Part shown: in pieces, positions 1 to 64,000 of the stretch
How the letters are laid out: every line of letters starts with the position of its first letter
Position numbering within the stretch: position 1 is the first letter of the stretch
Virus record (IMG/VR): IMGVR_UViG_3300026035_000001
Location: 1,634 to 65,633 of that record
Length of the DNA stretch: 64,000 nucleotides
Strand: one strand, 5' to 3'
Source of the DNA: a virus
Taxonomy: Duplodnaviria; Caudoviricetes
Notes under the pieces: generated by a model
What the model saw: only the letters and a program-made list of their open reading frames with translations
Databases searched by the model: none
Told to the model about the DNA's origin: nothing
Translations under genes and position numbers: made by a program

Positions 1-55
1 AGGCAGGCGCCTGATGAGCGTCTATGAGGGTGTTCGATTCACTCAGGGACTACCA
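1..55 (+). tRNA. tRNA-Ile(GAT), 5'-truncated by window edge
   Basis: Anticodon arm GGCGC-CT GAT GA-GCGTC (6-22), T arm GGGTG-TTCGATT-CACTC, 3' AGGGACT-A-CCA ending at 55. Confidence 0.85.
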
Positions 56-69
56 TTCGGAGAAAGCCA

Positions 70-273
70 ATGCCGGTCGCTGTCGAGGTGTTGATGGAGG
101 AGGCTCGGCGCGAGCGCTGGCGTGCGCAGGACGCGATCCCGATCAGCTGCGGGTGCGTATTCTGCGACATCGGCATCGAGCCGGTGCGGCTGCGCCGCAA
201 TTGGGTGCACCACATCCGCGGCTCCGGCCGGCTGATTCGCTGCAACTTCAAGAACCTGAAACCGGGCGTCTGA
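70..273 (+). CDS. small Cys/His-rich hypothetical protein inside tRNA array
   Basis: GGAG SD upstream; 67 aa with CxCxxC and HH..C; fills the spacer between two tRNAs. Confidence 0.6.
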   Translation: MPVAVEVLMEEARRERWRAQDAIPISCGCVFCDIGIEPVRLRRNWVHHIRGSGRLIRCNFKNLKPGV

Positions 274-277
274 TCAC

Positions 278-359
278 GGACCCCGAACGTAAAGCAGGAT
301 GGTCTTGCAAGGGACTTTTAACCCCTCCGTAAGTGGCTCGAAACCACCGGGGTTCGCCA
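278..359 (+). tRNA. tRNA-Lys(TTT), irregular
   Basis: Acceptor GGACCCC/GGGGTTC, G73, CCA; loop CT TTT AA; 9-nt linker before a 5-6 bp D stem; T loop CTCGAAA. Confidence 0.85.
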
Positions 360-362
360 TTC

Positions 363-437
363 GGATCGATAGTTCAGTGCCAGAACGGCGGCCTCTTAAC
401 CCGCGCGTCCGGGGTTGGATTCCCCGTCGATCCACCA
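363..437 (+). tRNA. tRNA-Lys(CTT)
   Basis: Acceptor GGATCGA/TCGATCC, A73, CCA; loop CT CTT AA; D loop AGTGCCA, T loop TTGGATT. Confidence 0.9.
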
Positions 438-442
438 ATTTC

Positions 443-518
443 GTGCCTGTACCCCAACGGTAGAGGGATCGCGTTGAGGACGCGCTCAGTGGGTGTTCGA
501 GTCACCCCAGGCACACCA
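443..518 (+). tRNA. tRNA-Leu(GAG) with short variable loop
   Basis: Acceptor GTGCCTG/CAGGCAC, A73, CCA; loop TT GAG GA; variable region only TCAGT. Confidence 0.85.
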
Positions 519-525
519 TTTTTTT

Positions 526-624
526 GGGTCTGAAACCGTAGACGGTCTAGAAGCGGGACCGAAGATCGAAGTGCCCTTAGCGGCCGGAAGATCGCGGATG
601 TGGGATCGTCGCCCACCTGACCTA
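526..624 (+). ncRNA. tRNA-shaped RNA without a canonical anticodon loop
   Basis: Acceptor-like GGGTCTG/CTGACCT (one U.U), T arm GTGGG-ATCGTCG-CCCAC, V-arm-like GCGGCC-GGAA-GATCGC; no 7-nt anticodon loop, no encoded CCA. Confidence 0.6.
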
Positions 625-625
625 T

Positions 626-700
626 GGCCCTATAGCTCAACGGTGGAGCACCCCCCTGTCACGGGGAAGGTCCGGGGGTCAGCACCCCGTAGGGTCGCCA
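626..700 (+). tRNA. tRNA-Asp(GTC)
   Basis: Acceptor GGCCCTA/TAGGGTC, G73, CCA; loop CT GTC AC; T loop GTCAGCA. Confidence 0.9.
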
Positions 701-705
701 ATCAT

Positions 706-751
706 GGAGGCGTACCGCATAGGCGGATAACGGCGCCAGCCGGCCTCCACA
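706..751 (+). ncRNA. Y-shaped mini RNA (three-way junction)
   Basis: Stem GGAGGC/GCCTCC encloses hairpins CCGC-ATAG-GCGG and CGGC-GCCA-GCCG; 3' tail ACA. Confidence 0.5.
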
Positions 752-754
752 CTT

Positions 755-829
755 CGGAGTATGGGTCAGTGGTTGATCGCTCGGTTTGGGGCCGAGACAA
801 GGCGGGTTCGATTCCTGCTGCTCCGACCA
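755..829 (+). tRNA. tRNA-Pro(TGG)
   Basis: CGGAGTA/TGCTCCG, A73, CCA; loop TT TGG GG. Confidence 0.95.
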
Positions 830-834
830 ATTTT

Positions 835-924
835 GGGCCTTAGCACAGGTGTGCGGCTCGGTTTTATAAACCGGGGCACCGGACGGGTGTAGACGGCTCG
901 GCTCGATACCGAGGAGGCCTACCA
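835..924 (+). tRNA. irregular tRNA with UAU anticodon (nominal Ile) and long variable arm
   Basis: GGGCCTT/GAGGCCT, A73, CCA 922-924; D arm GCAC-AGGT-GTGC; loop TT TAT AA; V stem GCACC/GGTGT; T loop CTCGATA. Confidence 0.8.
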
Positions 925-1271
925 TGAAAGTCATCGCTAAGTATTTGGCGATGGAGCAGCCGCCGCTCCTGCAGCTGTGGGTACATGACGCGCCGCACCG
1001 GCGCATGCACGTGAGGGTGATCCAGGAGTACCGGCGCGCGATCTTGGCGGCGTGCCAGAAGGCTGGGATCATCACGCCGATCGCCGATCCGATCGAGCTC
1101 GATGTGCTGTTCGTCAATCCGTCGTCGCCCGATCTCGGCAATCTTTATCTGGCGCTGGAGCAAGCACTGGATGCGAAGGCACTGCGGCCGATGCCGGGCG
1201 TGGTGGTCGACGATAGCCTGATCGAGGCCGTGAAGATGGCCAAGTATTGGAATCAGGCGAAGAAAAAATAG
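924..1271 (+). CDS. RusA-like protein with degenerate active site
   Basis: PIELDVLF...PDLGNLYLALEQAL...VVVDDSLI matches the RusA pattern (DLDNxxKxxxDAL...DDxxV); SD GAGGAGG 6 nt upstream. Confidence 0.75.
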   Translation: MKVIAKYLAMEQPPLLQLWVHDAPHRRMHVRVIQEYRRAILAACQKAGIITPIADPIELDVLFVNPSSPDLGNLYLALEQALDAKALRPMPGVVVDDSLIEAVKMAKYWNQAKKK

Positions 1272-1348
1272 GATCTCTTAGCTCAACTGGATCGAGCGCC
1301 GGCCTCCGAAGCCGGGAGATCGGCGTTCGAGTCGCCGGGAGATCGCCA
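1272..1348 (+). tRNA. tRNA-Arg(CCG)
   Basis: GATCTCT/GGAGATC, G73, CCA; loop CT CCG AA; A20 present. Confidence 0.95.
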
Positions 1349-1351
1349 AAT

Positions 1352-1439
1352 GGATGGTCCAGGTGCAATGGTGCGCCAGCGGTCTTGAAAACCGTGGCCC
1401 GGGCAACCGGTGGGGGTTCGATTCCTCGGCCATCCGCCA
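1352..1439 (+). tRNA. tRNA-Ser(TGA)
   Basis: GGATGGT/GCCATCC, G73, CCA; loop CT TGA AA; long V arm. Confidence 0.92.
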
Positions 1440-1440
1440 A

Positions 1441-1589
1441 GAAGGGCTGATGCCTCACGACTGCGCCGGATTCGTAGTCATACGTTTGGGTTTGGTATCA
1501 CGATTCAAAGCCTTCCCGGAGGGCCCCGATCAATTCTGTGCAGGCCGGAGGTACGCCGCGCACGCGAGAGAGTTCAAAGCCTCGCACCA
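1441..1589 (+). ncRNA. two irregular structured RNAs, the second ending in ACCA
   Basis: 1441-1515: stems GAAGG/CCTTC, TGATGCC/GGTATCA, GACTGC/GTAGTC. 1538-1589: hairpin GCGAG/CTCGC followed by A-CCA. Both contain TTCAAAGCCT. Confidence 0.4.
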
Positions 1590-1591
1590 AT

Positions 1592-1666
1592 TGCAGGTAA
1601 AGGTCGGGTGACCCGTTCGGTCTCATAAGCCGGAACAGCAGGATTCGAGTTCCTGGCCTGCAACCA
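1592..1666 (+). tRNA. tRNA(CAT), elongator Met or Ile2 type
   Basis: TGCAGGT/GCCTGCA, A73, CCA; loop CT CAT AA; lacks the initiator GGG/CCC; 4-nt D loop. Confidence 0.85.
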
Positions 1667-1671
1667 ATTTC

Positions 1672-1762
1672 GGGTGGCGCAAGTAAGGATCGGCGGTCCG
1701 ATCGCCGCGCTGTAAACGCGGTCCCTTTGGGCAGGATGTTCAACTCAGTCCGTCACCCACCA
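1672..1762 (+). tRNA. tRNA-Tyr(GTA), irregular
   Basis: GGGTGGC/GTCACCC, A73, CCA; loop CT GTA AA; 9-nt linker, D arm GATCGG-CGGT-CCGATC; bulged T stem. Confidence 0.85.
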
Positions 1763-1763
1763 T

Positions 1764-1837
1764 GCGGCCATAGCTCAATGGCAGAGTTCGACCTTGCCAA
1801 GGTCGAGACGTCGGATCGTAACCGACTGGCCGCTCCA
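1764..1837 (+). tRNA. tRNA-Gly(GCC)
   Basis: GCGGCCA/TGGCCGC, U73, CCA; loop TT GCC AA; T loop ATCGTAA. Confidence 0.93.
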
Positions 1838-1841
1838 ATTC

Positions 1842-2096
1842 AGTCCGCGCCCGGCGGTGGATGGCCGGCGGCGGCTCGCGCGATCGATACTGCGGGAAGT
1901 ACAACCGCGAAGGGTCGACGGGAATGCGCCGCGGCGCCAATCGAAACGGGATGCCATCTGCCCTCTGGGACGGCTCCTCGCGCGATGCAATACGGTAAGG
2001 GTTTGGCGTGCCCTCCTACTTCAACGAAGACCCGCAACCGCGGCAAATTAATGAAGAGGTGACCGTGAAGGCGGTCGAATAAAACGCCATCTATTC
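1842..2096 (+). ncRNA. ~255-nt putative structured RNA between tRNA-Gly and tRNA-Phe
   Basis: No convincing ORF; hairpins CCGGC/GCCGG, GCGG/CCGC, AGGG/CCCT, GACCG/CGGTC, GAATA/TATTC; long-range GGGTC(1912)/GACCC(2029); CTCGCGCGAT occurs twice. Confidence 0.45.
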
Positions 2097-2172
2097 GCCC
2101 TGTTAGCAAATCTGGTGATTGCACGCGGCTGAAGACCGCAGGAGGCCTGTTCGAATCAGGCGCAGGGCACCA
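2097..2172 (+). tRNA. tRNA-Phe(GAA)
   Basis: GCCCTGT/GCAGGGC, A73, CCA; loop CT GAA GA. Confidence 0.93.
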
Positions 2173-2176
2173 ATTC

Positions 2177-2248
2177 GGGGAAAGCGTTGGGACGCAGTGA
2201 CCCTTTGCACGGCTCACGTTCGGAGTTCAATTCTCCGTTTCTCCACCA
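2177..2248 (+). tRNA. tRNA-Ala(TGC), compact core
   Basis: GGGGAAA/TTTCTCC with G3.U70, A73, CCA; D arm GCGT-TGGG-ACGC directly after the acceptor; loop TT TGC AC; 3-nt V loop. Confidence 0.85.
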
Positions 2249-2256
2249 TCTTCTAT

Positions 2257-2333
2257 TCCGGTCGGGCCATCTTGGTGATGGCGGGCGGCTGTTAACCGCC
2301 ATGCGGCAGGTTCGAAACCTGCGACCGGAGCCA
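2257..2333 (+). tRNA. tRNA-Asn(GTT)
   Basis: TCCGGTC/GACCGGA, G73, CCA; loop CT GTT AA. Confidence 0.93.
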
Positions 2334-2334
2334 T

Positions 2335-2409
2335 GCTGCCGTCGTCTACTGGCTAGGATGCTGGGTTCTCAACCCGGTGAAGCGGGATCGATACCCGCCG
2401 GCAGTGCCA
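2335..2409 (+). tRNA. tRNA-Glu(CTC)
   Basis: GCTGCCG/CGGCAGT, G73, CCA; loop TT CTC AA; T loop ATCGATA. Confidence 0.92.
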
Positions 2410-2414
2410 TTTAC

Positions 2415-2490
2415 GGTCCCGTAGCACAATGGATAATGCGCCAGACTACGAATCTGGGAGGTCGGGGTTCGAATCCTCGCGGGATCGCCA
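2415..2490 (+). tRNA. tRNA-Arg(ACG)
   Basis: GGTCCCG/CGGGATC, G73, CCA; loop CT ACG AA; A20 present. Confidence 0.95.
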
Positions 2491-2491
2491 T

Positions 2492-2565
2492 CAGGATGAA
2501 AGATTGCGGAAGTCGGGCGGCCTCGGATGCTGCCAGTGGAGGTTCGACTCCTCCCATCCTGACCA
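2492..2565 (+). tRNA. tRNA-Pro(CGG) with A37
   Basis: CAGGATG/CATCCTG (C1-G72), A73, CCA; loop CT CGG AT; 6-bp anticodon stem, 3-nt V loop. Confidence 0.85.
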
Positions 2566-2569
2566 ACAT

Positions 2570-2639
2570 TGCGGTCCTCCAGGGGATAAGCCCGGCTCTG
2601 ACCCGGGCGACGTGGGTTCGAGTCCTACGGCCGCAGCCA
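2570..2639 (+). tRNA. tRNA-Gln(CTG), reduced D arm (70 nt)
   Basis: TGCGGTC/GGCCGCA (U1-A72), G73, CCA; loop CT CTG AC; D region only 13 nt. Confidence 0.85.
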
Positions 2640-2646
2640 ATCCTAT

Positions 2647-2721
2647 GACCGGATGCCAGAGCGGCGATGGGCGGGCCTGCAAAGCCCGGCAAGGGGCGTT
2701 CGACTCGCCCTCCGGTCTCCA
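2647..2721 (+). tRNA. tRNA-Cys(GCA)
   Basis: GACCGGA/TCCGGTC, U73, CCA; loop CT GCA AA. Confidence 0.93.
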
Positions 2722-2723
2722 AT

Positions 2724-2800
2724 GCCCCGGTAGCTCAGTGGTAGAGCGCGCGTCTTCTAAACGCGATCTGGCGGGTGTTCGAATCACCCTCGGGGCTCCA
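2724..2800 (+). tRNA. tRNA(TCT), nominal Arg, with U73 and no A20
   Basis: GCCCCGG/TCGGGGC, U73, CCA; loop CT TCT AA; D loop AGTGGTA; 7-nt V region. Confidence 0.85.
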
Positions 2801-2804
2801 ATTT

Positions 2805-2880
2805 GGCCACGTACCGGTCGGGCCTCCTAAGCTCGATACCGTAACTGGAGATGGGCGTTCGACTCGCCCCGTGGCCACCA
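2805..2880 (+). tRNA. D-armless tRNA(CCT), nominal Arg
   Basis: GGCCACG/CGTGGCC, A73, CCA; only TACCGGT between acceptor and anticodon stems; loop CT CCT AA; 17-nt variable region; canonical T arm. Confidence 0.75.
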
Positions 2881-2881
2881 T

Positions 2882-2969
2882 GGAAGGCTAACCCGGCGGG
2901 GCCGGGCGTCGATTGCTAACCGATCGGCGGCGACTATGCCGTGAGGATCGTGCCCTCAGCCTTCCGCCA
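2882..2969 (+). tRNA. tRNA-Ser(GCT)
   Basis: GGAAGGC/GCCTTCC, G73, CCA; loop TT GCT AA; long V arm; T loop ATCGTGC. Confidence 0.9.
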
Positions 2970-2974
2970 TTCAT

Positions 2975-3049
2975 GCGACCTTGGGTCATTGGTTGATCGC
3001 CGGCCTTCCAAGCCGTGCCAAGGGAGTTCGATTCTCCCAGGTCGCTCCA
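2975..3049 (+). tRNA. tRNA-Gly(TCC)
   Basis: GCGACCT/AGGTCGC, U73, CCA; loop CT TCC AA. Confidence 0.95.
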
Positions 3050-3050
3050 T

Positions 3051-3125
3051 GCTGCGTTCGTCTACTGGCTAGGATAGCGGTCCTTCAAACCGCGGGAAGG
3101 GGATCGAAACCCCTACGCAGCCCCA
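3051..3125 (+). tRNA. tRNA-Glu(TTC) with C33 and C73
   Basis: GCTGCGT/ACGCAGC, C73, CCA; loop CC TTC AA; D arm identical to that of tRNA-Glu(CTC). Confidence 0.85.
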
Positions 3126-3130
3126 AATTT

Positions 3131-3204
3131 GGGCGGTTCGTTTAACGGTAGGACGGCAGTTTTTGAGGCTGCCTATGTGGGTTCGAATCCTACACCGCCT
3201 GCCA
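3131..3204 (+). tRNA. tRNA-Gln(TTG)
   Basis: GGGCGGT/ACCGCCT, G73, CCA; loop TT TTG AG. Confidence 0.92.
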
Positions 3205-3205
3205 A

Positions 3206-3276
3206 CGCTCTCCCTCCGGCGAGGAAACGGCTTTCATACGGCTGTCAGGCGCGATCGACACGCGCGTGAGCGACCA
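3206..3276 (+). tRNA. tRNA(CAT), compact core
   Basis: CGCTCTC/GTGAGCG, A73, CCA; D arm CCTC-CGGC-GAGG with no connector; 6-bp anticodon stem, loop TT CAT AC; V loop CAG; T loop ATCGACA. Confidence 0.75.
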
Positions 3277-3281
3277 ATCAT

Positions 3282-3358
3282 GCTGGAGATGCTCGATGGC
3301 AACGGGCGGCCGGACTGTGAATCCGGAGTACTCGGTTCGATTCCGAGCTCCAGTACCA
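3282..3358 (+). tRNA. tRNA-His(GTG), alphaproteobacterial type (no G-1)
   Basis: GCTGGAG/CTCCAGT (G1.U72), A73, T at -1, CCA; loop CT GTG AA. Confidence 0.92.
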
Positions 3359-3363
3359 AAATT

Positions 3364-3435
3364 ATCGGTGGGCTCCGGGAGCCGGCAGGTCTCCAAAACT
3401 TCGCCGCGAGGGTTCGACACCTTCCACCGGTGCCA
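3364..3435 (+). tRNA. tRNA-Trp(CCA), compact core
   Basis: ATCGGTG/CACCGGT, G73, CCA; D arm GGCTC-CGG-GAGCC with no connector; loop CT CCA AA; extended, bulged anticodon stem. Confidence 0.8.
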
Positions 3436-3443
3436 ATATCAAG

Positions 3444-3476
3444 CCCGGTCCCTTTCCCAGGGGCCGGCCTTTTTTA
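3444..3476 (+). terminator. intrinsic terminator of tRNA array
   Basis: Stem CCGGTCCCT/AGGGGCCGG followed by CCTTTTTT. Confidence 0.85.
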
Positions 3477-3484
3477 TTGTGATG

Positions 3485-3679
3485 TCAATGCAAATCGCGG
3501 TCTTCCTTGGAGTACGGCCCCTTGGCCGATGGCGTCCTTTCGATGCGACAGCCGGACCCACACATGCGCCCGTTCGGCGTCTGGTCGAAGCGGCCCCCGC
3601 ATGTCTCACAAGTCTTATTGTGACGCGCCAACCCCATGGCGCGGCGAACCTTTGTTGGCGTCACGTTGTTGGCCATCAC
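3485..3679 (-). CDS. small Cys-rich hypothetical protein
   Basis: 64 aa, CxxC...CxxxC; TGATG coupling to the upstream gene. Confidence 0.55.
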   Translation of the reverse strand: MMANNVTPTKVRRAMGLARHNKTCETCGGRFDQTPNGRMCGSGCRIERTPSAKGPYSKEDRDLH

Positions 3680-3885
3680 AGTTCCTTTAACTGCTGATTA
3701 GTGACGCTCTGTCGCGTCACGTAGGCTTGCGCATAGGCAATTGCTGACCCGAGATTTCGCAACACCTCTTGGATGTCGCCGAACTCCGGTTCCGGATTGG
3801 TGGCGATCTCGTCAAAGAATTTTTCATCCTTCAGCCAGCGCCGATAAATCGCTTTGACTTTGCGGGCTTTCTGCGCTGGCGTCAT
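3676..3885 (-). CDS. hypothetical protein
   Basis: 69-aa ORF in a tightly packed operon. Confidence 0.65.
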   Translation of the reverse strand: MTPAQKARKVKAIYRRWLKDEKFFDEIATNPEPEFGDIQEVLRNLGSAIAYAQAYVTRQSVTNQQLKEL

Positions 3886-3895
3886 CGCTAACTAC

Positions 3896-4618
3896 CTACT
3901 TCGGAAATTGCCTGATCATCAGATCGTCCGGGATTGCAGTCTTTCCGGTCATCTGCTTCATGAAGAACGGAACCTCCCGCTCGGCGCATTCGTCGCGGAG
4001 CTCCCGCGCCCAGGCCGGCTCCATCATGCGGGCGCCGGGCCCGCTCTCTCCGCCGCAGATCAGCCAATCCGGGAGATGAGATTTTGGAAACTTGCGCGTG
4101 GTGAGCGGACCGAGCGCTGGTTCATAGGAGATAAACCGCACGATGGCGGGGAGCTCCAGCATGATCTCCCACCGGCGGTCGAAAGCGTCCTGGTCTTCGG
4201 TCGTGGTGCCGAGCCAGATATTGCCCGGGAACCAGAACGGATGCATCATCTTTTCGATGTTCTCCGGGCGCTTGGTCAAGAGCAGCCAATCAAGCTCTGG
4301 CGTATCCATGATCATATGGAACAGGTCGGCCCGCGCGCCGGCAGGGGCCTTGTTGTCGAACACGTCGGCAAGGCTGGCACAGAAGACGCGCGGGCGCCGG
4401 CCAGAGGCTTTGGCAGCCTTGGCCCATCGGTAGGGCTGGCGCCAGTTTGACGCACTGGTGCGCACGCGGGCGCCGTGAGGACCCCATTCGACGCGATGGT
4501 ATCGCTTGTCCATCAGGGTCTCCGCATAGCAAAGGTCGCAGCCGGCGGAGACCTTCTGGCAGCCGATCCAGGGGTTGAACGTATGATCGCACCATGCGAT
4601 TGCAGTTTTCTCGCCCAT
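3896..4618 (-). CDS. DUF5131 (phage Gp37/Gp68) family protein
   Basis: IAWCDHTFNPWIGCQKVSAGCDLCYAE, VFCASLADVFD, LLLTKRP, RFISYEPALG, WLICGGESG, FFMKQM; start at MGEKT by TGATG coupling. Confidence 0.9.
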   Translation of the reverse strand: MGEKTAIAWCDHTFNPWIGCQKVSAGCDLCYAETLMDKRYHRVEWGPHGARVRTSASNWRQPYRWAKAAKASGRRPRVFCASLADVFDNKAPAGARADLFHMIMDTPELDWLLLTKRPENIEKMMHPFWFPGNIWLGTTTEDQDAFDRRWEIMLELPAIVRFISYEPALGPLTTRKFPKSHLPDWLICGGESGPGARMMEPAWARELRDECAEREVPFFMKQMTGKTAIPDDLMIRQFPK

Positions 4619-5031
4619 CAGATCGGTTCCCATTTGATCAGGTCGCCATTGAAGTAACCGACTCCATGCTCCTGGCGCCAGAAATCGTACATATCGCCGC
4701 AGTCGTTGAAACCGTCGGCTTGGGCGAAATCGATTCGCTCAAGATCGGACAGCCAGTGCTTGCCGACGCGGATATCGAGGCCGTAAGGGGTTGGCGAGAC
4801 ATTGATCCGGATCGGGACCACCTCGATGCAGCGGGCCTCGCCGATCTTCTGACAGTGCTTTGTCCTCTGGGCATAGTAAAGCTGCAGGATTTCCCCCGGC
4901 CGAGCGTGGCGCCGCCGCGGCAGGCGGATTGTCTGCCGCTTTGGTGCGCAATCGAATGACAGGCTGACCGACGACAGGCCAACCCGGATCGGCTGCACAA
5001 ACCGCTGTTTGAAGCTATAGGCGACCATCAT
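4618..5031 (-). CDS. ASCH/PUA-like domain protein
   Basis: YSFKQRFVQPI...KRQTIR...RPGEILQLY...FAQADGF pattern typical of ASCH-like phage proteins. Confidence 0.7.
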   Translation of the reverse strand: MMVAYSFKQRFVQPIRVGLSSVSLSFDCAPKRQTIRLPRRRHARPGEILQLYYAQRTKHCQKIGEARCIEVVPIRINVSPTPYGLDIRVGKHWLSDLERIDFAQADGFNDCGDMYDFWRQEHGVGYFNGDLIKWEPI

Positions 5032-5240
5032 GCTCTCCGGTGATAGACGCCGATGCCCTTGTTCGGCGTGCCGGTGCGGGTGATCACGTCATCGGCGAGC
5101 ATGGTGCTGACCGCACGCAATACCTTCTGCGTCGAGAGGCCGGTTGTGGCGGAGATGTCTTTCAGGCTGGCGCCGGCCGGCGGGATTGCGCTCAGGACCC
5201 CATTAAGTATTGCGACGTCTTCGCTTCCACGGTTTTCCAT
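5028..5240 (-). CDS. winged-HTH protein
   Basis: ASLKDISATTGLSTQKVLRAVSTML...ITRTG; start refined to MENRG. Confidence 0.65.
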   Translation of the reverse strand: MENRGSEDVAILNGVLSAIPPAGASLKDISATTGLSTQKVLRAVSTMLADDVITRTGTPNKGIGVYHRRA

Positions 5241-5437
5241 CGTTTCCCCTTGATGATGCTTTCGATGCACCATTCTGACACGCCGTAAGCGACGGCGAGG
5301 CGCTTGGCCAGTCCGTTAGTTCCGCGCGCGAAGCCGGCCTTTCTTCGCTCGTGGCGGTCCAGGCGCACGATGCCGCGAATCATCGCAACCTCGGTGGCCG
5401 TCAATTTGACCGGAAACTCGTATCGCTTCTTGCCCAC
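5192..5437 (-). CDS. HTH DNA-binding protein
   Basis: KLTATEVAMIR...LAVAYGVSEWCIESIIKGKRWK; GTG start just after the upstream stop. Confidence 0.65.
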   Translation of the reverse strand: MGKKRYEFPVKLTATEVAMIRGIVRLDRHERRKAGFARGTNGLAKRLAVAYGVSEWCIESIIKGKRWKTVEAKTSQYLMGS

Positions 5438-5441
5438 GTGG

Positions 5442-5843
5442 TCACCGTGGCGGCGGCAGGAGCGGCGTTGTTTCACCGGCATAGACCTTGGCGATTGTCG
5501 CGCTCGTGTGGTCGCCGACGGTTTTCCCGTCGGGCATCACTACATGGGCCAAGAAGGCTTCTTCGAACGTCTCGATCTTGCTGTCGACCGCTTCCAGCTT
5601 GGCCTTGATGCAGAGCAGGAGTGCGCGCCAGCGCTGCCGCGCCATCTGGCCTTTGCGGTCATCCTGGTCCTTGGGCAATGGTAGATCGAAGCGAATGCGC
5701 CGGTTCTTCGCTTCGAAGACCACGATGGCACGCTGGCCCTCTGCGAAATAAGCGAATCGGTCAGCACCATATTTCTTCAACGTGGCCTCGATCTCGCCCC
5801 TGGAACGCTCGACCGGCACATCGGTTCTGGCTGCGTACATCAC
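5442..5843 (-). CDS. conserved phage hypothetical protein
   Basis: YAARTDVPVERSRGEIEATLKKYGA...RWRALLLCIKAKLEAV...FEEAFLAHVVMPDG. Confidence 0.8.
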   Translation of the reverse strand: MMYAARTDVPVERSRGEIEATLKKYGADRFAYFAEGQRAIVVFEAKNRRIRFDLPLPKDQDDRKGQMARQRWRALLLCIKAKLEAVDSKIETFEEAFLAHVVMPDGKTVGDHTSATIAKVYAGETTPLLPPPR

Positions 5844-6454
5844 TTGCTCTTTTTGTCGTAAGGGTCCTTGACCGGCGGCATCATGTTCTGGTCGCGAAGC
5901 GCGCGCAGGATGTTGAGCGCGCGTGTGGCGCCGTGGATCGCGCGGTGCGGCTTGGGCTCCTGTTCAAAGCCGAAATGGATGCAGGCTTCATCCATCGTCG
6001 GAACCTTGCTGCGCCCGGCCGCGGTCTTGGCGTTGACCAGTTTCCGGCAGCCCTGCATCACGCACATATAGCGGGTCTGCATGTAGCGATCCGGATAGCC
6101 GGAGTGGCGGAGCTCGGCGCGCATCATCTTGATGTCGAACGGCGCGTTGAATGCGACGATCAGCCGGCGCTCATCGATCGCGGCGCCATAGTCGCGTGCG
6201 ATCTCGCGGACCGGGACTCCCTCGGCCTCAAGCCGCTGCTGGGTGAGACCATTCACGCGGGCGGCCTCGCTGTCGTCGCGCAGCAGCCAGCCCTCCGGCT
6301 TGATGAGGTGGTCGATGGTGCGCTCGATCTCCAGGGCATCGTTGACGAATAGCAGCGCGGCCTCACAGAGCCGGGGCTGGCCGATCGCATCGGCCGGCTT
6401 GGTGAAGTCGAACAGATCGCTGGTCTCCACGTCCATCACGAGATATTTTGTCAT
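5840..6454 (-). CDS. DnaQ-like DEDDh 3'-5' exonuclease
   Basis: ExoI DVETS, ExoII FNAPFD, ExoIII HRAIHG (terminal Asp absent); start MTKY. Confidence 0.85.
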   Translation of the reverse strand: MTKYLVMDVETSDLFDFTKPADAIGQPRLCEAALLFVNDALEIERTIDHLIKPEGWLLRDDSEAARVNGLTQQRLEAEGVPVREIARDYGAAIDERRLIVAFNAPFDIKMMRAELRHSGYPDRYMQTRYMCVMQGCRKLVNAKTAAGRSKVPTMDEACIHFGFEQEPKPHRAIHGATRALNILRALRDQNMMPPVKDPYDKKSK

Positions 6455-6966
6455 GCCGATCTCCCTGCATTGTCCTGTAGCTGGCGGGTGCTGGTGTGGA
6501 TCATGGCCGAGATCGCATCCAGGACCGCCCACTTGGATGCTTGGAACTCTTTTTTACCCATTGCCGCGAGAGACTGTGATTTTGCCTCGTAAACGCGGAT
6601 CACGTTCCCGCGCACCTCGACGATGCCGTATTGGTGCAGCGGTGCTATATAAGCCGCCATAATTGCCGCGTCGTGCGCGGTGTCGCAGACCGTAACCTTT
6701 TCGTTGGCATATCCGGACTTGATCAGCATCTTTTTCCGCAGCGCATCTGGAGAGGGATATTCCGCGTCCAAGGCTTCGGGGAGATTCTTCCAGGCCTCGT
6801 TGATCGAGGCGAAGTAATGGCTGTGCGAGTTCATGTCGCGCTCCTCGTGGCGCTCCAGCATGACGATCTCGCCGTCGCCAAACTGCTCGCGGCATTGGCG
6901 CAGCTGGCTGTTCTGCGGAACGAAATGGGTGCCGGTCCACATGCACCGGATCGGGCGCTGACGCAT
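6451..6966 (-). CDS. NinB/DUF1367-like recombination accessory protein
   Basis: SHSHYFASINEAWKNLPE...PDALRKKMLIKSGY...SLAAMGKKEF; sits in the recombination cluster. Confidence 0.6.
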   Translation of the reverse strand: MRQRPIRCMWTGTHFVPQNSQLRQCREQFGDGEIVMLERHEERDMNSHSHYFASINEAWKNLPEALDAEYPSPDALRKKMLIKSGYANEKVTVCDTAHDAAIMAAYIAPLHQYGIVEVRGNVIRVYEAKSQSLAAMGKKEFQASKWAVLDAISAMIHTSTRQLQDNAGRSA

Positions 6967-6969
6967 TGA

Positions 6970-7134
6970 TCATCTCCAGCCGGTCAGACTCATAACAGCC
7001 AAAATTGCACAGAAACTGATGATCCACCCCCAGGTCCCGACGACCTGTTTTTTACCCGATCCAATGTCATGGCCCTGGCCGAAAGCAAAAAACGACCCGG
7101 CCATATAAAGCATAAAAACGACTAAATCCCTCAT
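6970..7134 (-). CDS. small membrane protein
   Basis: 54 aa with two hydrophobic stretches; ATGA coupling. Confidence 0.55.
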   Translation of the reverse strand: MRDLVVFMLYMAGSFFAFGQGHDIGSGKKQVVGTWGWIISFCAILAVMSLTGWR

Positions 7135-7751
7135 GTGACACCTCGGATCAATTCGACGATTTGGTCGACTTCCTTGTTGAAGATGTGAACCTGCCCCTCC
7201 AGATGCTCGATAAAGGAAACGTCCTTGTCGAACCGGTGAATGAACAGCGGCAGGCCTTTGCAATAGATCGCCAGATCAATCCACTTTCGCCGCGCCACCA
7301 TCAACCCGCCCTGGCATTGGGCGTAATGCATGGTCGGCGGCAGTCGGCGGCGCCAGATGTCGATCAGGAGGTGCGGCTCGGTCGATTTGAACTCGACCAT
7401 GCCATCGTCGCCGATCAAACCGTCCGGGCTGCACCCGCACCGATAGCCGCGGATGAAGCCGACGCGCTGCACCGTATGCCCGGTGAGGAACTCGTACTGC
7501 TGTAGCGCTTCCGGTTCATCGACGTGGCCGCGCTCCATGGCGGCGTTCTTCCATGTCTCCATGGGAACGCCGGTGATGCGCTCGCCGGCCAACTGGTTCA
7601 GATAGGTGCGGCGCGTCTTGCTCTCGCCACCGGCGCCCCTGCCTTCCTCGCGCAGCACCTCATTGAAGCGGCTGGCTGTCGGCAGCCCGAGCCGAGCCGC
7701 GAACCATTCCGGAGAACCCTGCTCGCAGTCGATGATATCTGGCTCGATCAC
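7131..7751 (-). CDS. YqaJ/lambda-type exonuclease
   Basis: EQGSPEWFAARLGLPTASRF, GHVDEPEA, CSPDGLI, VEFKS, YAQCQG. Confidence 0.93.
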   Translation of the reverse strand: MIEPDIIDCEQGSPEWFAARLGLPTASRFNEVLREEGRGAGGESKTRRTYLNQLAGERITGVPMETWKNAAMERGHVDEPEALQQYEFLTGHTVQRVGFIRGYRCGCSPDGLIGDDGMVEFKSTEPHLLIDIWRRRLPPTMHYAQCQGGLMVARRKWIDLAIYCKGLPLFIHRFDKDVSFIEHLEGQVHIFNKEVDQIVELIRGVT

Positions 7752-8530
7752 TGCGGCTCACCCTGGCTTGCGGTCCTGGCCTGCTCGGCGCGCAGTTTGC
7801 GCTCCAGCTGCCGCCTTGCCTCATCGAACAATTTGGCCGGGATCGCGGCGAAGCTTGAGACCTTCATTACCTTGCAGAACTTGGCCTTGTCGGCGCCGGC
7901 CTCATCGGCGAGGGCCACGAGCTCGGCTAACTGCTCCTGGCTAATTGGCTCGATGCCGGCGGCGCGGTTGCCGTCATCGTCGGCCGGGCGCCCGGGATCG
8001 CCGATCGTGACATTGAAGATCGCGAGTTCCAGGTAGCGCTTGCCATAGGAGAAGCCGGAGCCGCCGGCATGCGTCTTCGTCATCACGTCATTGCCCTTCG
8101 GGCCCTTGGTATCGATTGCGACGTCGTATTGGTAACGGCGGGTGAAGAGGCCGCGCCCGACGTAGCAAACCACGCGCATATGCCCCTCGATGGGACAGTC
8201 GGTGGTGTCGAAACTCAGGCTGAATCGGTATTTCGAATAGATCGGCCGCAGCGCCTTGTCGACGGCATAGAGCGTGGCGTATTTGCTCCTGGTGCTGTCG
8301 TTGGCAGCGTCAGCCTCGATCGGCCGCATCTCCTCCTGGCAGTCTACCAGCGCCTGATTGAATGCTTCCTCGGCATCATCGAGCCGCATCTGCCGGCGGA
8401 GCTCGGCGATCTCTTTCAGCCGAGGGACCGGGATCGATGGGTTGCTGGCGATCCGCAGCAATTGCTCATCGAACGACATCGGTTCCCGGACCTGATCCAG
8501 GGTTATGACTTCCTTTTTCCGCGCAGCCAT
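7748..8530 (-). CDS. erf: ERF-family single-strand annealing protein
   Basis: KYATLYAVDKALRP...GSGFSYGKRYLELAIFNV...DDDGN; adjacent to the exonuclease. Confidence 0.88.
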   Translation of the reverse strand: MAARKKEVITLDQVREPMSFDEQLLRIASNPSIPVPRLKEIAELRRQMRLDDAEEAFNQALVDCQEEMRPIEADAANDSTRSKYATLYAVDKALRPIYSKYRFSLSFDTTDCPIEGHMRVVCYVGRGLFTRRYQYDVAIDTKGPKGNDVMTKTHAGGSGFSYGKRYLELAIFNVTIGDPGRPADDDGNRAAGIEPISQEQLAELVALADEAGADKAKFCKVMKVSSFAAIPAKLFDEARRQLERKLRAEQARTASQGEPQ

Positions 8531-8751
8531 TCGTCGCCTCCTATTTCCACGTATTGTTCCGCAACCTTGGCCGCGAAAAGACGGTCAACCGCCTTGATCT
8601 CTCCGCCGCATACTCCGCCGTCCTCGCGAATACCGAGGATTCGCCAGATAGGGTCGATATCGACACCAGAGGGCGGCATTACCAGAAAGCCTCGACCGCA
8701 GGACGTGCAGATCAACACCGGGTTCGTATCTGGCTTGAGAATCGTACTCAT
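8503..8751 (-). CDS. hypothetical protein
   Basis: 82 aa, CxxC; coupled stop/start. Confidence 0.55.
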   Translation of the reverse strand: MSTILKPDTNPVLICTSCGRGFLVMPPSGVDIDPIWRILGIREDGGVCGGEIKAVDRLFAAKVAEQYVEIGGDEWLRGKRKS

Positions 8752-9842
8752 TTTTCCACCCGATATGTCTTGACGATCTTTCCCAAGCGCTCATCGCCGC
8801 GGTTGTGCTCTCTCACCTTGACCAGTCGGGTGCCGCCGTCGGGCGTCTTGATCCGCCGCAGGTGGTGGCGCACTTCATGGAACCTCTTCTTGTGGCCAGA
8901 GATCACCCGCGCGGCAACTTTATCCGCGGTCATCTTGCGGCCGAGTTTGATGGTGAGCACCTTATGCTCGATCGGAAATAGCGTCTTTCCTTTGGCCTCG
9001 AAGGGCGCCGCGGCGCTCGGCGCCTGCGGGGAAAACGAAGGGGTCGCGCCGGCATTGGAGGCGCCCAGCGTCAGCAGCAGGGCAAAGATGTAGCGGAGTT
9101 CGCCAGAAAGCTCGAACATCAGGTCGACTTCCTGGCGGCTCAATACAAATTCCCCCTCGCCGGGGATCGGCCATGCTTTTGTAATGGAAGCGTCGTCAGT
9201 GAGAACGCCACTTCCTTTCATGTTGAAGCACATGCGGTCATTATTGGCGACCGAGGTTGGCGTATCCTTGGGCGATTGGATGCCGCGCGCGCCGGTGCGC
9301 CAGCGATAGGCCATAGGGGCGATAACCGGGCCCTGCAGCGTCACGCAACAATAGTTCGCGAGGTATTCGTCGCCGTGCGAGGTGATCAGCCAACCGACGC
9401 GCGCGACCGGATCATTGCTGGCCATCTCCGACAGTTTATGGCCGAGCTCGACGATGCGCCGCAGCCGCGCCACGTTGTCAATTTCGAACCATGTCGTCGG
9501 GAACGGCGGCGCCGCCAGTTGGCGAACGCTGTCGAGATCGGTGGAGATTGCGATGCTGAAATCGGCCAGCAGCGCCGATGTCGCGGTATCGATCGTGAAG
9601 CAGTGCGCTTTCCGCAATGCGGTACGGAATGCATAGATATCATTGACCCATTGCAGGCCGATCGGGCGAGAAAATGTCGCCTCATGGATGATATCGATCA
9701 GCGGACGGTCGACCTCGGCATTGGCCAAGATGCCTTTGCGGATCGGCATGCCCTGGCCAATGCGCATATAGCCGGCCGGCGGCTGGCTCGGATCGGGCCG
9801 CACCGCGGTGTTGTAGAGCCAATCGCCGGTGATCTTGCTCAT
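8748..9842 (-). CDS. hypothetical protein
   Basis: 364-aa ORF, C-terminal RFHEVRHHLRR...VREHNRGD; coupled at both ends. Confidence 0.8.
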   Translation of the reverse strand: MSKITGDWLYNTAVRPDPSQPPAGYMRIGQGMPIRKGILANAEVDRPLIDIIHEATFSRPIGLQWVNDIYAFRTALRKAHCFTIDTATSALLADFSIAISTDLDSVRQLAAPPFPTTWFEIDNVARLRRIVELGHKLSEMASNDPVARVGWLITSHGDEYLANYCCVTLQGPVIAPMAYRWRTGARGIQSPKDTPTSVANNDRMCFNMKGSGVLTDDASITKAWPIPGEGEFVLSRQEVDLMFELSGELRYIFALLLTLGASNAGATPSFSPQAPSAAAPFEAKGKTLFPIEHKVLTIKLGRKMTADKVAARVISGHKKRFHEVRHHLRRIKTPDGGTRLVKVREHNRGDERLGKIVKTYRVEK

Positions 9843-10291
9843 CGAAATCCCCTGGTGTTTTTCGGGAATGGCCGCGACGGAATCTTATGCTTCGGGCGCC
9901 GTGATGCCTTGGTCCGTTTCTCCAGCTTCGCGAATTTTGCCTTTAGGCCGATGTCGGAGCCTTTGGTGGTGATGGTGCGCTCGGCGCCGGGCTTGCGACC
10001 GGTGGTTTTCTGCTGGTGCTCGGCTTTCTCGCGGTAGACCAGATAGGCCGGATCGTTGGCCAGTGGCGAATAGAAGCCGTCGACATAGGGGCGCAGGATC
10101 AGCGCGGGATCGTGGTCAAGCTGGGCGCCCTTCGGCAGGTGCCCGAGCAGGATCATGAGGCGCTTGCCAAGCGTCAGCCGCCCTCTCTCGACTGCCAGAG
10201 AATAGAGCTCCCACCATGCGCCCTTCGGCACGTCGCGCTCGGCGACTTCCACCCGGACGGCCAGCGGGATGTAGGGGCGGGGCCGCTTCAT
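9839..10291 (-). CDS. HNH-like protein
   Basis: LDHDPAL...ANDP...EHQQKT degenerate HNH pattern. Confidence 0.55.
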   Translation of the reverse strand: MKRPRPYIPLAVRVEVAERDVPKGAWWELYSLAVERGRLTLGKRLMILLGHLPKGAQLDHDPALILRPYVDGFYSPLANDPAYLVYREKAEHQQKTTGRKPGAERTITTKGSDIGLKAKFAKLEKRTKASRRPKHKIPSRPFPKNTRGFR

Positions 10292-10518
10292 GGCTCGTAT
10301 CCTCCAAAGACGTCAGAGGCATCTTCACGCAGGGGCTCCACCTCATCGAAAGAGCCACCGGTGATCTCGCCATGGACCAAGCGACCGGTAACGGCCAGAG
10401 CAAAATCCTCTGGCCGCAACTCGACGCGGATGCGTTGCCTACCACGCTTGATGGTGATCGCGATCGGCGGCGGGTCGACCGGGCCATGCATGGGCGCGAT
10501 GGTGATCTCGACCTTCAC
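10288..10518 (-). CDS. hypothetical protein
   Basis: 76-aa coupled ORF. Confidence 0.65.
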   Translation of the reverse strand: MKVEITIAPMHGPVDPPPIAITIKRGRQRIRVELRPEDFALAVTGRLVHGEITGGSFDEVEPLREDASDVFGGYEP

Positions 10519-11423
10519 CGCGTCACGCCCTTATTGCGCTGGCCGATCTCGGCGCCTTCCATCCTGGTCCGATAGCCGGTGGCCTTGGCCCAGCCGCGCA
10601 GAGCCTTCTCGATCTCGGCGTCGGTGAAGTATGGCCGCAGCGCGTTCATATCGACCTTGTTGCGGTCGACCAGCAGCGCGTAGTTTTCCTTGGCAGAGGT
10701 GAGCAGCACGCCGGCTCCGGAGGCATCGCTGCCACGGGTGCGCACTAGATCGGCGGTAGAAGCCAGCGAATTGAGACGCGCCTCCTCCGCCTGTTCGGCC
10801 TGTCGCTTGGCCTCGATCTCGACCTCGATCGCGCGGCGCTCCTGCTCGACGGCCGCGGCGCTCTTGGTCGCGATGTTCTCCGGCTTGCGCGCGCGCTCCG
10901 CGGCCAGCCGGGCTTCCTCGGCCTGTCGCGCCTCCTCAGCGGCCTTGCGGGCGGCCTCTTGCGCCACGCGCGCAGCTTCGGCCTGCTCAGCGGCAAGGCG
11001 AGCGCGCTCGACGGCCAGCTTGCGATCCTGGTAGTCGTTGATGCGGGCCTGCAGAACGTCGGCGGCGCCGGGCTTGGCGGAACGGTCGGTCTTGACCCTC
11101 TTGCCGATCTTGTCGCGCAGGGCATTAAAGAACGAGTCCACCGCGTTGCCGCCGCGCAGGTACGGCTCTTTCTCCAGGACCCGCACCGCCTCGACCCGGC
11201 CGTCGAGATCGCGGAAGCGCTTGATCAGCGCGCCGCTCGACAGGGCGTCCTCATCGTTGTGGATCGGGCTCGGCAGCGCGCGGGCCTGATCGAGCATTTC
11301 GGCCAAGGTGGTGTTGAACTCGGCATATTCCGCCGCGATGCGCTCGGTAACGAGCTTGGCATAATCCGGAGCCTCATTGGAACCGGGGACAGCGCGAGGA
11401 TTAAGGGGTTCGTTCAAGGGCAT
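10515..11423 (-). CDS. coiled-coil hypothetical protein
   Basis: GGGAG SD before MPLNE; long Ala/Glu/Arg coiled coil. Confidence 0.8.
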   Translation of the reverse strand: MPLNEPLNPRAVPGSNEAPDYAKLVTERIAAEYAEFNTTLAEMLDQARALPSPIHNDEDALSSGALIKRFRDLDGRVEAVRVLEKEPYLRGGNAVDSFFNALRDKIGKRVKTDRSAKPGAADVLQARINDYQDRKLAVERARLAAEQAEAARVAQEAARKAAEEARQAEEARLAAERARKPENIATKSAAAVEQERRAIEVEIEAKRQAEQAEEARLNSLASTADLVRTRGSDASGAGVLLTSAKENYALLVDRNKVDMNALRPYFTDAEIEKALRGWAKATGYRTRMEGAEIGQRNKGVTR

Positions 11424-11433
11424 TGGGGTCTCC

Positions 11434-11526
11434 CTAGAAAAAGAGGTGAATGACGAAAGCAGCAACGGCGAGCACGAAGCCTGCCGCGCCGCAGCAGGCG
11501 ACGTCGAGGTGGGTGAGCGGCTTCAC
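11434..11526 (-). CDS. 30-aa membrane peptide
   Basis: Own translation VKPLTHLDVACCGAAGFVLAVAAFVIHLFF; GTGA coupling; below the ORF-track cutoff. Confidence 0.45.
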   Translation of the reverse strand: MKPLTHLDVACCGAAGFVLAVAAFVIHLFF

Positions 11527-11789
11527 GACTTGGCCACGCTGAACAGGCAAGACAGCGCGGCCTTATTGGGCGTTTCCACCCAGGTGGCCTCGCCGCTATC
11601 CAAGACGTGCTTCACCTCTCCGGCGAGCCCGGCAATATTGCGGCCGGTGGTGCGGGTGGCGCGGCGACCGTTGACGGACTGCCAAACGATGGTCTCACCG
11701 GTGTTGCTGTTGGCGCCGATGAAAAGCGCGGTCTTGTTCCCGTTGGAGAACTGGAGGATGCCGATCGGGGAAGCGGACTTGTTGATCAT
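11523..11789 (-). CDS. hypothetical protein
   Basis: GGAG SD before MINKS; ATGA coupling. Confidence 0.65.
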   Translation of the reverse strand: MINKSASPIGILQFSNGNKTALFIGANSNTGETIVWQSVNGRRATRTTGRNIAGLAGEVKHVLDSGEATWVETPNKAALSCLFSVAKS

Positions 11790-11983
11790 GTTGTGCTCCT
11801 GGCATTTCTGCCGTCTGCAGCCAAAACCAGACCGTCCGTGGTACGGCGATCGACCCAGCGCTCGATGCTCCAAACCAAATCGAACCGGCCCAACGGAACC
11901 TGATCATAGGAGATAAAGTCGCGGCCCTCGACGAAGCCGCGCTTTGCCGCCATGATGCCTTGGCCCTTGCTCAGAACAATCAT
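11786..11983 (-). CDS. hypothetical protein
   Basis: Start 11983 (GAGG SD) or 11953; coupled downstream. Confidence 0.5.
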   Translation of the reverse strand: MIVLSKGQGIMAAKRGFVEGRDFISYDQVPLGRFDLVWSIERWVDRRTTDGLVLAADGRNARSTT

Positions 11984-11984
11984 T

Positions 11985-12140
11985 TCAGGCCTCGGTGATG
12001 GTGACGGTCGCAACGATGCCCTCTGCCGCATAGTCAGCGATGAGGTGCGCCGCGGCGCGTTCTGCGCCAGCCTTGGAGAGGAACTCTACATTAGAGATGG
12101 AAAGGCCGGTCGAGAGCTTGGCGGAAACGAGGTAGACCAT
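11985..12140 (-). CDS. 51-aa hypothetical protein, first gene of the leftward operon
   Basis: Own translation MVYLVSAKLSTGLSISNVEFLSKAGAERAAAHLIADYAAEGIVATVTITEA; GGAG SD. Confidence 0.65.
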   Translation of the reverse strand: MVYLVSAKLSTGLSISNVEFLSKAGAERAAAHLIADYAAEGIVATVTITEA

Positions 12141-12182
12141 GTGATGCTCCAGAGCCGCGATGGCTCGTTTCGGTGTACCCCC

Positions 12183-12224
12183 TATTTACGCCCGGTCGCC
12201 GCTATTGTCAACCTCGCGTTGACG
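12183..12224. promoter_or_regulatory. back-to-back sigma70-type promoters with palindromic operator
   Basis: Minus strand TTGACA-N17-TAAATA (12211-12183); plus strand TTGACG at 12219; the two -35 boxes form the inverted repeat GTCAAC-N5-GTTGAC. Confidence 0.7.
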
Positions 12225-12241
12225 TGATAATCAGACAAATC

Positions 12242-12466
12242 ATGAAAAATGCGCTTTCCCCGATCCCAGCGACTGATGAGGAGGCCTTCGCCGATCTGAC
12301 GGCAAAGGACGGTTGGGGTTGGACCAAGACGCAAGTTGCCGATTTTTTGGGGATTTCGAAACAGGCGGTCAGTAAGTGGAAGACTTTGCCCGTGAAATAT
12401 GTGACCGTAATCAACCAAAAGACCGGAATACCCAAAGCGCATCTCCGACCCTCGGATTTTGCGTAA
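12242..12466 (+). CDS. Cro-like HTH regulator
   Basis: TKTQVADFLGISKQAVSKW...TGIPKAHLRPSDF (Cro/YdaS-like). Confidence 0.85.
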   Translation: MKNALSPIPATDEEAFADLTAKDGWGWTKTQVADFLGISKQAVSKWKTLPVKYVTVINQKTGIPKAHLRPSDFA

Positions 12467-12487
12467 AACAACGGAGCGAGAACACCC

Positions 12488-13360
12488 ATGACGAAGGAAA
12501 AGAGCGCGGAGGCGCCGCGCCGCGGCCGGCCACCGATGACGGAAGAACAGAAGGCGGCAAAGGCAGCTGCGAAGGCCGCGGCCGGTGGCGCGACGGCGCC
12601 AAAGCCCCCGAAGGCTGACAAGAAGGCCAAGGACAAGACGCCACCTCCGATCGAGCAGCGGTTCAATTCCCCGGTCGATGAGGAAAGCCGCGCGTTGTTC
12701 CTGCAGACACTGCCGAAGATCGCCGATCTCAAGGCCAAGTTGAACACGGCAAACGCCAATCTCCGCAATGCCTACAAGACGGCCAAGAAGGACGGTTTTC
12801 TCAAGAACGACTTCGAAATCGCTTTCCAGCTGCAGCAGGCCGAGGGTGAGAAGGCCCGCAAGGCGGCGATTGCCCGCGATCTCACCATCGCGAAATGGAT
12901 GGGCTGCGATCTCGGCGCCCAGCTGGATATGTTCGTCCAGGATGAGCGGGTTCCGGCGGTCGACCGCGCCTATGACGAGGGCGTGACATGCAGCATGCAG
13001 GGCGAGGCGGCCAAGCCGGGCTATGATCCCGGCACCGAGCAGTATCGCGCCTTCATGAAGGGTTTCCACGACGACCAGGAGAAGCGGATCAAGGGTGGCA
13101 TCAAGAAGCTGGAGCCAGAAACTCCGGAGGCTGCGATTGCCGCGGACGAAGCGCAGAAGGCGGCCGAGCGCGCCAAGATCGAAGCGCAGAAGGCCGAGGA
13201 TGCCGCGGAGTTCGAGGGCGGCGACGTCGAAAGCGTCACGGTGAGCGAGCCAACCTCTGGCACGCCGATGACGCGCTCTCAGTTCGCTGCTCGCCAGCGT
13301 GAGTTGGCCGTGGCTGATGAAGCGCCAAGCGGCGGCAGCGGCATTTTCCAGAAGCATTAA
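12488..13360 (+). CDS. GapR(DUF2312)-like / RMF-like fusion with AT-hook N-terminus
   Basis: PRRGRPP; IADLKAKL...LRNAYKTAKKDGF (GapR-like); DRAYDEG...GYDPGTEQYRAFMKGFHD (RMF-like). Confidence 0.65.
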   Translation: MTKEKSAEAPRRGRPPMTEEQKAAKAAAKAAAGGATAPKPPKADKKAKDKTPPPIEQRFNSPVDEESRALFLQTLPKIADLKAKLNTANANLRNAYKTAKKDGFLKNDFEIAFQLQQAEGEKARKAAIARDLTIAKWMGCDLGAQLDMFVQDERVPAVDRAYDEGVTCSMQGEAAKPGYDPGTEQYRAFMKGFHDDQEKRIKGGIKKLEPETPEAAIAADEAQKAAERAKIEAQKAEDAAEFEGGDVESVTVSEPTSGTPMTRSQFAARQRELAVADEAPSGGSGIFQKH

Positions 13361-13515
13361 CGGTTACCGAACGGCGGAGGACCAATATCGGTCGGCGGGA
13401 GGATCGGTGCCGAAAGCTAATCTGGGGCGCTTGTTCGGTTTCTTGGTGGACCCTGCAAGGTTAGCAACTCCCGCACACTTCTTCTGGAGCCATAGGGGCT
13501 CGAAAGGAATATCAC

Positions 13516-14043
13516 ATGGGGCTGATTATCGGTTTCGATCCCGGCATCAATGGGAGCGCCGCGGCTCTATGCCCGGCTGATGCCGACGGACCCGAGTTTA
13601 TCGCTGATGCCATCGATCTCCCGACCATGCCCGACGGCTCCAAGCGCCAGATCGATGACTTCGCTCTGGAAAGGTGGCTGCGCCGGCTTGGGAGGGTCTC
13701 CCATGCGGTGATCGAGAACGTGAGGGCGATGCCCTCGATTCCTGATGAGGACGGAGAGCGGCGCTCCATGGGCTCGGCAAGTGCCTTCCGGTTCGGCATG
13801 GCCGCGGGCCAGCTGCGCGCCACGGTGCGCATGGTGTTGCAGATCGAGCCGGAGTTCGTCGAGCCGGCAGTGTGGAAGCGATATTTTGCGCTCAGTTCCG
13901 ACAAAGAGGAGTCGCGTCGCTTGGCGCTGCGCCTGTTCCCGCATTCGGCCTATCTCCTGACCCGGAAAAAGGATCACCAGCGCGCCGAGGCCATGCTGGT
14001 GGCGAAGTGGCGCGCGCGGCCGCTAATTGGGAGGGGCTGGTGA
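13516..14043 (+). CDS. ruvC: RuvC-like Holliday junction resolvase
   Basis: IIGFDPG, VIENV, SAFRFG, PAVWK, DHQRAEAML. Confidence 0.85.
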   Translation: MGLIIGFDPGINGSAAALCPADADGPEFIADAIDLPTMPDGSKRQIDDFALERWLRRLGRVSHAVIENVRAMPSIPDEDGERRSMGSASAFRFGMAAGQLRATVRMVLQIEPEFVEPAVWKRYFALSSDKEESRRLALRLFPHSAYLLTRKKDHQRAEAMLVAKWRARPLIGRGW

Positions 14044-14669
14044 CGCTGCTTGAAGGGCTGCCCTATCGCCATTTCCGCGCGGTGCACGCGGATGTCCCCT
14101 GGCGTTTTGAGGCCTATTCCGAGAAGGGCGAGGAGAAAAGCGCCCAGGCCCATTATGACTGCATGTCGCTGTCCGACATTATGCGCTTACCGGTCGAGGC
14201 GCACACTGCCGACGACTGCCATCTGTTCTTTTGGGTAACCGGGCCGTTCCTGTCGACCGGGCAGCATGTGCCGATCATGCGCGCATGGGGCTTTGAGCCA
14301 ACCGCGATGGCGTTCGTATGGCTGAAGCTGAACGAGCGCTGGCACCCGCAATGGCTCTGCTACATGCAGGACGCAATGTGGTTTTTTGGACAGGGCCACA
14401 CCACCCGGCAGAACGCCGAATATGTGGTCCTCGGCCGCAAGGGCAGCCCGGAGCGGCGTTCGGCCTCGGTGCGCCAGATCATCACCGCGCCGCTGCGGGA
14501 GCATTCCCGCAAGCCGGATGAGACCTTCGCGCGGATCGAGCGCTACTGCGAGGGGCCATACCTCGACCTGTTTGGGCGCGAGCAACGGCCGGGCTGGATA
14601 GTGCGGGGGAACGAGGCCAACAAATTCAACATTTGTCAGCAGCAAAGGAAAGTCGATGGAGATTTGTGA
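14040..14669 (+). CDS. MT-A70 family adenine methyltransferase
   Basis: ADVPW (DPPW variant), HYDCM, LFFWVT, WGF, TRQNAE, HSRKP, LDLFGR; GTGA coupling. Confidence 0.9.
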   Translation: MTLLEGLPYRHFRAVHADVPWRFEAYSEKGEEKSAQAHYDCMSLSDIMRLPVEAHTADDCHLFFWVTGPFLSTGQHVPIMRAWGFEPTAMAFVWLKLNERWHPQWLCYMQDAMWFFGQGHTTRQNAEYVVLGRKGSPERRSASVRQIITAPLREHSRKPDETFARIERYCEGPYLDLFGREQRPGWIVRGNEANKFNICQQQRKVDGDL

Positions 14670-14829
14670 TCGCTGCGGCAAAGAGTGCACCGTCACCTAT
14701 GCCGTTAAAGGTCCGGTCAGGATCGAACTGGTTTGCATCGAATGCAAGCCGAAGAAAAAACCGCGCACCAAGGGAACAACATCACATGATCCCGATTCCA
14801 GCACCAAAATGGGAATCCGTCAGTATTGA
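14656..14829 (+). CDS. 57-aa zinc-finger protein
   Basis: Own translation MEICDRCGKEC...LVCIECKPKKK; AAGGA SD. Confidence 0.55.
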   Translation: MEICDRCGKECTVTYAVKGPVRIELVCIECKPKKKPRTKGTTSHDPDSSTKMGIRQY

Positions 14830-16180
14830 AGCCGAGCAAGGCCTGCTCGGTGCGATCCTGATCAACAATGCAGCCTTCGGCTACGTCAACGGCATCGTCA
14901 GCGAGGAGGATTTCGGGGAACCGATCCACGGCTACCTCTTTCGGATCATGTCCGAATTGGTTGCCGCGGGAAAACTCGTCGATTGGAAAATCCTGATCAG
15001 CATTGTCGAGGATGTCGAGATCACCCCGGGCATGACGACGCGCAAATATCTTGCGCGGCTGGCCGCCGAGGCGACCACGATCATCAATGCTCCGGACTAT
15101 GCGCGCCACATCCACGAGCTCGCCGATCGGCGACGGATTGCCGAGGTTGGCCGCGCCCTGGCACCCAGGGAAGACCTGGACGCGGTGTCGATGGCGGCCG
15201 AGGCAATCGATGCCCTCGATGCCGTGGTCTCACAGCGGGCCACGGCAGGCCGGGCAATCACTATGCGGCGCGCGGTGGCGGAAGCCATCGACGCCACCGC
15301 CAAAGCCTATGCCAACGATGGGCGGCCGATGGGCGTTGCGTTCACGCTGCGCGATCTCGACGCCAAAACCGGCGGAATGAGTCCTGGCGATCTGGTGATC
15401 CTGGGCGGGCGCCCAGGCATGGGCAAGTCGGCCATGATCCTCACGCTGTTACGCCGGCAGGCCGAGATGGGCCGCAGGGTGATGATCTCCTCCCTGGAAA
15501 TGAGCGCTCTTGCCCTGACCCAACGCATGATCTCCGACGTCATTTTCGATCATAGCACTGAAAAGATGCCGTATTTCTATCTGCGAAACGGCAGATTCCA
15601 CGAGCGGATGTTCGATAAGGTGCGGGACGCCGGGGTGCGGTTGGCCGACTTGCCCATCACGATCGACGATCGCGCTGGCGTCACGATGAGTCAGATCGGC
15701 GCGCGCGCGCGGCAGTTGAAGCGGCGGGAGGGCCTCGATCTCCTGGCAATCGATCACCTCGACCTGATCAAGGCCGGCACCCGCTATTCCGGCAACAAGG
15801 TCTATGAGCTCGGCGAGATCACGGCCGCGGCGAAGGCCCTGGCCAAAGAGCTCGAAATCCCAGTGGTTCTGCTCGCGCAGCTGAACCGCGTCGTTGAGAC
15901 CCGGGAGGACAAGCGGCCTACGCTTTCCGATCTCCGCTCCTCGGGCTCGATCGAGCAGGATGCCGACACCGTGATTTTTCTATACCGGCCATCCTATTAC
16001 CTGCAAAACTCGGAACCGGAGCAGGGCACACCGGCGCACGGGGAATGGGAACGAAAGGTGGACGCGGCCCACAACATGCTGCAGGCGATCATCGCAAAGC
16101 AACGCATGGGCCCGGCCGGGACCGTCGAGCTATTCTGCGATATCGGCTCTAATGCGGTGCGCGACATGGATAGGCGCTAG
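14786..16180 (+). CDS. dnaB: DnaB-like replicative helicase
   Basis: EAEQGLLGAIL, GGRPGMGKS, SLEMS, IDHLDLI, LAQLNR, RPTLSDLRSSGSIEQDAD, IIAKQRMG. Confidence 0.95.
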   Translation: MIPIPAPKWESVSIEAEQGLLGAILINNAAFGYVNGIVSEEDFGEPIHGYLFRIMSELVAAGKLVDWKILISIVEDVEITPGMTTRKYLARLAAEATTIINAPDYARHIHELADRRRIAEVGRALAPREDLDAVSMAAEAIDALDAVVSQRATAGRAITMRRAVAEAIDATAKAYANDGRPMGVAFTLRDLDAKTGGMSPGDLVILGGRPGMGKSAMILTLLRRQAEMGRRVMISSLEMSALALTQRMISDVIFDHSTEKMPYFYLRNGRFHERMFDKVRDAGVRLADLPITIDDRAGVTMSQIGARARQLKRREGLDLLAIDHLDLIKAGTRYSGNKVYELGEITAAAKALAKELEIPVVLLAQLNRVVETREDKRPTLSDLRSSGSIEQDADTVIFLYRPSYYLQNSEPEQGTPAHGEWERKVDAAHNMLQAIIAKQRMGPAGTVELFCDIGSNAVRDMDRR

Positions 16181-16222
16181 GGCTAGTGTCTTGCGAGTCA
16201 ATGTGACGAAGGCGTAAAAGAA

Positions 16223-16252
16223 AGGGCGGCCCCCCGGCAAGGGAGCCGCCCT
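16223..16252. terminator. GC hairpin flanked by A tracts (possible terminator)
   Basis: AGGGCGGC/GCCGCCCT stem preceded by AAAAGAA. Confidence 0.4.
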
Positions 16253-16377
16253 AAAATTCGGAACCGGTGCGAACGGAAACCGAGCCATCGAGTGGACGCA
16301 TCTCGTTTATAGCAGCGAGAAGCAGTTTTTCAAGGGCTCCGTTCTCATTTGGTTCTTCACATTTGGAAGGACTGGAA

Positions 16378-17319
16378 ATGAGTCATCAAGCCGTTGCGTG
16401 GGCCATGGAAATCCGGGTAGGGGACCCGACCTTGAAAAGCCTGCTGATCGCGATTGCGCACCGCGCCGATCGCCTGACATGGGCCTGCTGGCCTTCCCTG
16501 GACTGTCTCGCCTATGACACCGAGGTGTCGCGCCGCACGATCCAGCGCCGGCTCGATGAATTGGTGGAGCGCGGCCTGATTCGCATCGATCGGCGCCGCC
16601 GACCGGACGGCACCCAAGACAATTCATTGATCACGATCACCGGTGGACAAATTGTCACCCTGTCACCGCCGGTGGACAAAAGCGGCCTCACCGGTGGACA
16701 AAAACAGGGGTCACCGGTGGACACTGCTGACCACCATAATAAACAGGAAGAACAGGAAGAACAGGAATCTAGTCCTCCTGCGAAGCCGCAGGAGCGTAAG
16801 CGCAAAGCCAAGGGTGGAATCGAATACACAGAACAGTTCGAGAACGAGGTGTGGGGACCATATCCGCGCAAAGAGGGAACTTCGAAAAAGAAGGCGTTCG
16901 AGAAGTTCCGGTGGTTGGCGGAGGAGGATCAGGCCTTGGTGATCAAAACCATCCCGATCTACGCCAAGCAGAAGGCTGGTAAGGACCCGGAATTTATCAA
17001 GCACTTGCAGTTTTTCCTCAGTGAGAGGATTTTCGATACGATCGGGATTTCGAAACTGGTCGCGGGCGCCGAGCCACAGAGCTATCAGCAATTCAATCAT
17101 CGCCAGTGGGAAAAAGTTCTCGCTAAGTGGCGGGATGATCACGTTTGGCGGGATATGTGGGGTCCGGCGCCATGGTTGCCGACGACGCGAGTCCCAGTCG
17201 AATTGCTGTGGCCGCACGAATTGAGTAAACCGGCAGTTGACAGCACCGCCCCGCCGTGCAATAAGAACGGCACTGGAGAGCCACAGGGGCTCGCCACTTC
17301 AACCAGGAGCATCTCATGA
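16378..17319 (+). CDS. replication initiator (lambda O-like, N-terminal wHTH)
   Basis: MSHQAVAWA...KSLLIAIAHRAD...CWPSLDCLA...SRRTIQRRLDEL; C-terminal WGPYPRKEG; internal iterons. Confidence 0.85.
   Translation: MSHQAVAWAMEIRVGDPTLKSLLIAIAHRADRLTWACWPSLDCLAYDTEVSRRTIQRRLDELVERGLIRIDRRRRPDGTQDNSLITITGGQIVTLSPPVDKSGLTGGQKQGSPVDTADHHNKQEEQEEQESSPPAKPQERKRKAKGGIEYTEQFENEVWGPYPRKEGTSKKKAFEKFRWLAEEDQALVIKTIPIYAKQKAGKDPEFIKHLQFFLSERIFDTIGISKLVAGAEPQSYQQFNHRQWEKVLAKWRDDHVWRDMWGPAPWLPTTRVPVELLWPHELSKPAVDSTAPPCNKNGTGEPQGLATSTRSIS
16637..16770 (+). repeat. putative origin: 4 iterons plus purine-rich repeats
   Basis: CCGGTGGACA at 16640, 16669, 16691, 16714, then ATAATAAA and (CAGGAAGAA)x2 CAGGAA. Confidence 0.75.
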
Positions 17320-18401
17320 AATCAGGTCGCACCCTTACCGAGCTCGCCCAGGAAATCGAACGCCGCGCCGCTGCGAAGTCTGATCTGGTCGCCAACACCA
17401 AGAACATGGGTTTCACCGCCCAGGCCGAGCTCTGTGTGGGCCACGACAAGTCTTTCCAGGTGAACGATATCGCTCACGCGCAGATCGGCTCTCACCTCGA
17501 AATACCGAAGGTCTATTACGACCGCATGCTGGCCCAGGACCCCGGCTTGCTCGCCAACAACGTGAACGCATGGTTCCAGAAGAATCCGGCGCCGCGCATG
17601 GTGCGCACCCTGGACGGCAAGGCCCGCGCCTTCCTATCGGACAAGTTCTCGCCCGACATGGAGAACGAAGACCTCGCCGAAGCCGTCCTGCCGGTCCTGC
17701 TCGACATGAATCTCGCGATCATGTCCTGCGAGATCACCGATCGTCGGCTCTACATCAAGGCCGTCGACAAGAAGGTCGAGCGCGAGCTCGCCAAGACCGG
17801 CGCGCGGTTCGGTGACGGTGGCCACACCATCGTGCGGGTGACGTCGCCCTCGATCACCATTTCCAACAGCGAAGTTGGGATGGGCGCGCTTTCGATCCAG
17901 GGCGGGGTTTACGACAGCTTCTGCTCCAATCTGGCCTCGTTCGGTGAGCGCTCGATGCGCCGCGCCCACCTCGGACAGAAGCAGAACATCGCCGAGGGCG
18001 AGCTCTACGCGATGCTCTCGGACAAGTCCAAGAAGCTGAACAACGCCGCGCTGTGGAGCACGGTTCGCGATGTGGTCAAGGCGGTGTTCGACCGCGCCAA
18101 GTTCGATGCCCTGGTCGACAAGATCGAGGGCACCGTGGCCGACAAGATCGTTGCCGACGACATCGTGAAGGTGGTCAACCTGTCAGCCAAGAAACTGGGT
18201 CTCAACGAGACCGAAGGAAAGGGCGTTCTGCGGCATCTGATCGAGGGCGGAGACCTGTCGAGGTTCGGCATGTATAACGCCATCACCCGGTACTCGCAGG
18301 AAGTTCCGGATTACGATCGCGCCACCGAGTTGGAGCGGGTTGGGGCTCAGATCATCGAGCTCCCGAAGGCCGACTGGAAGGTGCTCGCCGAGGCCGCGTA
18401 A
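17316..18401 (+). CDS. DUF932-family protein
   Basis: MKSGRTLTELAQEI...RMVRTLDGKARAFLSDK...ISNSEVGMG...CSNLA...SRFGMYNAITR. Confidence 0.75.
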   Translation: MKSGRTLTELAQEIERRAAAKSDLVANTKNMGFTAQAELCVGHDKSFQVNDIAHAQIGSHLEIPKVYYDRMLAQDPGLLANNVNAWFQKNPAPRMVRTLDGKARAFLSDKFSPDMENEDLAEAVLPVLLDMNLAIMSCEITDRRLYIKAVDKKVERELAKTGARFGDGGHTIVRVTSPSITISNSEVGMGALSIQGGVYDSFCSNLASFGERSMRRAHLGQKQNIAEGELYAMLSDKSKKLNNAALWSTVRDVVKAVFDRAKFDALVDKIEGTVADKIVADDIVKVVNLSAKKLGLNETEGKGVLRHLIEGGDLSRFGMYNAITRYSQEVPDYDRATELERVGAQIIELPKADWKVLAEAA

Positions 18402-18411
18402 GACGGCACAA

Positions 18412-18459
18412 TGCGGAGGGGCCTCCTCAGCCCCCAGCCCCCAGATGGGCCCCTCCGCA
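18412..18459 (+). terminator. 12-bp hairpin after DUF932 (terminator or processing site)
   Basis: TGCGGAGGGGCC/GGCCCCTCCGCA with a loop containing (CAGCCCC)x2. Confidence 0.45.
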
Positions 18460-18592
18460 ACTTCCTGGATATCGACGGGCGGATTAGCATAAAAGTCCTG
18501 CGGACAAGCGTCTTAGGGCATGTTGCGAGAATGGTTGCATAGCGCGCGGCGGGTCGGCAGCATCCCGCTTAATCCGTCCTTCGATATCCACG

Positions 18593-18690
18593 AGAGCATC
18601 CCGAGGTGGGCACCTAATCCGGCCCGGGAGTAGCGGCCCAGCCGGCGGTCAGAACCGCTATCCAGACCGGGGCCCACCGCGGAATGCTCT
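18593..18690. ncRNA. multibranched RNA on a 19-bp stalk upstream of the MTase gene
   Basis: 18593-18611 pairs with 18672-18690 (17 of 19 positions), enclosing hairpins CCGGC/GCCGG and GCGGT-CAGA-ACCGC. Confidence 0.45.
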
Positions 18691-18712
18691 TTCCCCAAAA
18701 ATAGGACGCATC

Positions 18713-19489
18713 ATGCCTCTCCAGATCGACCAGGAAACCTTGGCTATCCTTTCTGAATGCACGCTCGCGCCGGCCTGCGTAGTGATGCCGCCGCGGCAAC
18801 TCGACCGCAAGCTTTACGAAAAGGTCGACAAGGTATTGCGCGCTGCTGGCGGCAAGTGGAACAAAAAGACCAGATCGCACCATTTCGAGGAGGACGCCAC
18901 CGAGATCATCGATCAAGCGATCCTGACCGGCACGATCGGCAACGCCAAGCAAGAGCTCGGCATTTTCTACACCCCGCCGGCCCTGGCCAAGCGCGCCGCG
19001 CAACACCTTAAGCTCGATCACAGCGGGATGTCGATCCTGGAGCCGAGCGCCGGCATGGGCGCTCTCGCTATCGCCGCGCGCGATGAGGCGCAGGCCGACG
19101 ATGAGCGCTGCAGCTGGGCCAATATCGCCTGTTTCGATATCGTGCAGCGTCACGTTGCGGCGCTCCAAGAACTCGGTTTTGCCGCTACATGCGCCGACTT
19201 TATGAAAGTCGAGGCAGAACCAGGATTTGACCGAATCATCATGAATCCGCCGTTCGCCAAGCAGCAGGATGCGGCACATTTCCTCCATGCATGGGGTTTC
19301 TTGAAGCCCGGCGGGAGGATCGTGGCGATCATGTCTGCCGCGGTGATGTTCCGCCAAACACCGCTCTATCAGCATGTACGGCAGATGATCGAGGGCTGCG
19401 GCGAGATAGTCCCTCTGCCGGCCGGATCATTCAAGGAATCCGGCACCGGGGTGAACGCGGTCCTCGTGATTTACGACAAGCCGCTGTAA
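18713..19489 (+). CDS. N6-adenine DNA methyltransferase
   Basis: FYTPPALA, ILEPSAGMG, DRIIMNPPF, LPAGSFKESGTGV. Confidence 0.92.
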   Translation: MPLQIDQETLAILSECTLAPACVVMPPRQLDRKLYEKVDKVLRAAGGKWNKKTRSHHFEEDATEIIDQAILTGTIGNAKQELGIFYTPPALAKRAAQHLKLDHSGMSILEPSAGMGALAIAARDEAQADDERCSWANIACFDIVQRHVAALQELGFAATCADFMKVEAEPGFDRIIMNPPFAKQQDAAHFLHAWGFLKPGGRIVAIMSAAVMFRQTPLYQHVRQMIEGCGEIVPLPAGSFKESGTGVNAVLVIYDKPL

Positions 19490-19491
19490 AC

Positions 19492-19526
19492 TAGCAGTTG
19501 ACCATAGCTGCTATTTCTGGCAATGT
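19492..19526 (+). promoter_or_regulatory. promoter of accessory operon with operator-like inverted repeat
   Basis: TTGACC(19498)-N17-CAATGT; TAGCAG/CTGCTA inverted repeat flanks the -35 box. Confidence 0.55.
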
Positions 19527-19561
19527 TCCGGTCGAGCCATTGGGGCTCTGGAGCCAGCATC

Positions 19562-20482
19562 ATGAACACCGATTTTTTCCCCGCTGACGCGCTCGACGAA
19601 GCGATCACCAATGCCAGCGAAGTCCGGGCCACCGCTGCGCGCGCGCCGGCCGGCTATACCCCAATGAATTGGGAGCCATGCACCCGCTGCCGGGGCACTG
19701 GCCAGACCCGATGGGGAATTTGCTTCAAGTGCAAGGGTGCACGCGGTCAGAACTTCAAGACCAGCGCTGCCGAGCGTGCCGCGAATCGCCAGCAGGCCGC
19801 CCAGCGCACCGAGCGCAAGGCTGATGCGGCGTGGGCCGCTTTTGCTGCGCAGCATGCGGACGTCGCGGCGTGGATCGAGGCCAAGAAGGCGACCTTTGAA
19901 TTTGCCGCCAAGATGTATGACGCCGTGGCGCGCTTCGGCGACATCACCACCGGCCAGCGCGAGGCCTGCCTGCGTTGTCTGGAAAAGGACCGGGCTCGGC
20001 AGGCCCAGGCAGCCGAGCGCGCACAGGCGGCGCCGCAGGCTGATGCAGCCGGGATCAATCGGCTGAAGGCTTCGTTCGATCGCGCCAAGGCACATGCAGC
20101 CAAGAATGGCCTTTCGATGCGCACGCCGAAGATCACGATCGGCGGCATCACGATCTCCCCGGCCAAGGCCGACGGCAAAAACCCTGGTGCGCTTTATGTC
20201 AAGGGTGGCTCGACCTACCTTGGCAAAATCCAGAATGGGCGGCTATTCGCCTCGCGTGAGTGCTCCACTGAGCAGGAAAAGCAGGTTTTGGCTTTCATCG
20301 CTGATCCGGCCGAGGCCGCGAAGGTTTACGGCCAGACCACTGGCATTTGCTGCGTCTGCAATGCGACGTTGAGGTCAAAGTGGAAGAACGCCGGTATCGG
20401 CCCGGTATGCGCCGAGAAAATGGGGTGGGCGCCTCTGGCCCGCGATGTCGGTGGCCTGCCCTCTGATCGCAAGGAGGGCTGA
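19562..20482 (+). CDS. zinc-finger / DUF6011-type protein
   Basis: CTRCRGTG..CFKCKG N-terminus; C-terminal YGQTTGICCVCNATL...GIGPVCAEK. Confidence 0.8.
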   Translation: MNTDFFPADALDEAITNASEVRATAARAPAGYTPMNWEPCTRCRGTGQTRWGICFKCKGARGQNFKTSAAERAANRQQAAQRTERKADAAWAAFAAQHADVAAWIEAKKATFEFAAKMYDAVARFGDITTGQREACLRCLEKDRARQAQAAERAQAAPQADAAGINRLKASFDRAKAHAAKNGLSMRTPKITIGGITISPAKADGKNPGALYVKGGSTYLGKIQNGRLFASRECSTEQEKQVLAFIADPAEAAKVYGQTTGICCVCNATLRSKWKNAGIGPVCAEKMGWAPLARDVGGLPSDRKEG

Positions 20483-20485
20483 TCG

Positions 20486-20743
20486 ATGTTCAACCCCAAA
20501 CTCCTCATCACCGCGCGCGGCGAGATCGACCGCGCCTATCTGGTCGCTATAGCCAGCGCTCGCGCGCAAGTGAAGTTTGACGGACCCAACCCGCCGGCCG
20601 CCTATGTGCGGCCGGAAATCCTCAACCTGGAGACAATCGCCTATTTCGAGCGCCGCGACTGGCGCCGCGCGCGCGGCCTGCGCGACGACACCGATTACAT
20701 CGGCGGGTTCACCGTGATCGAGCCGGACAGGAGATTCGCATGA
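20486..20743 (+). CDS. hypothetical protein
   Basis: 85 aa, GGAGG SD. Confidence 0.7.
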   Translation: MFNPKLLITARGEIDRAYLVAIASARAQVKFDGPNPPAAYVRPEILNLETIAYFERRDWRRARGLRDDTDYIGGFTVIEPDRRFA

Positions 20744-20967
20744 CGGAACTGGAGGGATGCACGGTTACGTCGCGCCATAGCTTTGGCGGCGATGATGACG
20801 GCCATCCGGTCAAGATGGTCACCTATGTGGACGGAGGAGTGCTGCTGAAGGGACAGAATGGCGAAATGGTGCTGCTGTCCCCGTTGCAGCTGAAGTTGAT
20901 GGCGACGGTCTTGGGATGGACCGTTGCCGCGCCGGTGGCGCCGCGTCCGGTCAGGAGCGAGCGATGA
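20740..20967 (+). CDS. hypothetical protein
   Basis: 75 aa, coupled. Confidence 0.65.
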   Translation: MTELEGCTVTSRHSFGGDDDGHPVKMVTYVDGGVLLKGQNGEMVLLSPLQLKLMATVLGWTVAAPVAPRPVRSER

Positions 20968-21233
20968 ACGGCGCGGAGCTCAAGCGGCTGCGGCTCGCCA
21001 TGCGGCTCGATGAGCTCCAGGTCGGCCGCGCCATCGGCTACACGGGCACCGATCGCAACGTCATCAACCGGATTCGCGAGTTCGAGCGGGACAAAAAACA
21101 GGTCCCGCTCTATATCGCCCGGCTGGTCTGGCTGATGGGTCGGTTTTTTGCCAAGACCGGTGGTTTGCCGAAGTTCCCGGCATGGCCCGGCTATGAGTTC
21201 GAGAGCATTCCAGATCAGCAAGGTGAAGCATGA
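20964..21233 (+). CDS. XRE-like HTH regulator
   Basis: MNGAELKRLRLAMRL...VGRAIGY...IREFE...VP. Confidence 0.75.
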   Translation: MNGAELKRLRLAMRLDELQVGRAIGYTGTDRNVINRIREFERDKKQVPLYIARLVWLMGRFFAKTGGLPKFPAWPGYEFESIPDQQGEA

Positions 21234-22258
21234 ACGCCGCAGCAATTCTGGCCATCCCGGTCGACCAGCCCGAGCGCCTGTTCAAGACGCCCACGCTGCT
21301 CCGTAGCGAGTTCGGCGGCTTGGTGATGGAATGGCACCCGGACCGCAACAAAGCGCCGGAAGCCGCAGCAGTGGTCGACCATATCCAGGCACTCTATCGC
21401 GCGGCGCAGCAGCGGATCAAGGCTGGCCTATGGTCGCCAGCGAATGAGATGCACGTCACCGCGGTGACTGGCAAGAAATACCGGATCAGGTTCCGGAAAC
21501 GTCATGCTTTCGAGCTCGGCGAAATGCTGGTCGGGATGCATTTTGTCACATTCGTGATCGACAAAAAGCACGAAAACCTGATGCTGCGCGGGGTGAAGCG
21601 AATCGGATCGCTGAAATATCCAACCGAGCAATTCCGTCGCAGCATCGGCCCGTTGATGCCGGCGATCGGCCGCAATATCGAGACGGCAGAAAAGTGGATC
21701 ATCTCGACCCGCAAGCAACCCGATGAGGTTTTGCTCTCCGATTTGATCGCTTACCTCGGCGGGAAGATCGAGGCCAAGCATACCGCATGGGTCATCTCCA
21801 GGCTGCTCAATCTGGCCTGTTTCCTGACCGTGGCCAATATCTCCCACAACGGCATCAGCCCGACCACGGTATTCGTCTCTCCTCAGAAGCACGCTGCAGC
21901 CTTATACGGAGGCTGGTGGTACGCTGTCGACCCGGGCAAGCTAATTACCCATCTGCCGCCGGCAACGTATCAGCTGGCCTCGCGGCGGCTCCTGGCGCAC
22001 AAAATAGCCACCCACGAACTCGACCTTGAGAGCATCAAGGCGGTTGGCCGCGCCTGTCTCGGCGATCTGTCCGGTGGATCGCTGCGCGGTAGCGCCGATA
22101 TCCCTGCCCCCATAGCTCAGTGGCTCCAGATGCCGCCGGCCAAGACCGCCTTTGCCGAATATGAGAGATGGCCGAAGATTCTCTCCGACAGCTTTGGACC
22201 CCGCCGATTCCATCAGCTGCCTATCACCGGCGAAGACGTTTACCCAGAAGGAACGTAA
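21230..22258 (+). CDS. J-domain-like / protein-kinase-like (pseudokinase) fusion
   Basis: N-terminal EWHPDRN (J-domain HPD); kinase-like lobe WVISRLLNLACFL...HNGISPTT...LYGGWWY...DL lacking the HRD and DFG Asp residues. Confidence 0.7.
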   Translation: MNAAAILAIPVDQPERLFKTPTLLRSEFGGLVMEWHPDRNKAPEAAAVVDHIQALYRAAQQRIKAGLWSPANEMHVTAVTGKKYRIRFRKRHAFELGEMLVGMHFVTFVIDKKHENLMLRGVKRIGSLKYPTEQFRRSIGPLMPAIGRNIETAEKWIISTRKQPDEVLLSDLIAYLGGKIEAKHTAWVISRLLNLACFLTVANISHNGISPTTVFVSPQKHAAALYGGWWYAVDPGKLITHLPPATYQLASRRLLAHKIATHELDLESIKAVGRACLGDLSGGSLRGSADIPAPIAQWLQMPPAKTAFAEYERWPKILSDSFGPRRFHQLPITGEDVYPEGT

Positions 22259-22259
22259 A

Positions 22260-23174
22260 ATGGGAAACACCACATTCGACCCTGGCGCCTATGCGGCATA
22301 CGCCCGCTCGACGTCGCACCTGGATCATACGACGAAATTCAGGGCGAGCTCGGCCAAAGCCGCGTTCACAGCGAAAGAGATCAAGGTCCGCGAATCTGTC
22401 AAATCGGACATCAACCCGCACCCGACACCGATCATCGTGGGCCTCGACGTCACCGGCAGCATGGGCCCGGTGGTCGACGCCTGCCACAAGGCGCTCGGTA
22501 CGCTGTTCGAGGAGATCATCAAGCGCGGGCCGGTCTCCGATCCGCACGTGCTCGCGATGGCGATCGGCGACATGGACTATGATCGGTCGCCGGTGCAGGC
22601 CACCCAATTCGAGGGCGATCCCGTGACCATCGGTAAGCAGGTCGAGGAGCTCCACCTGGAGCGCGGCGGCGGCGGCAACGACCATGAAAGCTATCTCGGG
22701 CCGCTCTATTTCGCCCTCAATCGGACGAAATGCGATGCCTTCGCCGAAGGCCGGAAGGGCTATATCTTCACCGTCGGCGACGAAGGGCCCCAAGAGAGGA
22801 TAGAGTCCTCCCAGATCGAGCGCTGGTTCGGCGATCAGGTCACCAGCTACATCTCGGCCGAACGTCTCATCGATTCGGTGCAGCGCAATTGGCATGTGTT
22901 CCACATCATCATCAAGCAAGGCACATTCCAGGGCTATCCGGCGGCGCCGCGGGCCAACGCGCGTTGGCGGGAATTGCTCGGCCAGCATGTGATCGAGCTC
23001 AATGACCACACCAAGATGGTAGAGACCATCATTTCGGTGATCGAGGTGACCGAGGGCCGCGACAAGGATGCGGTCGCGCATTCCTGGAGCGGGGACACCA
23101 GCCTCGTTGTGCGGGATGCGATCAAGGGACTGACGCCGGCCGAGAAGGCTGGTAGCGGCCCCGTCGCGCTCTGA
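22260..23174 (+). CDS. von Willebrand factor A domain protein
   Basis: MIDAS IIVGLDVTGSMG, AIGD, GGGGNDHESY, FTVGDE. Confidence 0.88.
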   Translation: MGNTTFDPGAYAAYARSTSHLDHTTKFRASSAKAAFTAKEIKVRESVKSDINPHPTPIIVGLDVTGSMGPVVDACHKALGTLFEEIIKRGPVSDPHVLAMAIGDMDYDRSPVQATQFEGDPVTIGKQVEELHLERGGGGNDHESYLGPLYFALNRTKCDAFAEGRKGYIFTVGDEGPQERIESSQIERWFGDQVTSYISAERLIDSVQRNWHVFHIIIKQGTFQGYPAAPRANARWRELLGQHVIELNDHTKMVETIISVIEVTEGRDKDAVAHSWSGDTSLVVRDAIKGLTPAEKAGSGPVAL

Positions 23175-23245
23175 TGGAATACGTGTTTGTCAGCCTTGGG
23201 GTGCTGCTGATTTGGGCGCTCCTAGGGGCAATCTTCGCGCCATAG
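23174..23245 (+). CDS. 23-aa single-TM peptide
   Basis: MEYVFVSLGVLLIWALLGAIFAP; TGATG overlap with the vWA stop; ends at the PurA-like SD. Confidence 0.55.
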   Translation: MEYVFVSLGVLLIWALLGAIFAP

Positions 23246-23258
23246 AAGGAAGCGACCA

Positions 23259-24362
23259 ATGAAGCGCGCCACCGCGGTAATCGGAGCAGTGTTCGGAGAC
23301 GAAGGTAAGGGCCTTTTCACGGACTATTTTTGTCGGCTAGCTGGCTCCGAACCGCTGGTGGTGCGCTTCAATGGTGGGGCCCAAGCAGGACATACCGTCG
23401 TCACTCCGACCGGAATCAGGCATGTGTTCCACCATTTCGGATCGGGAACGCTTGCCGGCGCGCGCACCTATTTGTCGCGGTTCTTCCTGGTCAACCCGAT
23501 CCTGTGGATGAAGGAACATCAGGAGCTCCAGGCTCTGAGCCAGCAGCACAATCTCGGCCTTCGGCTGCGCCTGTTCGTCGATCGCGAGGCACCGCTGACC
23601 ACCGTTATCGACATGATCGAAGGGCAGGACCGCGAGCGCCAGAAGCGCCATGGCAGCTGCGGCGCCGGCATCCATGCGACAATGGTGCGCCAAAAATACG
23701 CCCAGTACCGCCTATTTGCTGGCGACCTGGATAATCCAATGTTTCTCAGCGACCGGGTTTACAAAATACGCAAACAGGTCGATTCGACGATCAGCGATGA
23801 GGTGATCGAGCGATTTCTCGAAGACTGCCGGCTGATGCGCTCGCATATCAGTTTTTGCGATAGTCGCCTGATGGCAGCGCACCCGGGCGATATCGTGTTC
23901 GAGGGAGCCCAGGGCCTACTTCTGGATCAGGACAACATGACGTTTTTCCCGCATGTGACCCACAGCCACACGGGCTTGCGCAACGTCTCGGAGCTCTCCC
24001 GCGAATGCAATATCGATCGAATGAACGTGGTCTATGTGCTACGCTCCTACATCACCCGGCATGGCGCCGGGCTGCTTCCATCGGAAGCGTCTGAACTGTC
24101 TTATCCAGATGACACAAATGTCGAAAACGAATGGCAGGGGAAATTACGATTTGCCCCGCTCGACGCGCGGAACAGAGAAATGGTTGGCAATGCGATCATC
24201 CGCGACTTTTCGGGAAACGAGCGCGCTGGCATGAAATTGTCAGTCGCAATGACGCATTTAGACCAATGCGAGATACCCAATTTTGAAAAATTACGAACGA
24301 CATTCCGCTCTCACGGGCCCTCCGCCGGCAATATCGAGGGAAAAGCGGAATGGCCGCATTAA
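23259..24362 (+). CDS. adenylosuccinate synthetase (PurA)-like enzyme, divergent
   Basis: FGDEGKG, RFNGGAQAGHT, GSG, GSCGAGI, FEGAQGLLLD, FPHVTHS, YITRHGAG; aspartate-binding TTGR loop replaced. Confidence 0.9.
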   Translation: MKRATAVIGAVFGDEGKGLFTDYFCRLAGSEPLVVRFNGGAQAGHTVVTPTGIRHVFHHFGSGTLAGARTYLSRFFLVNPILWMKEHQELQALSQQHNLGLRLRLFVDREAPLTTVIDMIEGQDRERQKRHGSCGAGIHATMVRQKYAQYRLFAGDLDNPMFLSDRVYKIRKQVDSTISDEVIERFLEDCRLMRSHISFCDSRLMAAHPGDIVFEGAQGLLLDQDNMTFFPHVTHSHTGLRNVSELSRECNIDRMNVVYVLRSYITRHGAGLLPSEASELSYPDDTNVENEWQGKLRFAPLDARNREMVGNAIIRDFSGNERAGMKLSVAMTHLDQCEIPNFEKLRTTFRSHGPSAGNIEGKAEWPH

Positions 24363-24384
24363 AGACCGCAGAGGGAAACTCAAA

Positions 24385-24558
24385 ATGAGCGACCATAAAG
24401 GCGACAAATCAAAGCAGCCGCAAGGCTGTCAGCCGGAAAAGTACGCGGGCAACCCCTGCCCAAACATGAAGGAGACCGGAGGCGGGATGGATGGCGAGCA
24501 ATATCGCTGTGAAGTCTGCGGCGAGGCTTTCTATCTCGACTACGACGAGATGCGTTAG
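24385..24558 (+). CDS. 57-aa zinc-ribbon protein
   Basis: MSDHK...PCPNM...YRCEVCGEAFYLDYDEMR; GAGGG SD. Confidence 0.6.
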   Translation: MSDHKGDKSKQPQGCQPEKYAGNPCPNMKETGGGMDGEQYRCEVCGEAFYLDYDEMR

Positions 24559-24577
24559 ACGCCACTTAAGGAAACCG

Positions 24578-25420
24578 ATGAACCCCTACCTGATCCAGGG
24601 CCCGGCCTTGATCTCGTTCAGCGGTGGCCGCACCTCGGCCTATATGCTGCACGAAATCCTGCGCGCTCACGACGGCAAATTGCCGGAAGATGTGCGGGTC
24701 TGCTTTGCCAACACTGGGAAAGAGCGGGAGGAGACGCTTCGCTTTGTCCATGAGTGTTCGGTGCGCTGGGATGTTCACGTCAACTGGATCGAATATCGCG
24801 ACAATACCGTAGGCTTCGAACTGGTCGGCTATAATTCGGCAAGCCGGAACGGAGAGCCGTTCCAGGCGATGATCGACAAAAAGAAGCGCCTACCGAACTG
24901 GAAAGAGCGGTGGTGTACTGATCGGCTCAAGGTGCAGCCTATGACGGATTTTGCTGCCTCGCTAGGTCTCTTGCCCGGCGCCTATACCGAAGTGATCGGG
25001 CTGCGCCATGACGAAGGCATGCGAATCCTCAAGGGCATGGAGAACGCAGAGAAGCGCGGCAGGAAGTGTGCGTGGCCGCTGGCGAAGGCCAAGGCGACCA
25101 AGAACGGCCACGTCATGCCGTTCTGGCGCGAACAACCATTCGATCTTGGCCTTGAGCCATGGGAAGGCAACTGCGATGTGTGCTTTTTGAAAGGACGCGG
25201 TATCAAAAAGCGCATCATCGCCGATGATCCTAGTCGGGCGATTTGGTGGTCCAACAACGAGAGCAAGCACAAGGGTAAGCAAGAACGGGGATGGTTCGAC
25301 CGGCGCGACAGTATCGCCGGCTTAGTTGCCGAGGTGCGCAAAGCACCAACCCTTTTCGAGCCGATAGATGATGCGGACTATGACGTGGAATGCGGGCTGA
25401 CATGCTCAGCCGATCTTTAA
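24578..25420 (+). CDS. PAPS-reductase/PP-loop family protein
   Basis: ISFSGGRTSAYM, FANTGKE, RWCTDRLK, IGLRHDE, GNCDVCFLK. Confidence 0.88.
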   Translation: MNPYLIQGPALISFSGGRTSAYMLHEILRAHDGKLPEDVRVCFANTGKEREETLRFVHECSVRWDVHVNWIEYRDNTVGFELVGYNSASRNGEPFQAMIDKKKRLPNWKERWCTDRLKVQPMTDFAASLGLLPGAYTEVIGLRHDEGMRILKGMENAEKRGRKCAWPLAKAKATKNGHVMPFWREQPFDLGLEPWEGNCDVCFLKGRGIKKRIIADDPSRAIWWSNNESKHKGKQERGWFDRRDSIAGLVAEVRKAPTLFEPIDDADYDVECGLTCSADL

Positions 25421-25519
25421 TTAACGAGTTGATTTAGTGGAATCTACCGGTACGCAATAAATCCCTGGTCAACCTGCGATAGACAGGATACAAGGGAACA
25501 AACAACAGGCTTGAGGAAA

Positions 25520-25741
25520 ATGGCTAAACGGCAACCCATCGTTCATCGTCGAACGGGAACCAAGGCTGACACATCAGCAATGGAGCTCTCGATCCTGATC
25601 AAGAAGGACACAGGCGTCGATTTCCCGCCGGCCAAGCTCATCGAGTTCATCCGCCTCAACTTCGTTCTCGGATCGGTGCTTGCCCATGAAATCCATGACG
25701 ATCTTGCGATGCAAGCGGCGGCAAAGGGATTTAACCCGTGA
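25520..25741 (+). CDS. hypothetical protein
   Basis: GAGGA SD; 73 aa. Confidence 0.65.
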   Translation: MAKRQPIVHRRTGTKADTSAMELSILIKKDTGVDFPPAKLIEFIRLNFVLGSVLAHEIHDDLAMQAAAKGFNP

Positions 25742-25887
25742 GCTCAGAAGAGGAACGAGATCGCCAAGCCACATGGCAGCGGCTCCGCGATGAGATCGAC
25801 CGCCGGCCTTTCCCGCCATCCCATCTTACCGAAGGCCTGATCGAAGCAATCATCGGCCTGATCAAAGGGAGGACCGACCATGCTTGA
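25738..25887 (+). CDS. hypothetical peptide (49 aa)
   Basis: GTGA coupling; own translation. Confidence 0.45.
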   Translation: MSSEEERDRQATWQRLRDEIDRRPFPPSHLTEGLIEAIIGLIKGRTDHA

Positions 25888-26047
25888 GATCAAGTCAGAA
25901 CTCCGCGCCTTGGCCGACGATATCGAGGCCCAGGTCAAGACGCCGGCCCAACTGCGCGCCAAGGTGATCGAGATCATCCAGATGATGGACGATTTCGATG
26001 AGCATTACGTGCCGCCGTCGACCGAGAGGGATTTCATCCATGGGTAA
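25880..26047 (+). CDS. hypothetical peptide (55 aa)
   Basis: GGGAGG SD; MLEIKSELRALADD. Confidence 0.6.
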   Translation: MLEIKSELRALADDIEAQVKTPAQLRAKVIEIIQMMDDFDEHYVPPSTERDFIHG

Positions 26048-26624
26048 CCGTTTCGGCCGGAACCAAAAGCGCCGCATGCGCGCGGAGATCGCCGCAAAAG
26101 AGGAACAGGCGCACAATATGCGGCATCTCTTGGCTGGTGAGCGAGTGACCAATGGCAAGCTGCGCGATAAATTCGACCGCCTAAAGCAAGACGTCGAAAC
26201 ATGGGATGCGGAGATCAAGCATCTACTGGGCGATTTCTCCTCATTCCGCCCAGGAACGCATGGCTATAGCCACCCGCACCCAGAAAATATGGCGCAGTTG
26301 CGTATTATGCCGAATTTGGGGCCGCTGGTGACCGACAGCGGCACGCTATCCGATAGCGTCACTTACACGATCGAGCGATTGCTGCAGGTCGTGGTCGATA
26401 GCGACACGACATGGGAAGGCCGCAAATACCTGCGGCTCCGCATTACCGATGCGGGATATGCCGAGCATGACATGCGCTATGCGATCAGCAGGGTGCAGTT
26501 TGATCGGGCCCAGCTGGGCCCGCGCGAGCGCCGCTATGTCGCCGAGCGGATCGCCCAGGAGCTCTGCGACGGCATCAACAGGGGCCTCGGTGATCGGCGG
26601 ATACGCGAAGGCGGAGCGATATAA
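26040..26624 (+). CDS. hypothetical protein
   Basis: MGNRFGRNQKRR; GAGGG SD. Confidence 0.75.
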   Translation: MGNRFGRNQKRRMRAEIAAKEEQAHNMRHLLAGERVTNGKLRDKFDRLKQDVETWDAEIKHLLGDFSSFRPGTHGYSHPHPENMAQLRIMPNLGPLVTDSGTLSDSVTYTIERLLQVVVDSDTTWEGRKYLRLRITDAGYAEHDMRYAISRVQFDRAQLGPRERRYVAERIAQELCDGINRGLGDRRIREGGAI

Positions 26625-26625
26625 A

Positions 26626-26970
26626 ATGCGCCGGCAGATCGAGCGCACCACTTGGTATCTCGACGCGATGCAGGCGATCCATGACAAAAGCCTCGCCTCG
26701 ATGGCTCACGGCGGCGACGGATGGGTGAAGACCGATTGCATCCCTGGATATCGGCCAAACCCAGATTCTGATCGGATCAGGAGGCTGCAGCACCGGGGCC
26801 TTGTCATCCGCATGTTCCATGGTTCAAGGTGGCTGCGACTCACTGTTCTTGGAATCGCCCACATCGAAAGAGAGAAAAATGCCGGATATCCGCGACAACC
26901 GGAACATTATCGACAAAGCGTTCGAGGTATTCGACCGCGTGCAGCGAGGCATGGGCAGCCCAGCGCCTGA
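26626..26970 (+). CDS. hypothetical protein
   Basis: GGAG SD; overlaps the next gene. Confidence 0.5.
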   Translation: MRRQIERTTWYLDAMQAIHDKSLASMAHGGDGWVKTDCIPGYRPNPDSDRIRRLQHRGLVIRMFHGSRWLRLTVLGIAHIEREKNAGYPRQPEHYRQSVRGIRPRAARHGQPSA

Positions 26971-27190
26971 TGAGGTGTCATTCGTCGGCGGCTTTATGAC
27001 GTGCTTCGGAATTATGGTGGGCCGCGTCGACATCGGCCTCGACCAGCACGCGCCGCTCGACAAGATCATGGACGCCATTCACAAGGACATTGCCGCTTTC
27101 GGCCTGCGCATCGCCGAGAACCAGCGGAAGCAAGACGCGCTCAACGAGACCATCAGGACCGCGGCGAAGAACGCGGCCAAGAGGAATTGA
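26879..27190 (+). CDS. hypothetical protein
   Basis: MPDIRDNRN, 103 aa. Confidence 0.7.
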   Translation: MPDIRDNRNIIDKAFEVFDRVQRGMGSPAPDEVSFVGGFMTCFGIMVGRVDIGLDQHAPLDKIMDAIHKDIAAFGLRIAENQRKQDALNETIRTAAKNAAKRN

Positions 27191-27192
27191 AT

Positions 27193-27405
27193 ATGGGAAA
27201 TAGCACGCCTGACACTCCGATGAAGTTCGACAACGGGCTTACAGCTAAGCAGGATGACCAGATCGACGACATCATGATCGATCTCAACCGGATCGAGGAG
27301 CGGATCAATGCCCTCGGCCGACACCGCAGCTATTCGCTGGCGATCACCAAGATCGAAGAGGCCATACACTGGCTGCGCGACCGCAAGCACAAGCCGGCGG
27401 GTTGA
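27193..27405 (+). CDS. Acb2/Tad1-like helical-hairpin protein (candidate immune-signal sponge)
   Basis: HRSYSLAITKIEEAIHWL resembles the RE(x)SLA(I)TKLEEA(x)MW hairpin. Confidence 0.55.
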   Translation: MGNSTPDTPMKFDNGLTAKQDDQIDDIMIDLNRIEERINALGRHRSYSLAITKIEEAIHWLRDRKHKPAG

Positions 27406-27408
27406 GCC

Positions 27409-27801
27409 ATGAAATCCAAGCCAACGAAGAAGCGCACACCGCTCGCCGAAGCGCGCCACCAATTGAAGCTGGCCACCGAGGAGGTTCGCAAGGTCTCGGA
27501 TATGGCCGATGATGTCGCGGGCCAACTGCATGATGCGCGCGACGATCTATCCCGGGTCCGGCAAGCGGCCGAACGCAATGCCCTGCGCGTGGCCCGGCTG
27601 GAGGGCTATATCGAGCGCGTCCACGAGATCGAGCGCAAGCAGCCTGTCACAAACCTAACCCCAGGCGATCCGATCGACCGGCTGCGCCAGCGCATCGCCA
27701 CCGGGCCGGAACATCAGGCCCAAGCGATTCTCGACGCACTCGATTCCTCGCTGGGCTTGATGGACGATATTATGGGGAAAGAAAGTTATGTCGATCGCTA
27801 G
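27409..27801 (+). CDS. coiled-coil hypothetical protein
   Basis: 130-aa ORF in operon. Confidence 0.7.
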   Translation: MKSKPTKKRTPLAEARHQLKLATEEVRKVSDMADDVAGQLHDARDDLSRVRQAAERNALRVARLEGYIERVHEIERKQPVTNLTPGDPIDRLRQRIATGPEHQAQAILDALDSSLGLMDDIMGKESYVDR

Positions 27802-28201
27802 GATTATCGTCATCTGCATCCTGGCCGGTGTCGTGGTCGCGCCATCATTAATTGGAATGTGGTTCCGCCGCGCCCGACAAGTGCGGACACGCCACATCGA
27901 GCCGGAGGGCATCGAGCTCGATGACGACGATTATGCGATGCTGATCATCGATTACGAAACCGGTCAGGAATGGCGAATTTACCAGGACGGCCAAGTCTCC
28001 GGCTGGGAGGGCCGCAAGATCACAATCATAAATCGCATCCCGGCCCTGGTCGCGGCGGCTGGCGAGCTCGGATATTCGGAGGCCGAGAGCCTCAAGGATA
28101 TCCCGGAAACCAAAGAGGAATGGTTTCGACAAGCAAGAATGCAATCAGACCTCGATAAATATGGAGTAAGGCCAGACCATGGGCGGAAGCAAGAAGGGTG
28201 A
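27788..28201 (+). CDS. membrane-anchored hypothetical protein
   Basis: N-terminal TM IIVICILAGVVVAPSLIGMWF. Confidence 0.7.
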   Translation: MSIARIIVICILAGVVVAPSLIGMWFRRARQVRTRHIEPEGIELDDDDYAMLIIDYETGQEWRIYQDGQVSGWEGRKITIINRIPALVAAAGELGYSEAESLKDIPETKEEWFRQARMQSDLDKYGVRPDHGRKQEG

Positions 28202-28733
28202 GCGGCGCGGCAACGCGCGCAAGCGGCCAACAGGCTCGCCCCACGAGACGCCGGCCGAGGTAATGAAGGAAGCGGTATCGCGCAAGCCAAACAAGCGCGG
28301 CGACCGTGGCCAGAGCGTGACCACGATCGAGCGCCGCATTCACATCGCACGTGTGATCCATGGCCAGAGCGGCAGTGTGCTCGACATGACGCCGAAAGAG
28401 GTGATGCTGGCCGGCATGCACCACAATATGCAGGCGGTGTCCGACTGGAAGGCGTTCCTGATGGAAATGGCGGCCAAGCCCATCACCGAGGAGACCACGC
28501 GCCTCGTGGCGCATGCTGAAGCCGAGATCGAGCGCCTCCTCGATAAGGCGGTGGAGCATGCATTCAAGGTTGCGCCGATGATCCACCCGCGCCTCTCTGC
28601 CATCGCCCTGGCGCCGTCCCAGGGGGACAACCCCGCCTCGGTGCTCCAGGACCTCCTCGACGAAATCGATGAGCGCCAGCGCTCTGAGCCAGTGCTGATC
28701 GAGTACAATCCGCAAACCAAGAGGAGCGCGTGA
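28179..28733 (+). CDS. candidate terminase small subunit
   Basis: MGGSKKGERRG N-terminus and APMIHPRLSAI motif seen in small-terminase-like phage proteins. Confidence 0.5.
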   Translation: MGGSKKGERRGNARKRPTGSPHETPAEVMKEAVSRKPNKRGDRGQSVTTIERRIHIARVIHGQSGSVLDMTPKEVMLAGMHHNMQAVSDWKAFLMEMAAKPITEETTRLVAHAEAEIERLLDKAVEHAFKVAPMIHPRLSAIALAPSQGDNPASVLQDLLDEIDERQRSEPVLIEYNPQTKRSA

Positions 28734-29266
28734 TGAGTTTCTACGACAGCGTTATTCGCAATAAATCGGCTACAATTCGCAGCGATGTCGTCTGCAAGGA
28801 CACCGCCCTGCTGGAGCCGGGCACGCGCAAGGCCGTCCAGGCTCTCCTCGACGACGCGCGCGCCGCCGGCCACGACTTGCGGGTGCTGGAGACCTTCCGA
28901 TCCCAGGCCCGGCAAATCGTCCTTTTCAGGAAGGGGGCGACGCAGCTGCGGAAGGTGGGCTGCCACGGCTATGGGGTGGCTGTGGATTTCGGGGTTTTTG
29001 TGAACGGCAAATATGCCGAGGCAAACGGCCCCTACGTATTCCTCCGCGATCTGGCGAGGAAGCATGGACTGATTTCCGGTCAGGACTGGGGCCATGCGCG
29101 CGAGGGAAGCTTTGTCGATTCCGGCCACGTCCAGCGCATTCCGGTCTGGCGCCAGAGCGCGCTTTTCGCTGGTACGTGGTATCCCCCGGAAATCTATGAT
29201 CCGTATGCCGACAGTGCGGAACATGGTCACACTGATGTCGTGGGAGTAATCAAGGATGGCACGTAA
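28730..29266 (+). CDS. M15-family peptidoglycan peptidase (endolysin candidate)
   Basis: ETFRSQARQ, CHGYGVAVDF, GQDWG, FVDSGHVQ. Confidence 0.85.
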   Translation: MMSFYDSVIRNKSATIRSDVVCKDTALLEPGTRKAVQALLDDARAAGHDLRVLETFRSQARQIVLFRKGATQLRKVGCHGYGVAVDFGVFVNGKYAEANGPYVFLRDLARKHGLISGQDWGHAREGSFVDSGHVQRIPVWRQSALFAGTWYPPEIYDPYADSAEHGHTDVVGVIKDGT

Positions 29267-29489
29267 CAAAGAGCTCGAAGAAATCACCGATGAGGAACTC
29301 GAAAAACTGCCGAAGCCGCAGCGGGAAGCGCTGCTGCGCGCGCGCAGCCATAGCTACAAGCTCGCTGCCGAGAGTCTCGGCATCAAGATCGGCACATTCA
29401 AGAGCCGGATCACACGAGCCCGGGATCGCGTCGAGCGCATGCGCATCCAAGAAATGGTCTCCGCCGCTGCAGCGCCGTCGGCACAATAG
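29256..29489 (+). CDS. stand-alone sigma70 region 4 (ECF-like) protein
   Basis: LPKPQREALL...SYKLAAESLGIKIGTFKSRITRAR. Confidence 0.8.
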   Translation: MARNKELEEITDEELEKLPKPQREALLRARSHSYKLAAESLGIKIGTFKSRITRARDRVERMRIQEMVSAAAAPSAQ

Positions 29490-29516
29490 GTCGACAGCGG
29501 ATAATTTTGCTGTAGG

Positions 29517-30116
29517 GTGATCATGCAGCGGGTGGTGTTTTATCGGAGGTTGGAAATGCGGTTATTGACGATAGAGCACCATCATTTTCACCACTTGGAC
29601 AGGCCGATGACCGAGGCGCTTGCCAAGATTTCAATCCAACTCGGTTCCTTGCAAGGACAAATGAGGCAAATCATGATCGATACGTCAAAACTGCTCGCGG
29701 TGGTCGCGCGCGAGAAGACCGATGGCGACAGCCTGCGGGCCCTGGTCGCGGCGAATACCTCGGCACTGGACAATATCGCCGTGCAGCTGAAGGCCGCGAC
29801 TGACGCGCTGGCGGCCCAGGGCGCCAACGTGGAAGCTTTGAAGGCGGTGCAGGCCGACATCGACAAGGCCGCGGACGATCTGTCGCTCGATAGCGACAAG
29901 ACCGAGGCAGCGCTTGCGGCAAATATCCGGCCAACCCCGGCATCCAAGCCGGTTGACCAGCCTCCGGCCGGCGCCGGTGACGCGGCAAAGACGGATGCAC
30001 CTCCAGCACCGCCGGCTGACCAGACGCCGCCTCCGGCTCCCCTGGCTGGCACTGGGCAGCCTCCGGCCGACCCGACGCCAGCCGCTGCGCCGTCGACAGA
30101 CCCGGCCTCCGGCTAG
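29517..30116 (+). CDS. coiled-coil protein with Pro/Ala-rich tail
   Basis: 199-aa ORF; start uncertain. Confidence 0.7.
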   Translation: MIMQRVVFYRRLEMRLLTIEHHHFHHLDRPMTEALAKISIQLGSLQGQMRQIMIDTSKLLAVVAREKTDGDSLRALVAANTSALDNIAVQLKAATDALAAQGANVEALKAVQADIDKAADDLSLDSDKTEAALAANIRPTPASKPVDQPPAGAGDAAKTDAPPAPPADQTPPPAPLAGTGQPPADPTPAAAPSTDPASG

Positions 30117-30136
30117 ACGTCATCGTAAACGGTGGG

Positions 30137-30165
30137 TTGACAAAAGAGGCCGGATCAGAGATGAT
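30137..30165 (+). promoter_or_regulatory. sigma70-type promoter
   Basis: TTGACA-N17-GATGAT, about 8 nt upstream of the structured RNA. Confidence 0.65.
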
Positions 30166-30173
30166 GCGGCCTC

Positions 30174-30316
30174 GCTTCTTTCGTCAGGACCGGACCCGCA
30201 GCACCGGCCGGTGCAATAAATCTGGAGTTGGATACTCCCGGCGGCCCTAAACCAGCCGCTGATTGTGGGGTTCGATTCCCCACCGGATTTTGGGCGTCGG
30301 CCCTGACGAAAGAAGC
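30174..30316 (+). ncRNA. 143-nt RNA: perfect 15-bp stalk carrying a tRNA-like domain (possible CUA anticodon)
   Basis: GCTTCTTTCGTCAGG/CCTGACGAAAGAAGC; D arm GGAG-TTGGATA-CTCC; bulged 6-bp arm with loop CC CTA AA; T arm GTGGGG-TTCGATT-CCCCAC; acceptor-like AAATCT/GGATTT; no CCA. Confidence 0.7.
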
Positions 30317-30550
30317 ATACCCGAAGGGGAGCGCCGCGTGGTCAGGGACTTGTCCCATTAGCCCGCCCTGGACAATGAGAAGGGGCAAACAGCGGCAACT
30401 TTATTGAGTTCGGCGGACCCTGCCAGCTGCGTTGGCCCCATTTCCTCCCGGGCTTGGACCCAGCTAAGCGCGCAGGCCTCGCCGGGATGGCGGCGTGTCC
30501 AGCGCCGTCAGCGGCCCCGGTTCGGTGATGCGGCCGGGGCCGCATTCGTT
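30317..30550 (+). ncRNA. structured 3' domain with kissing-loop potential and terminal hairpin
   Basis: Loop TGTCCAG (30496-30502) of an 8-bp hairpin is complementary to CTGGACA (30368-30374); 10-bp hairpin 30511-30543 followed by ATTCGTTT. Confidence 0.5.
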
Positions 30551-30564
30551 TCAGGGAGGATTCG

Positions 30565-30705
30565 ATGCGATCGAAGGCAAAGCGCATGAATGTTGCCCGT
30601 GGCGGCAAGCGCGGTCGATCTGGCTTTAAACTGTCTTGTCGACGTCGTTTCCGTAGGGAGGAAAATAAGAATGTCAAATGCACCGGCCCATACCCCAGAG
30701 CATGA
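30565..30705 (+). CDS. 46-aa Arg/Lys-rich peptide
   Basis: GGGAGG SD; MRSKAKRMNVARGGKRGRSGFKLSCRRRFRREENK... Confidence 0.45.
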   Translation: MRSKAKRMNVARGGKRGRSGFKLSCRRRFRREENKNVKCTGPYPRA

Positions 30706-30910
30706 CGAGATCATGAAGATTGTTGCTATAATGCAGCAGCGGTCGAAACTGATCGATTTGGCCATTCTGATCACGATTGGGAAAGATGGAAGACCCGTCG
30801 TCGCCGGCAATGCGACACCGGAAGAAATGAGCAACATCATGTCGACATTGGGAGGAGCTCGCGATTTTATCGCCGGGACTACCGTTCTCCCAGATTGGCA
30901 GGAAAACTGA
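30671..30910 (+). CDS. hypothetical protein
   Basis: GGAGG SD before MSNAP. Confidence 0.7.
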   Translation: MSNAPAHTPEHDEIMKIVAIMQQRSKLIDLAILITIGKDGRPVVAGNATPEEMSNIMSTLGGARDFIAGTTVLPDWQEN

Positions 30911-30912
30911 AA

Positions 30913-31143
30913 ATGCCGAATCCATCCGAACAGACGGTCGCCGGCATCCAGGCCAAATGGGACGAATGGCGCCGCAAGATCAATGACCGGTCTTGCACCG
31001 AGTTCGAGTGGCCCCATGCGGCACAGCCGCAGCAGTTGGGCCTTTGCGAAGTCCTGGTCGATGAGCTCGGCAGGCTCTGGCGCGTCGAGCCGAGCCGGGA
31101 CAGCATCAAGATGAAAATGGTGATCGACCCGAGGCCATCCTGA
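30913..31143 (+). CDS. hypothetical protein
   Basis: 76 aa, in operon. Confidence 0.65.
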   Translation: MPNPSEQTVAGIQAKWDEWRRKINDRSCTEFEWPHAAQPQQLGLCEVLVDELGRLWRVEPSRDSIKMKMVIDPRPS

Positions 31144-31337
31144 TGAGGTTCCTCCGCCGCATCGCCTGTCTCTTCAAAGCCTGCCCCGGTCGCATCGACC
31201 ACGACAAGCATTCGGTCTATTGGGAATGCGTGATCTGCGGCAAGAAGGATCGCGCTGAGCCATGCGGTGATCACTGGAAGCCGTTCCCGCCGAGCGTTCC
31301 GCAAGTCCCTCCAACATGGTCGAGAAAATCAACATGA
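31143..31337 (+). CDS. small Cys-containing protein
   Basis: TGATG coupling; CPG...CVICG. Confidence 0.55.
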   Translation: MRFLRRIACLFKACPGRIDHDKHSVYWECVICGKKDRAEPCGDHWKPFPPSVPQVPPTWSRKST

Positions 31338-31648
31338 GCGAGTTCAAGAAATATCGCCGCACCCAGATCGCCGAAATGCGGCCATGGACACCGGACGTCG
31401 ACATGACGACGGTTTCCGTCAGCGTTCCGGACAAGGAAGCGGGATCACCGAAGGCCGGTGATATGATCGCGCGCAACCCGAAGAATCATGCCGATCAGTG
31501 GCTGGTAGCGGCTCAGTATTTTGCAGATAATTTCGAGCCTATGCATCCGGCCGATTCCTTTCTCCTAAGCAGGCAGGCCGAGAAGCCTCCGGTGGTCCTC
31601 GACCCAGACGATCTCCAGGCCCAGCTTGGCCACCCAGCGAAGGACTGA
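31316..31648 (+). CDS. conserved phage hypothetical protein
   Basis: FKKYRRTQIAEMRPW...SPKAGDMIARNPKNHADQWLV..YFADNFE; start may be 31334. Confidence 0.75.
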   Translation: MVEKINMSEFKKYRRTQIAEMRPWTPDVDMTTVSVSVPDKEAGSPKAGDMIARNPKNHADQWLVAAQYFADNFEPMHPADSFLLSRQAEKPPVVLDPDDLQAQLGHPAKD

Positions 31649-31653
31649 AGACC

Positions 31654-31878
31654 ATGGCGCAATACATCGCTATCGTGGCCTACGGCGGCGGTGCCGTTGC
31701 CCATTACGGTCCGTTCGACGATCGAGATAGCGCCGAATCCTATGCCGACGGGATAACGAAGAGGCTGGACAATTGCACAAAGCGGGTGGTCGAGCTCATC
31801 CCGCTGGGCACCGGGAAGTTTCCCGGCGACCCAAATTTCGGGGATTACAACATCCCGCCGGGAGGAAACCACCCGTGA
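31654..31878 (+). CDS. hypothetical protein
   Basis: YGPFDDRDSAESYA motif; 74 aa. Confidence 0.65.
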   Translation: MAQYIAIVAYGGGAVAHYGPFDDRDSAESYADGITKRLDNCTKRVVELIPLGTGKFPGDPNFGDYNIPPGGNHP

Positions 31879-32057
31879 ACACGCTGCAGAATATCGCCCA
31901 AGACATGCGCGACAGCGATATCGATCAAGGTCACGCTGGCGCCGATGTCCAGTGGGGGCGGTACGAAGTACTGGCGCGTGTTGCGGTGGAGCGGATGGGG
32001 AAGGAAGGAATAATCAGCAAGATGGCGCTGAAGTCGATCCTTGAGGGCAAGTCGTGA
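31875..32057 (+). CDS. hypothetical protein
   Basis: GGAGG SD, GTGA coupling. Confidence 0.6.
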   Translation: MNTLQNIAQDMRDSDIDQGHAGADVQWGRYEVLARVAVERMGKEGIISKMALKSILEGKS

Positions 32058-32257
32058 AGCTCACTCGCCGGCAGCGCCATTTTCTGGAGCTCCTATATCC
32101 CGACGGTACGATCGCCATCGGCCTTACCGTGGGCGCTGATCTGCGCCTGATGGGATTGGTGCGGATCGCGAAATACGGCCGTTATGGGATCACCGAGGCC
32201 GGCGCCCAGGCGATCGGCAAGAGCGGCGGTCATCAGCAGAAAAGGAAAGAGCCATGA
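32054..32257 (+). CDS. hypothetical protein (wing-helix-like)
   Basis: KLTRRQRHFL...LMGLVRI..YGITEAG. Confidence 0.6.
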   Translation: MKLTRRQRHFLELLYPDGTIAIGLTVGADLRLMGLVRIAKYGRYGITEAGAQAIGKSGGHQQKRKEP

Positions 32258-32412
32258 TATGGTGCGTTATGTTTTTCTATATCGACACGCACGAGCCAGT
32301 GAACGTCGCGGCGGTAAGGGACCTTCCGCGCGCAGAAGCCGAATCCTTCGCGGCTGAACGTCGCCCCGGAATCTACGGCGTGGCGCGGCCTCAACCGGCT
32401 AAAGGCTGCTAG
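32254..32412 (+). CDS. hypothetical peptide (52 aa)
   Basis: ATGA coupling, AGGA SD; own translation. Confidence 0.45.
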   Translation: MIWCVMFFYIDTHEPVNVAAVRDLPRAEAESFAAERRPGIYGVARPQPAKGC

Positions 32413-32444
32413 TTTTCCTTTTCATCACAATAATGGAGGCCGCT

Positions 32445-32570
32445 GTGATCCGCTGGGACGCCACGCCATTCGACCAGATTTGCAGATGGGCCGGGTTCTT
32501 CGGCTTCCTGGCGCTCGGTGCGCTCTGGTTCGATATTGTCGTGATCAGGGGAGGGATGGCGCCATGTTGA
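32445..32570 (+). CDS. small membrane peptide (41 aa)
   Basis: GGAGG SD, GTG start; WAGFFGFLALGALWFDIVVI. Confidence 0.5.
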   Translation: MIRWDATPFDQICRWAGFFGFLALGALWFDIVVIRGGMAPC

Positions 32571-32722
32571 GCGCCCACTACTCGCCGCTTGTGGATATCG
32601 TCTGCAGGGTCGTGATCCTGGCCGCGATAGCCCTCGGACTTTGTGCTATCCCGGGTTTCGTGGTCTATTTGCTGTGGGACAGCGAACCGCACCGGGAGGC
32701 TCCCGGCAATCGAAGGAAATAG
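32564..32722 (+). CDS. small membrane peptide (52 aa)
   Basis: GGAGGG SD; VVILAAIALGLCAIPGFVVYLLW. Confidence 0.55.
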   Translation: MLSAHYSPLVDIVCRVVILAAIALGLCAIPGFVVYLLWDSEPHREAPGNRRK

Positions 32723-32726
32723 CATA

Positions 32727-33050
32727 ATGGCCTATCAAAAGACCAATTACCCGAATGCCCTCGGTAACGCTCCAGCCGGGTTGGCAACATCCGCGCCGCA
32801 GCCTCCGACATCGATCAGCGGCCAGATCGCGGCCGTTCAGAACGAGGTGGAGATGTTCAGCATGATCCTCGGCCGGGTGCGTAATATCGCCGACGCTCTG
32901 AACGGAGCACACCCGCGCGCCATCGAGGGTATTGCCGAGGCCACACCAGATGAGGGACTGGCGGATCAGATCAACCGCAAGCGAGCGCAGTTGCGTGATC
33001 TCGGCAACGCGATCCAGTCCGAGCTCGATGGGATTGAGCGCGCCCTCTGA
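32727..33050 (+). CDS. coiled-coil hypothetical protein
   Basis: AAGGA SD before MAYQK. Confidence 0.7.
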   Translation: MAYQKTNYPNALGNAPAGLATSAPQPPTSISGQIAAVQNEVEMFSMILGRVRNIADALNGAHPRAIEGIAEATPDEGLADQINRKRAQLRDLGNAIQSELDGIERAL

Positions 33051-33091
33051 TTGCTCTATGGTGCGGGCCTCGACACCAGTGAGGCCCGCCC

Positions 33092-33325
33092 ATGTCCATT
33101 ATGCGAAATCTCACGCTCGCCAGCGCGAAGCACCTCATGAGCATGGGGCACATCACTCCTGACCACCATGCGCGGATCGTGGCCAGCGCCGGCAAGAGCC
33201 GCAAGCCGCGGCCATTCGGCTCGATGGCGCCACAGCAGGCCCAGGCGCCGATCCCAGGCGCCATGCCATCCCAGGCAGTCCCAGCCGGCACGGCGACTGG
33301 CTACGGCCAAGATGAGGCTGGATAG
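33092..33325 (+). CDS. hypothetical protein
   Basis: 77 aa, GAGG SD. Confidence 0.65.
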   Translation: MSIMRNLTLASAKHLMSMGHITPDHHARIVASAGKSRKPRPFGSMAPQQAQAPIPGAMPSQAVPAGTATGYGQDEAG

Positions 33326-33327
33326 GG

Positions 33328-33594
33328 ATGGAACAAGCCACCCAACTGATTCTAGCCATCGGCTTTCTGCTGAACGTGTTTATTGGGCTGATTACGGCCA
33401 TCCATACCATCAGGAATGGCAAAAAATCAGACAGGATCGAGGCCCAGCAAGCCGATATCCAGGAAAACGTCGCAACGCTGGAAAAGAACACAAATTCGAT
33501 CAAGGACGCGCTTGTTCTGTCGGTTGCAAAGGCTAACCTCGCCGAGGGCACCGCAATCGGGCTTGAGCAGGGCCGCAACGAACAGAGGCGGTGA
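33328..33594 (+). CDS. TM plus coiled-coil protein (holin/spanin-like)
   Basis: LILAIGFLLNVFIGLITAI followed by a helix. Confidence 0.6.
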   Translation: MEQATQLILAIGFLLNVFIGLITAIHTIRNGKKSDRIEAQQADIQENVATLEKNTNSIKDALVLSVAKANLAEGTAIGLEQGRNEQRR

Positions 33595-33776
33595 TGCCGA
33601 TCGTATCCAAGGCGCAGCAGCGCTGGGCCTACGCGAATCAGAACGAGGACAGCAGCGAGGGCGCCGCGGCGCGCGACTTCATCGCAGCCACGCCGAAGGG
33701 CGCCTACAAGAGCTTGCCGGCGCGCAAGAAGCCTGCGAAGAAAGAGCGCAAGTTCGGCCAGCTTGGAGGTGACTGA
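33591..33776 (+). CDS. small basic phage protein
   Basis: MPIVSKAQQRWAYA, common upstream of terminase genes. Confidence 0.65.
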   Translation: MMPIVSKAQQRWAYANQNEDSSEGAAARDFIAATPKGAYKSLPARKKPAKKERKFGQLGGD

Positions 33777-34147
33777 TGGCGTTCAACGTCCGTATATTCG
33801 GCTATTCGGGCCTCGCCCAGATGCATGCTTCGCAGCTGCGCCAGTACAACGCCCAATCGGTGTTCCTGGCCGAGGAGCCGCCGCTGTGGTCGGCGGTCGC
33901 AGCGTCGAACGGCGCGGTCGCGGTCGCGATGGTCTCGCCGATCGCTGCGAACCTGGATTCCGCCCGCGTGCTCGGCATCGAAGTCCCTGACGGCCAGCAG
34001 ATACGCTATGAACTCCAATTGCTCGGGCCCCTGGCCTCGAACGCGCGGACCCCGGGCAATCTCTCGCGCCGCATGAGCGGCTTCGATTTCATCACCTGGA
34101 ATGCCAGCGCCACCTTCAGTTTCGTGGACGCGGCCAACTTCCTGTAA
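33776..34147 (+). CDS. hypothetical protein
   Basis: GGAGG SD, TGATG coupling. Confidence 0.75.
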   Translation: MAFNVRIFGYSGLAQMHASQLRQYNAQSVFLAEEPPLWSAVAASNGAVAVAMVSPIAANLDSARVLGIEVPDGQQIRYELQLLGPLASNARTPGNLSRRMSGFDFITWNASATFSFVDAANFL

Positions 34148-34148
34148 A

Positions 34149-35714
34149 ATGCTCGATCTCCCCGACCAGCAGCCGGTCGGAAAGAACACGCCGGCCTATG
34201 TCGCTCTGCTGAAGAAATTCGCGGATCGCGACGTCCGCATGAACACGCTGTATTTCGTGCTCGACGAAATCGGCAACTTGGTTCCGTATCGGCGCCGCGC
34301 CGCGCAGCTGCAGTACTCCTCGGCCCATTGGCTGCTGGATATCATCGTCAAGGCCCGCCAGCTTGGGTTCTCCACCGAGATCGCGATCGACATCACCGAT
34401 TGCTGCGTCTTCCGGAAGAACTTCAAGGCCGGCATCATCGATTTCACCCTCGACGACGCGAAGCTGAAGCTTCAGAAAATCAAGATCGCCTATTCCGGAC
34501 TGCCGCAGGCGATCCGCGATGTGGTCCAGATCATCAAGAATAACGAGGAGGAAATCTGGTTCTCGAACGGCTCCTCGGTGGTGGTCGGCACGACCCACCG
34601 CGGCGGCACGCTGCAGTATCTGTGGATTTCAGAGTTCGGCAAGATCGCCGCTGAAAAGCCGGACGTCGCCACCGAGATCATCACCGGCGCTCTCAACACG
34701 GTGGCCCCTGGTTGCATCGTCAAGATCGAATCAACTGCGCATGGCACGTCTGGCGCCTTCTATGACATGGTGCGCAAGGCCGAGGCGCGGATGAAGTCCG
34801 GCCGGCCGCTCTCGCAGCTGCATTACATGCTGCATTTCTTCGGCTGGTGGATGGACCCGAAATATCGGCTCCAGGCCTCGCTCATTACCGTACCGCAAGA
34901 GCTCATCGAATATTTCGCGGAGCTCCAGACCAAATATGGGATCAGCCTCGATGCCGACCAGCGCGCTTGGTATGCGCAGAAATACGAAGACCTTGGCCCC
35001 GACAAGATGCACGAGGAGTTCCCCTCGCACATCGATGAGTGTTTTTTCAATTCCCTGGAGGGGACATGGTTCAAGCGGCAATTGACCAAGGCGCGCGAGG
35101 AGCGCCGCATCGGGTATCCGATCCCGCATGACCCGAGTTATCGAGTAAACACCTTCTGGGACAAGGGGATGAACGAGAAAAACGATCTCAACTCGATCAT
35201 TTTCCACCAGACGGACGGCACCCGCCACCGAATTATCGATTATTACGAAAATGCCGGTGAGGGCATCGAGCATTACTGCGCGAAGGTGCTGGAGATCGGT
35301 GCCAAGCGGGGATTTGTGTTCGGCGAGCACTTCGGGCCGCACGATCTGACGCATCGCATCTGGGCAGCCGGCGCTCGCACCAGCGTCGAGATCGCCTCCA
35401 AGCTGGGAATCAAGTTCACCGAGGTGCCGCGGATCATCATGAAAGAGGACGCGATCGAGGCCGCGCGCAAGATGCTGAACCTGACCTGGATCGATGAGGA
35501 GCATTGCGCGCGACTGATCGAATGCCTCGACAACTACCGAAAGACGTGGAACAAACAACTGGCCCAGTGGACAAATGTGCCCTTGCACAATTGGGCATCG
35601 AACGCGGCCGATGCGCTCATGACCGGCGCGGTGGGCCTCAAGCCGGAAGCGGTCGAGACCGCAAATGGCCGGTCAAGAAAGAACCAGCCGCGAGGCTCGC
35701 AATGGTCGAGGTGA
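34149..35714 (+). CDS. terL: terminase large subunit
   Basis: IVKARQLGFST (Walker A), LWISE (Walker B), ESTA, FWDKG, GPHD, HNWASNAADA. Confidence 0.93.
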   Translation: MLDLPDQQPVGKNTPAYVALLKKFADRDVRMNTLYFVLDEIGNLVPYRRRAAQLQYSSAHWLLDIIVKARQLGFSTEIAIDITDCCVFRKNFKAGIIDFTLDDAKLKLQKIKIAYSGLPQAIRDVVQIIKNNEEEIWFSNGSSVVVGTTHRGGTLQYLWISEFGKIAAEKPDVATEIITGALNTVAPGCIVKIESTAHGTSGAFYDMVRKAEARMKSGRPLSQLHYMLHFFGWWMDPKYRLQASLITVPQELIEYFAELQTKYGISLDADQRAWYAQKYEDLGPDKMHEEFPSHIDECFFNSLEGTWFKRQLTKAREERRIGYPIPHDPSYRVNTFWDKGMNEKNDLNSIIFHQTDGTRHRIIDYYENAGEGIEHYCAKVLEIGAKRGFVFGEHFGPHDLTHRIWAAGARTSVEIASKLGIKFTEVPRIIMKEDAIEAARKMLNLTWIDEEHCARLIECLDNYRKTWNKQLAQWTNVPLHNWASNAADALMTGAVGLKPEAVETANGRSRKNQPRGSQWSR

Positions 35715-35719
35715 GGAAA

Positions 35720-35965
35720 ATGGGTGTCAAAAATCTCCGCGAATCGTTCAATGCTATAGCGGCGCCGACCTATACCGCGACGCTTGCGCTGATGGACACC
35801 AGCCGGGTTCACGATGTAGAATGCAATATCCTCACGTTCATAGGGACCAAGAGCAGCGGCGAGAAATTCACGATTTCGTCGCGACCGGTCAAAGGCGGGG
35901 AGGATGTGAATCTCGTTGCGGCCGAGACGGCGCACAAGCTTATGGATGAGGAAAAGCAGCCATGA
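35720..35965 (+). CDS. hypothetical protein
   Basis: GAGGA SD; 81 aa. Confidence 0.7.
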   Translation: MGVKNLRESFNAIAAPTYTATLALMDTSRVHDVECNILTFIGTKSSGEKFTISSRPVKGGEDVNLVAAETAHKLMDEEKQP

Positions 35966-36429
35966 ATGACCCGATCCTATCGATCCTGTTGAGGCGCCTT
36001 GTTCTCCCCGTCGCATTCTTGATCGCGGTCACGGTCATGGCATTGCTGTTTCCTCTGCCGGCACCGAGCCGCGCCGGCTCCGGCAATGCTATCACTTGCG
36101 ACAGCGCACCGCTGATTTACGACGCCTCGACCAACGGCGCTACGCGGCTATTCGCATCATCAGACACCAAGCGGACGCTCTATATTTGCGGCTATCTGAT
36201 CAACGTCGGCGGCACCGCCACGAACGTGAAACTGCAATATGGCACCGGATCGGCATGCGCCTCCAATACGGTAGACCTCACCCCGAATTGGGTGCTCGGC
36301 ATCTCCGGTCAGGTGAACATGCAGGGCGGCAACTGGGAGGGCATGACTGCGCCTCCTGGGTTTGATTTCTGCATCAAGACGTCTGCCGGCAACCCGGTCC
36401 AGGCCCTGGTATATGTGACCTATTTCTGA
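35962..36429 (+). CDS. predicted secreted beta-rich protein
   Basis: RR + long hydrophobic stretch + PSRA cleavage-like site. Confidence 0.75.
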   Translation: MNDPILSILLRRLVLPVAFLIAVTVMALLFPLPAPSRAGSGNAITCDSAPLIYDASTNGATRLFASSDTKRTLYICGYLINVGGTATNVKLQYGTGSACASNTVDLTPNWVLGISGQVNMQGGNWEGMTAPPGFDFCIKTSAGNPVQALVYVTYF

Positions 36430-36431
36430 TG

Positions 36432-36509
36432 CAGCCCGGCGGTGTCGCTTTCCGCTGAATCGGGCTGACAGGGGGCCGCACAAGCGACCTGAAAGACGTT
36501 GCGGCCCCC
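36432..36509 (+). promoter_or_regulatory. tandem intergenic hairpins
   Basis: CAGCCCG/CGGGCTG and GGGGGCCGCA/TGCGGCCCCC. Confidence 0.4.
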
Positions 36510-36529
36510 GAATAAAAAAGGATTGAGGA

Positions 36530-37000
36530 ATGTCGCATTTGATGAGCTCAGTGGAAAATCTGGAAGGATACGACCAGATCACGAAGGTTGGCGTGGGAGC
36601 AAACGTCCTGTTCCATATCCAGCCCGGCAGGCAGCGGCAGGGCCGCGACACTTTCCCAGCGCTGGTGCTGTCGCAGCACCCCGACGACGGGACGCTCGAT
36701 CTCCTGGTGTTTTTCGAGCCGGAGGATTTGATTTGGGAGCGCCGTGTCCCGGCCTTCACCGAGAATATGCCGAATCGCTGTTGGTCACCCGTCACTGATC
36801 AGCCGGGCGATGCACCCCTGGTCGGCGCCGACGGTGAGGCTCTGGAGGCGATCCGCTCCAGCATCGCGGATTTGAAGGCAAAAATGCTCGGGCCCTATCG
36901 GGAGCCGCCAAAATCGGTTATGGAGCATTTGGCGGATTTCGATGAGCGCTTGACGAAGCTGGAGCGTGCGGCGCAGCCGAAAGGCAAGAAGGGAAAGTAA
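36530..37000 (+). CDS. hypothetical protein
   Basis: 156 aa immediately before the portal gene. Confidence 0.75.
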   Translation: MSHLMSSVENLEGYDQITKVGVGANVLFHIQPGRQRQGRDTFPALVLSQHPDDGTLDLLVFFEPEDLIWERRVPAFTENMPNRCWSPVTDQPGDAPLVGADGEALEAIRSSIADLKAKMLGPYREPPKSVMEHLADFDERLTKLERAAQPKGKKGK

Positions 37001-39412
37001 ATGGCGCGGGGCGGGATTATCGATGACGTCGACTATGAGGACGTGACCGATAGCGGAGCGGCGGAGAACGACGACGCTTCCTCGCCAGATAGCCCACAGG
37101 CGCCGATCCCGCTCAGTAAGCGTAAGCCGAGCGCGCAGTTCCGCACCATGAAGTCGAGCATCCTGGCCGATCTCGAATACAGCGCAAAATGGCGCAAGCA
37201 GGCCACCGAGGACCTCGGATTTATCGCTGGCGACCAGTTGGCCGAGGAGGACAAGCAACTCCTCGACGAGCAGGGTCGGCCGCACATCGTCTTCAACCGA
37301 GTCGAGACGATCCTCAAAGCCATCGCCGGCATGGAGATCAACGGGCGGCACGAAATCCAGTTTCTGCCGCGCAATAATGCCGACACCGCCAAGAACGAAC
37401 TCCTCACCGCGGCATCGAAGTGGATGGCCGACGGCTGCGATGCCGAGGACGAGCAGAGCGAGGGTTTTCAGCAGGCGCTCGGCACCGGCATGGGCTGGGT
37501 GGAATGCCGCTATTCCTTCGAAGATGAACCGGAGGGCTCCTACATCGAGGAGGAGATTGACTGCCGCGAAATGGTCTGGGATCGCACCGCGCGCAAGAAG
37601 AACCTGCGCGACAGCCGCCGCATGGCGCGGCTCCGCCGCATGCCGCTCGCCGATGCGATGGAAATGTTCCCAGGCAAGACCAGACTGCAGATCGACGCGG
37701 TATGGGCGAACAACACCTATCTCGATGAGGCCACGCTGAAGTCGATCGAGGAAAAGCGTATCCGCGACGAAAACGACAGCGAGGACCATTACGACGATCG
37801 CAACGAAGTCACCGTAGTGGTGATGCAGTGGCGCGAGAAGGAAACCTATTACCGGGTTGCCGATGAGGCGACGAACACGATCCAGGAATACACCGAGGAG
37901 GAGCACGAAAAGATCAGTGCTCGCCTGAAGATGATCGGATCGCGCGTCGGGATGACGCCGAAGCTGCATTCGCGCAAAGCCTCGCGGTGGGCCTATTATC
38001 AGGCGTTCCTCGGCTCCGAAGGGCTCCTGGACAAGGTGACACCGGCGCCATGCGGCAAGCAATTCAGCTGGGCATGCATCACCGGCAGTTTCGACAAGAA
38101 AAAGCGCCAGTGGTACGGAGTGATTCGCGTGATGCGCGATCCGCAGATGTGGGCCAACAAGTTTATGTCCCAGATCATGCAGATTATGAACGCGACTGCG
38201 AAGGGCGGCATCCTGGCGGAGACGGACGCCTTCGATGATCAGCGCGAGGCCGAGGAGACCTATGCCCAGCCAGAGGCGATCACGTGGGTGGCGCCGAACG
38301 CGCTCTCCGGCGGAAAGCCGAAGATCATCCCGAAGCCGGGGCAGGGCGACGCCTCCGCCTATGTGAATCTCCTGACCTACGCGGTGAGCGCGATCACCGC
38401 GGTGACCGGCATCAACCTGGAGCTCCTCGGGCAGCAGGATCAGAACCAGCCGGGTATCGTCGAGCACATGCGCAAGCAGGCTGGAATGACCGTGCTCGCC
38501 ACCATGTTCGACAGCCTGCGCGGGTTCCTCAAGATCGTGGGCCGTAAGCGCCTGTTCTATATTCAAACCCGCGTGCCGGAGGGGACGCTGATCCGCGTCG
38601 CCGGGCAGGACTATCAGGGCGTGGCCGCGATCACGAAGGACAAGACCACCGGCCGCTATGACGTGGTGGTCGACGACGCGCCGACGTCGCCGAACCAGAA
38701 GGAAGCCAATTGGGCCGTGATGCAGCCGATGCTCACGATCTTCAAGGACCAACTGGCGGCCAATCCCGAGCTCCTGATCATGGCGCTGGAATACTCGCCG
38801 CTGCCGTCGGCGTTCGTGAGCGCGATGAAGAAGGTCATGGGGCAGCAGGCGGCTGATCCGGAGGCCCAGAAGTACAAGGAAACGATGAAGCAACTGGCGA
38901 TCTCCAAGCTGACGGCCGAGATCGACAAGGATCAATCGATCGCCGAGATGAACAATGCGAAGGCCGGCGCGACGTCGGCGACCGCGACATACGATCTCGC
39001 CATGGCGCAAAATCTCCTCGCAAAGAACGATATCGAGGGATTCCAGCATCACATCGAGGCGATGTCGACGGCGGCCAAAGCGGAAGTGGACAAGGCAAAT
39101 GCGGTCAAAGCGCATATCCAGGCGCAGCGCGAAGCGGTCGCGATCGGCCACGACCAGCAGCAGCATCAGTCCGATATGGCAGATGCCCATACCCAGCGGA
39201 CTGTTGACGTGCACCAAGCGCTCACCGACAGACTTCGGGCCCATCTTGAAGGGGCAAAAGTCGCTCATGGAGCGGTCAACGACCGAGGAGTCGCGGCCAT
39301 CAATCATATCGCCGCCCTGGCAGGAGCTCACCGCGACCTTGCCGGAGCTCACCGCGATAGAGTTGGCGCGATGGTGGACGCTCGGCCCGAGCCGAGGCCA
39401 GCAGCGCAATGA
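37001..39412 (+). CDS. portal protein (P22-like)
   Basis: 803 aa; FIAGDQL...GRPHIVFNRV, GMGWVE, RDPQMWANK, TGINLELLG, GRYDVVVD, long helical C-terminus. Confidence 0.88.
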   Translation: MARGGIIDDVDYEDVTDSGAAENDDASSPDSPQAPIPLSKRKPSAQFRTMKSSILADLEYSAKWRKQATEDLGFIAGDQLAEEDKQLLDEQGRPHIVFNRVETILKAIAGMEINGRHEIQFLPRNNADTAKNELLTAASKWMADGCDAEDEQSEGFQQALGTGMGWVECRYSFEDEPEGSYIEEEIDCREMVWDRTARKKNLRDSRRMARLRRMPLADAMEMFPGKTRLQIDAVWANNTYLDEATLKSIEEKRIRDENDSEDHYDDRNEVTVVVMQWREKETYYRVADEATNTIQEYTEEEHEKISARLKMIGSRVGMTPKLHSRKASRWAYYQAFLGSEGLLDKVTPAPCGKQFSWACITGSFDKKKRQWYGVIRVMRDPQMWANKFMSQIMQIMNATAKGGILAETDAFDDQREAEETYAQPEAITWVAPNALSGGKPKIIPKPGQGDASAYVNLLTYAVSAITAVTGINLELLGQQDQNQPGIVEHMRKQAGMTVLATMFDSLRGFLKIVGRKRLFYIQTRVPEGTLIRVAGQDYQGVAAITKDKTTGRYDVVVDDAPTSPNQKEANWAVMQPMLTIFKDQLAANPELLIMALEYSPLPSAFVSAMKKVMGQQAADPEAQKYKETMKQLAISKLTAEIDKDQSIAEMNNAKAGATSATATYDLAMAQNLLAKNDIEGFQHHIEAMSTAAKAEVDKANAVKAHIQAQREAVAIGHDQQQHQSDMADAHTQRTVDVHQALTDRLRAHLEGAKVAHGAVNDRGVAAINHIAALAGAHRDLAGAHRDRVGAMVDARPEPRPAAQ

Positions 39413-39798
39413 TTCGCGAGCGCTCTGCCCTTGCGCGGCAGGCCCAGCAGATGTTCCACGATCACCTCGTCGGAATTTATGCTTGGGACCAAGCGAGGAT
39501 CGCCAAGCCGCGCGAGGTGGCGCGGCAGCCCGGGCAACAGAGGGAAGCTGGTAAATTCCACGACCAGATTTCGATCAGGCTCGGCCAGTTCGATATCGAG
39601 ATCATGGGACCGTTCGAGGACCCGCAATGGCCATGCGGGATGGTGCGCGTAAAGTTGGGTAAACTCTCGCTTGACGGCCCGCTCGATGCTAAGACGTGGC
39701 TGCAAGTCGCAAATTTCATAAAAGAACATCGCAACGAGGAATTGGAATATGGCGGTTCAGCCGAGAATGCTGCAAGCGGAGCAGATTGGGGACGTTGA
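39409..39798 (+). CDS. hypothetical protein
   Basis: ATGA coupling to the portal gene. Confidence 0.65.
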   Translation: MIRERSALARQAQQMFHDHLVGIYAWDQARIAKPREVARQPGQQREAGKFHDQISIRLGQFDIEIMGPFEDPQWPCGMVRVKLGKLSLDGPLDAKTWLQVANFIKEHRNEELEYGGSAENAASGADWGR

Positions 39799-41014
39799 CG
39801 AAGGAACGCCTGTCGAGAGCCGCGATGAGTTCGGGTTTAACGCGGAAGAACGCGCGGCATGGGATGCCATGCAAGCGGGACCGGCTGATGGTGATGGTCC
39901 GGCCGAGCCGGAGCCAGCGTCGGACCCGGAGCCGACAGAGCCTGCGCCTGATGCCCCGCCGGCCGATCCCGCCGCCGTAGCGCCGCCGGCCGAGGAGGAC
40001 GATGATGCGCCCGACGTCATCACCACGGACCCGAAGACCGGCAAGCAGCAAAAGACGATCAATTATGGCAAGCACCAGCGCCTGATCACCAAGGCGCAGA
40101 AGCAGGCCGAAGATGCGCGCCTCCTCGCGGAGCAGCAGCGCGTCGACAATGCGAAGCTCGCCGAGCGGCTTGCGATCCTCAATGAAGCGCTGATGGCGCC
40201 GCCGCCTTCATCCGCACCGGCGGCACCGGCGGCTCCGGCAAATCCCATGCTGGAGCCGACGATCAATCCGGCCGAAGACGCTATTGCAGCCCTTGACCAA
40301 ATGCAGCGCCGTCAGGTGTGGTTGGCCGAGAGCTCGATGCAGGTCCAGGAACAGACGCAGGAGCAACTCCAGGACCAGCAGGTTGTCGCCGATTTCACCC
40401 GCGACACGCAGACATTTGCGCGCACCGAGGAGGGGCGGCATTTCTTCGGCGATGAGGGCGCCTATCAGTTCCTCAAAAACAGCCGGTTGATAGAGCTCGG
40501 CATCTCGCTGTTCGACAAGGACCCGACCGACCCGAACGCGGTCTTTTCCCAGACCGAGATCAACAAAATGGTCGCGGATTACAACGCCGAGGAAAAGTGG
40601 GTTGTGACCAATGCTCTGAAGGGCGGAAAGTCGCCCTCCATGGCGATCATGAAGCTGGCGCGCGGCCGCGGCTGGAAAGCGCCGGCCGCTGCAGCACCGG
40701 CACCGCCCGCACCGGCGCCAGCCGCGCGCGCCGCAGCGCCGGCAGTCCCGGGATTGGCGCGGCCACCGGCTGCAGCCCCACCACGCGCGCCGGCAGCGGC
40801 AGCGCCAGCCAGCGCGGCAGCCAAACTCCAGGCCGAGATCGACGGTGCGGCGGCGTCGCGCTCGCTGTCCGATGGTGGCGGATCGCCGCCGGCCGAGCCG
40901 CTCACGCCTGAGGCGCTGTTGCGCATGAACGATGAGGAGTTCGGCCGCTATGTCGACAGCCTGCCGAAAGACCGGCTCGACGCGATCATGGGCAAGCAAT
41001 TCCCTGGCCGGTGA
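39749..41014 (+). CDS. capsid scaffolding protein (putative)
   Basis: Acidic, Pro/Ala-rich and coiled-coil; lies between portal and MCP. Confidence 0.7.
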   Translation: MAVQPRMLQAEQIGDVDEGTPVESRDEFGFNAEERAAWDAMQAGPADGDGPAEPEPASDPEPTEPAPDAPPADPAAVAPPAEEDDDAPDVITTDPKTGKQQKTINYGKHQRLITKAQKQAEDARLLAEQQRVDNAKLAERLAILNEALMAPPPSSAPAAPAAPANPMLEPTINPAEDAIAALDQMQRRQVWLAESSMQVQEQTQEQLQDQQVVADFTRDTQTFARTEEGRHFFGDEGAYQFLKNSRLIELGISLFDKDPTDPNAVFSQTEINKMVADYNAEEKWVVTNALKGGKSPSMAIMKLARGRGWKAPAAAAPAPPAPAPAARAAAPAVPGLARPPAAAPPRAPAAAAPASAAAKLQAEIDGAAASRSLSDGGGSPPAEPLTPEALLRMNDEEFGRYVDSLPKDRLDAIMGKQFPGR

Positions 41015-41020
41015 ACTCGC

Positions 41021-41256
41021 TTGACGGCGCAACAATCTTTCGCTAGGAGTGTTGCACGCGGGGACTGCGGGAAGTGTCCCACCTCTTTTCTGGCTGCTGT
41101 CGCCATATCCTCCGGGGATTAAAAGCACAGAGGCTCCGCCGCCATCGGCGAGGATATCGCTCGCAGCGAGCGTTAATCGTTTGCACCCAGCACTGATCTT
41201 AATCGCGCCTTTGCGCCCCCACGGGGGCGTGCTCGCGCCAGCAGGGGTGCCCCGCG
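41021..41256 (+). promoter_or_regulatory. promoter plus ~200-nt structured leader of the capsid gene
   Basis: TTGACG-N17-TAGGAG; hairpins GGGAC/GTGTCCC, CTCGC/GCGAG, GCCCC/GGGGC. Confidence 0.5.
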
Positions 41257-42369
41257 ATGGGAACCACGAATTTTCCTGTCAACGACGCAATGGCGGTCAA
41301 GCTTTGGTCGCGCGTTCTTGACCACGAAGCGCTGAAGTACACGGCGATCGGGCCGTTGATGGGTGACGACGAAAACTCGATCATCCATATGCAGGACTCG
41401 CTCTCAAAGGGCCCCGGCGACGCGATCACCTATGCGATCGTGATGCAGCTGTCGCAGGCCGGTTTCTCGGAGAACCAGTTGGCCGAGGGTAACGGCGAAT
41501 CGCTGACCACCTATAGCGACCAGCTTGTCATCAACGAGCTCATGGCGGTGGCGGGCGTGAAGTCGCGCCGCACGATCGACCAGCAGCGCGTGCCGTGGGA
41601 CCTCCGCAACACCGCTAAGGGCCGGCTGGGCGACTGGTACGCCAAGCGCTACTCGGTAGCCTTCTTCAATCAGGTGTGCGGCTACACCCCGCAGGTCGAT
41701 ACCCGTTTTACCGGGTTGAATCCGGTGACTGCGGCATCGACCACGCGTATCATTCGCCAGTCGAACCGGGCATCCGACGATCTGCTCGTGGCCGGCGACA
41801 CCTTCACCTTGGACATGCTCGACAAGGCGAAGGAATTGGCGATCACGGCCACGCCGATGATCCGACCGATCAAGATCAAGGGTACCTCGCCGCGCAGCAA
41901 CGGCCGCAGCGATTACAACAACACGCTTGAGGATATGTACTGCGCATATCTTCACCCGTACCAAGTCACCGCGCTTCGCCGCAACACGGCGACCGGCCAG
42001 TTCCTCGATCTTCAGAAGGCGGCCTCGATGGGCCGCGAAGAGACCGGGAACAAGATTTTCTCCGGCGCGATCGGCGTCTACAATGCCGTGATCATGCGGT
42101 CCTCGATCGACGTCAGCGACGGCGTGTCGGCGGCAGGCGCCGATGTCGCGACCGTGCGGCGCGCAGTGCTGCTCGGCGGGCAGGCCGCGATGATGGGCTT
42201 CGGCCGCGACAATGGGCCGAACAAGATCACGTGGAACGAGGAGCTTTTCGACCACAAGCGCCGGCTCGAAATCTCCGCGCTCACCATCCATGGTCTGAAA
42301 AAGACCCGGTACAACAACGTCGACTACGGCACGGTGGTCATGTCCACCTACGCCCAGCCGGCCGTTTAA
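41257..42369 (+). CDS. major capsid protein (N4-gp56/DUF4043 family)
   Basis: AVKLWSR...DSLSKGPGDAIT...AEGNGESL...GAIGVYNAVI...RAVLLGGQA...GLKKTRYN...DYGTVV. Confidence 0.9.
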   Translation: MGTTNFPVNDAMAVKLWSRVLDHEALKYTAIGPLMGDDENSIIHMQDSLSKGPGDAITYAIVMQLSQAGFSENQLAEGNGESLTTYSDQLVINELMAVAGVKSRRTIDQQRVPWDLRNTAKGRLGDWYAKRYSVAFFNQVCGYTPQVDTRFTGLNPVTAASTTRIIRQSNRASDDLLVAGDTFTLDMLDKAKELAITATPMIRPIKIKGTSPRSNGRSDYNNTLEDMYCAYLHPYQVTALRRNTATGQFLDLQKAASMGREETGNKIFSGAIGVYNAVIMRSSIDVSDGVSAAGADVATVRRAVLLGGQAAMMGFGRDNGPNKITWNEELFDHKRRLEISALTIHGLKKTRYNNVDYGTVVMSTYAQPAV

Positions 42370-42384
42370 GGGAGGGTCTGTGAC

Positions 42385-42801
42385 ATGACCACGGGTGTCG
42401 CTGGAGTCGCTGACCGCGTTGATCCGCGTCAAGTGACGAACACGCTGAAGAAGACGGTCAACTGGAACGACAACGCGGCGAACGTCGCCGCGGCCTTCGC
42501 CAACTACCTCCCCCAGGGCGCGTTTCTGACGCGCACGCTGGTCGAGGTGGTGACCGCCTTCAACGGCACCACGCCAACGGTTGCAATCGGCACCGTCGGC
42601 GCCGCCTACAACAACATTGTCGCCGCCGGTGACGTCAACTGGGGCGTTGCGGGCGTTTACGAGGCCACGCGCGGTCTCGGCCGCTCGCTCACCGCAGCAG
42701 CGGCGGTGCTTCCCTTCGCGCTCTACAACAATGGCGGCGGCGGCCCATCGGCGGGCCAAGCCATCATTGTGATCGAGTACGAGGGCGGCTGGCAGTCGTA
42801 A
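42385..42801 (+). CDS. capsid decoration/cement-like protein
   Basis: Beta-rich LPQGAFLTR..VEVVTAFN..VAIG...GQAIIVIEY directly after MCP. Confidence 0.65.
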   Translation: MTTGVAGVADRVDPRQVTNTLKKTVNWNDNAANVAAAFANYLPQGAFLTRTLVEVVTAFNGTTPTVAIGTVGAAYNNIVAAGDVNWGVAGVYEATRGLGRSLTAAAAVLPFALYNNGGGGPSAGQAIIVIEYEGGWQS

Positions 42802-42813
42802 GGGAGAAGGACC

Positions 42814-43206
42814 ATGAATTTTCTGCGCTCACTCAAGGCGATCCCGGCGGCTCTCGCCGCCCTGGTCGTGGCCTCGGCGATCAGCTGGGCAGCCTTCACC
42901 TTCTCGACGGACCGCATCATCGGCACCGGTGTTGCGGCTCCGGCGCTCACGTCCTGCGGCACCTCCCCGGCGATCACCGGCACCGATCTGGCGGGTACCG
43001 TCACGATGGGTACCGGCACCCCGACCGGTTGCGTGATCACGTTCAACGTGCCGAAGACCACCGCGCCGCATTGCCTCGTGGTCTGGATCGCAACCCCGCT
43101 GGCTTCGCAGTCCTATGCGACGTCGGCCACCGCCATCACGTTGACCCAGACCGCGACGTCTTCGAACGTCGTGAAGTATTTCTGCGTCGACGTGGCAGGC
43201 GGATAA
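42814..43206 (+). CDS. signal-peptide-bearing structural-module protein
   Basis: MNFLRSLKAIPAALAALVVASAISWA|A; Thr/Gly-rich beta mature part. Confidence 0.75.
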   Translation: MNFLRSLKAIPAALAALVVASAISWAAFTFSTDRIIGTGVAAPALTSCGTSPAITGTDLAGTVTMGTGTPTGCVITFNVPKTTAPHCLVVWIATPLASQSYATSATAITLTQTATSSNVVKYFCVDVAGG

Positions 43207-43222
43207 TCGTTTCCTCCAACTG

Positions 43223-43251
43223 GCCGGGGCCTCCAGGCTCCGGCACCTTTT
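43223..43251 (+). terminator. putative terminator
   Basis: GCCGGGGCC-TCCA-GGCTCCGGC then ACCTTTT. Confidence 0.5.
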
Positions 43252-43266
43252 GACGCGAGGGCAGAC

Positions 43267-43752
43267 ATGCTGAAGCGACTTTTCAATTCCGCCGCGGCAG
43301 GCTTGGTCTTCGCGCTGGCGGCTCTGGTAACGGGCGCCTTCGCGCTGTCGATCACCGGGCGCGATAGCCAGTTCCAGCGCTCGATCTTGCAGGCTGGCAT
43401 CCCGGCGGTGTCGACCGAACTAGCGATCACCGCCTCGACCACCCAGACCCTTGCTGGAGCCTATCAGCTATCAGCTGGTTTCAGTCAGGTTGGAACGGCA
43501 AGTTCGAATGATGCTGTGAAGCTTCCGTCGCTGACCGCGTTGGGCTCTCCGAGCAATCTTGATGCATCGCTCAATATGGTCATCGCCAACAATACGGCGA
43601 ACTCGATCACGGTATTTCCGTTTGCATCGACCGATGTCATCGTGGTTGGCAACACCGCATTGGGCGCTGGTGCAGCCTTCACCTTGACGACGCTGAAGGT
43701 GATGGAATGCTGGTCGGCCAGCAGCGGGCGGTGGTATTGCACTGCGAGTTGA
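43267..43752 (+). CDS. signal-peptide-bearing structural-module protein
   Basis: MLKRLFNSAAAGLVFALAALVTGAFA|L; DAVKLP...IANNTANSITVFP fibre-like motif. Confidence 0.75.
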   Translation: MLKRLFNSAAAGLVFALAALVTGAFALSITGRDSQFQRSILQAGIPAVSTELAITASTTQTLAGAYQLSAGFSQVGTASSNDAVKLPSLTALGSPSNLDASLNMVIANNTANSITVFPFASTDVIVVGNTALGAGAAFTLTTLKVMECWSASSGRWYCTAS

Positions 43753-43789
43753 TGTGGCTGATGCTATAGTCGGCCCATAGGAGGCTGCT

Positions 43790-44506
43790 GTGGCAAACGA
43801 TCTTGCGGCGATGGTGTTTCGCATCGCGGCCGAACTCGGCTCCAGGTTTGATCTGGCAGGTGCTGTGGGATCGGCGAGCCAATCGGCGCCGAATGCGGAG
43901 GCGATCCGCAATGCGATCACCACGGCTATCTCCGAGTACCAGAAAGAGCGCTTTCGGTTCAACGAAATCGACCCGTCGGTGCCCTCGACGTTCTCGACTG
44001 TCGCGCTGCGCTCGGTCTACACGAACGCCGATTCGCCGCTGATCGGGACGGCCTTCTATTTCGATTACCTCAACATCCAAATCGGCAACACACTTCAGCA
44101 ACTGGGCCGCGTTACGCCCGAGCAGCAGCACCTCAATATCCAGCTATACAACCAGTTCGGATTCCCATCGTCATGGGCCTATGAGGGCAACTCGATCATT
44201 CTCTATCCGGTGCCAGACACGGCCTACACGCTCTACATCGGCGCCCACCTCAACCTTGCGGCGCCGGCAACCGACAATGAGGCCGGCAACCCGTGGATGA
44301 CGTCGGCGGAGGCTCTGATTCGCTCGCGCGCGAAATACGAGATCGCCACCCATGTGACCCGCAACCCGGCGATGGTGAAGGCCATGTCTCCGCTGCCTGA
44401 TGGCAACGATGGGCGCCCTGGCGCGACCTATATGTTCTGGCGCTCACTGAAGGGTGAGGCCAACAAGGTGACCGGGACCAGCCGCATCAAGCCGATGAGG
44501 TTCTGA
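43790..44506 (+). CDS. head-tail adaptor (putative)
   Basis: IRNAITTAISEYQKERFRFNE...ILYPVPDTAYTL...NPWMTSAEALIRSRAK. Confidence 0.7.
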   Translation: MANDLAAMVFRIAAELGSRFDLAGAVGSASQSAPNAEAIRNAITTAISEYQKERFRFNEIDPSVPSTFSTVALRSVYTNADSPLIGTAFYFDYLNIQIGNTLQQLGRVTPEQQHLNIQLYNQFGFPSSWAYEGNSIILYPVPDTAYTLYIGAHLNLAAPATDNEAGNPWMTSAEALIRSRAKYEIATHVTRNPAMVKAMSPLPDGNDGRPGATYMFWRSLKGEANKVTGTSRIKPMRF

Positions 44507-46212
44507 TGCCGGCCAATATCGTCAAATTCCCGCCCTACGCTCCCGATGTGACCGATCTCGGTACGGACACCTCGGCCCTGGTGCTCAACTGTGTGCCACG
44601 GTCGGACGGCTATGGCCCGATGCCGAGCCTGCAATCATTCACGCAGGCGCTGCCGGCGGCGTGCCGCGGCTATTTTTTCGCGCGCAAATCCGACGGATCG
44701 ATTGCGGTGTTCGCAGGTACTGCGACGGAGCTCTACCTTCTCAACAACACGGACTTTTCGTGGGTGGTGGTATCGAAGGCGACCTACTCACCGCTGGTCT
44801 CGACCGATAATTGGCAGTTCGTGCAGTTCAACGATCTCGTCATCGCAGTACAGGCCAACACGCCTCCGCAGAAGTTCGCGCTGTCGAGCTCAACGCAATT
44901 CGCGGACCTCGGCGGCTCGCCTCCGGCGGCCGGCGGCGTGGCGGTGGTAGGCTTCTTCGTGGTGCTGACCAATCTGGTCACAAATTCGCGCCGCGTGCAG
45001 TGGAGCGATCTGTCGGGACCGGAGACCTGGACCGCAGGCGTAGGCCTGTCCGACTTCGAAGACCTCCCCGACGGCGGCCAGACCATCGGTGTCTCGGGTG
45101 GCGATGCCTATGGCGTTGTGTTCCAGGAAAGCGCGATCCGCACGCTGATTTATGCGCCGGGCAGCCCAGCGATTTTCCAGATCAACCGCATCTCGACGCA
45201 GGAATCGCTTTTCGCGAAATATTCGATCATCAACGTTGGGAATCGGACCTTTTACTGCGGAGCGGCCGGCTTCAAGGAGATTGTCGGCGGGGGCGATCCC
45301 TCGCCGATTGGCAAGGATCAGGTCGACCAGACATTCTTTACCGACGTCGACCGTGGCAATTTGCAACTCGTGATTGGAGCATCCGATCCTACATCGACGA
45401 GGGTTTATTGGGCCTACAAGTCGCAGAGCGGCGATGCCGGGCTGTTCGACAAAATCCTCTGTTACGACTGGGCGCTGCGGCGGTGGTCTCCGCTTGAGGT
45501 ATCAGGCGAATATGTGGCATCGCTGGCAAAACCCGGCCTGACGCTCGAACAGTTGGATGCGATTGCCCCGGGCGCGCTCCAGGTAACGGGCGCCGCCAAC
45601 AACGGCTCCGGCCTGATCCGGCTGACGCTGAATGCGACATCGAACGCTTTTTTCAATATTGCCGGCCAGAACTTCATTGAAGTGCAAGGGGTGACGGGAA
45701 CGACGGAGGCTAATGGCTCCTGGCGCGTCAACATCATTGACGGCACGCATATTGATCTGATCGGGTCGGTCTTCGTAAATGCGTATGTCGCCGGTGGCGC
45801 GATCGGCGGATCGCTAGATGCTCTCACGTTTTCTCTCGACAGCATCTCAAAATCCTCGGTGGCGCAGCTGTCCGCTTTCAATTCGGCGCATCTGCTCGGG
45901 TTTTTCTCCGGCCCTAATCTTGAGGCGACGCTGGATACAGCGCAAATCGACACCGGAGGCCAAATGGTGTTCACCACGCAATTGATCCCGCTGACGGATT
46001 GCTCGATAGCCTTCGGGTCGATCGGCACCCGCAACAATGCGAACGCTGCGATCACCTACACCGCGGAGAGCCAGATCGACGACATGGGGCAAATCTCGAT
46101 CAACCCAACCGAATCTCGATATCAGCGCATGCGGCTGCGGCTGCCGGCGGGCGCAGGCTGGTCCTATGCCCGAGGCGTCCACCCCGACACGATTGTTGCC
46201 GGGGATCGCTGA
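44506..46212 (+). CDS. tail nozzle/tubular protein with FCCH-like insertion
   Basis: LNCVPRSDGYGP, WQFVQFND, VQWSD, LVVFQE-like propeller motifs; insertion VTGAANNGSGLIRLT...VTGTTEANGSW. Confidence 0.75.
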   Translation: MPANIVKFPPYAPDVTDLGTDTSALVLNCVPRSDGYGPMPSLQSFTQALPAACRGYFFARKSDGSIAVFAGTATELYLLNNTDFSWVVVSKATYSPLVSTDNWQFVQFNDLVIAVQANTPPQKFALSSSTQFADLGGSPPAAGGVAVVGFFVVLTNLVTNSRRVQWSDLSGPETWTAGVGLSDFEDLPDGGQTIGVSGGDAYGVVFQESAIRTLIYAPGSPAIFQINRISTQESLFAKYSIINVGNRTFYCGAAGFKEIVGGGDPSPIGKDQVDQTFFTDVDRGNLQLVIGASDPTSTRVYWAYKSQSGDAGLFDKILCYDWALRRWSPLEVSGEYVASLAKPGLTLEQLDAIAPGALQVTGAANNGSGLIRLTLNATSNAFFNIAGQNFIEVQGVTGTTEANGSWRVNIIDGTHIDLIGSVFVNAYVAGGAIGGSLDALTFSLDSISKSSVAQLSAFNSAHLLGFFSGPNLEATLDTAQIDTGGQMVFTTQLIPLTDCSIAFGSIGTRNNANAAITYTAESQIDDMGQISINPTESRYQRMRLRLPAGAGWSYARGVHPDTIVAGDR

Positions 46213-46571
46213 TGCTTCGTTCTGCTCTTGTTCTCACCGCTCTTGCTGCGGCCTCGCCGGCTATGGCCGATAGCATTCTGCCTCATCCTGCTGGTTGCCC
46301 GGCTCGACAGTTCTGCGGCTGCGGTGTGGCGGTGGCAGTGTTCGGTGCGCCGGTGCGGGCCTTATGGCTGGCTGCGGAATGGCCCAGGCGCTTCCCGCGC
46401 GCGCCGCCGGCTCCCGGCATGGTGGCTGCGCGCGCCCATCATGTGATGCTGCTACGTCAGCATATCGAAGGATCGATTTGGGTGGTATATGATCCGAACA
46501 GTGGGCGACATCGCACCCGCGAGCATGCGCGTTCGATCGCCGGCTATACGATTGTAAACCCGCATGGGTGA
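46212..46571 (+). CDS. secreted CHAP/NlpC-like Cys-His protein
   Basis: MLRSALVLTALAAASPAMA|D; FCGCG...LAAEW..FPR..PAPGMVAARAHHV...YDPNSG. Confidence 0.65.
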   Translation: MLRSALVLTALAAASPAMADSILPHPAGCPARQFCGCGVAVAVFGAPVRALWLAAEWPRRFPRAPPAPGMVAARAHHVMLLRQHIEGSIWVVYDPNSGRHRTREHARSIAGYTIVNPHG

Positions 46572-46580
46572 GGGCAGCGC

Positions 46581-49500
46581 GTGGCCGACGGATTTGGTTC
46601 TCTCATCACCGATATGTCGCCAGACGAGCAGGCCATGTCGCCGGAGACGTATCGGTCACCGCTTGGCAAGGTGGCGGTCGGGCTCCCTGCCATCATGGCG
46701 AAAAACCTGCTCTGGGACCTTCCGAAGCAGTTGATCGGCGCCGCCCAGGATAATCCGTTGCCGGGTCTGCGCCGCGAGGATTATACCGACATCCCAGGTA
46801 CCTCGCAGCCGGTTGACCCGCTGGTCGAGGCCTCGACGCAAACCGCGATGAACGCGCTCGGCACCGCCGCGCCATTCGCCAAGCCCGGAACGATCGGGGT
46901 GTTCGGAGGCAAATCGGCAAAAACGGCCGATCTGAATGCGCTGGCAGAGGCGCAGAAGATGCACGCTGCCGGCCACGACAAAGTTTCGATCTGGGATCAG
47001 ACCGGATGGTTCCAGGGCCCGGATCAAAAATGGCGGTTCGAAATCCCTGATAACCGCTCAGTGATGCCGACGGCGGCACAGGATGCTTTTAGCGGCGGGG
47101 GAGCACGCGCGGAGGGCCCCGCCTCATCTGTCCTATCGCATCCAGACCTTTATGCGGCCTATCCTGATTTGGCGAATATCCCGACAGTGGCAAAGCGTAA
47201 GGGAATGGGAGCTCCTCGGAGTGGGAGCATTGCCCGTGATCTCGGAGACATGCGCGTCGACGTTCCTACCGTCAGTGATGCGCGCGATGTCATGCTGCAT
47301 GAACTTCAGCATGCTGTGCAGGGCGAAGAGGGTTTCACTGCCGGTGGCAGCCCGTCGATGTTCAAGCCTCAAGAGGGAATTGAGGCATCCGATGCATTGG
47401 CGTGGCGGCGCGAACTTGAAGCGCAGCCCGCGCATTTGAGCATCCTGGAAAGGAATCAGGCAGCGGAAAAGGCCTATCGCGATGCTGGAATGGCGGATCA
47501 AATCCCGGGACAGCGCGTGCGCCAGCTTGCATCCGATCCAGAGAGCAACCCAACGGCAGAATTGTCCAGGATTGTCGAGCTTTATGGTCTCGATAAAAGA
47601 ACAAAACCGACATCAGCTGATAAGCTCTATAGGCAAATCCCAGGAGAGATCGAGGCGCGTAACGTGCAGCGGCGCAAGGATATGTCTCCGGAGGAGCGCC
47701 GGAAAATGCCGCCGTGGGTCACAGAGGATCGCGAGACAAGCCCGGGGCTCGCAAAAATGATGTTGCCGGCAAGTCGACAAGAGATGCTCGACGCGCCATA
47801 TTCTGATTGGCATTCAGCGATGGAGGGACCGACAAGTGGGCAAAAATCCGTATCCGAAGGACAGCCAGCAGCCGCCCCAGCCGGACAAATGGGACCCGGA
47901 GGAGGAGGGCCGCTTGGAGCAGGCAGCCTACCAGAAGCACAGGCAAAGGCAGCGCGGTGGTCAGGAGACCGAGCGCCCCTAGAGGGCATTCCTGGCCCGC
48001 TCAAGATCGGCGATGAGCATTTCGTTCCTGGCCCGATCGGGAAGGTTCATGACGTCGCCGACGCTTATATGCGGGAGCACTTCCCCGAGCGGCCCTACAA
48101 ACCCCCGACGAAGTACCATCAGATTGATCCGGAGCACTCGCAGGCTATCGCGCGCGCCTATGAGGACATGAAGCATACCCCGGACGATCCGGCCACCAAG
48201 GCATCCTATGATGCGCTGATCGACGAAACCGCAAAGCAATATGAGGCGATCAAGAAAACGGGCCTCAAGATCGAGCCAATCCGCGCAGATATGGAAGACC
48301 CTTACGCGGCCAACCCGCGGCTTGCGGCGCATGATGTCGCGGAAAATAATCATCTGTGGTTTTTCCCCACCGAACAGGGATTCGGCACGGTCAACAAGAT
48401 CAGCGATAATCCGATGTTGCGCAACACCGGAGAGAAGATCGGTCAGCACGATCTCCTGGCGAACGATATGTTCCGCATCGTCCACGACTACTTCGGCCAT
48501 CTGAAGGAAGGGCACGGCTTCCGCGCGGCCGGCGAGGACAATGCATGGCGCACGCACTCGGCGATGTATTCCGATCTGGCGCGGCCGGCGATGACGACGG
48601 AGACGCGCGGACAGAACTCATGGGTGAATTACGGCCCGCATGGCGAGAAGAACCGCAAGGCGAGTGCCGCTGATACCGTCTATGCCGATCAGAAGGTGGG
48701 CCTGATGCCGGAATGGACGATGCGCGACCGCGGCTCGCCGGAGCCGACTATTGCCTATCACGGTACGCCCTACGCCTTCACCCATTTCAACCCGGCGCGC
48801 ATCGGCGCCGGTGAGGGCAATCAGGCTTACGGCCATGGGCTCTATTTTGCCGAGCACTCGCCGGTGTCGGAATGGTATCGGCATCAGCTGGCCTCGCGGC
48901 GTGACCCGCTGCTGGAAAAATACGGGTTGAGCTCGGAGGACGGCGCGCGGATCGGAATCGATCTCGCCTCGACGAAGGGCGACACCGCGCCGGTGATCAA
49001 GGGGCTGAAAGCATATATCAAGGAAAACCAGAAGCGACAGGCCGACGGCGACACATCGAAGGCGACGGCCAATATCATCGATACATCGCAAAAAATGATC
49101 GCCTATATGCAGGACCCCGGGCGCCACAAGGGCCATATGTATCAGGTGGCGATCGACCACCCGCCGGAGCACTTCCTGGACTGGGACGCGGCGCTGAAGG
49201 ACCAGCACCCGACCATTCAACAGGCAGTGCGGCCGGTGCTGGAAGAACAGCGCGCCGCTCACGCGATCAAGCGGAAAGAGCTTCTGGCTCGCGGCACTGA
49301 CGCATTCGGAAAGCCGTTTAAGCCTGCGCGACTCAAGCAACTAACCGATGAACCGCGACCGCTCGACGAATTGAAGGGTGAAGACGTCTACCAAATGATG
49401 GGATTACCTGCGCGCGATCAAAGCGAGGCATTCGTCACGGCAGCGCAGCGGCTGAAGGAAAAGGGCGTTCCTGGCATCCGCTATCTCGATCAGGCCTCGC

Positions 49501-49634
49501 GTCTGGCCGGCGGCGGCACCAAGGCCACGCGCAATTTCGTCACCTTCGATGCACCGCGCATTTTGAAGCGCTACGCGATCCCAGGTGCGATCGGCGGCGC
49601 CGGTTTCGGTTCACTCGCGCAGCGGGATCAATAA
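46581..49634 (+). CDS. large polyvalent protein (LPD23-like, two zincin-like motifs, ART-PolyVal-like)
   Basis: QTGWFQGPDQKWRFEIPD; HELQHAVQ..EGF.GGSP; VHDYFGH...GE; AYHGT...G.GEG.QAYG.GLYFAE; GIRYLD...NFVTFD. GTG start. Confidence 0.8.
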   Translation: MADGFGSLITDMSPDEQAMSPETYRSPLGKVAVGLPAIMAKNLLWDLPKQLIGAAQDNPLPGLRREDYTDIPGTSQPVDPLVEASTQTAMNALGTAAPFAKPGTIGVFGGKSAKTADLNALAEAQKMHAAGHDKVSIWDQTGWFQGPDQKWRFEIPDNRSVMPTAAQDAFSGGGARAEGPASSVLSHPDLYAAYPDLANIPTVAKRKGMGAPRSGSIARDLGDMRVDVPTVSDARDVMLHELQHAVQGEEGFTAGGSPSMFKPQEGIEASDALAWRRELEAQPAHLSILERNQAAEKAYRDAGMADQIPGQRVRQLASDPESNPTAELSRIVELYGLDKRTKPTSADKLYRQIPGEIEARNVQRRKDMSPEERRKMPPWVTEDRETSPGLAKMMLPASRQEMLDAPYSDWHSAMEGPTSGQKSVSEGQPAAAPAGQMGPGGGGPLGAGSLPEAQAKAARWSGDRAPLEGIPGPLKIGDEHFVPGPIGKVHDVADAYMREHFPERPYKPPTKYHQIDPEHSQAIARAYEDMKHTPDDPATKASYDALIDETAKQYEAIKKTGLKIEPIRADMEDPYAANPRLAAHDVAENNHLWFFPTEQGFGTVNKISDNPMLRNTGEKIGQHDLLANDMFRIVHDYFGHLKEGHGFRAAGEDNAWRTHSAMYSDLARPAMTTETRGQNSWVNYGPHGEKNRKASAADTVYADQKVGLMPEWTMRDRGSPEPTIAYHGTPYAFTHFNPARIGAGEGNQAYGHGLYFAEHSPVSEWYRHQLASRRDPLLEKYGLSSEDGARIGIDLASTKGDTAPVIKGLKAYIKENQKRQADGDTSKATANIIDTSQKMIAYMQDPGRHKGHMYQVAIDHPPEHFLDWDAALKDQHPTIQQAVRPVLEEQRAAHAIKRKELLARGTDAFGKPFKPARLKQLTDEPRPLDELKGEDVYQMMGLPARDQSEAFVTAAQRLKEKGVPGIRYLDQASRLAGGGTKATRNFVTFDAPRILKRYAIPGAIGGAGFGSLAQRDQ

Positions 49635-49948
49635 TGGCGATCAATCTATCGATCCTCGAAAAAGACATTGGCCGGGTTGTGCGGGTGGTGATCGAGCTCA
49701 TCGCCGGCCGCGCGAACAGCGTGGTTGATGTTACGCTTGCAGCAAATGCCGCCTCGACCACCGTTCCTTTTGTGAATTGCTCATCGGCATGTGGTCCGAT
49801 CCCTATCCCGCTGACTGCGCATGCTGCGGCCGAGATCGGCAACGGAACGCTGTTCATCAGTTCGATCCAGAATGGCGCGTTCACCATCACGCATGCGAAT
49901 AACGCACAAACCGATCGGAATTTTCGATTTGTCTGCTCTGGCGGTTAG
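49634..49948 (+). CDS. small virion-associated protein
   Basis: Beta-rich ITHANNAQTDRNF; coupled. Confidence 0.7.
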   Translation: MAINLSILEKDIGRVVRVVIELIAGRANSVVDVTLAANAASTTVPFVNCSSACGPIPIPLTAHAAAEIGNGTLFISSIQNGAFTITHANNAQTDRNFRFVCSGG

Positions 49949-50345
49949 CACGCTGCCATGCGCGCCATGGCAGGTTGACGGGATGTGGCCGATCGTGCGG
50001 CCGTTTCTGGAACGCTCCTATGCGAAGGCAAACCAGGATATCCCGGAGACGGTGCTAGATGATCTCCGCGCAGATCGCCGCAGGCTGTGGGTTGTGGTGG
50101 TTGGGTCGGACGAAATAATCGCTGCCGGGACCACCGCGCTCTATCAGATGAAAACCGGCAAAATGTGCAAGATCGAGCACTTCGGCGGGATGGGAATGAA
50201 TTTCTGGCTCGATCAACTTGCTGTAATCGAGCAATATGCAAGAGAGCAAGGGTGCGATAGAGTGATGTTCGAAGGGCGCCGCGGCTGGGGCCGCAAGCTT
50301 GTCGACTACCAGCAAACCGCCGTCATTCTGGAAAAGAGATTGTGA
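49929..50345 (+). CDS. GNAT-like acetyltransferase-fold protein
   Basis: MWPIVRPFL...LWVV...IEQYAREQGCDRVMFEGRRGWGRKL; start uncertain (TTG 49929). Confidence 0.7.
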   Translation: MSALAVSTLPCAPWQVDGMWPIVRPFLERSYAKANQDIPETVLDDLRADRRRLWVVVVGSDEIIAAGTTALYQMKTGKMCKIEHFGGMGMNFWLDQLAVIEQYAREQGCDRVMFEGRRGWGRKLVDYQQTAVILEKRL

Positions 50346-50346
50346 T

Positions 50347-51417
50347 ATGGGCGACAAGACGCCGGCCACAACAACCCAAAATCAGAACTCGACATCGACG
50401 GCTTCACCGTATGCGCCAGCTGTCGGGATGATCGACAATCTGATCTCGAAATATTCCGGGATTTCGACGGACCCGACGAAGGCCCAGACGAATGCCGCAC
50501 AGGCTGGCGTCGATGCCACTGCCGGGCTGCAGAATTTCGCGCCCCAGGCGACATCGGCGATCAATAGCTCCTTCGGCAATGCCGGAATGCTCAATTCAAA
50601 TCTCGCCACGATCAACAAAAACCTCGGTGGCATGGCGGGCGGCGCCGGCCTCAATCCATACGAAACCCCGGGTTTCGGCGATGCGCTGAAGACTATGACC
50701 GAGGATATCACCAGCGCGACGAAGGGAGTCTATGCGGGCGCTGGGCGCGATCCGTCGGGCGCCGGCAGTTTCTCACAGTCGCTCGGCCGAGGGCTGACAC
50801 AGGGCCTCTCTCCGGTCCTGCAGTCGCAGTACAATACGAACGTTGGCAACATGATGAATGCCAACAACACGCTCTATAACGCGGGGAACTCGACGGTCGG
50901 CGCGCTCAACAGCAACACTGCGGCCGCGCTCTCTGGCGCTGGCATGATTCCGGGGCTTTCGCTCGCCCCGTCGAGCGCAGCATTGTCGGCAGCCAACACG
51001 CAGCAGGGATTACCATACCAGAATCTGATGCAGCAGCTGCAAGCGGCGGGCCTGCTCGGCGGCATGGGAGGAACAACAACATCGACGGGCTCTGCCACGG
51101 GCACACAGACTCCGGCCAACGATCCGATGTCGAACATCATCGGCGGCATATCAGCCGGTGCCGGACTGGTCGGCGCGTTCTCCGATGAGGACCTGAAGGA
51201 AGACATCAAGGAAGTCGGCAAACTGCACGACGGCCAGAAGGTCTACAGCTATCGGTTCAAGGGTCACAACGTTCCGCAAATCGGTCTGCTTGCGGGTGAA
51301 GTCGAGAAGCATGCGCCGGAAGCCGTCAGCCGCGACGCTGGCACCGGCTATCGCAAGGTTCGCTACGACGTCGCGACGAAGAAAGCAGCCCGCATGGGCA
51401 TGATGGAGGCCGCATGA
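50347..51417 (+). CDS. ejection/pilot protein with C-terminal S74 (ICA)-like domain
   Basis: TTTQNQNSTS..PYAP, G/A/N/Q-rich body; FSDEDLKEDI...VYSYRFK...IGLLAGEVE..PEAV. Confidence 0.75.
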   Translation: MGDKTPATTTQNQNSTSTASPYAPAVGMIDNLISKYSGISTDPTKAQTNAAQAGVDATAGLQNFAPQATSAINSSFGNAGMLNSNLATINKNLGGMAGGAGLNPYETPGFGDALKTMTEDITSATKGVYAGAGRDPSGAGSFSQSLGRGLTQGLSPVLQSQYNTNVGNMMNANNTLYNAGNSTVGALNSNTAAALSGAGMIPGLSLAPSSAALSAANTQQGLPYQNLMQQLQAAGLLGGMGGTTTSTGSATGTQTPANDPMSNIIGGISAGAGLVGAFSDEDLKEDIKEVGKLHDGQKVYSYRFKGHNVPQIGLLAGEVEKHAPEAVSRDAGTGYRKVRYDVATKKAARMGMMEAA

Positions 51418-51866
51418 ACGCACCCGCACCGATGCAATTTGCCCCGCTGCAATTTGCTCAATCCCCAGGTCTTGGCGCCCAGCTGCAGCAGTTGGGCAAG
51501 GCGGTTGGCCCCGCGGCTGGCGTGATGAAGGGCATGATGGCGCCGGGAGCGATTGATCCTGGTGCTGCGATCCCTGGCGCTGCGGGCCCGACGGCGGCTG
51601 GCGGCCCGAGCGGACCAGCACCGCTGGCACCACCGAACGCAGCGCCAGCCATGGCCGGCAGCCCAGGCAGCCCTTATGCTGGTCCGGTCAATCCGCAGGC
51701 GCAGCCCGGAATCATGGATGCGCTCAAGGGAATGCAGCCGCAACAGATTTTGGACGTGCTTCGCAATATGTCGGCGGGCGGGCAGAAGGTGATCCCGCCG
51801 GGCATGCCGGGATCGGCAGCACTGGCTGGCGCCGGGTTGTTGCCGTCGGGAGGCTATGGAGGCTGA
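51414..51866 (+). CDS. low-complexity internal virion protein
   Basis: Pro/Gly/Ala/Met-rich; in ejection cluster. Confidence 0.7.
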   Translation: MNAPAPMQFAPLQFAQSPGLGAQLQQLGKAVGPAAGVMKGMMAPGAIDPGAAIPGAAGPTAAGGPSGPAPLAPPNAAPAMAGSPGSPYAGPVNPQAQPGIMDALKGMQPQQILDVLRNMSAGGQKVIPPGMPGSAALAGAGLLPSGGYGG

Positions 51867-53751
51867 TTTGAATTTGCTTGAGGAAATCCTGGCGCGCGCG
51901 GCGTCGCCGCAGTCGCAATTTGATCCTGCTATGTTTCCTCCGGCAGCGGCGCCGAAGCTTTCCCTGATCGAGCGATTGATGGGGCAGCGCAAGCCCGGCG
52001 CCGCGCCGGCATCGCCTTTCCCTGATATGCAGGCTCCGGGAGCGCCGCCGGCAGCACCGCCATGGGCGGCACAAGCTGGCATCATCGCGCCGGGGATCGG
52101 GGGGCTCGGTAATATGGACGCAGCGACCACGCGCGCGCCGACGTCGCCAGTTGACCCGAACTATGCTGAACCATCGAGCGACACTGAGCGCCAATTGCAG
52201 GCCATGGTGCAGCCATCCGGTGCCAAGCCGCTCCCGCCGCCTCTGCCGCAGGCCCGGCCTCGTGAGGCTGATGGCTCGCTCTCGCCCGATCCTGCTCGGC
52301 CATCTCCGACGGATGCCTCCTCGCAACAGCGCGGGCCGGCTGCGGAGGATGATCACGCGGCGGCGCCGAACTCGCAAGGACTAGCACCGGCTGGACCAGC
52401 ACCGGCGGGCAACGTGCCGCAGATGGCGCAGCCATCGCTTTGGGATAACGTCGGCGGCCTCGCCAACAAGGTGATGAGCGGGCTTTCTGACCATTCGGCG
52501 ACACTGCTTGCCCTCGGCGCCGGGTTCGCGGGGGCGCCGAATATCGGGCAGGGCATCAGCCGAGCATCGCAATATGCGATCCCGGCGACGCAGCAGGATT
52601 TGAAGAATCGTCTTCAGGTGCAGAACCAGTCCTCGACCTACCGGGCGATGATCGAGGCGGGCGTGCCGCCGAATCAGGCGCTGGCCGCGGTCGGCAACCC
52701 GGAGCTCGCCAAGCGGCTGATGGATGCCTATATCGTCGACCGCAAATCCGAGATCAAGACGATCAAGAGCAAGGATATGTTCGGCAATGAGACCGAGCGC
52801 CTTGTGGCGGTCAACCCCTATGACGGCACCTCGAAAGAGATCACCGGCAAACCTGGAGCAGCCGCTGCAACGCCGGGCGCTGCCGCGCCAGCACCGGGCG
52901 GGACAAGCGGCGTATTTGCGTCTGGCGTTTCGATGGACACGTTCGACCACAGTAAGAGCGGCGCCGATTATCTGGCACAGTTCTCGCCGGAGGTGCAGGC
53001 TGGTGTCAAAAAGTATCTCGCGGGGGAATCTCTCCCGACGGGCAGGCAATCGCAGGCGCAAGCGATCAAGTATGCGGCTCAGAAATATGCCGATGACGTC
53101 GGGTTGCCGGCGGGTGAGCAGGCCTACAACCAAAAAAAGGTCTTCAAGAACGCACTGGCCGACACCAAGAGCGGCGTGGGCCTCCAGGTGAAGGGCTTCC
53201 AGCAGGGCCTTTCGCATGCTGCGGCGCTGGCCGATCAGATCGTGAAGATGGGCAACTGGAACGGCCTCGGGATCGCGCCGGTGGCCCATGTCGTCAACGA
53301 CGTCCGAAACCAGAGCACGACGCAAAAAGGCAAGGTCATCGCTGCGGAGAACAGCGCGCAGGCGTTGTCCGGTGAAATCGGCAAACTGTTCTCGGGCGCG
53401 AGCGGCGGCGGCGTGCATGAACGGCAGGCGACAGCCAAGCGATTTGCCGGCAACCTGTCTGGACCGGAGGCAGCCGGCGCGCTCGAATCGACCTTGGAGT
53501 TGATGCACGGCGGCCTCAACTCGATCAACCAGACCCGGGATCGCGTGTTCGGTCCTGGCGCCGGTGAAATGCCGGGGCTGAACTTCGTCGGCCCGGAGGA
53601 GCAGGCCAATATCGACAAGATCGAAAAGGCGATCAAGGTGCTGCGCGGCGAGGCACCGCCGGAGGCTCCGGCAAAAACTGGTGTTGTGGCTCCGCCTCCA
53701 GGCCGGTATGTCTATGATCCCGCCACCAAGATGATGAAGCCGCTGCAATGA
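51856..53751 (+). CDS. ejection protein (putative)
   Basis: 631 aa; LLALGAGFAG, C-terminal PPPGRYVYDPA. Confidence 0.7.
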   Translation: MEADLNLLEEILARAASPQSQFDPAMFPPAAAPKLSLIERLMGQRKPGAAPASPFPDMQAPGAPPAAPPWAAQAGIIAPGIGGLGNMDAATTRAPTSPVDPNYAEPSSDTERQLQAMVQPSGAKPLPPPLPQARPREADGSLSPDPARPSPTDASSQQRGPAAEDDHAAAPNSQGLAPAGPAPAGNVPQMAQPSLWDNVGGLANKVMSGLSDHSATLLALGAGFAGAPNIGQGISRASQYAIPATQQDLKNRLQVQNQSSTYRAMIEAGVPPNQALAAVGNPELAKRLMDAYIVDRKSEIKTIKSKDMFGNETERLVAVNPYDGTSKEITGKPGAAAATPGAAAPAPGGTSGVFASGVSMDTFDHSKSGADYLAQFSPEVQAGVKKYLAGESLPTGRQSQAQAIKYAAQKYADDVGLPAGEQAYNQKKVFKNALADTKSGVGLQVKGFQQGLSHAAALADQIVKMGNWNGLGIAPVAHVVNDVRNQSTTQKGKVIAAENSAQALSGEIGKLFSGASGGGVHERQATAKRFAGNLSGPEAAGALESTLELMHGGLNSINQTRDRVFGPGAGEMPGLNFVGPEEQANIDKIEKAIKVLRGEAPPEAPAKTGVVAPPPGRYVYDPATKMMKPLQ

Positions 53752-56300
53752 CCATCGAAGTCATCGGGCCCGACAAGTCATCGTTCCAGTTTCCGGACGG
53801 TACGCCCGAGGCTGCGATTACGGCCGCGCTCGATCAGCACTATGGCGGCAAGCCAGCAGATGAAGGGTTCGACCGCAACGATCCAGCCTTGAAGAATCAG
53901 GATACGCGCGCTTTGCTGCGCGGCGTCCCCGTCGTCGGACCGCTGGTCACCAACAAGCTCGCCGCGGGGCTGCGCACCGCCTTCAACGGGGGCAAGTATG
54001 CGGAAAACCTGCAGCAAGAGGATGCGGCGCAAAAGGCTTTCGAGGCGGAGCATCCGGTTCTTGACACTGTGTCCGAGGGTATCGGCGGCACATTGGCGCT
54101 GGGTGGTTTCGGCGGTCTTGTCCCGCAAGCGGCGCGGGCGCTGGGAATGACCGGAAAGCTGCTGCCGGCGATGAAGAACGCCGCGCTCTCTGGTGCGGCG
54201 ATCGGCGGCGCAGATGCGGCGGCGCGCGGCAATGACATCGGCAGCGGGGCGGTCGCAGGCGGCCTCACGGGCCCGGCTGGTGTGCTGCTCGGCAAAGGGG
54301 TGGGCAAGGCCTATGACGCGGTAGCGCGCAATCTGCGCGGGGCTCCGCCGGTCCCGACGCGAACGATGGACGTCAATGGCACACCGGTCCCGATCCGCGA
54401 ATCGGTGGAGACCGGTAGCCCGGATACCAGCCGCACCGAGCAGACGCTCTTGAAGTCGGGGCAGCCTGCCGCGCTTCAGGGCGAGGAAGCCACCCAGGCG
54501 GCTATGGCGAAGGCCCACAGCGATCTTTCGGCCGGCCTCGACCCGACAGGCACCAGCCCAGGAGCGGCGCCCCTGGAGGCTGGGGACGCGGTGGCGCGCG
54601 ATCTTGCCGCGCAGGAGCAGCAGCGCGCCGCGGCCGAAGTTGCGCGGACCCGCGCGGCGATCGAACAGACAGCCGGCATCCACAGCGAGATGGACAAGCC
54701 GCCGTTCGCGCCGGCACCGCAGGCGCCGCAGGAGGCAGGACAGTCCCTCTCCGATCGTATCCGGGGGATGTTCCAGACAGCGCGCGGAGCCACGCGCGCG
54801 GCTTATGACAGGGCTGGACAGATTGCGGGCGAGTTCAACCCGGCACGTCTGCTCGGTGCTGGCGAAGATATCCGGCTCCGCCTCAACAGCGCGCCCGGCA
54901 ACGAGCGGGTGCGAATCAGTCCCGAGGTGACCCCCACCGCCCAAGCTGCGCTTCAGACGATCGATAGCGAGATCGCGCAGCTGCGTTTCACCAACGATGC
55001 GGCGCGCGGCCAGCGCCCGATCACGCCTGCCGACATGGAGCAGGTACGAAAGCAACTGGTGATCTTGCGCCGGCAGGCCAACAATGCCGCGCGCACTACC
55101 GGCAATTGGGAGGATGCGCGCGCCGTCGGCCGCGTGATGGATGAGTTCGGCGGCTGGCTGGAGCGGACGGTGCGCCGTCCTGGCGGATTCTCTGGCGATG
55201 CCGAGGCCTATCTGCGAGCGCAGCAGGCTGCGCGTACCGCGCACGCCACCGAGCGCGCGGCATTCTCACGCCGCGGCCCAGGCGATCAGGTCGGCGCGAT
55301 GATGGAAGGCGTCATCGGGAAATACCCTGGACAAGAGATGTCGCCGGACAAGATCATCCGGACGCTGCTCGGATCGCCGGACAACCCGGGCGGATCGGAG
55401 CACGCCGTTGCGGTCTTGAACCACTTGCGCGAAGGGCTCGGAGCGGATTCGCCGGAATGGGCGGCGCTGAAGAAAGCGGCGATCTCGCATTTTACGGAGC
55501 CTGCGCCCGGCGGCGAGGCGGTGCCGATGACCAAGCAGGCGGCGCGCATGCTGCGCTTTCTGGGCAATGAGCGCCATTCGTCGGCGATGTTCACGCCGGA
55601 GGAGCGCGCGCGGCTGTCGTTGCATGCCCAGCGCCTCGCCAGCGCCGAGGATGTGCTGCCGGCCAAGGGCACGGTCGAACAGAAGATCGCGATCCTTTCC
55701 GGACGCATCACGGGCGAGCCTGCCACCGGCACCCAGGTGGTGCACGCGCTGCTCAACCCGGCCGCGGACAATGCGCCGAAGCTCGCCGCGGCGATCCGTG
55801 AGCGCGTCAGCCCGCAAAGCTGGGCGCTGGTGAAGCAAGGCCTCTGGAAGATGATCAGCGAGGCCCCGGAGGGCATGACGGCATGGGGTGATCAGAAGAT
55901 CGGGCAATCGATCGCGAAGTTCCTCAACACCGAGCTCGCCCGTGAGGTGTTCACGCCGAATGAGCGCATGCTGATGAAGACGATCGCCGATGCTCACCAC
56001 AAGCTGATCCCGATCCCTGGGACGACAAATCCGAGCGGCACCGCGCACACCGCCGCAAAGCTGGTCCAGGGTGCACGGCATCAACTCCTGGCACTATTCG
56101 GTTTTGCGCATGGCGGGCTGCCGGGCGCCGGCGTCGCGCTGGCGCTGGGCAAGGCGCTCGATTGGTCGGTAAACCGGCGCGCAGCGAATCAGGCAACGAA
56201 ACTGTTTCTCGGCCCGCAGCCGAAGGGCCCGGCCTCGACGGCAGCACAGCGCGCGCTTGTTACGGCCGCGCAAACACCGGCTCTGCGTCAGTCGAGGTAA
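53748..56300 (+). CDS. large ejection protein (putative)
   Basis: 850 aa, helical; MTIEVIGPD...FPDGT N-terminus, TNPSGTA near C-terminus. Confidence 0.75.
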   Translation: MTIEVIGPDKSSFQFPDGTPEAAITAALDQHYGGKPADEGFDRNDPALKNQDTRALLRGVPVVGPLVTNKLAAGLRTAFNGGKYAENLQQEDAAQKAFEAEHPVLDTVSEGIGGTLALGGFGGLVPQAARALGMTGKLLPAMKNAALSGAAIGGADAAARGNDIGSGAVAGGLTGPAGVLLGKGVGKAYDAVARNLRGAPPVPTRTMDVNGTPVPIRESVETGSPDTSRTEQTLLKSGQPAALQGEEATQAAMAKAHSDLSAGLDPTGTSPGAAPLEAGDAVARDLAAQEQQRAAAEVARTRAAIEQTAGIHSEMDKPPFAPAPQAPQEAGQSLSDRIRGMFQTARGATRAAYDRAGQIAGEFNPARLLGAGEDIRLRLNSAPGNERVRISPEVTPTAQAALQTIDSEIAQLRFTNDAARGQRPITPADMEQVRKQLVILRRQANNAARTTGNWEDARAVGRVMDEFGGWLERTVRRPGGFSGDAEAYLRAQQAARTAHATERAAFSRRGPGDQVGAMMEGVIGKYPGQEMSPDKIIRTLLGSPDNPGGSEHAVAVLNHLREGLGADSPEWAALKKAAISHFTEPAPGGEAVPMTKQAARMLRFLGNERHSSAMFTPEERARLSLHAQRLASAEDVLPAKGTVEQKIAILSGRITGEPATGTQVVHALLNPAADNAPKLAAAIRERVSPQSWALVKQGLWKMISEAPEGMTAWGDQKIGQSIAKFLNTELAREVFTPNERMLMKTIADAHHKLIPIPGTTNPSGTAHTAAKLVQGARHQLLALFGFAHGGLPGAGVALALGKALDWSVNRRAANQATKLFLGPQPKGPASTAAQRALVTAAQTPALRQSR

Positions 56301-56455
56301 TTGCGCACGCCATATCCGACGGCAAAAACCGTGGCGATTGCGATGAGGCCACCGGCGATCCCGCCCGCATTGACGATCGCAACAGAGGCGATGCGCACGC
56401 CGATACATCCTGCTATGATGATGAGGACGCACGCCGCGAGCAGGGCATAATTCAT
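56288..56455 (-). CDS. antisense two-TM membrane protein (superinfection exclusion candidate)
   Basis: MNYALLAACVLIIIAGCIG...GGLIAIATVFAVGYGVR fills the only gap in the late operon. Confidence 0.6.
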   Translation of the reverse strand: MNYALLAACVLIIIAGCIGVRIASVAIVNAGGIAGGLIAIATVFAVGYGVRNYLD

Positions 56456-57128
56456 GGACGGTCCAACTATCATGAGGGGGCTGATCGAGCGGGGGTACTC
56501 CCCTGTCCAGGCAGCCGCGCTCGCGGGTCATGTCCTACAGGAAAGTGGGGGCGACCCCACAAACGTCAACCCGAAAGAGGACGCGCATGGCCTGCTGCAG
56601 TGGCGCCTAGACCGCTGGAAATCCCTCCAGGATTTCGCCAAGGAACGAGGTACAGCCCCGACCGATCCGCAACTCCAGCTTGATTTCATTGGCCGCGAGC
56701 TTGGGGGAAGCGAAGCGAAAGCTGGAGCAGGTTTCCGGGCTGCCACCGATCTTCCTTCAGCCAGCGCCGCTCTCAAGCCGTATATCCGATTTGGCGACAA
56801 TTCCGATCAAGCGAGGTTGAACAATGCTCGTGGGCTCTTTGGCCAAGCGCCGCAGTCTGCTCCAGCGCCGGCATCGGCCGCATCGCCTTCACCTCAAGTT
56901 GCTCCAGGAGTTCCAGGGACCTCCCCGGCCCCAGAGCAGCCCGACAGCGGACTTGCCGAAGCCATTGCAGCCATCCCCAAGCGCATCGCCGAGCAGCAGC
57001 AAGTAGCGGCTCCGCCGCCGCTCGATCTGCAGCCCGTGCAGCCGATGATCACCCCGCAAATGATCCGGGCGCGACAACTCGCACAGGCCATGCTATCTCG
57101 ATCGCTCAACCCTGGAAGCCAGTCATGA
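56454..57128 (+). CDS. phage tail lysozyme domain protein
   Basis: GYSPVQAAALAGHVLQES...GLLQWR..RW..L...QLDFI..EL...RLNNA. Confidence 0.85.
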   Translation: MDGPTIMRGLIERGYSPVQAAALAGHVLQESGGDPTNVNPKEDAHGLLQWRLDRWKSLQDFAKERGTAPTDPQLQLDFIGRELGGSEAKAGAGFRAATDLPSASAALKPYIRFGDNSDQARLNNARGLFGQAPQSAPAPASAASPSPQVAPGVPGTSPAPEQPDSGLAEAIAAIPKRIAEQQQVAAPPPLDLQPVQPMITPQMIRARQLAQAMLSRSLNPGSQS

Positions 57129-58204
57129 AACTCAAGAACTTTTTCGGGATGGTGTTGCTGGTGCTGATCGCGGCTGGATCGCAGCCGGCGATCGGCGCGT
57201 TTTGGCAATGGTCGAAAACGACAGCAACGAATGCCACAGCTGATCCGTCGATAAATTGGGCGGAAGGCATGTCGCCGTCCTCGATCAACGATTCCGGCCG
57301 GGCCATGATGGCGCGCGCTGCCGAGTATCGCGACGATATTTCCGGGGCTTTGGCTCTAGCCGGCTCGTCGACGGTTTATACGGTTACGACGAACCAGACG
57401 CTATGTGTGGCGCCGGCCTCTACTACCACGCCGACCACCGGGCAAATGCTCGCGTTTGTTCCGAACGTCACGAATGGGATTGCGCCGACGCTGAAGGCCG
57501 ATGGCTGCAATGCTTTTCCATTCCAGGTCACAGCTGGAACGGCGCTGCCGGCTGGGACGATCGTAGGTGGGACACCATATCGTGCATCATTCAGCGGCAC
57601 CGCATGGGTGCTGGAAGCTGGCTACGGAAATCCCTATGCGGTTCCGCTCGGTGGATTGCTGGATTCGACAATCGCAACTCCGCCGAATAGCAATTTCATC
57701 CTGCCGGCTGGCCAGTGCATTTCATCGACCACCTATAACGCCTATTTCGTAGCCCTCGGATCACCGGCGAGCGGCGGATGTGCGGGCGGTCAATTTGCGG
57801 TCATCGACATGCGTGGCCGGGTGTCGGCAGCGCTAGATAATCTGAATGGGTCACCAGCAAGTAGGTTAACCACGGCTGGTTGTGGCGTCACGTTTCAGAC
57901 GATGGGGCTCGCCTGCACGAGCACTGAAACGGTGGCGCTTGGGCCAACCAATATGGCTCCGTATACCCCTTCAGGATCGGTTGTTCTCAACTCGCTGGCG
58001 TTCAACTCGGCGAATATCAGTTCAACAGGCGGTGGCGGTCCTGGCAACGTCACCGTTGGTGGATTCTCCACAACGGGGCCGCTTGTGCTCAATGCGCCAA
58101 CTTCATCTCTGACATTTACCGGCACCGCTGGACCTGGAACTAGCGCACCTTTCGCGCGCGTGCAGCCTACCGTAGGAGTCTATCGGTTTCTGAGGGTGAT
58201 CTGA
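57125..58204 (+). CDS. tail fibre/collar protein with N-terminal signal peptide
   Basis: MKLKNFFGMVLLVLIAAGSQPAIG|AFWQWS; INWAEGMSPSSINDSGRAMMA; collar-like LPAGQ...FAVIDMRGRV. Confidence 0.8.
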   Translation: MKLKNFFGMVLLVLIAAGSQPAIGAFWQWSKTTATNATADPSINWAEGMSPSSINDSGRAMMARAAEYRDDISGALALAGSSTVYTVTTNQTLCVAPASTTTPTTGQMLAFVPNVTNGIAPTLKADGCNAFPFQVTAGTALPAGTIVGGTPYRASFSGTAWVLEAGYGNPYAVPLGGLLDSTIATPPNSNFILPAGQCISSTTYNAYFVALGSPASGGCAGGQFAVIDMRGRVSAALDNLNGSPASRLTTAGCGVTFQTMGLACTSTETVALGPTNMAPYTPSGSVVLNSLAFNSANISSTGGGGPGNVTVGGFSTTGPLVLNAPTSSLTFTGTAGPGTSAPFARVQPTVGVYRFLRVI

Positions 58205-58632
58205 TGGCTGTTGTCGATACAGAAATGACGTTGCGGCGTCAGCGTGAATCGGCTCGACGGCTTCGCTTTGAGCCGAGCGCGATAATTCCAGCGACAGACG
58301 TGCAGACCGCTATTGAACAAGTAGTCGGTATCGCGCAACCCGGTGCCAAGGCAATAACCAGCGCAGCCTCGCCGTATACGGTTCTTTCGTCCGATCGCAT
58401 TCTGCTGGTTGACACGACGGGCGGTCCCGTCACGATCAACATGCAACCCTCGGCCGCGCGCCAATATGATCTGGAGATCAAGGACGACAAGGGGACCGCT
58501 GCGACCAACAATATATCCGTCGTGCCGAGTGGCGCAGAAACGATCGATGGTCTTGCGCCCTACACCATGGACAGCAACTACAGCAACGTAGTCTTTGGTC
58601 TGCAAGCTGGTGGGTATTATGTCAAGAATTAG
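58204..58632 (+). CDS. tail-associated protein
   Basis: ATDVQTAIE, VDTTGGPVTI.M, IKDDKG, ETIDG fibre-type motifs. Confidence 0.7.
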   Translation: MAVVDTEMTLRRQRESARRLRFEPSAIIPATDVQTAIEQVVGIAQPGAKAITSAASPYTVLSSDRILLVDTTGGPVTINMQPSAARQYDLEIKDDKGTAATNNISVVPSGAETIDGLAPYTMDSNYSNVVFGLQAGGYYVKN

Positions 58633-59770
58633 GGCTCTCGCTGCAGCACTGAGTTTGTTTCTGGCGCCTGCCGCCGCATTCGGTCAGGCTGCACAATTCG
58701 GCCCTGGCCAGATTTACGGAAACTCGACGGCTGCACAGCGCAACGGCCGCGCCGAGAACGTGACTGCGATCCTGGATCGCGCTCTTTCCAGTGTGCGTGG
58801 TTCGATCATCGAGCGCGGCGCCTCGGGGTGGGGCGTTATAGGGCCGGGCACGTCAGGGCTTGCCTTTATCAGCGGTGGCGCCGGTGCCGATCCAGCTTAT
58901 GGCATTCTCGGTTACCCCGGTGGCGGCTGCGGTGCTGCGATCTCGGCATCCAATGGCGGGGTATTCTTTTCTGGCGCCTCGGCATGTTCGCTCCTCGCTG
59001 GAACGGCAACGGCTCGGCTCCCGCTCTTGTCCGGGGCCAATGTCGTTGGCGTGTGGGGAGCGTTCACGCTTCCGGCCAGCGTCACGAGTGGCGGCGTAGC
59101 GTGCTTTACGTCAGCCACCGCCATGAGTTCCAGTGGTGGACTTACGGCCGGCGCGATTATGCTTGGTGGGGGCTCCGGAATATGCCCAGGCTCTGCAGGT
59201 CTCGGCACAACGACAACTGTCTACCACGGCAATGCGGGCGGGGCCGGAGCGTTCGGTTCGGTGGTGTCGGCCGATCTTAACATCACGACGACGAGTTGCA
59301 CGAATCAGGTCATAACGGCGATTTCCGCGACTGCATCTGGGACATGCACCTCGATCGCCTATGCCATGATTGCCGCGAGTTCTCTTGCGACTGCGGCCAA
59401 CCTGGAAGCTGGCGCGGCCAATGTGCTCTTGAGCGCAGCAATCATCTATGATGCCGAGCAGACGATCACGTTCAACGCCACCCAGACGTTCGATTTCAAC
59501 ACGTTCCTTAATGGCCGCATCACGCTCACCGCGAACATCACGTCGTTGACGTGCTCGAATATGAAGGCCAGCCAGAGCGGCGTGATCACGCTGGTGCAAG
59601 ACGGCACCGGAAGCCGGACGATGGTGGCTGGATGGTGCACGCAATTCAGATGGGCCACTGGTGTGAGAGGCGTTCTTTCGACCGCGGCATCCTCCGTCGA
59701 TGCCCTGTTCTATCAGTGCGTATCGACGTCGATCTGTTATGTGTCCCTCAGTAAGGCGCAGGCAAACTGA
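58619..59770 (+). CDS. Gly/Ser/Ala-rich tail fibre with signal peptide
   Basis: MSRIRALAAALSLFLAPAAAFG|Q; C-terminal LTANIT..SN.KASQSG.ITLVQDGTGSRT...LSTAASSVD. Confidence 0.8.
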   Translation: MSRIRALAAALSLFLAPAAAFGQAAQFGPGQIYGNSTAAQRNGRAENVTAILDRALSSVRGSIIERGASGWGVIGPGTSGLAFISGGAGADPAYGILGYPGGGCGAAISASNGGVFFSGASACSLLAGTATARLPLLSGANVVGVWGAFTLPASVTSGGVACFTSATAMSSSGGLTAGAIMLGGGSGICPGSAGLGTTTTVYHGNAGGAGAFGSVVSADLNITTTSCTNQVITAISATASGTCTSIAYAMIAASSLATAANLEAGAANVLLSAAIIYDAEQTITFNATQTFDFNTFLNGRITLTANITSLTCSNMKASQSGVITLVQDGTGSRTMVAGWCTQFRWATGVRGVLSTAASSVDALFYQCVSTSICYVSLSKAQAN

Positions 59771-60693
59771 TGTCCCGACGCAAATTATTGCTGATCTCGG
59801 CGCTCTGCCTTTCGCTCCTCGGCATCATCGGCCAAGCGATCAACGTATCGGCCAATCCTGGAGCAACCCAGCAGCCGATGATGGTCGGAGGCTCGACGCC
59901 TCTGGCATGCACCGGTGGCACGCACACTACGGTCGGCGGCCATGAGATTTACACGTTCACATCCTCCGCCACGTTGAATTGCTCTGGCTCTGGAATTGTA
60001 ACCTATCTTCTGGTTGCCGGCGGTGGGGCTGGAGGGTCGGCAACGGCCCTGGCAAATGGCGGCGGAGGGGCCGGAGAATACCGAGAGCACACAACTTTCC
60101 CGCTTAGCGCCGGTTCATATCCAATCGTGATTGGCGCCGGAGGCATTCCGAATAATGCCGCGGCCAATGGCGGAACTTCTTCCGCTTTCGGGTTCAATTG
60201 CACGGGCGGAGGAGTGGGCGCGGGTGCGCTTGCTGGCAATGGAGCAAATAACGGCACGGGTACGGCCGGCGGCTCTGGTGGTGGCGCTGGAAACGGCATC
60301 ACGACGCAAGCGGGAGGAGCCGCGGGGGCGACGTGTGCCGGCCTTGCCAATGCGGGCGGCAGCAGCACGGCAGCGAATCGCGGCGCCGGAGGCGGCGGTA
60401 GCGGCGGGGCTGGCGTCAACAGCCCGGATGCCAACAATGGCGGCACCGGCGGCATTGGTACGTCGAGCTCTGCATCGGGGTCTGCTGTCACGTATGCGTG
60501 CGGCGGCGGCGGATCGAGCGCATCAGCGGGATCGGTCAAAGCTGGAGGCTGCGCATCGGCCGGCTCTGGCGGTATTCAGGGCGGTGCCGGTCCTACTGCG
60601 GCAGCGGCGAATAGCGGCTCTGGCGGCGGCGGCGGGTTTGCTGGAACCGGCGGGGCCGGAGGCTCTGGGATTTTCATCCTCAGTATCAACTAA
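59770..60693 (+). CDS. glycine-rich domain protein with signal-like N-terminus
   Basis: HEIYTFTSS..YLLVAGGGAGG...GGAGGSGIFIL; MSRRKLLLISALCLSLLGII. Confidence 0.8.
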   Translation: MSRRKLLLISALCLSLLGIIGQAINVSANPGATQQPMMVGGSTPLACTGGTHTTVGGHEIYTFTSSATLNCSGSGIVTYLLVAGGGAGGSATALANGGGGAGEYREHTTFPLSAGSYPIVIGAGGIPNNAAANGGTSSAFGFNCTGGGVGAGALAGNGANNGTGTAGGSGGGAGNGITTQAGGAAGATCAGLANAGGSSTAANRGAGGGGSGGAGVNSPDANNGGTGGIGTSSSASGSAVTYACGGGGSSASAGSVKAGGCASAGSGGIQGGAGPTAAAANSGSGGGGGFAGTGGAGGSGIFILSIN

Positions 60694-60711
60694 AAAAGGA
60701 AGGACTAAACC

Positions 60712-62220
60712 GTGAGATTTTTGGGGCATTTTCTATTCGCAGCAATCGCTTTACTTTCCTCGCCACTCTGCGCGCAGTCCGTTACGTGGACTCAGATGCC
60801 GGACAATCCGATCCCGTGCTGCGACGGCATGGCCGGAGTGATCTCGCCAGCGAACGGCGACATTCTGTCGATTGACCGATGGGACGCCACAGGACCAGCC
60901 GGGAGCTCTACCCATAGCGAGACGTGGCGATCATCGGACCGGGGGCAGACCTGGACGTTGAGCAACGTCACGAAGTCTTACCAGGGTTGCCACTCCACTC
61001 CGGTCGTGCCGTTCAACGGGCGGCTTTATCAGATCGGCTGCGATGGCGTTGGAGGGACTTCCGGCACCCCTGGCTATGACAACCGGGTCAAATCATGGGA
61101 TGGTGCCGAATACCCGACATCCACGGGCTGGCGCGTCGATGCCACCTTGGCTTCCCTCAACCGGGTAGGGCACTTCGGGTTTGCGCTTGGCGGTCAACTC
61201 TGTTTTGGCGGTGGCCAGACTTTTACCTGGATTTCGAGCACTCCGGCCCCGACCAAGGTGTTAACTGACCTGATCTGCTCCCCCGACGGGACAACGTGGA
61301 CCCAGGTTACCGACACGCTTCCGGCAGGCATACACGGGTTCATCTCCTCCGCTTCTCTCCCGATCATCGGAAGCGAAGCCATCGCATGGAGCGGCGGTAT
61401 CTATGCGACCGCTGATATCCCAAATCGCCTTTACAACGGGATGCAGAGCATCGTTGCTATTGGAGGGCCTCCGACCTTCACGGTTCGGCTGCTTAGCGGC
61501 TACAACGCGATGCCTCCGCTGTTCTACAATTCGACTGCGGTCATGCCTCTGGCGAGCTCGCCAAGCGGGCAAATCCTGCTGACTCTTGCCGGGCACAACG
61601 GCAACAATCTGCAATCCGTGTGGGCATCCTTCGACGGTGGCAGAACGGTCTCGCAGCTTACCAACTTCCCCGGAACCCCTATGCATGCGGCGTCGGTAGC
61701 TGTCGTCGGAAATGAGATGGTCACGTGGGGTGGGACCAAGGTTACGCCGAACTCCAAGACGTGGCATCTGAACGACAGTGCCAGTATCCACCTTGGTGCC
61801 CCGGCAAACGGAACAACGAACCTCGGAAGCGTCTACACCATCTGCGACCGCACGAACGCCTTGACGCCGGGCAAGGCCGTGAAGTGGCTCCGCCTCTATA
61901 TGAATGGATCGCATGCGGTGCGGCCAAAGATCGCCCGCGAGAACCCGACGAATTACGATTTCGTCTTCAACGGGACGTCGGCACAGCACCCTGGAGGAGG
62001 ATATGCGGATTTTTCCGGCGGCAACTACGTTGTTCCTAGCGATGGATTCAATTACCGGGTGTGCTTCGCGATGTCATTCACGCCGGGTGTCCCTGATGCT
62101 TTCTCGTTCGGCGGAAGCGCCGCGCGCTCCCAGGCAGCTGGCGATCTTTCCGGAAGCTCAGTCACGCTGACAGCGATGCCGGATGCCGCGACGATCCCGG
62201 TCGGGTGGACGGAAAATTGA
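60712..62220 (+). CDS. Kelch/BNR-like beta-propeller receptor-binding protein with signal peptide
   Basis: MRFLGHFLFAAIALLSSPLCA|Q; WRSSDRGQTW, SPDGTTW, SFDGGRT, LYQIG, GGQ repeats. Confidence 0.75.
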   Translation: MRFLGHFLFAAIALLSSPLCAQSVTWTQMPDNPIPCCDGMAGVISPANGDILSIDRWDATGPAGSSTHSETWRSSDRGQTWTLSNVTKSYQGCHSTPVVPFNGRLYQIGCDGVGGTSGTPGYDNRVKSWDGAEYPTSTGWRVDATLASLNRVGHFGFALGGQLCFGGGQTFTWISSTPAPTKVLTDLICSPDGTTWTQVTDTLPAGIHGFISSASLPIIGSEAIAWSGGIYATADIPNRLYNGMQSIVAIGGPPTFTVRLLSGYNAMPPLFYNSTAVMPLASSPSGQILLTLAGHNGNNLQSVWASFDGGRTVSQLTNFPGTPMHAASVAVVGNEMVTWGGTKVTPNSKTWHLNDSASIHLGAPANGTTNLGSVYTICDRTNALTPGKAVKWLRLYMNGSHAVRPKIARENPTNYDFVFNGTSAQHPGGGYADFSGGNYVVPSDGFNYRVCFAMSFTPGVPDAFSFGGSAARSQAAGDLSGSSVTLTAMPDAATIPVGWTEN

Positions 62221-62280
62221 CGAAATGATGTCGACGGGATGGGCCTAATGCTGTATTCCGATTCGCTACAGGAGATGCAT

Positions 62281-62733
62281 ATGGCCGATCTCGCAACCGA
62301 CACGACGAACAAGGCAAACGCCGCAGCACGATACGTCGGTTCTAATTTCTCCGGCGCATTGATGTTGATGGCGGTGCTGGCCGGTCTGCCGCCTGACAAG
62401 GCGCAATCGGTTCTGACCAGCCTGCATGCGATTTACGCGGCGCTCCAGGACATGATCGGGGCGTTCTCCAATATCTGGTACATCGTCTTTCCGGTGATCT
62501 CGGCATATCTGCTGAAGGTCGGCGTCAACTCATCCGGGTTTGGCGTCATGATGGACAAGATTTTGACCGCGGCGAAGGCTGGCAACATCGATGCGGCCAA
62601 GTCGATCGTGACGGCCGCGGCCTCTCCCGAGATCGGGACAAAGGGCGTGATCAACCCGGTTTTGGCGCCGGACCCATCAACACCGTCAAACGTCGTCGCG
62701 AGCGCGTCAGACTTGCCAGCCCAAGCAAAATAG
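62281..62733 (+). CDS. membrane-associated protein (holin-like)
   Basis: AGGAG SD; two hydrophobic segments. Confidence 0.6.
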   Translation: MADLATDTTNKANAAARYVGSNFSGALMLMAVLAGLPPDKAQSVLTSLHAIYAALQDMIGAFSNIWYIVFPVISAYLLKVGVNSSGFGVMMDKILTAAKAGNIDAAKSIVTAAASPEIGTKGVINPVLAPDPSTPSNVVASASDLPAQAK

Positions 62734-62743
62734 GAAAAGGGAA

Positions 62744-63157
62744 ATGAGGAAGGCACTTGTCATCGTTGCAGCATTGCTCTCGCTTTCGAGCGTATCCTGC
62801 ACCCCGGCCGAGATGGAGAGATTCCAGACGGTTGAGAAAGTAGCGGTCGCCGTGATCTCTGCCAAGGTTCCGGCGGAGGCAGTTCTGGTCGCCGTGAACT
62901 CCTTCGATATCATCCGCGAGGGTGCGACCGGATATCTGGTCTATTGCAAGACCCACCTTTCCCAGCCGGTGTGCAGCCGCGGCAATCGGCGCCTCGTGAT
63001 CCGGTATGGAAGGCAGGGCACGGTGGCACGCAATAGGCTGGAGGACGCGATCTCCGAGGGCCAGCCGGCGGGGCCAAGGGATTTGTATGACGCCTTGATC
63101 TCGGCGACGTCTTCCCTCAAATCATCACCGGCGCAACAGTTCGTAGGAGCGAAATAG
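62744..63157 (+). CDS. lipoprotein (spanin-like)
   Basis: MRKALVIVAALLSLSSVS|C lipobox. Confidence 0.65.
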   Translation: MRKALVIVAALLSLSSVSCTPAEMERFQTVEKVAVAVISAKVPAEAVLVAVNSFDIIREGATGYLVYCKTHLSQPVCSRGNRRLVIRYGRQGTVARNRLEDAISEGQPAGPRDLYDALISATSSLKSSPAQQFVGAK

Positions 63158-63159
63158 CC

Positions 63160-63480
63160 ATGGACGCACTTGCCATCATCACAACGGTGCTCGGCCTGAT
63201 CGAGCAGGTTTTGCCAATCGTCGGCGGCATTGCGGGATCGAGCGGACCGGTCGGGGCTGTCATCGCCACGCTGATCAAGTTTGAGCCGCTGATCGTGCAG
63301 GCGATCAGTTCGGCGCCGTCGGTCTATGCCAACGTGAAGAACATCATCATCGCTCTGAAATCGGACCCGAGCACGATCCCGGCGCAACTCAAAGAGCTCC
63401 GGGCTTTGGAGGTGCGCATGGACGCGGCGTTCGACGCGGCAGCTGCCGACGTCGACCCGGATGCTCCTGGCGCTTCCTAA
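63160..63480 (+). CDS. amphipathic hypothetical protein
   Basis: GGAG SD; 106 aa. Confidence 0.7.
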   Translation: MDALAIITTVLGLIEQVLPIVGGIAGSSGPVGAVIATLIKFEPLIVQAISSAPSVYANVKNIIIALKSDPSTIPAQLKELRALEVRMDAAFDAAAADVDPDAPGAS

Positions 63481-63501
63481 ACCGTAGGGAAAGAGGAATG
63501 G

Positions 63502-63714
63502 ATGCCTCCCGAGCTCTTAGAGATGATCAAGGCGGGAGGCGCCGCGCTCGCGCCGATCTTCGGTATACTGTGGTGGATGGAGCGGCAGCGAGCGCAATCC
63601 CTCCAAGACAAATTAGACCATATGACCGAGAGGGTCATCGTGGCCATGACAGAGACAAAGACGTCTCTGCAAGCGTTCTCCGATTTGTTGCTTTCGCCGC
63701 GGAGAAAGCCATGA
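63502..63714 (+). CDS. TM plus coiled-coil protein (holin-like)
   Basis: AGGAALAPIFGILWWMER then helix; GAGGA SD. Confidence 0.6.
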   Translation: MPPELLEMIKAGGAALAPIFGILWWMERQRAQSLQDKLDHMTERVIVAMTETKTSLQAFSDLLLSPRRKP

Positions 63715-63923
63715 AATTTATCGACTGGATTTTTCGGCGCCGAGGCCACGAGCGCTATGAGGAGGCCGAAAAAAAGACAGAGGAGGCCACGGCATCTGCG
63801 CGTGAGTTGAGCACGAAACTCGGGCACTACAGGAACCAGCTTGACCCGTTCCAGGCATTGATGATCGACATCCACAACCGGCGGAATGAGGTTCTTTATC
63901 CTGGCCGCAACAACGGGAAGTGA
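63711..63923 (+). CDS. hypothetical protein
   Basis: GGAG SD, ATGA coupling. Confidence 0.6.
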   Translation: MKFIDWIFRRRGHERYEEAEKKTEEATASARELSTKLGHYRNQLDPFQALMIDIHNRRNEVLYPGRNNGK

Positions 63924-63924
63924 G

Positions 63925-64000
63925 ATGACAACAACAAATCATATCCTTGAACTTGCGAATAATCTTGTGACGCTGAACCGCGCCGCGCTGGTGATCTACC
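63925..64000 (+). CDS. partial CDS, truncated by window end
   Basis: MTTTNHILELANNLVTLNRAALVIY... Confidence 0.45.
   Translation, partial: MTTTNHILELANNLVTLNRAALVIY

Follow-up and report, generated by a model that had tools for sequence, protein, structure and literature searches.

The late operon of this phage encodes a group of fibre-like, host-recognition proteins that open with conserved Sec-type signal peptides (SPs) and contain paired cysteines. The head, tail-core and injection proteins of the same operon have neither, and we therefore consider that the group probably folds outside the cytoplasm. Judged from the sequences, export of the leader-bearing late proteins, taken alone, is very probable. 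The entire chain of events, in which the outer, receptor-recognition layer is routed via the host Sec system and docks late onto the particle, is a tentative proposal to which we give slightly less than even chances. We found no description in the literature of an export route for the tail fibres of tailed phages, and Sec-exported tail fibres would thus be a route not described for this group.

The virus is a complete, podovirus-like soil phage of 65 kb with terminal repeats and more than 24 tRNAs, and the window analysed here is a stretch of 64,000 nucleotides from it. The host is probably a Bradyrhizobium-type bacterium, and the phage is probably virulent. An integrase was looked for in the phage and not found, which makes lysogenic conversion unlikely here. 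A phage-encoded DsbA or signal peptidase was likewise looked for and not found, and each export and folding step would therefore rely on the host.

Conserved leaders in the late operon

To call leaders we used a home-made rule (the SP rule), under which the n-region must be basic, a run of 8-18 uncharged, hydrophobic residues must be present, and positions -3 and -1 must hold small residues. Nine of the 29 late ORFs are flagged, exactly the nine that a first-pass annotation had described as leader-bearing, and they lie where it placed them, with N-termini ending in PSRA, SWA, AFA, AMA, AIG, AFG, VSA and LCA plus a Cys lipobox. That annotation had also stated that the MCP, portal, adaptor, nozzle and ejection proteins have no leader, and indeed none of the remaining 20 late ORFs, which include these as well as TerL, the scaffold and the lysozyme, is flagged. 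The features needed below are as follows; ORFs are named by their first nucleotide, a slash marks the predicted cut, and Cys counts are for the mature proteins.

35962-36429, + strand: 155-aa protein; long leader, predicted cut near PSRA/GS; 4 Cys; variable terminase-portal slot
42814-43206, + strand: 130-aa exported-type small beta-sandwich protein; leader 1-22 or 1-26; 4 invariant Cys
43267-43752, + strand: 161-aa protein; leader 1-26; linker with an ITG-R/T motif; fibre-repeat beta-sandwich domain at 48-161; 2 Cys
43790-44506, + strand: adaptor (PHROG match); leaderless tail-core protein, internal negative control
44506-46212, + strand: nozzle (PHROG match; matches PDB nozzle chains 8zkm and 8zkk); leaderless tail-core protein, internal negative control
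46212-46571, + strand: 119-aa ORF; leader (AMA/DS); 3 Cys; start overlaps the nozzle stop
57125-58204, + strand: tail fibre 1, 359 aa; leader 1-24; conserved N-terminal domain; tail-collar-like domain; 6 Cys in 3 pairs
58204-58632, + strand: 142-aa protein, leaderless and Cys-free; Pfam PF07880 at E = 0.0039 (weak T4 gp9/10-like match); PHROG baseplate and tail families
58619-59770, + strand: tail fibre 2, 383 aa; leader 1-22 (AFG/Q); conserved N-terminal region of ~100 residues; mosaic C-terminus; 10 Cys
59770-60693, + strand: 307-aa protein; leader 1-28 (VSA/N); Gly_rich_2 domain; 6 Cys
60712-62220, + strand: 502-aa Kelch/NanM-like beta-propeller; leader 1-21 (LCA/Q); GTG start after a strong Shine-Dalgarno; 8 Cys
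62744-63157, + strand: 137-aa lipoprotein; leader ending in S-V-S-C; 2 Cys; lysis cassette

When the ORFs of both strands were listed by a greedy census, just one additional SP-like ORF lay outside the late module (27788-28201), so that SP-like ORFs make up 9/29 of the late versus 1/58 of the early set (Fisher p = 1.5e-4). Across 97 related loci, the SP rate in homologues of leaderless late proteins was 0/70 and 2/423, and none was called in 51 adaptor and 35 nozzle homologues. The corresponding rates were 12/18 for fibre 1, 7/7 for fibre 2, 11/11 for 42814, 36/45 for 43267, and 2/2 for 35962. The SP genes are packed into the late operon at spacings of -14 to +60 nt (35962, at +247 nt, excepted) and often overlap leaderless virion genes; promoter- and terminator-like sites show no excess over shuffled controls. 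The start codon of 57125 overlaps the preceding stop as ATGA, and those of 46212 and 59770 do so as TGATG, the latter at the stop of fibre 2; a strong Shine-Dalgarno precedes 42814, 60712 and 62744. By these sequence criteria, the leaders are conserved features and not mis-called starts, 46212 aside.

Fibres 1 and 2

Among the 120 best homologues of fibre 1, 119 have a leader, which is 22-35 residues long. Within these 120, the n-region has a net charge of +2 in 109; 116 have A, S, T or G at position -1, 107 have A or V at -3, and 106 have Pro at -4; pairwise identity in the family is 42% over the leader versus 71% over the first 60 mature residues. The predicted mature N-terminus of fibre 1 is A-F-W-Q-W-S. 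The first-pass annotation had proposed checking whether homologues begin there without a leader, and those of cultured phages do. Leaderless orthologues, among them those of the relative G002, Bradyrhizobium phage ppBeUSDA76-2, Microcystis phage Mae-JY35, Rhizobium phage RHph_Y1_10 and Paracoccus phage KLEP18-1, open at the predicted cut with M-x(1-3)-[FY]-x-W. The leader-bearing family has no conserved in-frame start there; its residue ahead of the first Trp varies among F, I, V, L, M and Y.

The fibres of ppBeUSDA76-2 (WAX24428.1), Mae-JY35 (XAI96525.1, a tail-collar protein) and KLEP18-1 (gp22) share the N-terminal domain ([FY]-x-W ... N-W-A-E-G-M-x-P-S ... N-D-S-x-R-x-M-M-A) and the gene position after the ejection proteins and lysozyme, and the first two also share the collar-type domain (38% and 34% identity, respectively). 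However, all three lack a leader and have 0-1 Cys, whereas fibre 1 adds a 24-residue Sec leader and three Cys pairs. We infer from this conservation that the N-terminal region, which fibre 1 shares with leaderless orthologues from cultured phages, is a docking domain; no solved structure with this domain bound to a tail was found.

All 120 best mature homologues of fibre 1 have an even number of Cys (four in 81, six in 35, two in 3, and eight in 1). Cys columns come and go strictly two at a time, C94 together with C128 and C253 together with C264 (r = 1.0 for each), and C198 (120/120) and C219 (119/120) are near-invariant; two of the three pairs of fibre 1 lie within the collar-type region. 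Alignment with four leaderless orthologues, which have 0-1 Cys and none at the four conserved positions, shows that the pairs are restricted to leader-bearing forms.

Fibre 2 carries an SP in all of ~49 further homologues in addition to those from the related loci. The tips in this family are mosaic and include Gly_rich_2 and F5/8C modules, and the C-terminus of fibre 2 itself is similar to the Caulobacter phage S2B tail fibre. The 58204 gene is invariably located between the genes of the two fibres, fibre 2 comes next in every genome compared, and none of nine 58204 homologues has an SP.

Other leader-bearing late proteins and cysteine content

The 43267 domain corresponds to one T4 gp10/CBA120 XD-like fibre repeat, and its gene lies directly 5' of the adaptor gene. 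Its AF2 model (pLDDT 78) aligns by VIA-align with the Solidus gp83 tailspike (Z 11.5), the KP1 baseplate (9.9), CBA120 TSP4 (9.0) and the Pa223 capsid spike (8.2), and has 86 matches in BFVD. The same domain is repeated in tandem in long, mostly leaderless fibre-like proteins: in a profile search, an SP was present in 18/18 short single-domain forms versus 2/132 long multi-repeat proteins. For 42814, the leader and four Cys are kept in 11/11 homologues, and its AF2 model, at pLDDT 72, shows a sandwich of a generic lectin/CBM/fibre-tip-like kind (Z <=7.2).

The 59770 protein matches PF21722 at 40.1 bits (cut-off 24.3) and PHROG 2295; its distant homologues mostly have no SP-like N-terminus (SP in 6/120). 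The 60712 protein resembles Kelch propellers among ESM Atlas structures (TM 0.54-0.62), has only sub-threshold BNR/DUF4185 matches in Pfam, and has no match in cultured phages. The 35962 protein has no Pfam, PHROG or NCBIfam match, and its homologues in G002, G006 and G007 have classical leaders and four mature Cys; its own leader could be a signal-anchor, because the hydrophobic run is 18 residues long.

Many of the mature parts had been described as Cys-containing, and the numbers bear this out: Cys makes up 2.21% of the mature SP-bearing parts versus 0.36% of the other late proteins, an approximately six-fold difference (Fisher p = 5e-14), and the number is even in all SP-bearing proteins but 46212.

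A model for export and late docking

We propose that the exported set consists of fibre 1, fibre 2, 43267 and 42814, probably together with 59770, 60712 and 35962. These proteins would be made with a cleavable SPase-I leader, cross the inner membrane in an unfolded state, and fold, presumably as trimers, in the periplasm, where disulfides formed by the host Dsb system would lock them. The head, portal, adaptor, nozzle and ejection proteins and 58204, which have no leader and almost no Cys, would be assembled in the cytoplasm, with 58204 as a candidate docking piece on that side. The fibres would then dock on the finished, DNA-filled particle once the holin has breached the inner membrane or the cell has lysed; given their conserved N-terminal regions, the presumed docking parts, they most likely dock only at that stage. 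Export, cleavage, disulfide formation and late docking are all steps that we infer, docking above all.

It is plausible that the exported fibres join the particle when the cell lyses or afterwards. P22 heads are tailed in vitro with free tailspike, and fibres can be added to T4 particles, showing that receptor-binding parts can join finished particles last, outside the cell; unlike in our model, however, the cytoplasm is where these parts are produced and, normally, attached. That genes encoding leaders can yield virion proteins is indicated by the Cellulophaga phage phi18:3 (NC_021794), a cultured podovirus whose gp085, gp086 and gp087 are recorded as structural/tail proteins from MS/MS proteomics and all open with SP-like leaders. 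As judged from the leaders and the record annotation, the likeness lies in leaders on virion proteins; phi18:3 differs in its Bacteroidota host and few Cys (0, 1 and 3), and we found no discussion of these leaders in the literature.

Alternative explanations

The exported proteins might not be virion parts but act on the envelope of the infected cell late in infection, for example by masking or destroying receptors (limiting progeny loss on debris, or superinfection), by loosening polysaccharide for release, or by displaying adhesins. We regard this as unlikely, though it is the most probable of the alternatives. The Kelch/NanM-like propeller of 60712 and the lectin/CBM-like sandwich of 42814 would suit such a role. 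The same operon in G002 encodes a Wzy_C O-antigen ligase-like membrane protein and a Tat-signal pectate-lyase-like beta-helix protein, clearly envelope-directed cargo, so some exported late proteins of the clade need not be virion parts. In addition, the leaderless tail protein 50299, which has a Peptidase_S74 chaperone domain, or other leaderless tail proteins might be the receptor binder, and hence the fibres are not provably essential virion parts. Genes with host-type Sec leaders in or near structural regions also occur in Porphyromonas phages and as lambda lom/bor-type morons. The sole printed reading that we found of SP-bearing phage genes, those of Porphyromonas phages, takes them to modify the envelope (Matrishin et al. 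2023, PMC10367356). However, such genes either lack an assigned function or act as autonomous morons in temperate phages, whereas here the leaders sit on tail-fibre homologues without promoters or terminators of their own, and no integrase was found in the phage. The mosaic adhesive trimer (MAT) fibres of Bdellovibrio, which are chimeric, surface-displayed and grouped with phage-like proteins (Caulton et al. 2024, PMC10769870), show that a Gram-negative cell can bring fibres of this kind to its exterior, but they are the predator's bacterial proteins and do not come from a phage morphogenesis operon. Against an envelope role, fibre 1 retains the N-terminal domain of its leaderless orthologues at 71% identity, and no copy without a leader exists in the genome; fibre 2, always after leaderless 58204, has the conserved N-terminus and mosaic C-terminus of a receptor-binding fibre; and the SP genes are translationally coupled to virion genes. 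The exported proteins are of virion type: a fibre of tail-collar type, another with a conserved N-terminus and mosaic tip, a gp10/XD-like repeat, a Gly_rich_2 protein and a Kelch-like propeller.

It is rather improbable that the leaders fail to take the virion-bound pool out of the cytoplasm, either because fast folding escapes Sec or because the N-terminus tethers the protein to the inner membrane until lysis, export being a side route or absent. The anchor-like run of 35962 would fit this, as would the frequent choice by gene callers in public collections of starts downstream of the leader for 58619 and 60712, and disulfides might in principle form after release in proteins retained in the cytoplasm. 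However, short h-regions, a helix-breaking Pro and A-x-A-type sites persist in 119/120 of the best fibre-1 homologues despite 42% identity, Cys pairs occur only alongside leaders, and no start is conserved at the fibre-1 cut. Mis-called starts or chance hydrophobic N-termini in a GC-rich genome are a highly improbable explanation. The orphan 46212 and a spurious overlapping frame at 46228, which is also SP-like by the rule, show how such calls may arise, but conservation of the leaders over hundreds of homologues, starts that overlap preceding stops or follow a strong Shine-Dalgarno, and 2/423 false calls in leaderless families rule this out for all ORFs but 46212.

ORFs that fit the proposed export model less well

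The first-pass annotation had offered one export story for all nine ORFs. It is supported in part, as conserved export-type leaders do occur on virion-type proteins, but three ORFs fit poorly, and surface remodelling may thus apply to some SP-bearing proteins. The variable cargo slot of 35962 holds a Tat-signal pectate-lyase-like protein in a relative. The 46212 ORF has no homologue in any related locus, no family match, and a weak coding signature (GC3 0.60 < GC1 0.72); it is a doubtful gene and may not be real. The third, 62744, probably lies outside the virion story. Late phage proteins already known to be exported include Sec/SAR endolysins and spanin lipoproteins of the outer membrane (Rz1 type; spanins are reviewed in PMC3556154). 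Both classes are likewise encoded in late operons, carry a signal or lipoprotein leader and work in the periplasm, but they are lysis proteins and not virion-type fibres, and account for only one of the nine ORFs. By position and lipobox, 62744 is most simply read as a spanin-type lipoprotein of the lysis cassette, a candidate outer-membrane spanin, and its homologues in relatives have canonical L-A/G-G-C lipoboxes at the same place after the fibre genes.

Genome and late operon

The IMG/VR record is 65.6 kb long, has direct terminal repeats and is rated complete; the 64 kb of it in the window have a GC content of 61% and include an array of 24 tRNA genes at 363-3435 (ARAGORN). The phage is a 65-kb podovirus-like virus, and the nearest cultured capsids are those of Rhizobium phage RHph_Y1_10 (46%), Microcystis phage Mae-JY35 and Paracoccus phage KLEP18-1. 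Because leader-bearing homologues of its fibres are encoded in Bradyrhizobium chromosomes (among them those of sp. USDA 4449 and sp. Ghvi), its host is probably of the Bradyrhizobium type.

The late genes form one plus-strand operon, with the large terminase gene (34101) at one end and the lysis genes (about 63900) at the other. Its parts, referred to here by their start coordinates, were named by PHROG, Pfam and PDB searches.

Parts of the late operon
37001, +, portal (PHROG, Pfam and PDB searches)
41257, +, major capsid protein, related to PDB 8h89
43790, +, probable adaptor, named from its position and the first-pass annotation; the sole match is an unnamed PHROG
44506, +, nozzle, related to nozzle chains 8zkm and 8zkk
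46581-56300, +, presumed ejection or internal proteins; 50299 alone has a DNA-ejection-protein PHROG match
56454, +, tail-lysozyme-type protein (PHROG, Pfam and PDB searches)

The protein encoded by 50299 has no leader and ends in an intramolecular-chaperone domain (Peptidase_S74); it could be a central tail fibre or needle.

Sec-type leaders in the late operon

The first-pass annotation had assigned Sec-type leaders to nine late ORFs, namely 35962, 42814, 43267, 46212, 57125 (fibre 1), 58619 (fibre 2), 59770, 60712 and 62744 (a lipoprotein), and had described the major capsid, portal, adaptor, nozzle and ejection proteins as leaderless. We translated the 29 late ORFs and scored them with a signal peptide (SP) rule of our own, not a trained predictor. 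It looks for an n-region with net positive charge, a stretch of 8-18 hydrophobic residues without charged ones, and small residues at both -3 and -1. Exactly these nine ORFs and none of the 20 others pass it, in agreement with both parts of that description. In the whole window, the only ORF outside the late operon with an SP- or TM-like N-terminus is 27788-28201 (137 aa), and SP-like ORFs account for 9/29 of the late versus 1/58 of the early ORFs (p = 1.5e-4). The n-region is net positive in all eight SPase-I candidates and the -3/-1 small-residue rule fits the predicted cleavage site of each of them; the hydrophobic run is 10-15 residues long in seven and 18 in 35962, which makes the latter borderline anchor-like.

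The start codons of the leader-bearing ORFs are sound, since 57125, 46212 and 59770 each start in overlap with the stop codon of the gene before and strong Shine-Dalgarno sequences precede 42814, 60712 and 62744; mis-called starts were rejected as the source of the leaders for every ORF but 46212. It should be noted that the public gene calls of 58619 (at Leu13, 371 aa) and 60712 (at Met29) begin downstream of the leader, and hence such leaders are easily missed and under-recorded in protein databases.

The SP genes are spaced by -14 to +60 nt, with the exception of a 247-nt gap upstream of 35962, and promoter- or terminator-like sites around them are no more frequent than in shuffled controls. 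This spacing and the lack of such an excess argue that they are embedded members of the late operon and not self-contained morons. A moron of the lambda lom/bor type is an autonomous unit of a temperate phage that brings a promoter and a terminator of its own, a description that the SP genes of the window do not fit. Searches of the window for genes encoding a tyrosine integrase, DsbA or a signal peptidase found none.

The mature parts contain 4, 4, 2, 3, 6, 10, 6, 8 and 2 cysteines in coordinate order. Cysteine makes up 2.21% of the mature leader-bearing parts versus 0.36% of the other late proteins (p = 5e-14), most of which contain none. We sampled 17 related loci centred on a fibre homologue and 80 centred on a capsid homologue; in these, the SP rule was passed by 0/70 and 2/423 homologues of leaderless late proteins. 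Gene order was compared among twelve near-complete genomes, about eight of which have usable maps; two were set aside for unreliable ORF calls.

Fibre 1: leader and cysteine pairs

The fibre-1 family was represented by the 120 best database homologues (45-72% identity), 119 of which have a leader by the SP rule, with a length of 22-35 residues. Within this set, the n-region has a net charge of +2 in 109 homologues, and the predicted cut site has Pro at -4 in 106, Ala or Val at -3 in 107 and Ala, Ser, Thr or Gly at -1 in 116, while pairwise identity is 42% in the leaders versus 71% in the first 60 mature residues. A sequence that drifts, keeps every physical trait of a signal peptide and is directly followed by a strongly conserved domain is one that selection maintains as a signal. 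A leaderless isoform produced from an internal start was rejected, as the family does not conserve a residue at the cut that could serve as a start.

One check proposed in the first-pass annotation was whether homologues exist that start at FWQWS. The fibre-1 homologues of three cultured phages and of the 64-kb relative G002 indeed begin with M-x(1-3)-[FY]-x-W and have no leader, and their starts coincide with the predicted mature end of the window protein, A-F-W-Q-W-S. In another relative, G001, a different leader precedes the same [FY]-x-W motif.

The number of mature cysteines is even in all 120 best homologues (four in 81, six in 35, two in 3 and eight in 1). Two columns, C198 (120/120) and C219 (119/120), are near-invariant, and the others are gained or lost only in pairs: C94 and C128 vary together (each present in 30, r = 1.0), as do C253 and C264 (each present in 117, r = 1.0). 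The four aligned leaderless orthologues have 0-1 cysteines, none of them at the four conserved positions, and their collar motif reads G-Q-A-I-S ... G-D-G versus G-Q-C-I-S ... G-G-C in the leader-bearing forms. Thus, in the aligned sequences the leader and the disulfide-type cysteine pairs appear and disappear together, as would be expected if the leader takes the protein to the oxidising periplasm.

The collar motif of 57125 is altered by two cysteines. The protein has no Pfam match, and a match to the collar family PF07484 is precomputed in 5/120 homologues. A tblastn search with 57125 retrieved tail-collar and tail-fibre proteins of cultured phages; annotated tail fibres of such phages have the same N-terminal domain and lie at the corresponding position in gene order. 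This domain is the putative anchor by which the fibre is held on the tail. A PDB sequence search with the fibre-1 profile gave no match. The relative G004 has three tandem fibre-1 paralogues (L021:8877-12223), each with its own leader and with 6, 6 and 8 mature cysteines; it lacks homologues of 58204, 58619 and 43267.

Fibre 2 and its leaderless neighbour

Fibre 2 has a leader in all seven homologues of the related loci, and likewise in 7/7 of the genomes compared, even in G002, G007 and G008, in which fibre 1 is leaderless. A search with its N-terminal region yielded about 49 true homologues, all with leaders ending in A-x-[AG]|Q and nearly all with an even number of mature cysteines. The proteins of this family are 378-738 residues long. 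An N-terminal region of some 100 residues is conserved, and the highly mosaic C-termini that follow have tips that include Gly_rich_2 and F5/8C modules; that of the window protein is similar to a tail fibre from Caulobacter phage S2B. Judged from this architecture, fibre 2 has the usual build of a receptor-binding fibre. Between the two fibre genes lies 58204, whose product never has a leader in the about eight usable genomes and contains 0-1 cysteines, none in most; a PDB sequence search with it returned only noise.

Other leader-bearing proteins

In most of the genomes compared, the gene just before the adaptor encodes a predicted exported protein of about 160 residues. In the window this protein is 43267, whose homologues in related loci have a leader in 36/45 cases. 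Its model (22 homologues, pLDDT 78) has one beta-sandwich behind the leader, and the best fold matches include the Solidus gp83 tailspike (Z 11.5), the KP1 baseplate (9.9), the CBA120 TSP4 N-terminal XD (9.0) and the Pa223 capsid spike (8.2). The six best chains score 11.5, 9.9, 9.0, 8.4, 8.2 and 7.6, followed by 5.6 for the next row, and five of the six are phage spike, baseplate or capsid-spike proteins by title; there are also matches to 86 viral models (BFVD), including Gp9/Gp10 and a head fibre. The modelled domain is accordingly classed as a T4 gp9/gp10-like / CBA120 XD fibre-repeat. When 1.84 billion representatives were searched with a profile of this domain, 6,335 proteins proved to contain it. 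Of the 150 best matches, 132 are long fibre-like proteins, most with at least two copies of the domain and only two with a leader, and 18 are short single-domain forms, all with a leader and with 0 or 2 mature cysteines. Among the genomes compared, only G004, which lacks both, spoke for 43267-type proteins tracking the fibre-2 module; G005 has a leaderless homologue of about 160 residues with one cysteine alongside an SP-bearing fibre 2.

For 42814, all 11 homologues in related loci have a leader and four cysteines. Its model is a small sandwich, tentatively of the lectin, CBM or fibre-tip type; the fold is generic, with Z scores no higher than 7.2. The product of 59770 matches Gly_rich_2 (PF21722) over residues 73-304 with 40.1 bits (gathering threshold 24.3), and 6/120 of its distant relatives are leader-bearing by the SP rule. 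The Atlas model of 60712 (pLDDT 0.65) resembles a propeller of the Kelch/NanM type, and its TM scores against Kelch clusters are 0.54-0.62; Pfam Kelch does not match it, the only hits being sub-threshold ones to BNR and DUF4185. Searches of Pfam, PHROGs and NCBIfam with 35962, 42814, 43267 and 46212 gave no match.

The first-pass annotation had read the nine ORFs together, as possible virion-completion proteins. Three of them stand apart from the fibre story: 62744, 46212 and 35962, the last of which sits in a variable slot described below. The lipoprotein ORF 62744 lies in the lysis cassette; its lipobox (S-V-S-C) has no Leu at -3, and its homologues in relatives have L-A-G-C or L-G-G-C lipoboxes. 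This position and the canonical lipoboxes of the homologues indicate that it is most simply a spanin-type lipoprotein, outside the exported-fibre set. In most, not all, of the listed relatives the protein encoded before the lipoprotein has 141-185 aa and a hydrophobic segment at its N-terminus; in the window the lipoprotein is preceded by 62239, in which a 19-residue hydropathy scan found no strong TM helix. ORF 46212 has a weak coding signature and no homologue in any of the loci and databases searched. Its reading as a small papain-like amidase was based on eyeballed motifs only and was dropped.

Proposed assembly in two compartments

Tailed-phage assembly is described in textbooks as wholly cytoplasmic. 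The first-pass annotation had proposed instead that outer virion parts are exported, fold in the periplasm and are attached during or after lysis; of these steps, we consider export of the fibre set very probable. In the corresponding mechanism, the head, tail core and ejection proteins would assemble in the cytoplasm. The receptor-recognition layer, made up of both fibres, the single fibre-repeat adaptor and, as accessories, lectin or propeller proteins, would be exported by Sec and become disulfide-bonded in the periplasm. Docking to the particle would have to wait until the holin opens the inner membrane, so that infectivity would depend on the host Sec and Dsb machinery.

Docking of the exported fibres at or after lysis is a serious possibility to which we give slightly less than even weight. 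It may be supported by the retention of the fibre-1 N-terminal domain in a genome without a leaderless copy, by the receptor-binding build of fibre 2 and its constant pairing with leaderless 58204, and by the translational coupling of SP genes to virion genes. There is also a cultured precedent, Cellulophaga phage phi18:3, whose MS/MS-annotated structural proteins gp085-087 all begin with SP-like leaders. Classical in-vitro tailing of P22 and T4 is said to show that late addition of parts is physically possible. The reading that a virion-bound pool of the fibres is not exported we regard as improbable.

A further reading, that the leader-bearing proteins are exported and have a non-virion role, is less likely than late docking. 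The variable slot that holds 35962 (leader in 2/2 related-locus homologues) contains three further exported proteins in G002. One of these three, a 557-aa pectate-lyase-like beta-helix protein (PF12708) with a twin-arginine-type signal, is encoded between terminase and portal (L013:11587-13260, -); in addition, a Wzy_C O-antigen-ligase-like membrane protein directly follows fibre 2 of G002 (L012:5697-7022, -). These genes suggest that such phages also carry envelope-directed cargo, and surface remodelling therefore stands as an alternative for some members. It is consistent with the nearest published reading of SP-bearing phage genes, as envelope modifiers (PMC10367356). Phage-type fibre-like proteins can reach the cell surface, as known for the Bdellovibrio MAT fibres (PMC10769870).

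Our literature search for Sec-routed or exported tail fibres of tailed phages found no paper, and the pattern is apparently undescribed. Taken as a whole, two-compartment assembly in a widespread soil podovirus clade, with the entire receptor-recognition layer Sec-exported and docked late, is a tentative proposal, somewhat more doubtful than late docking of the fibres. If fibres do mature in the periplasm, the host Sec system, signal peptidase and Dsb would be host factors for such phages, folding could use disulfides not available in the cytoplasm, the final step of assembly would be coupled to lysis, and recombinant fibre production would need periplasmic expression. The family-level signal, a leader with paired cysteines or neither, is directly testable in Bradyrhizobium strains with chromosomal leader-bearing homologues.

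Other features of the genome

The 46581-51417 region encodes a 1017-aa protein with an LPD23 domain. In the early region (23259-25420), a PurZ-type adenylosuccinate-synthetase-like gene (PHROG 1211) adjoins a PAPS-reductase-like gene (PHROG 424), a pair that may give rise to modified DNA bases. Third-position GC is 0.61-0.66 in the fibre genes (57125-60693) and higher, 0.74-0.84, in those of the core virion, which fits a possible origin as horizontally exchanged modules.
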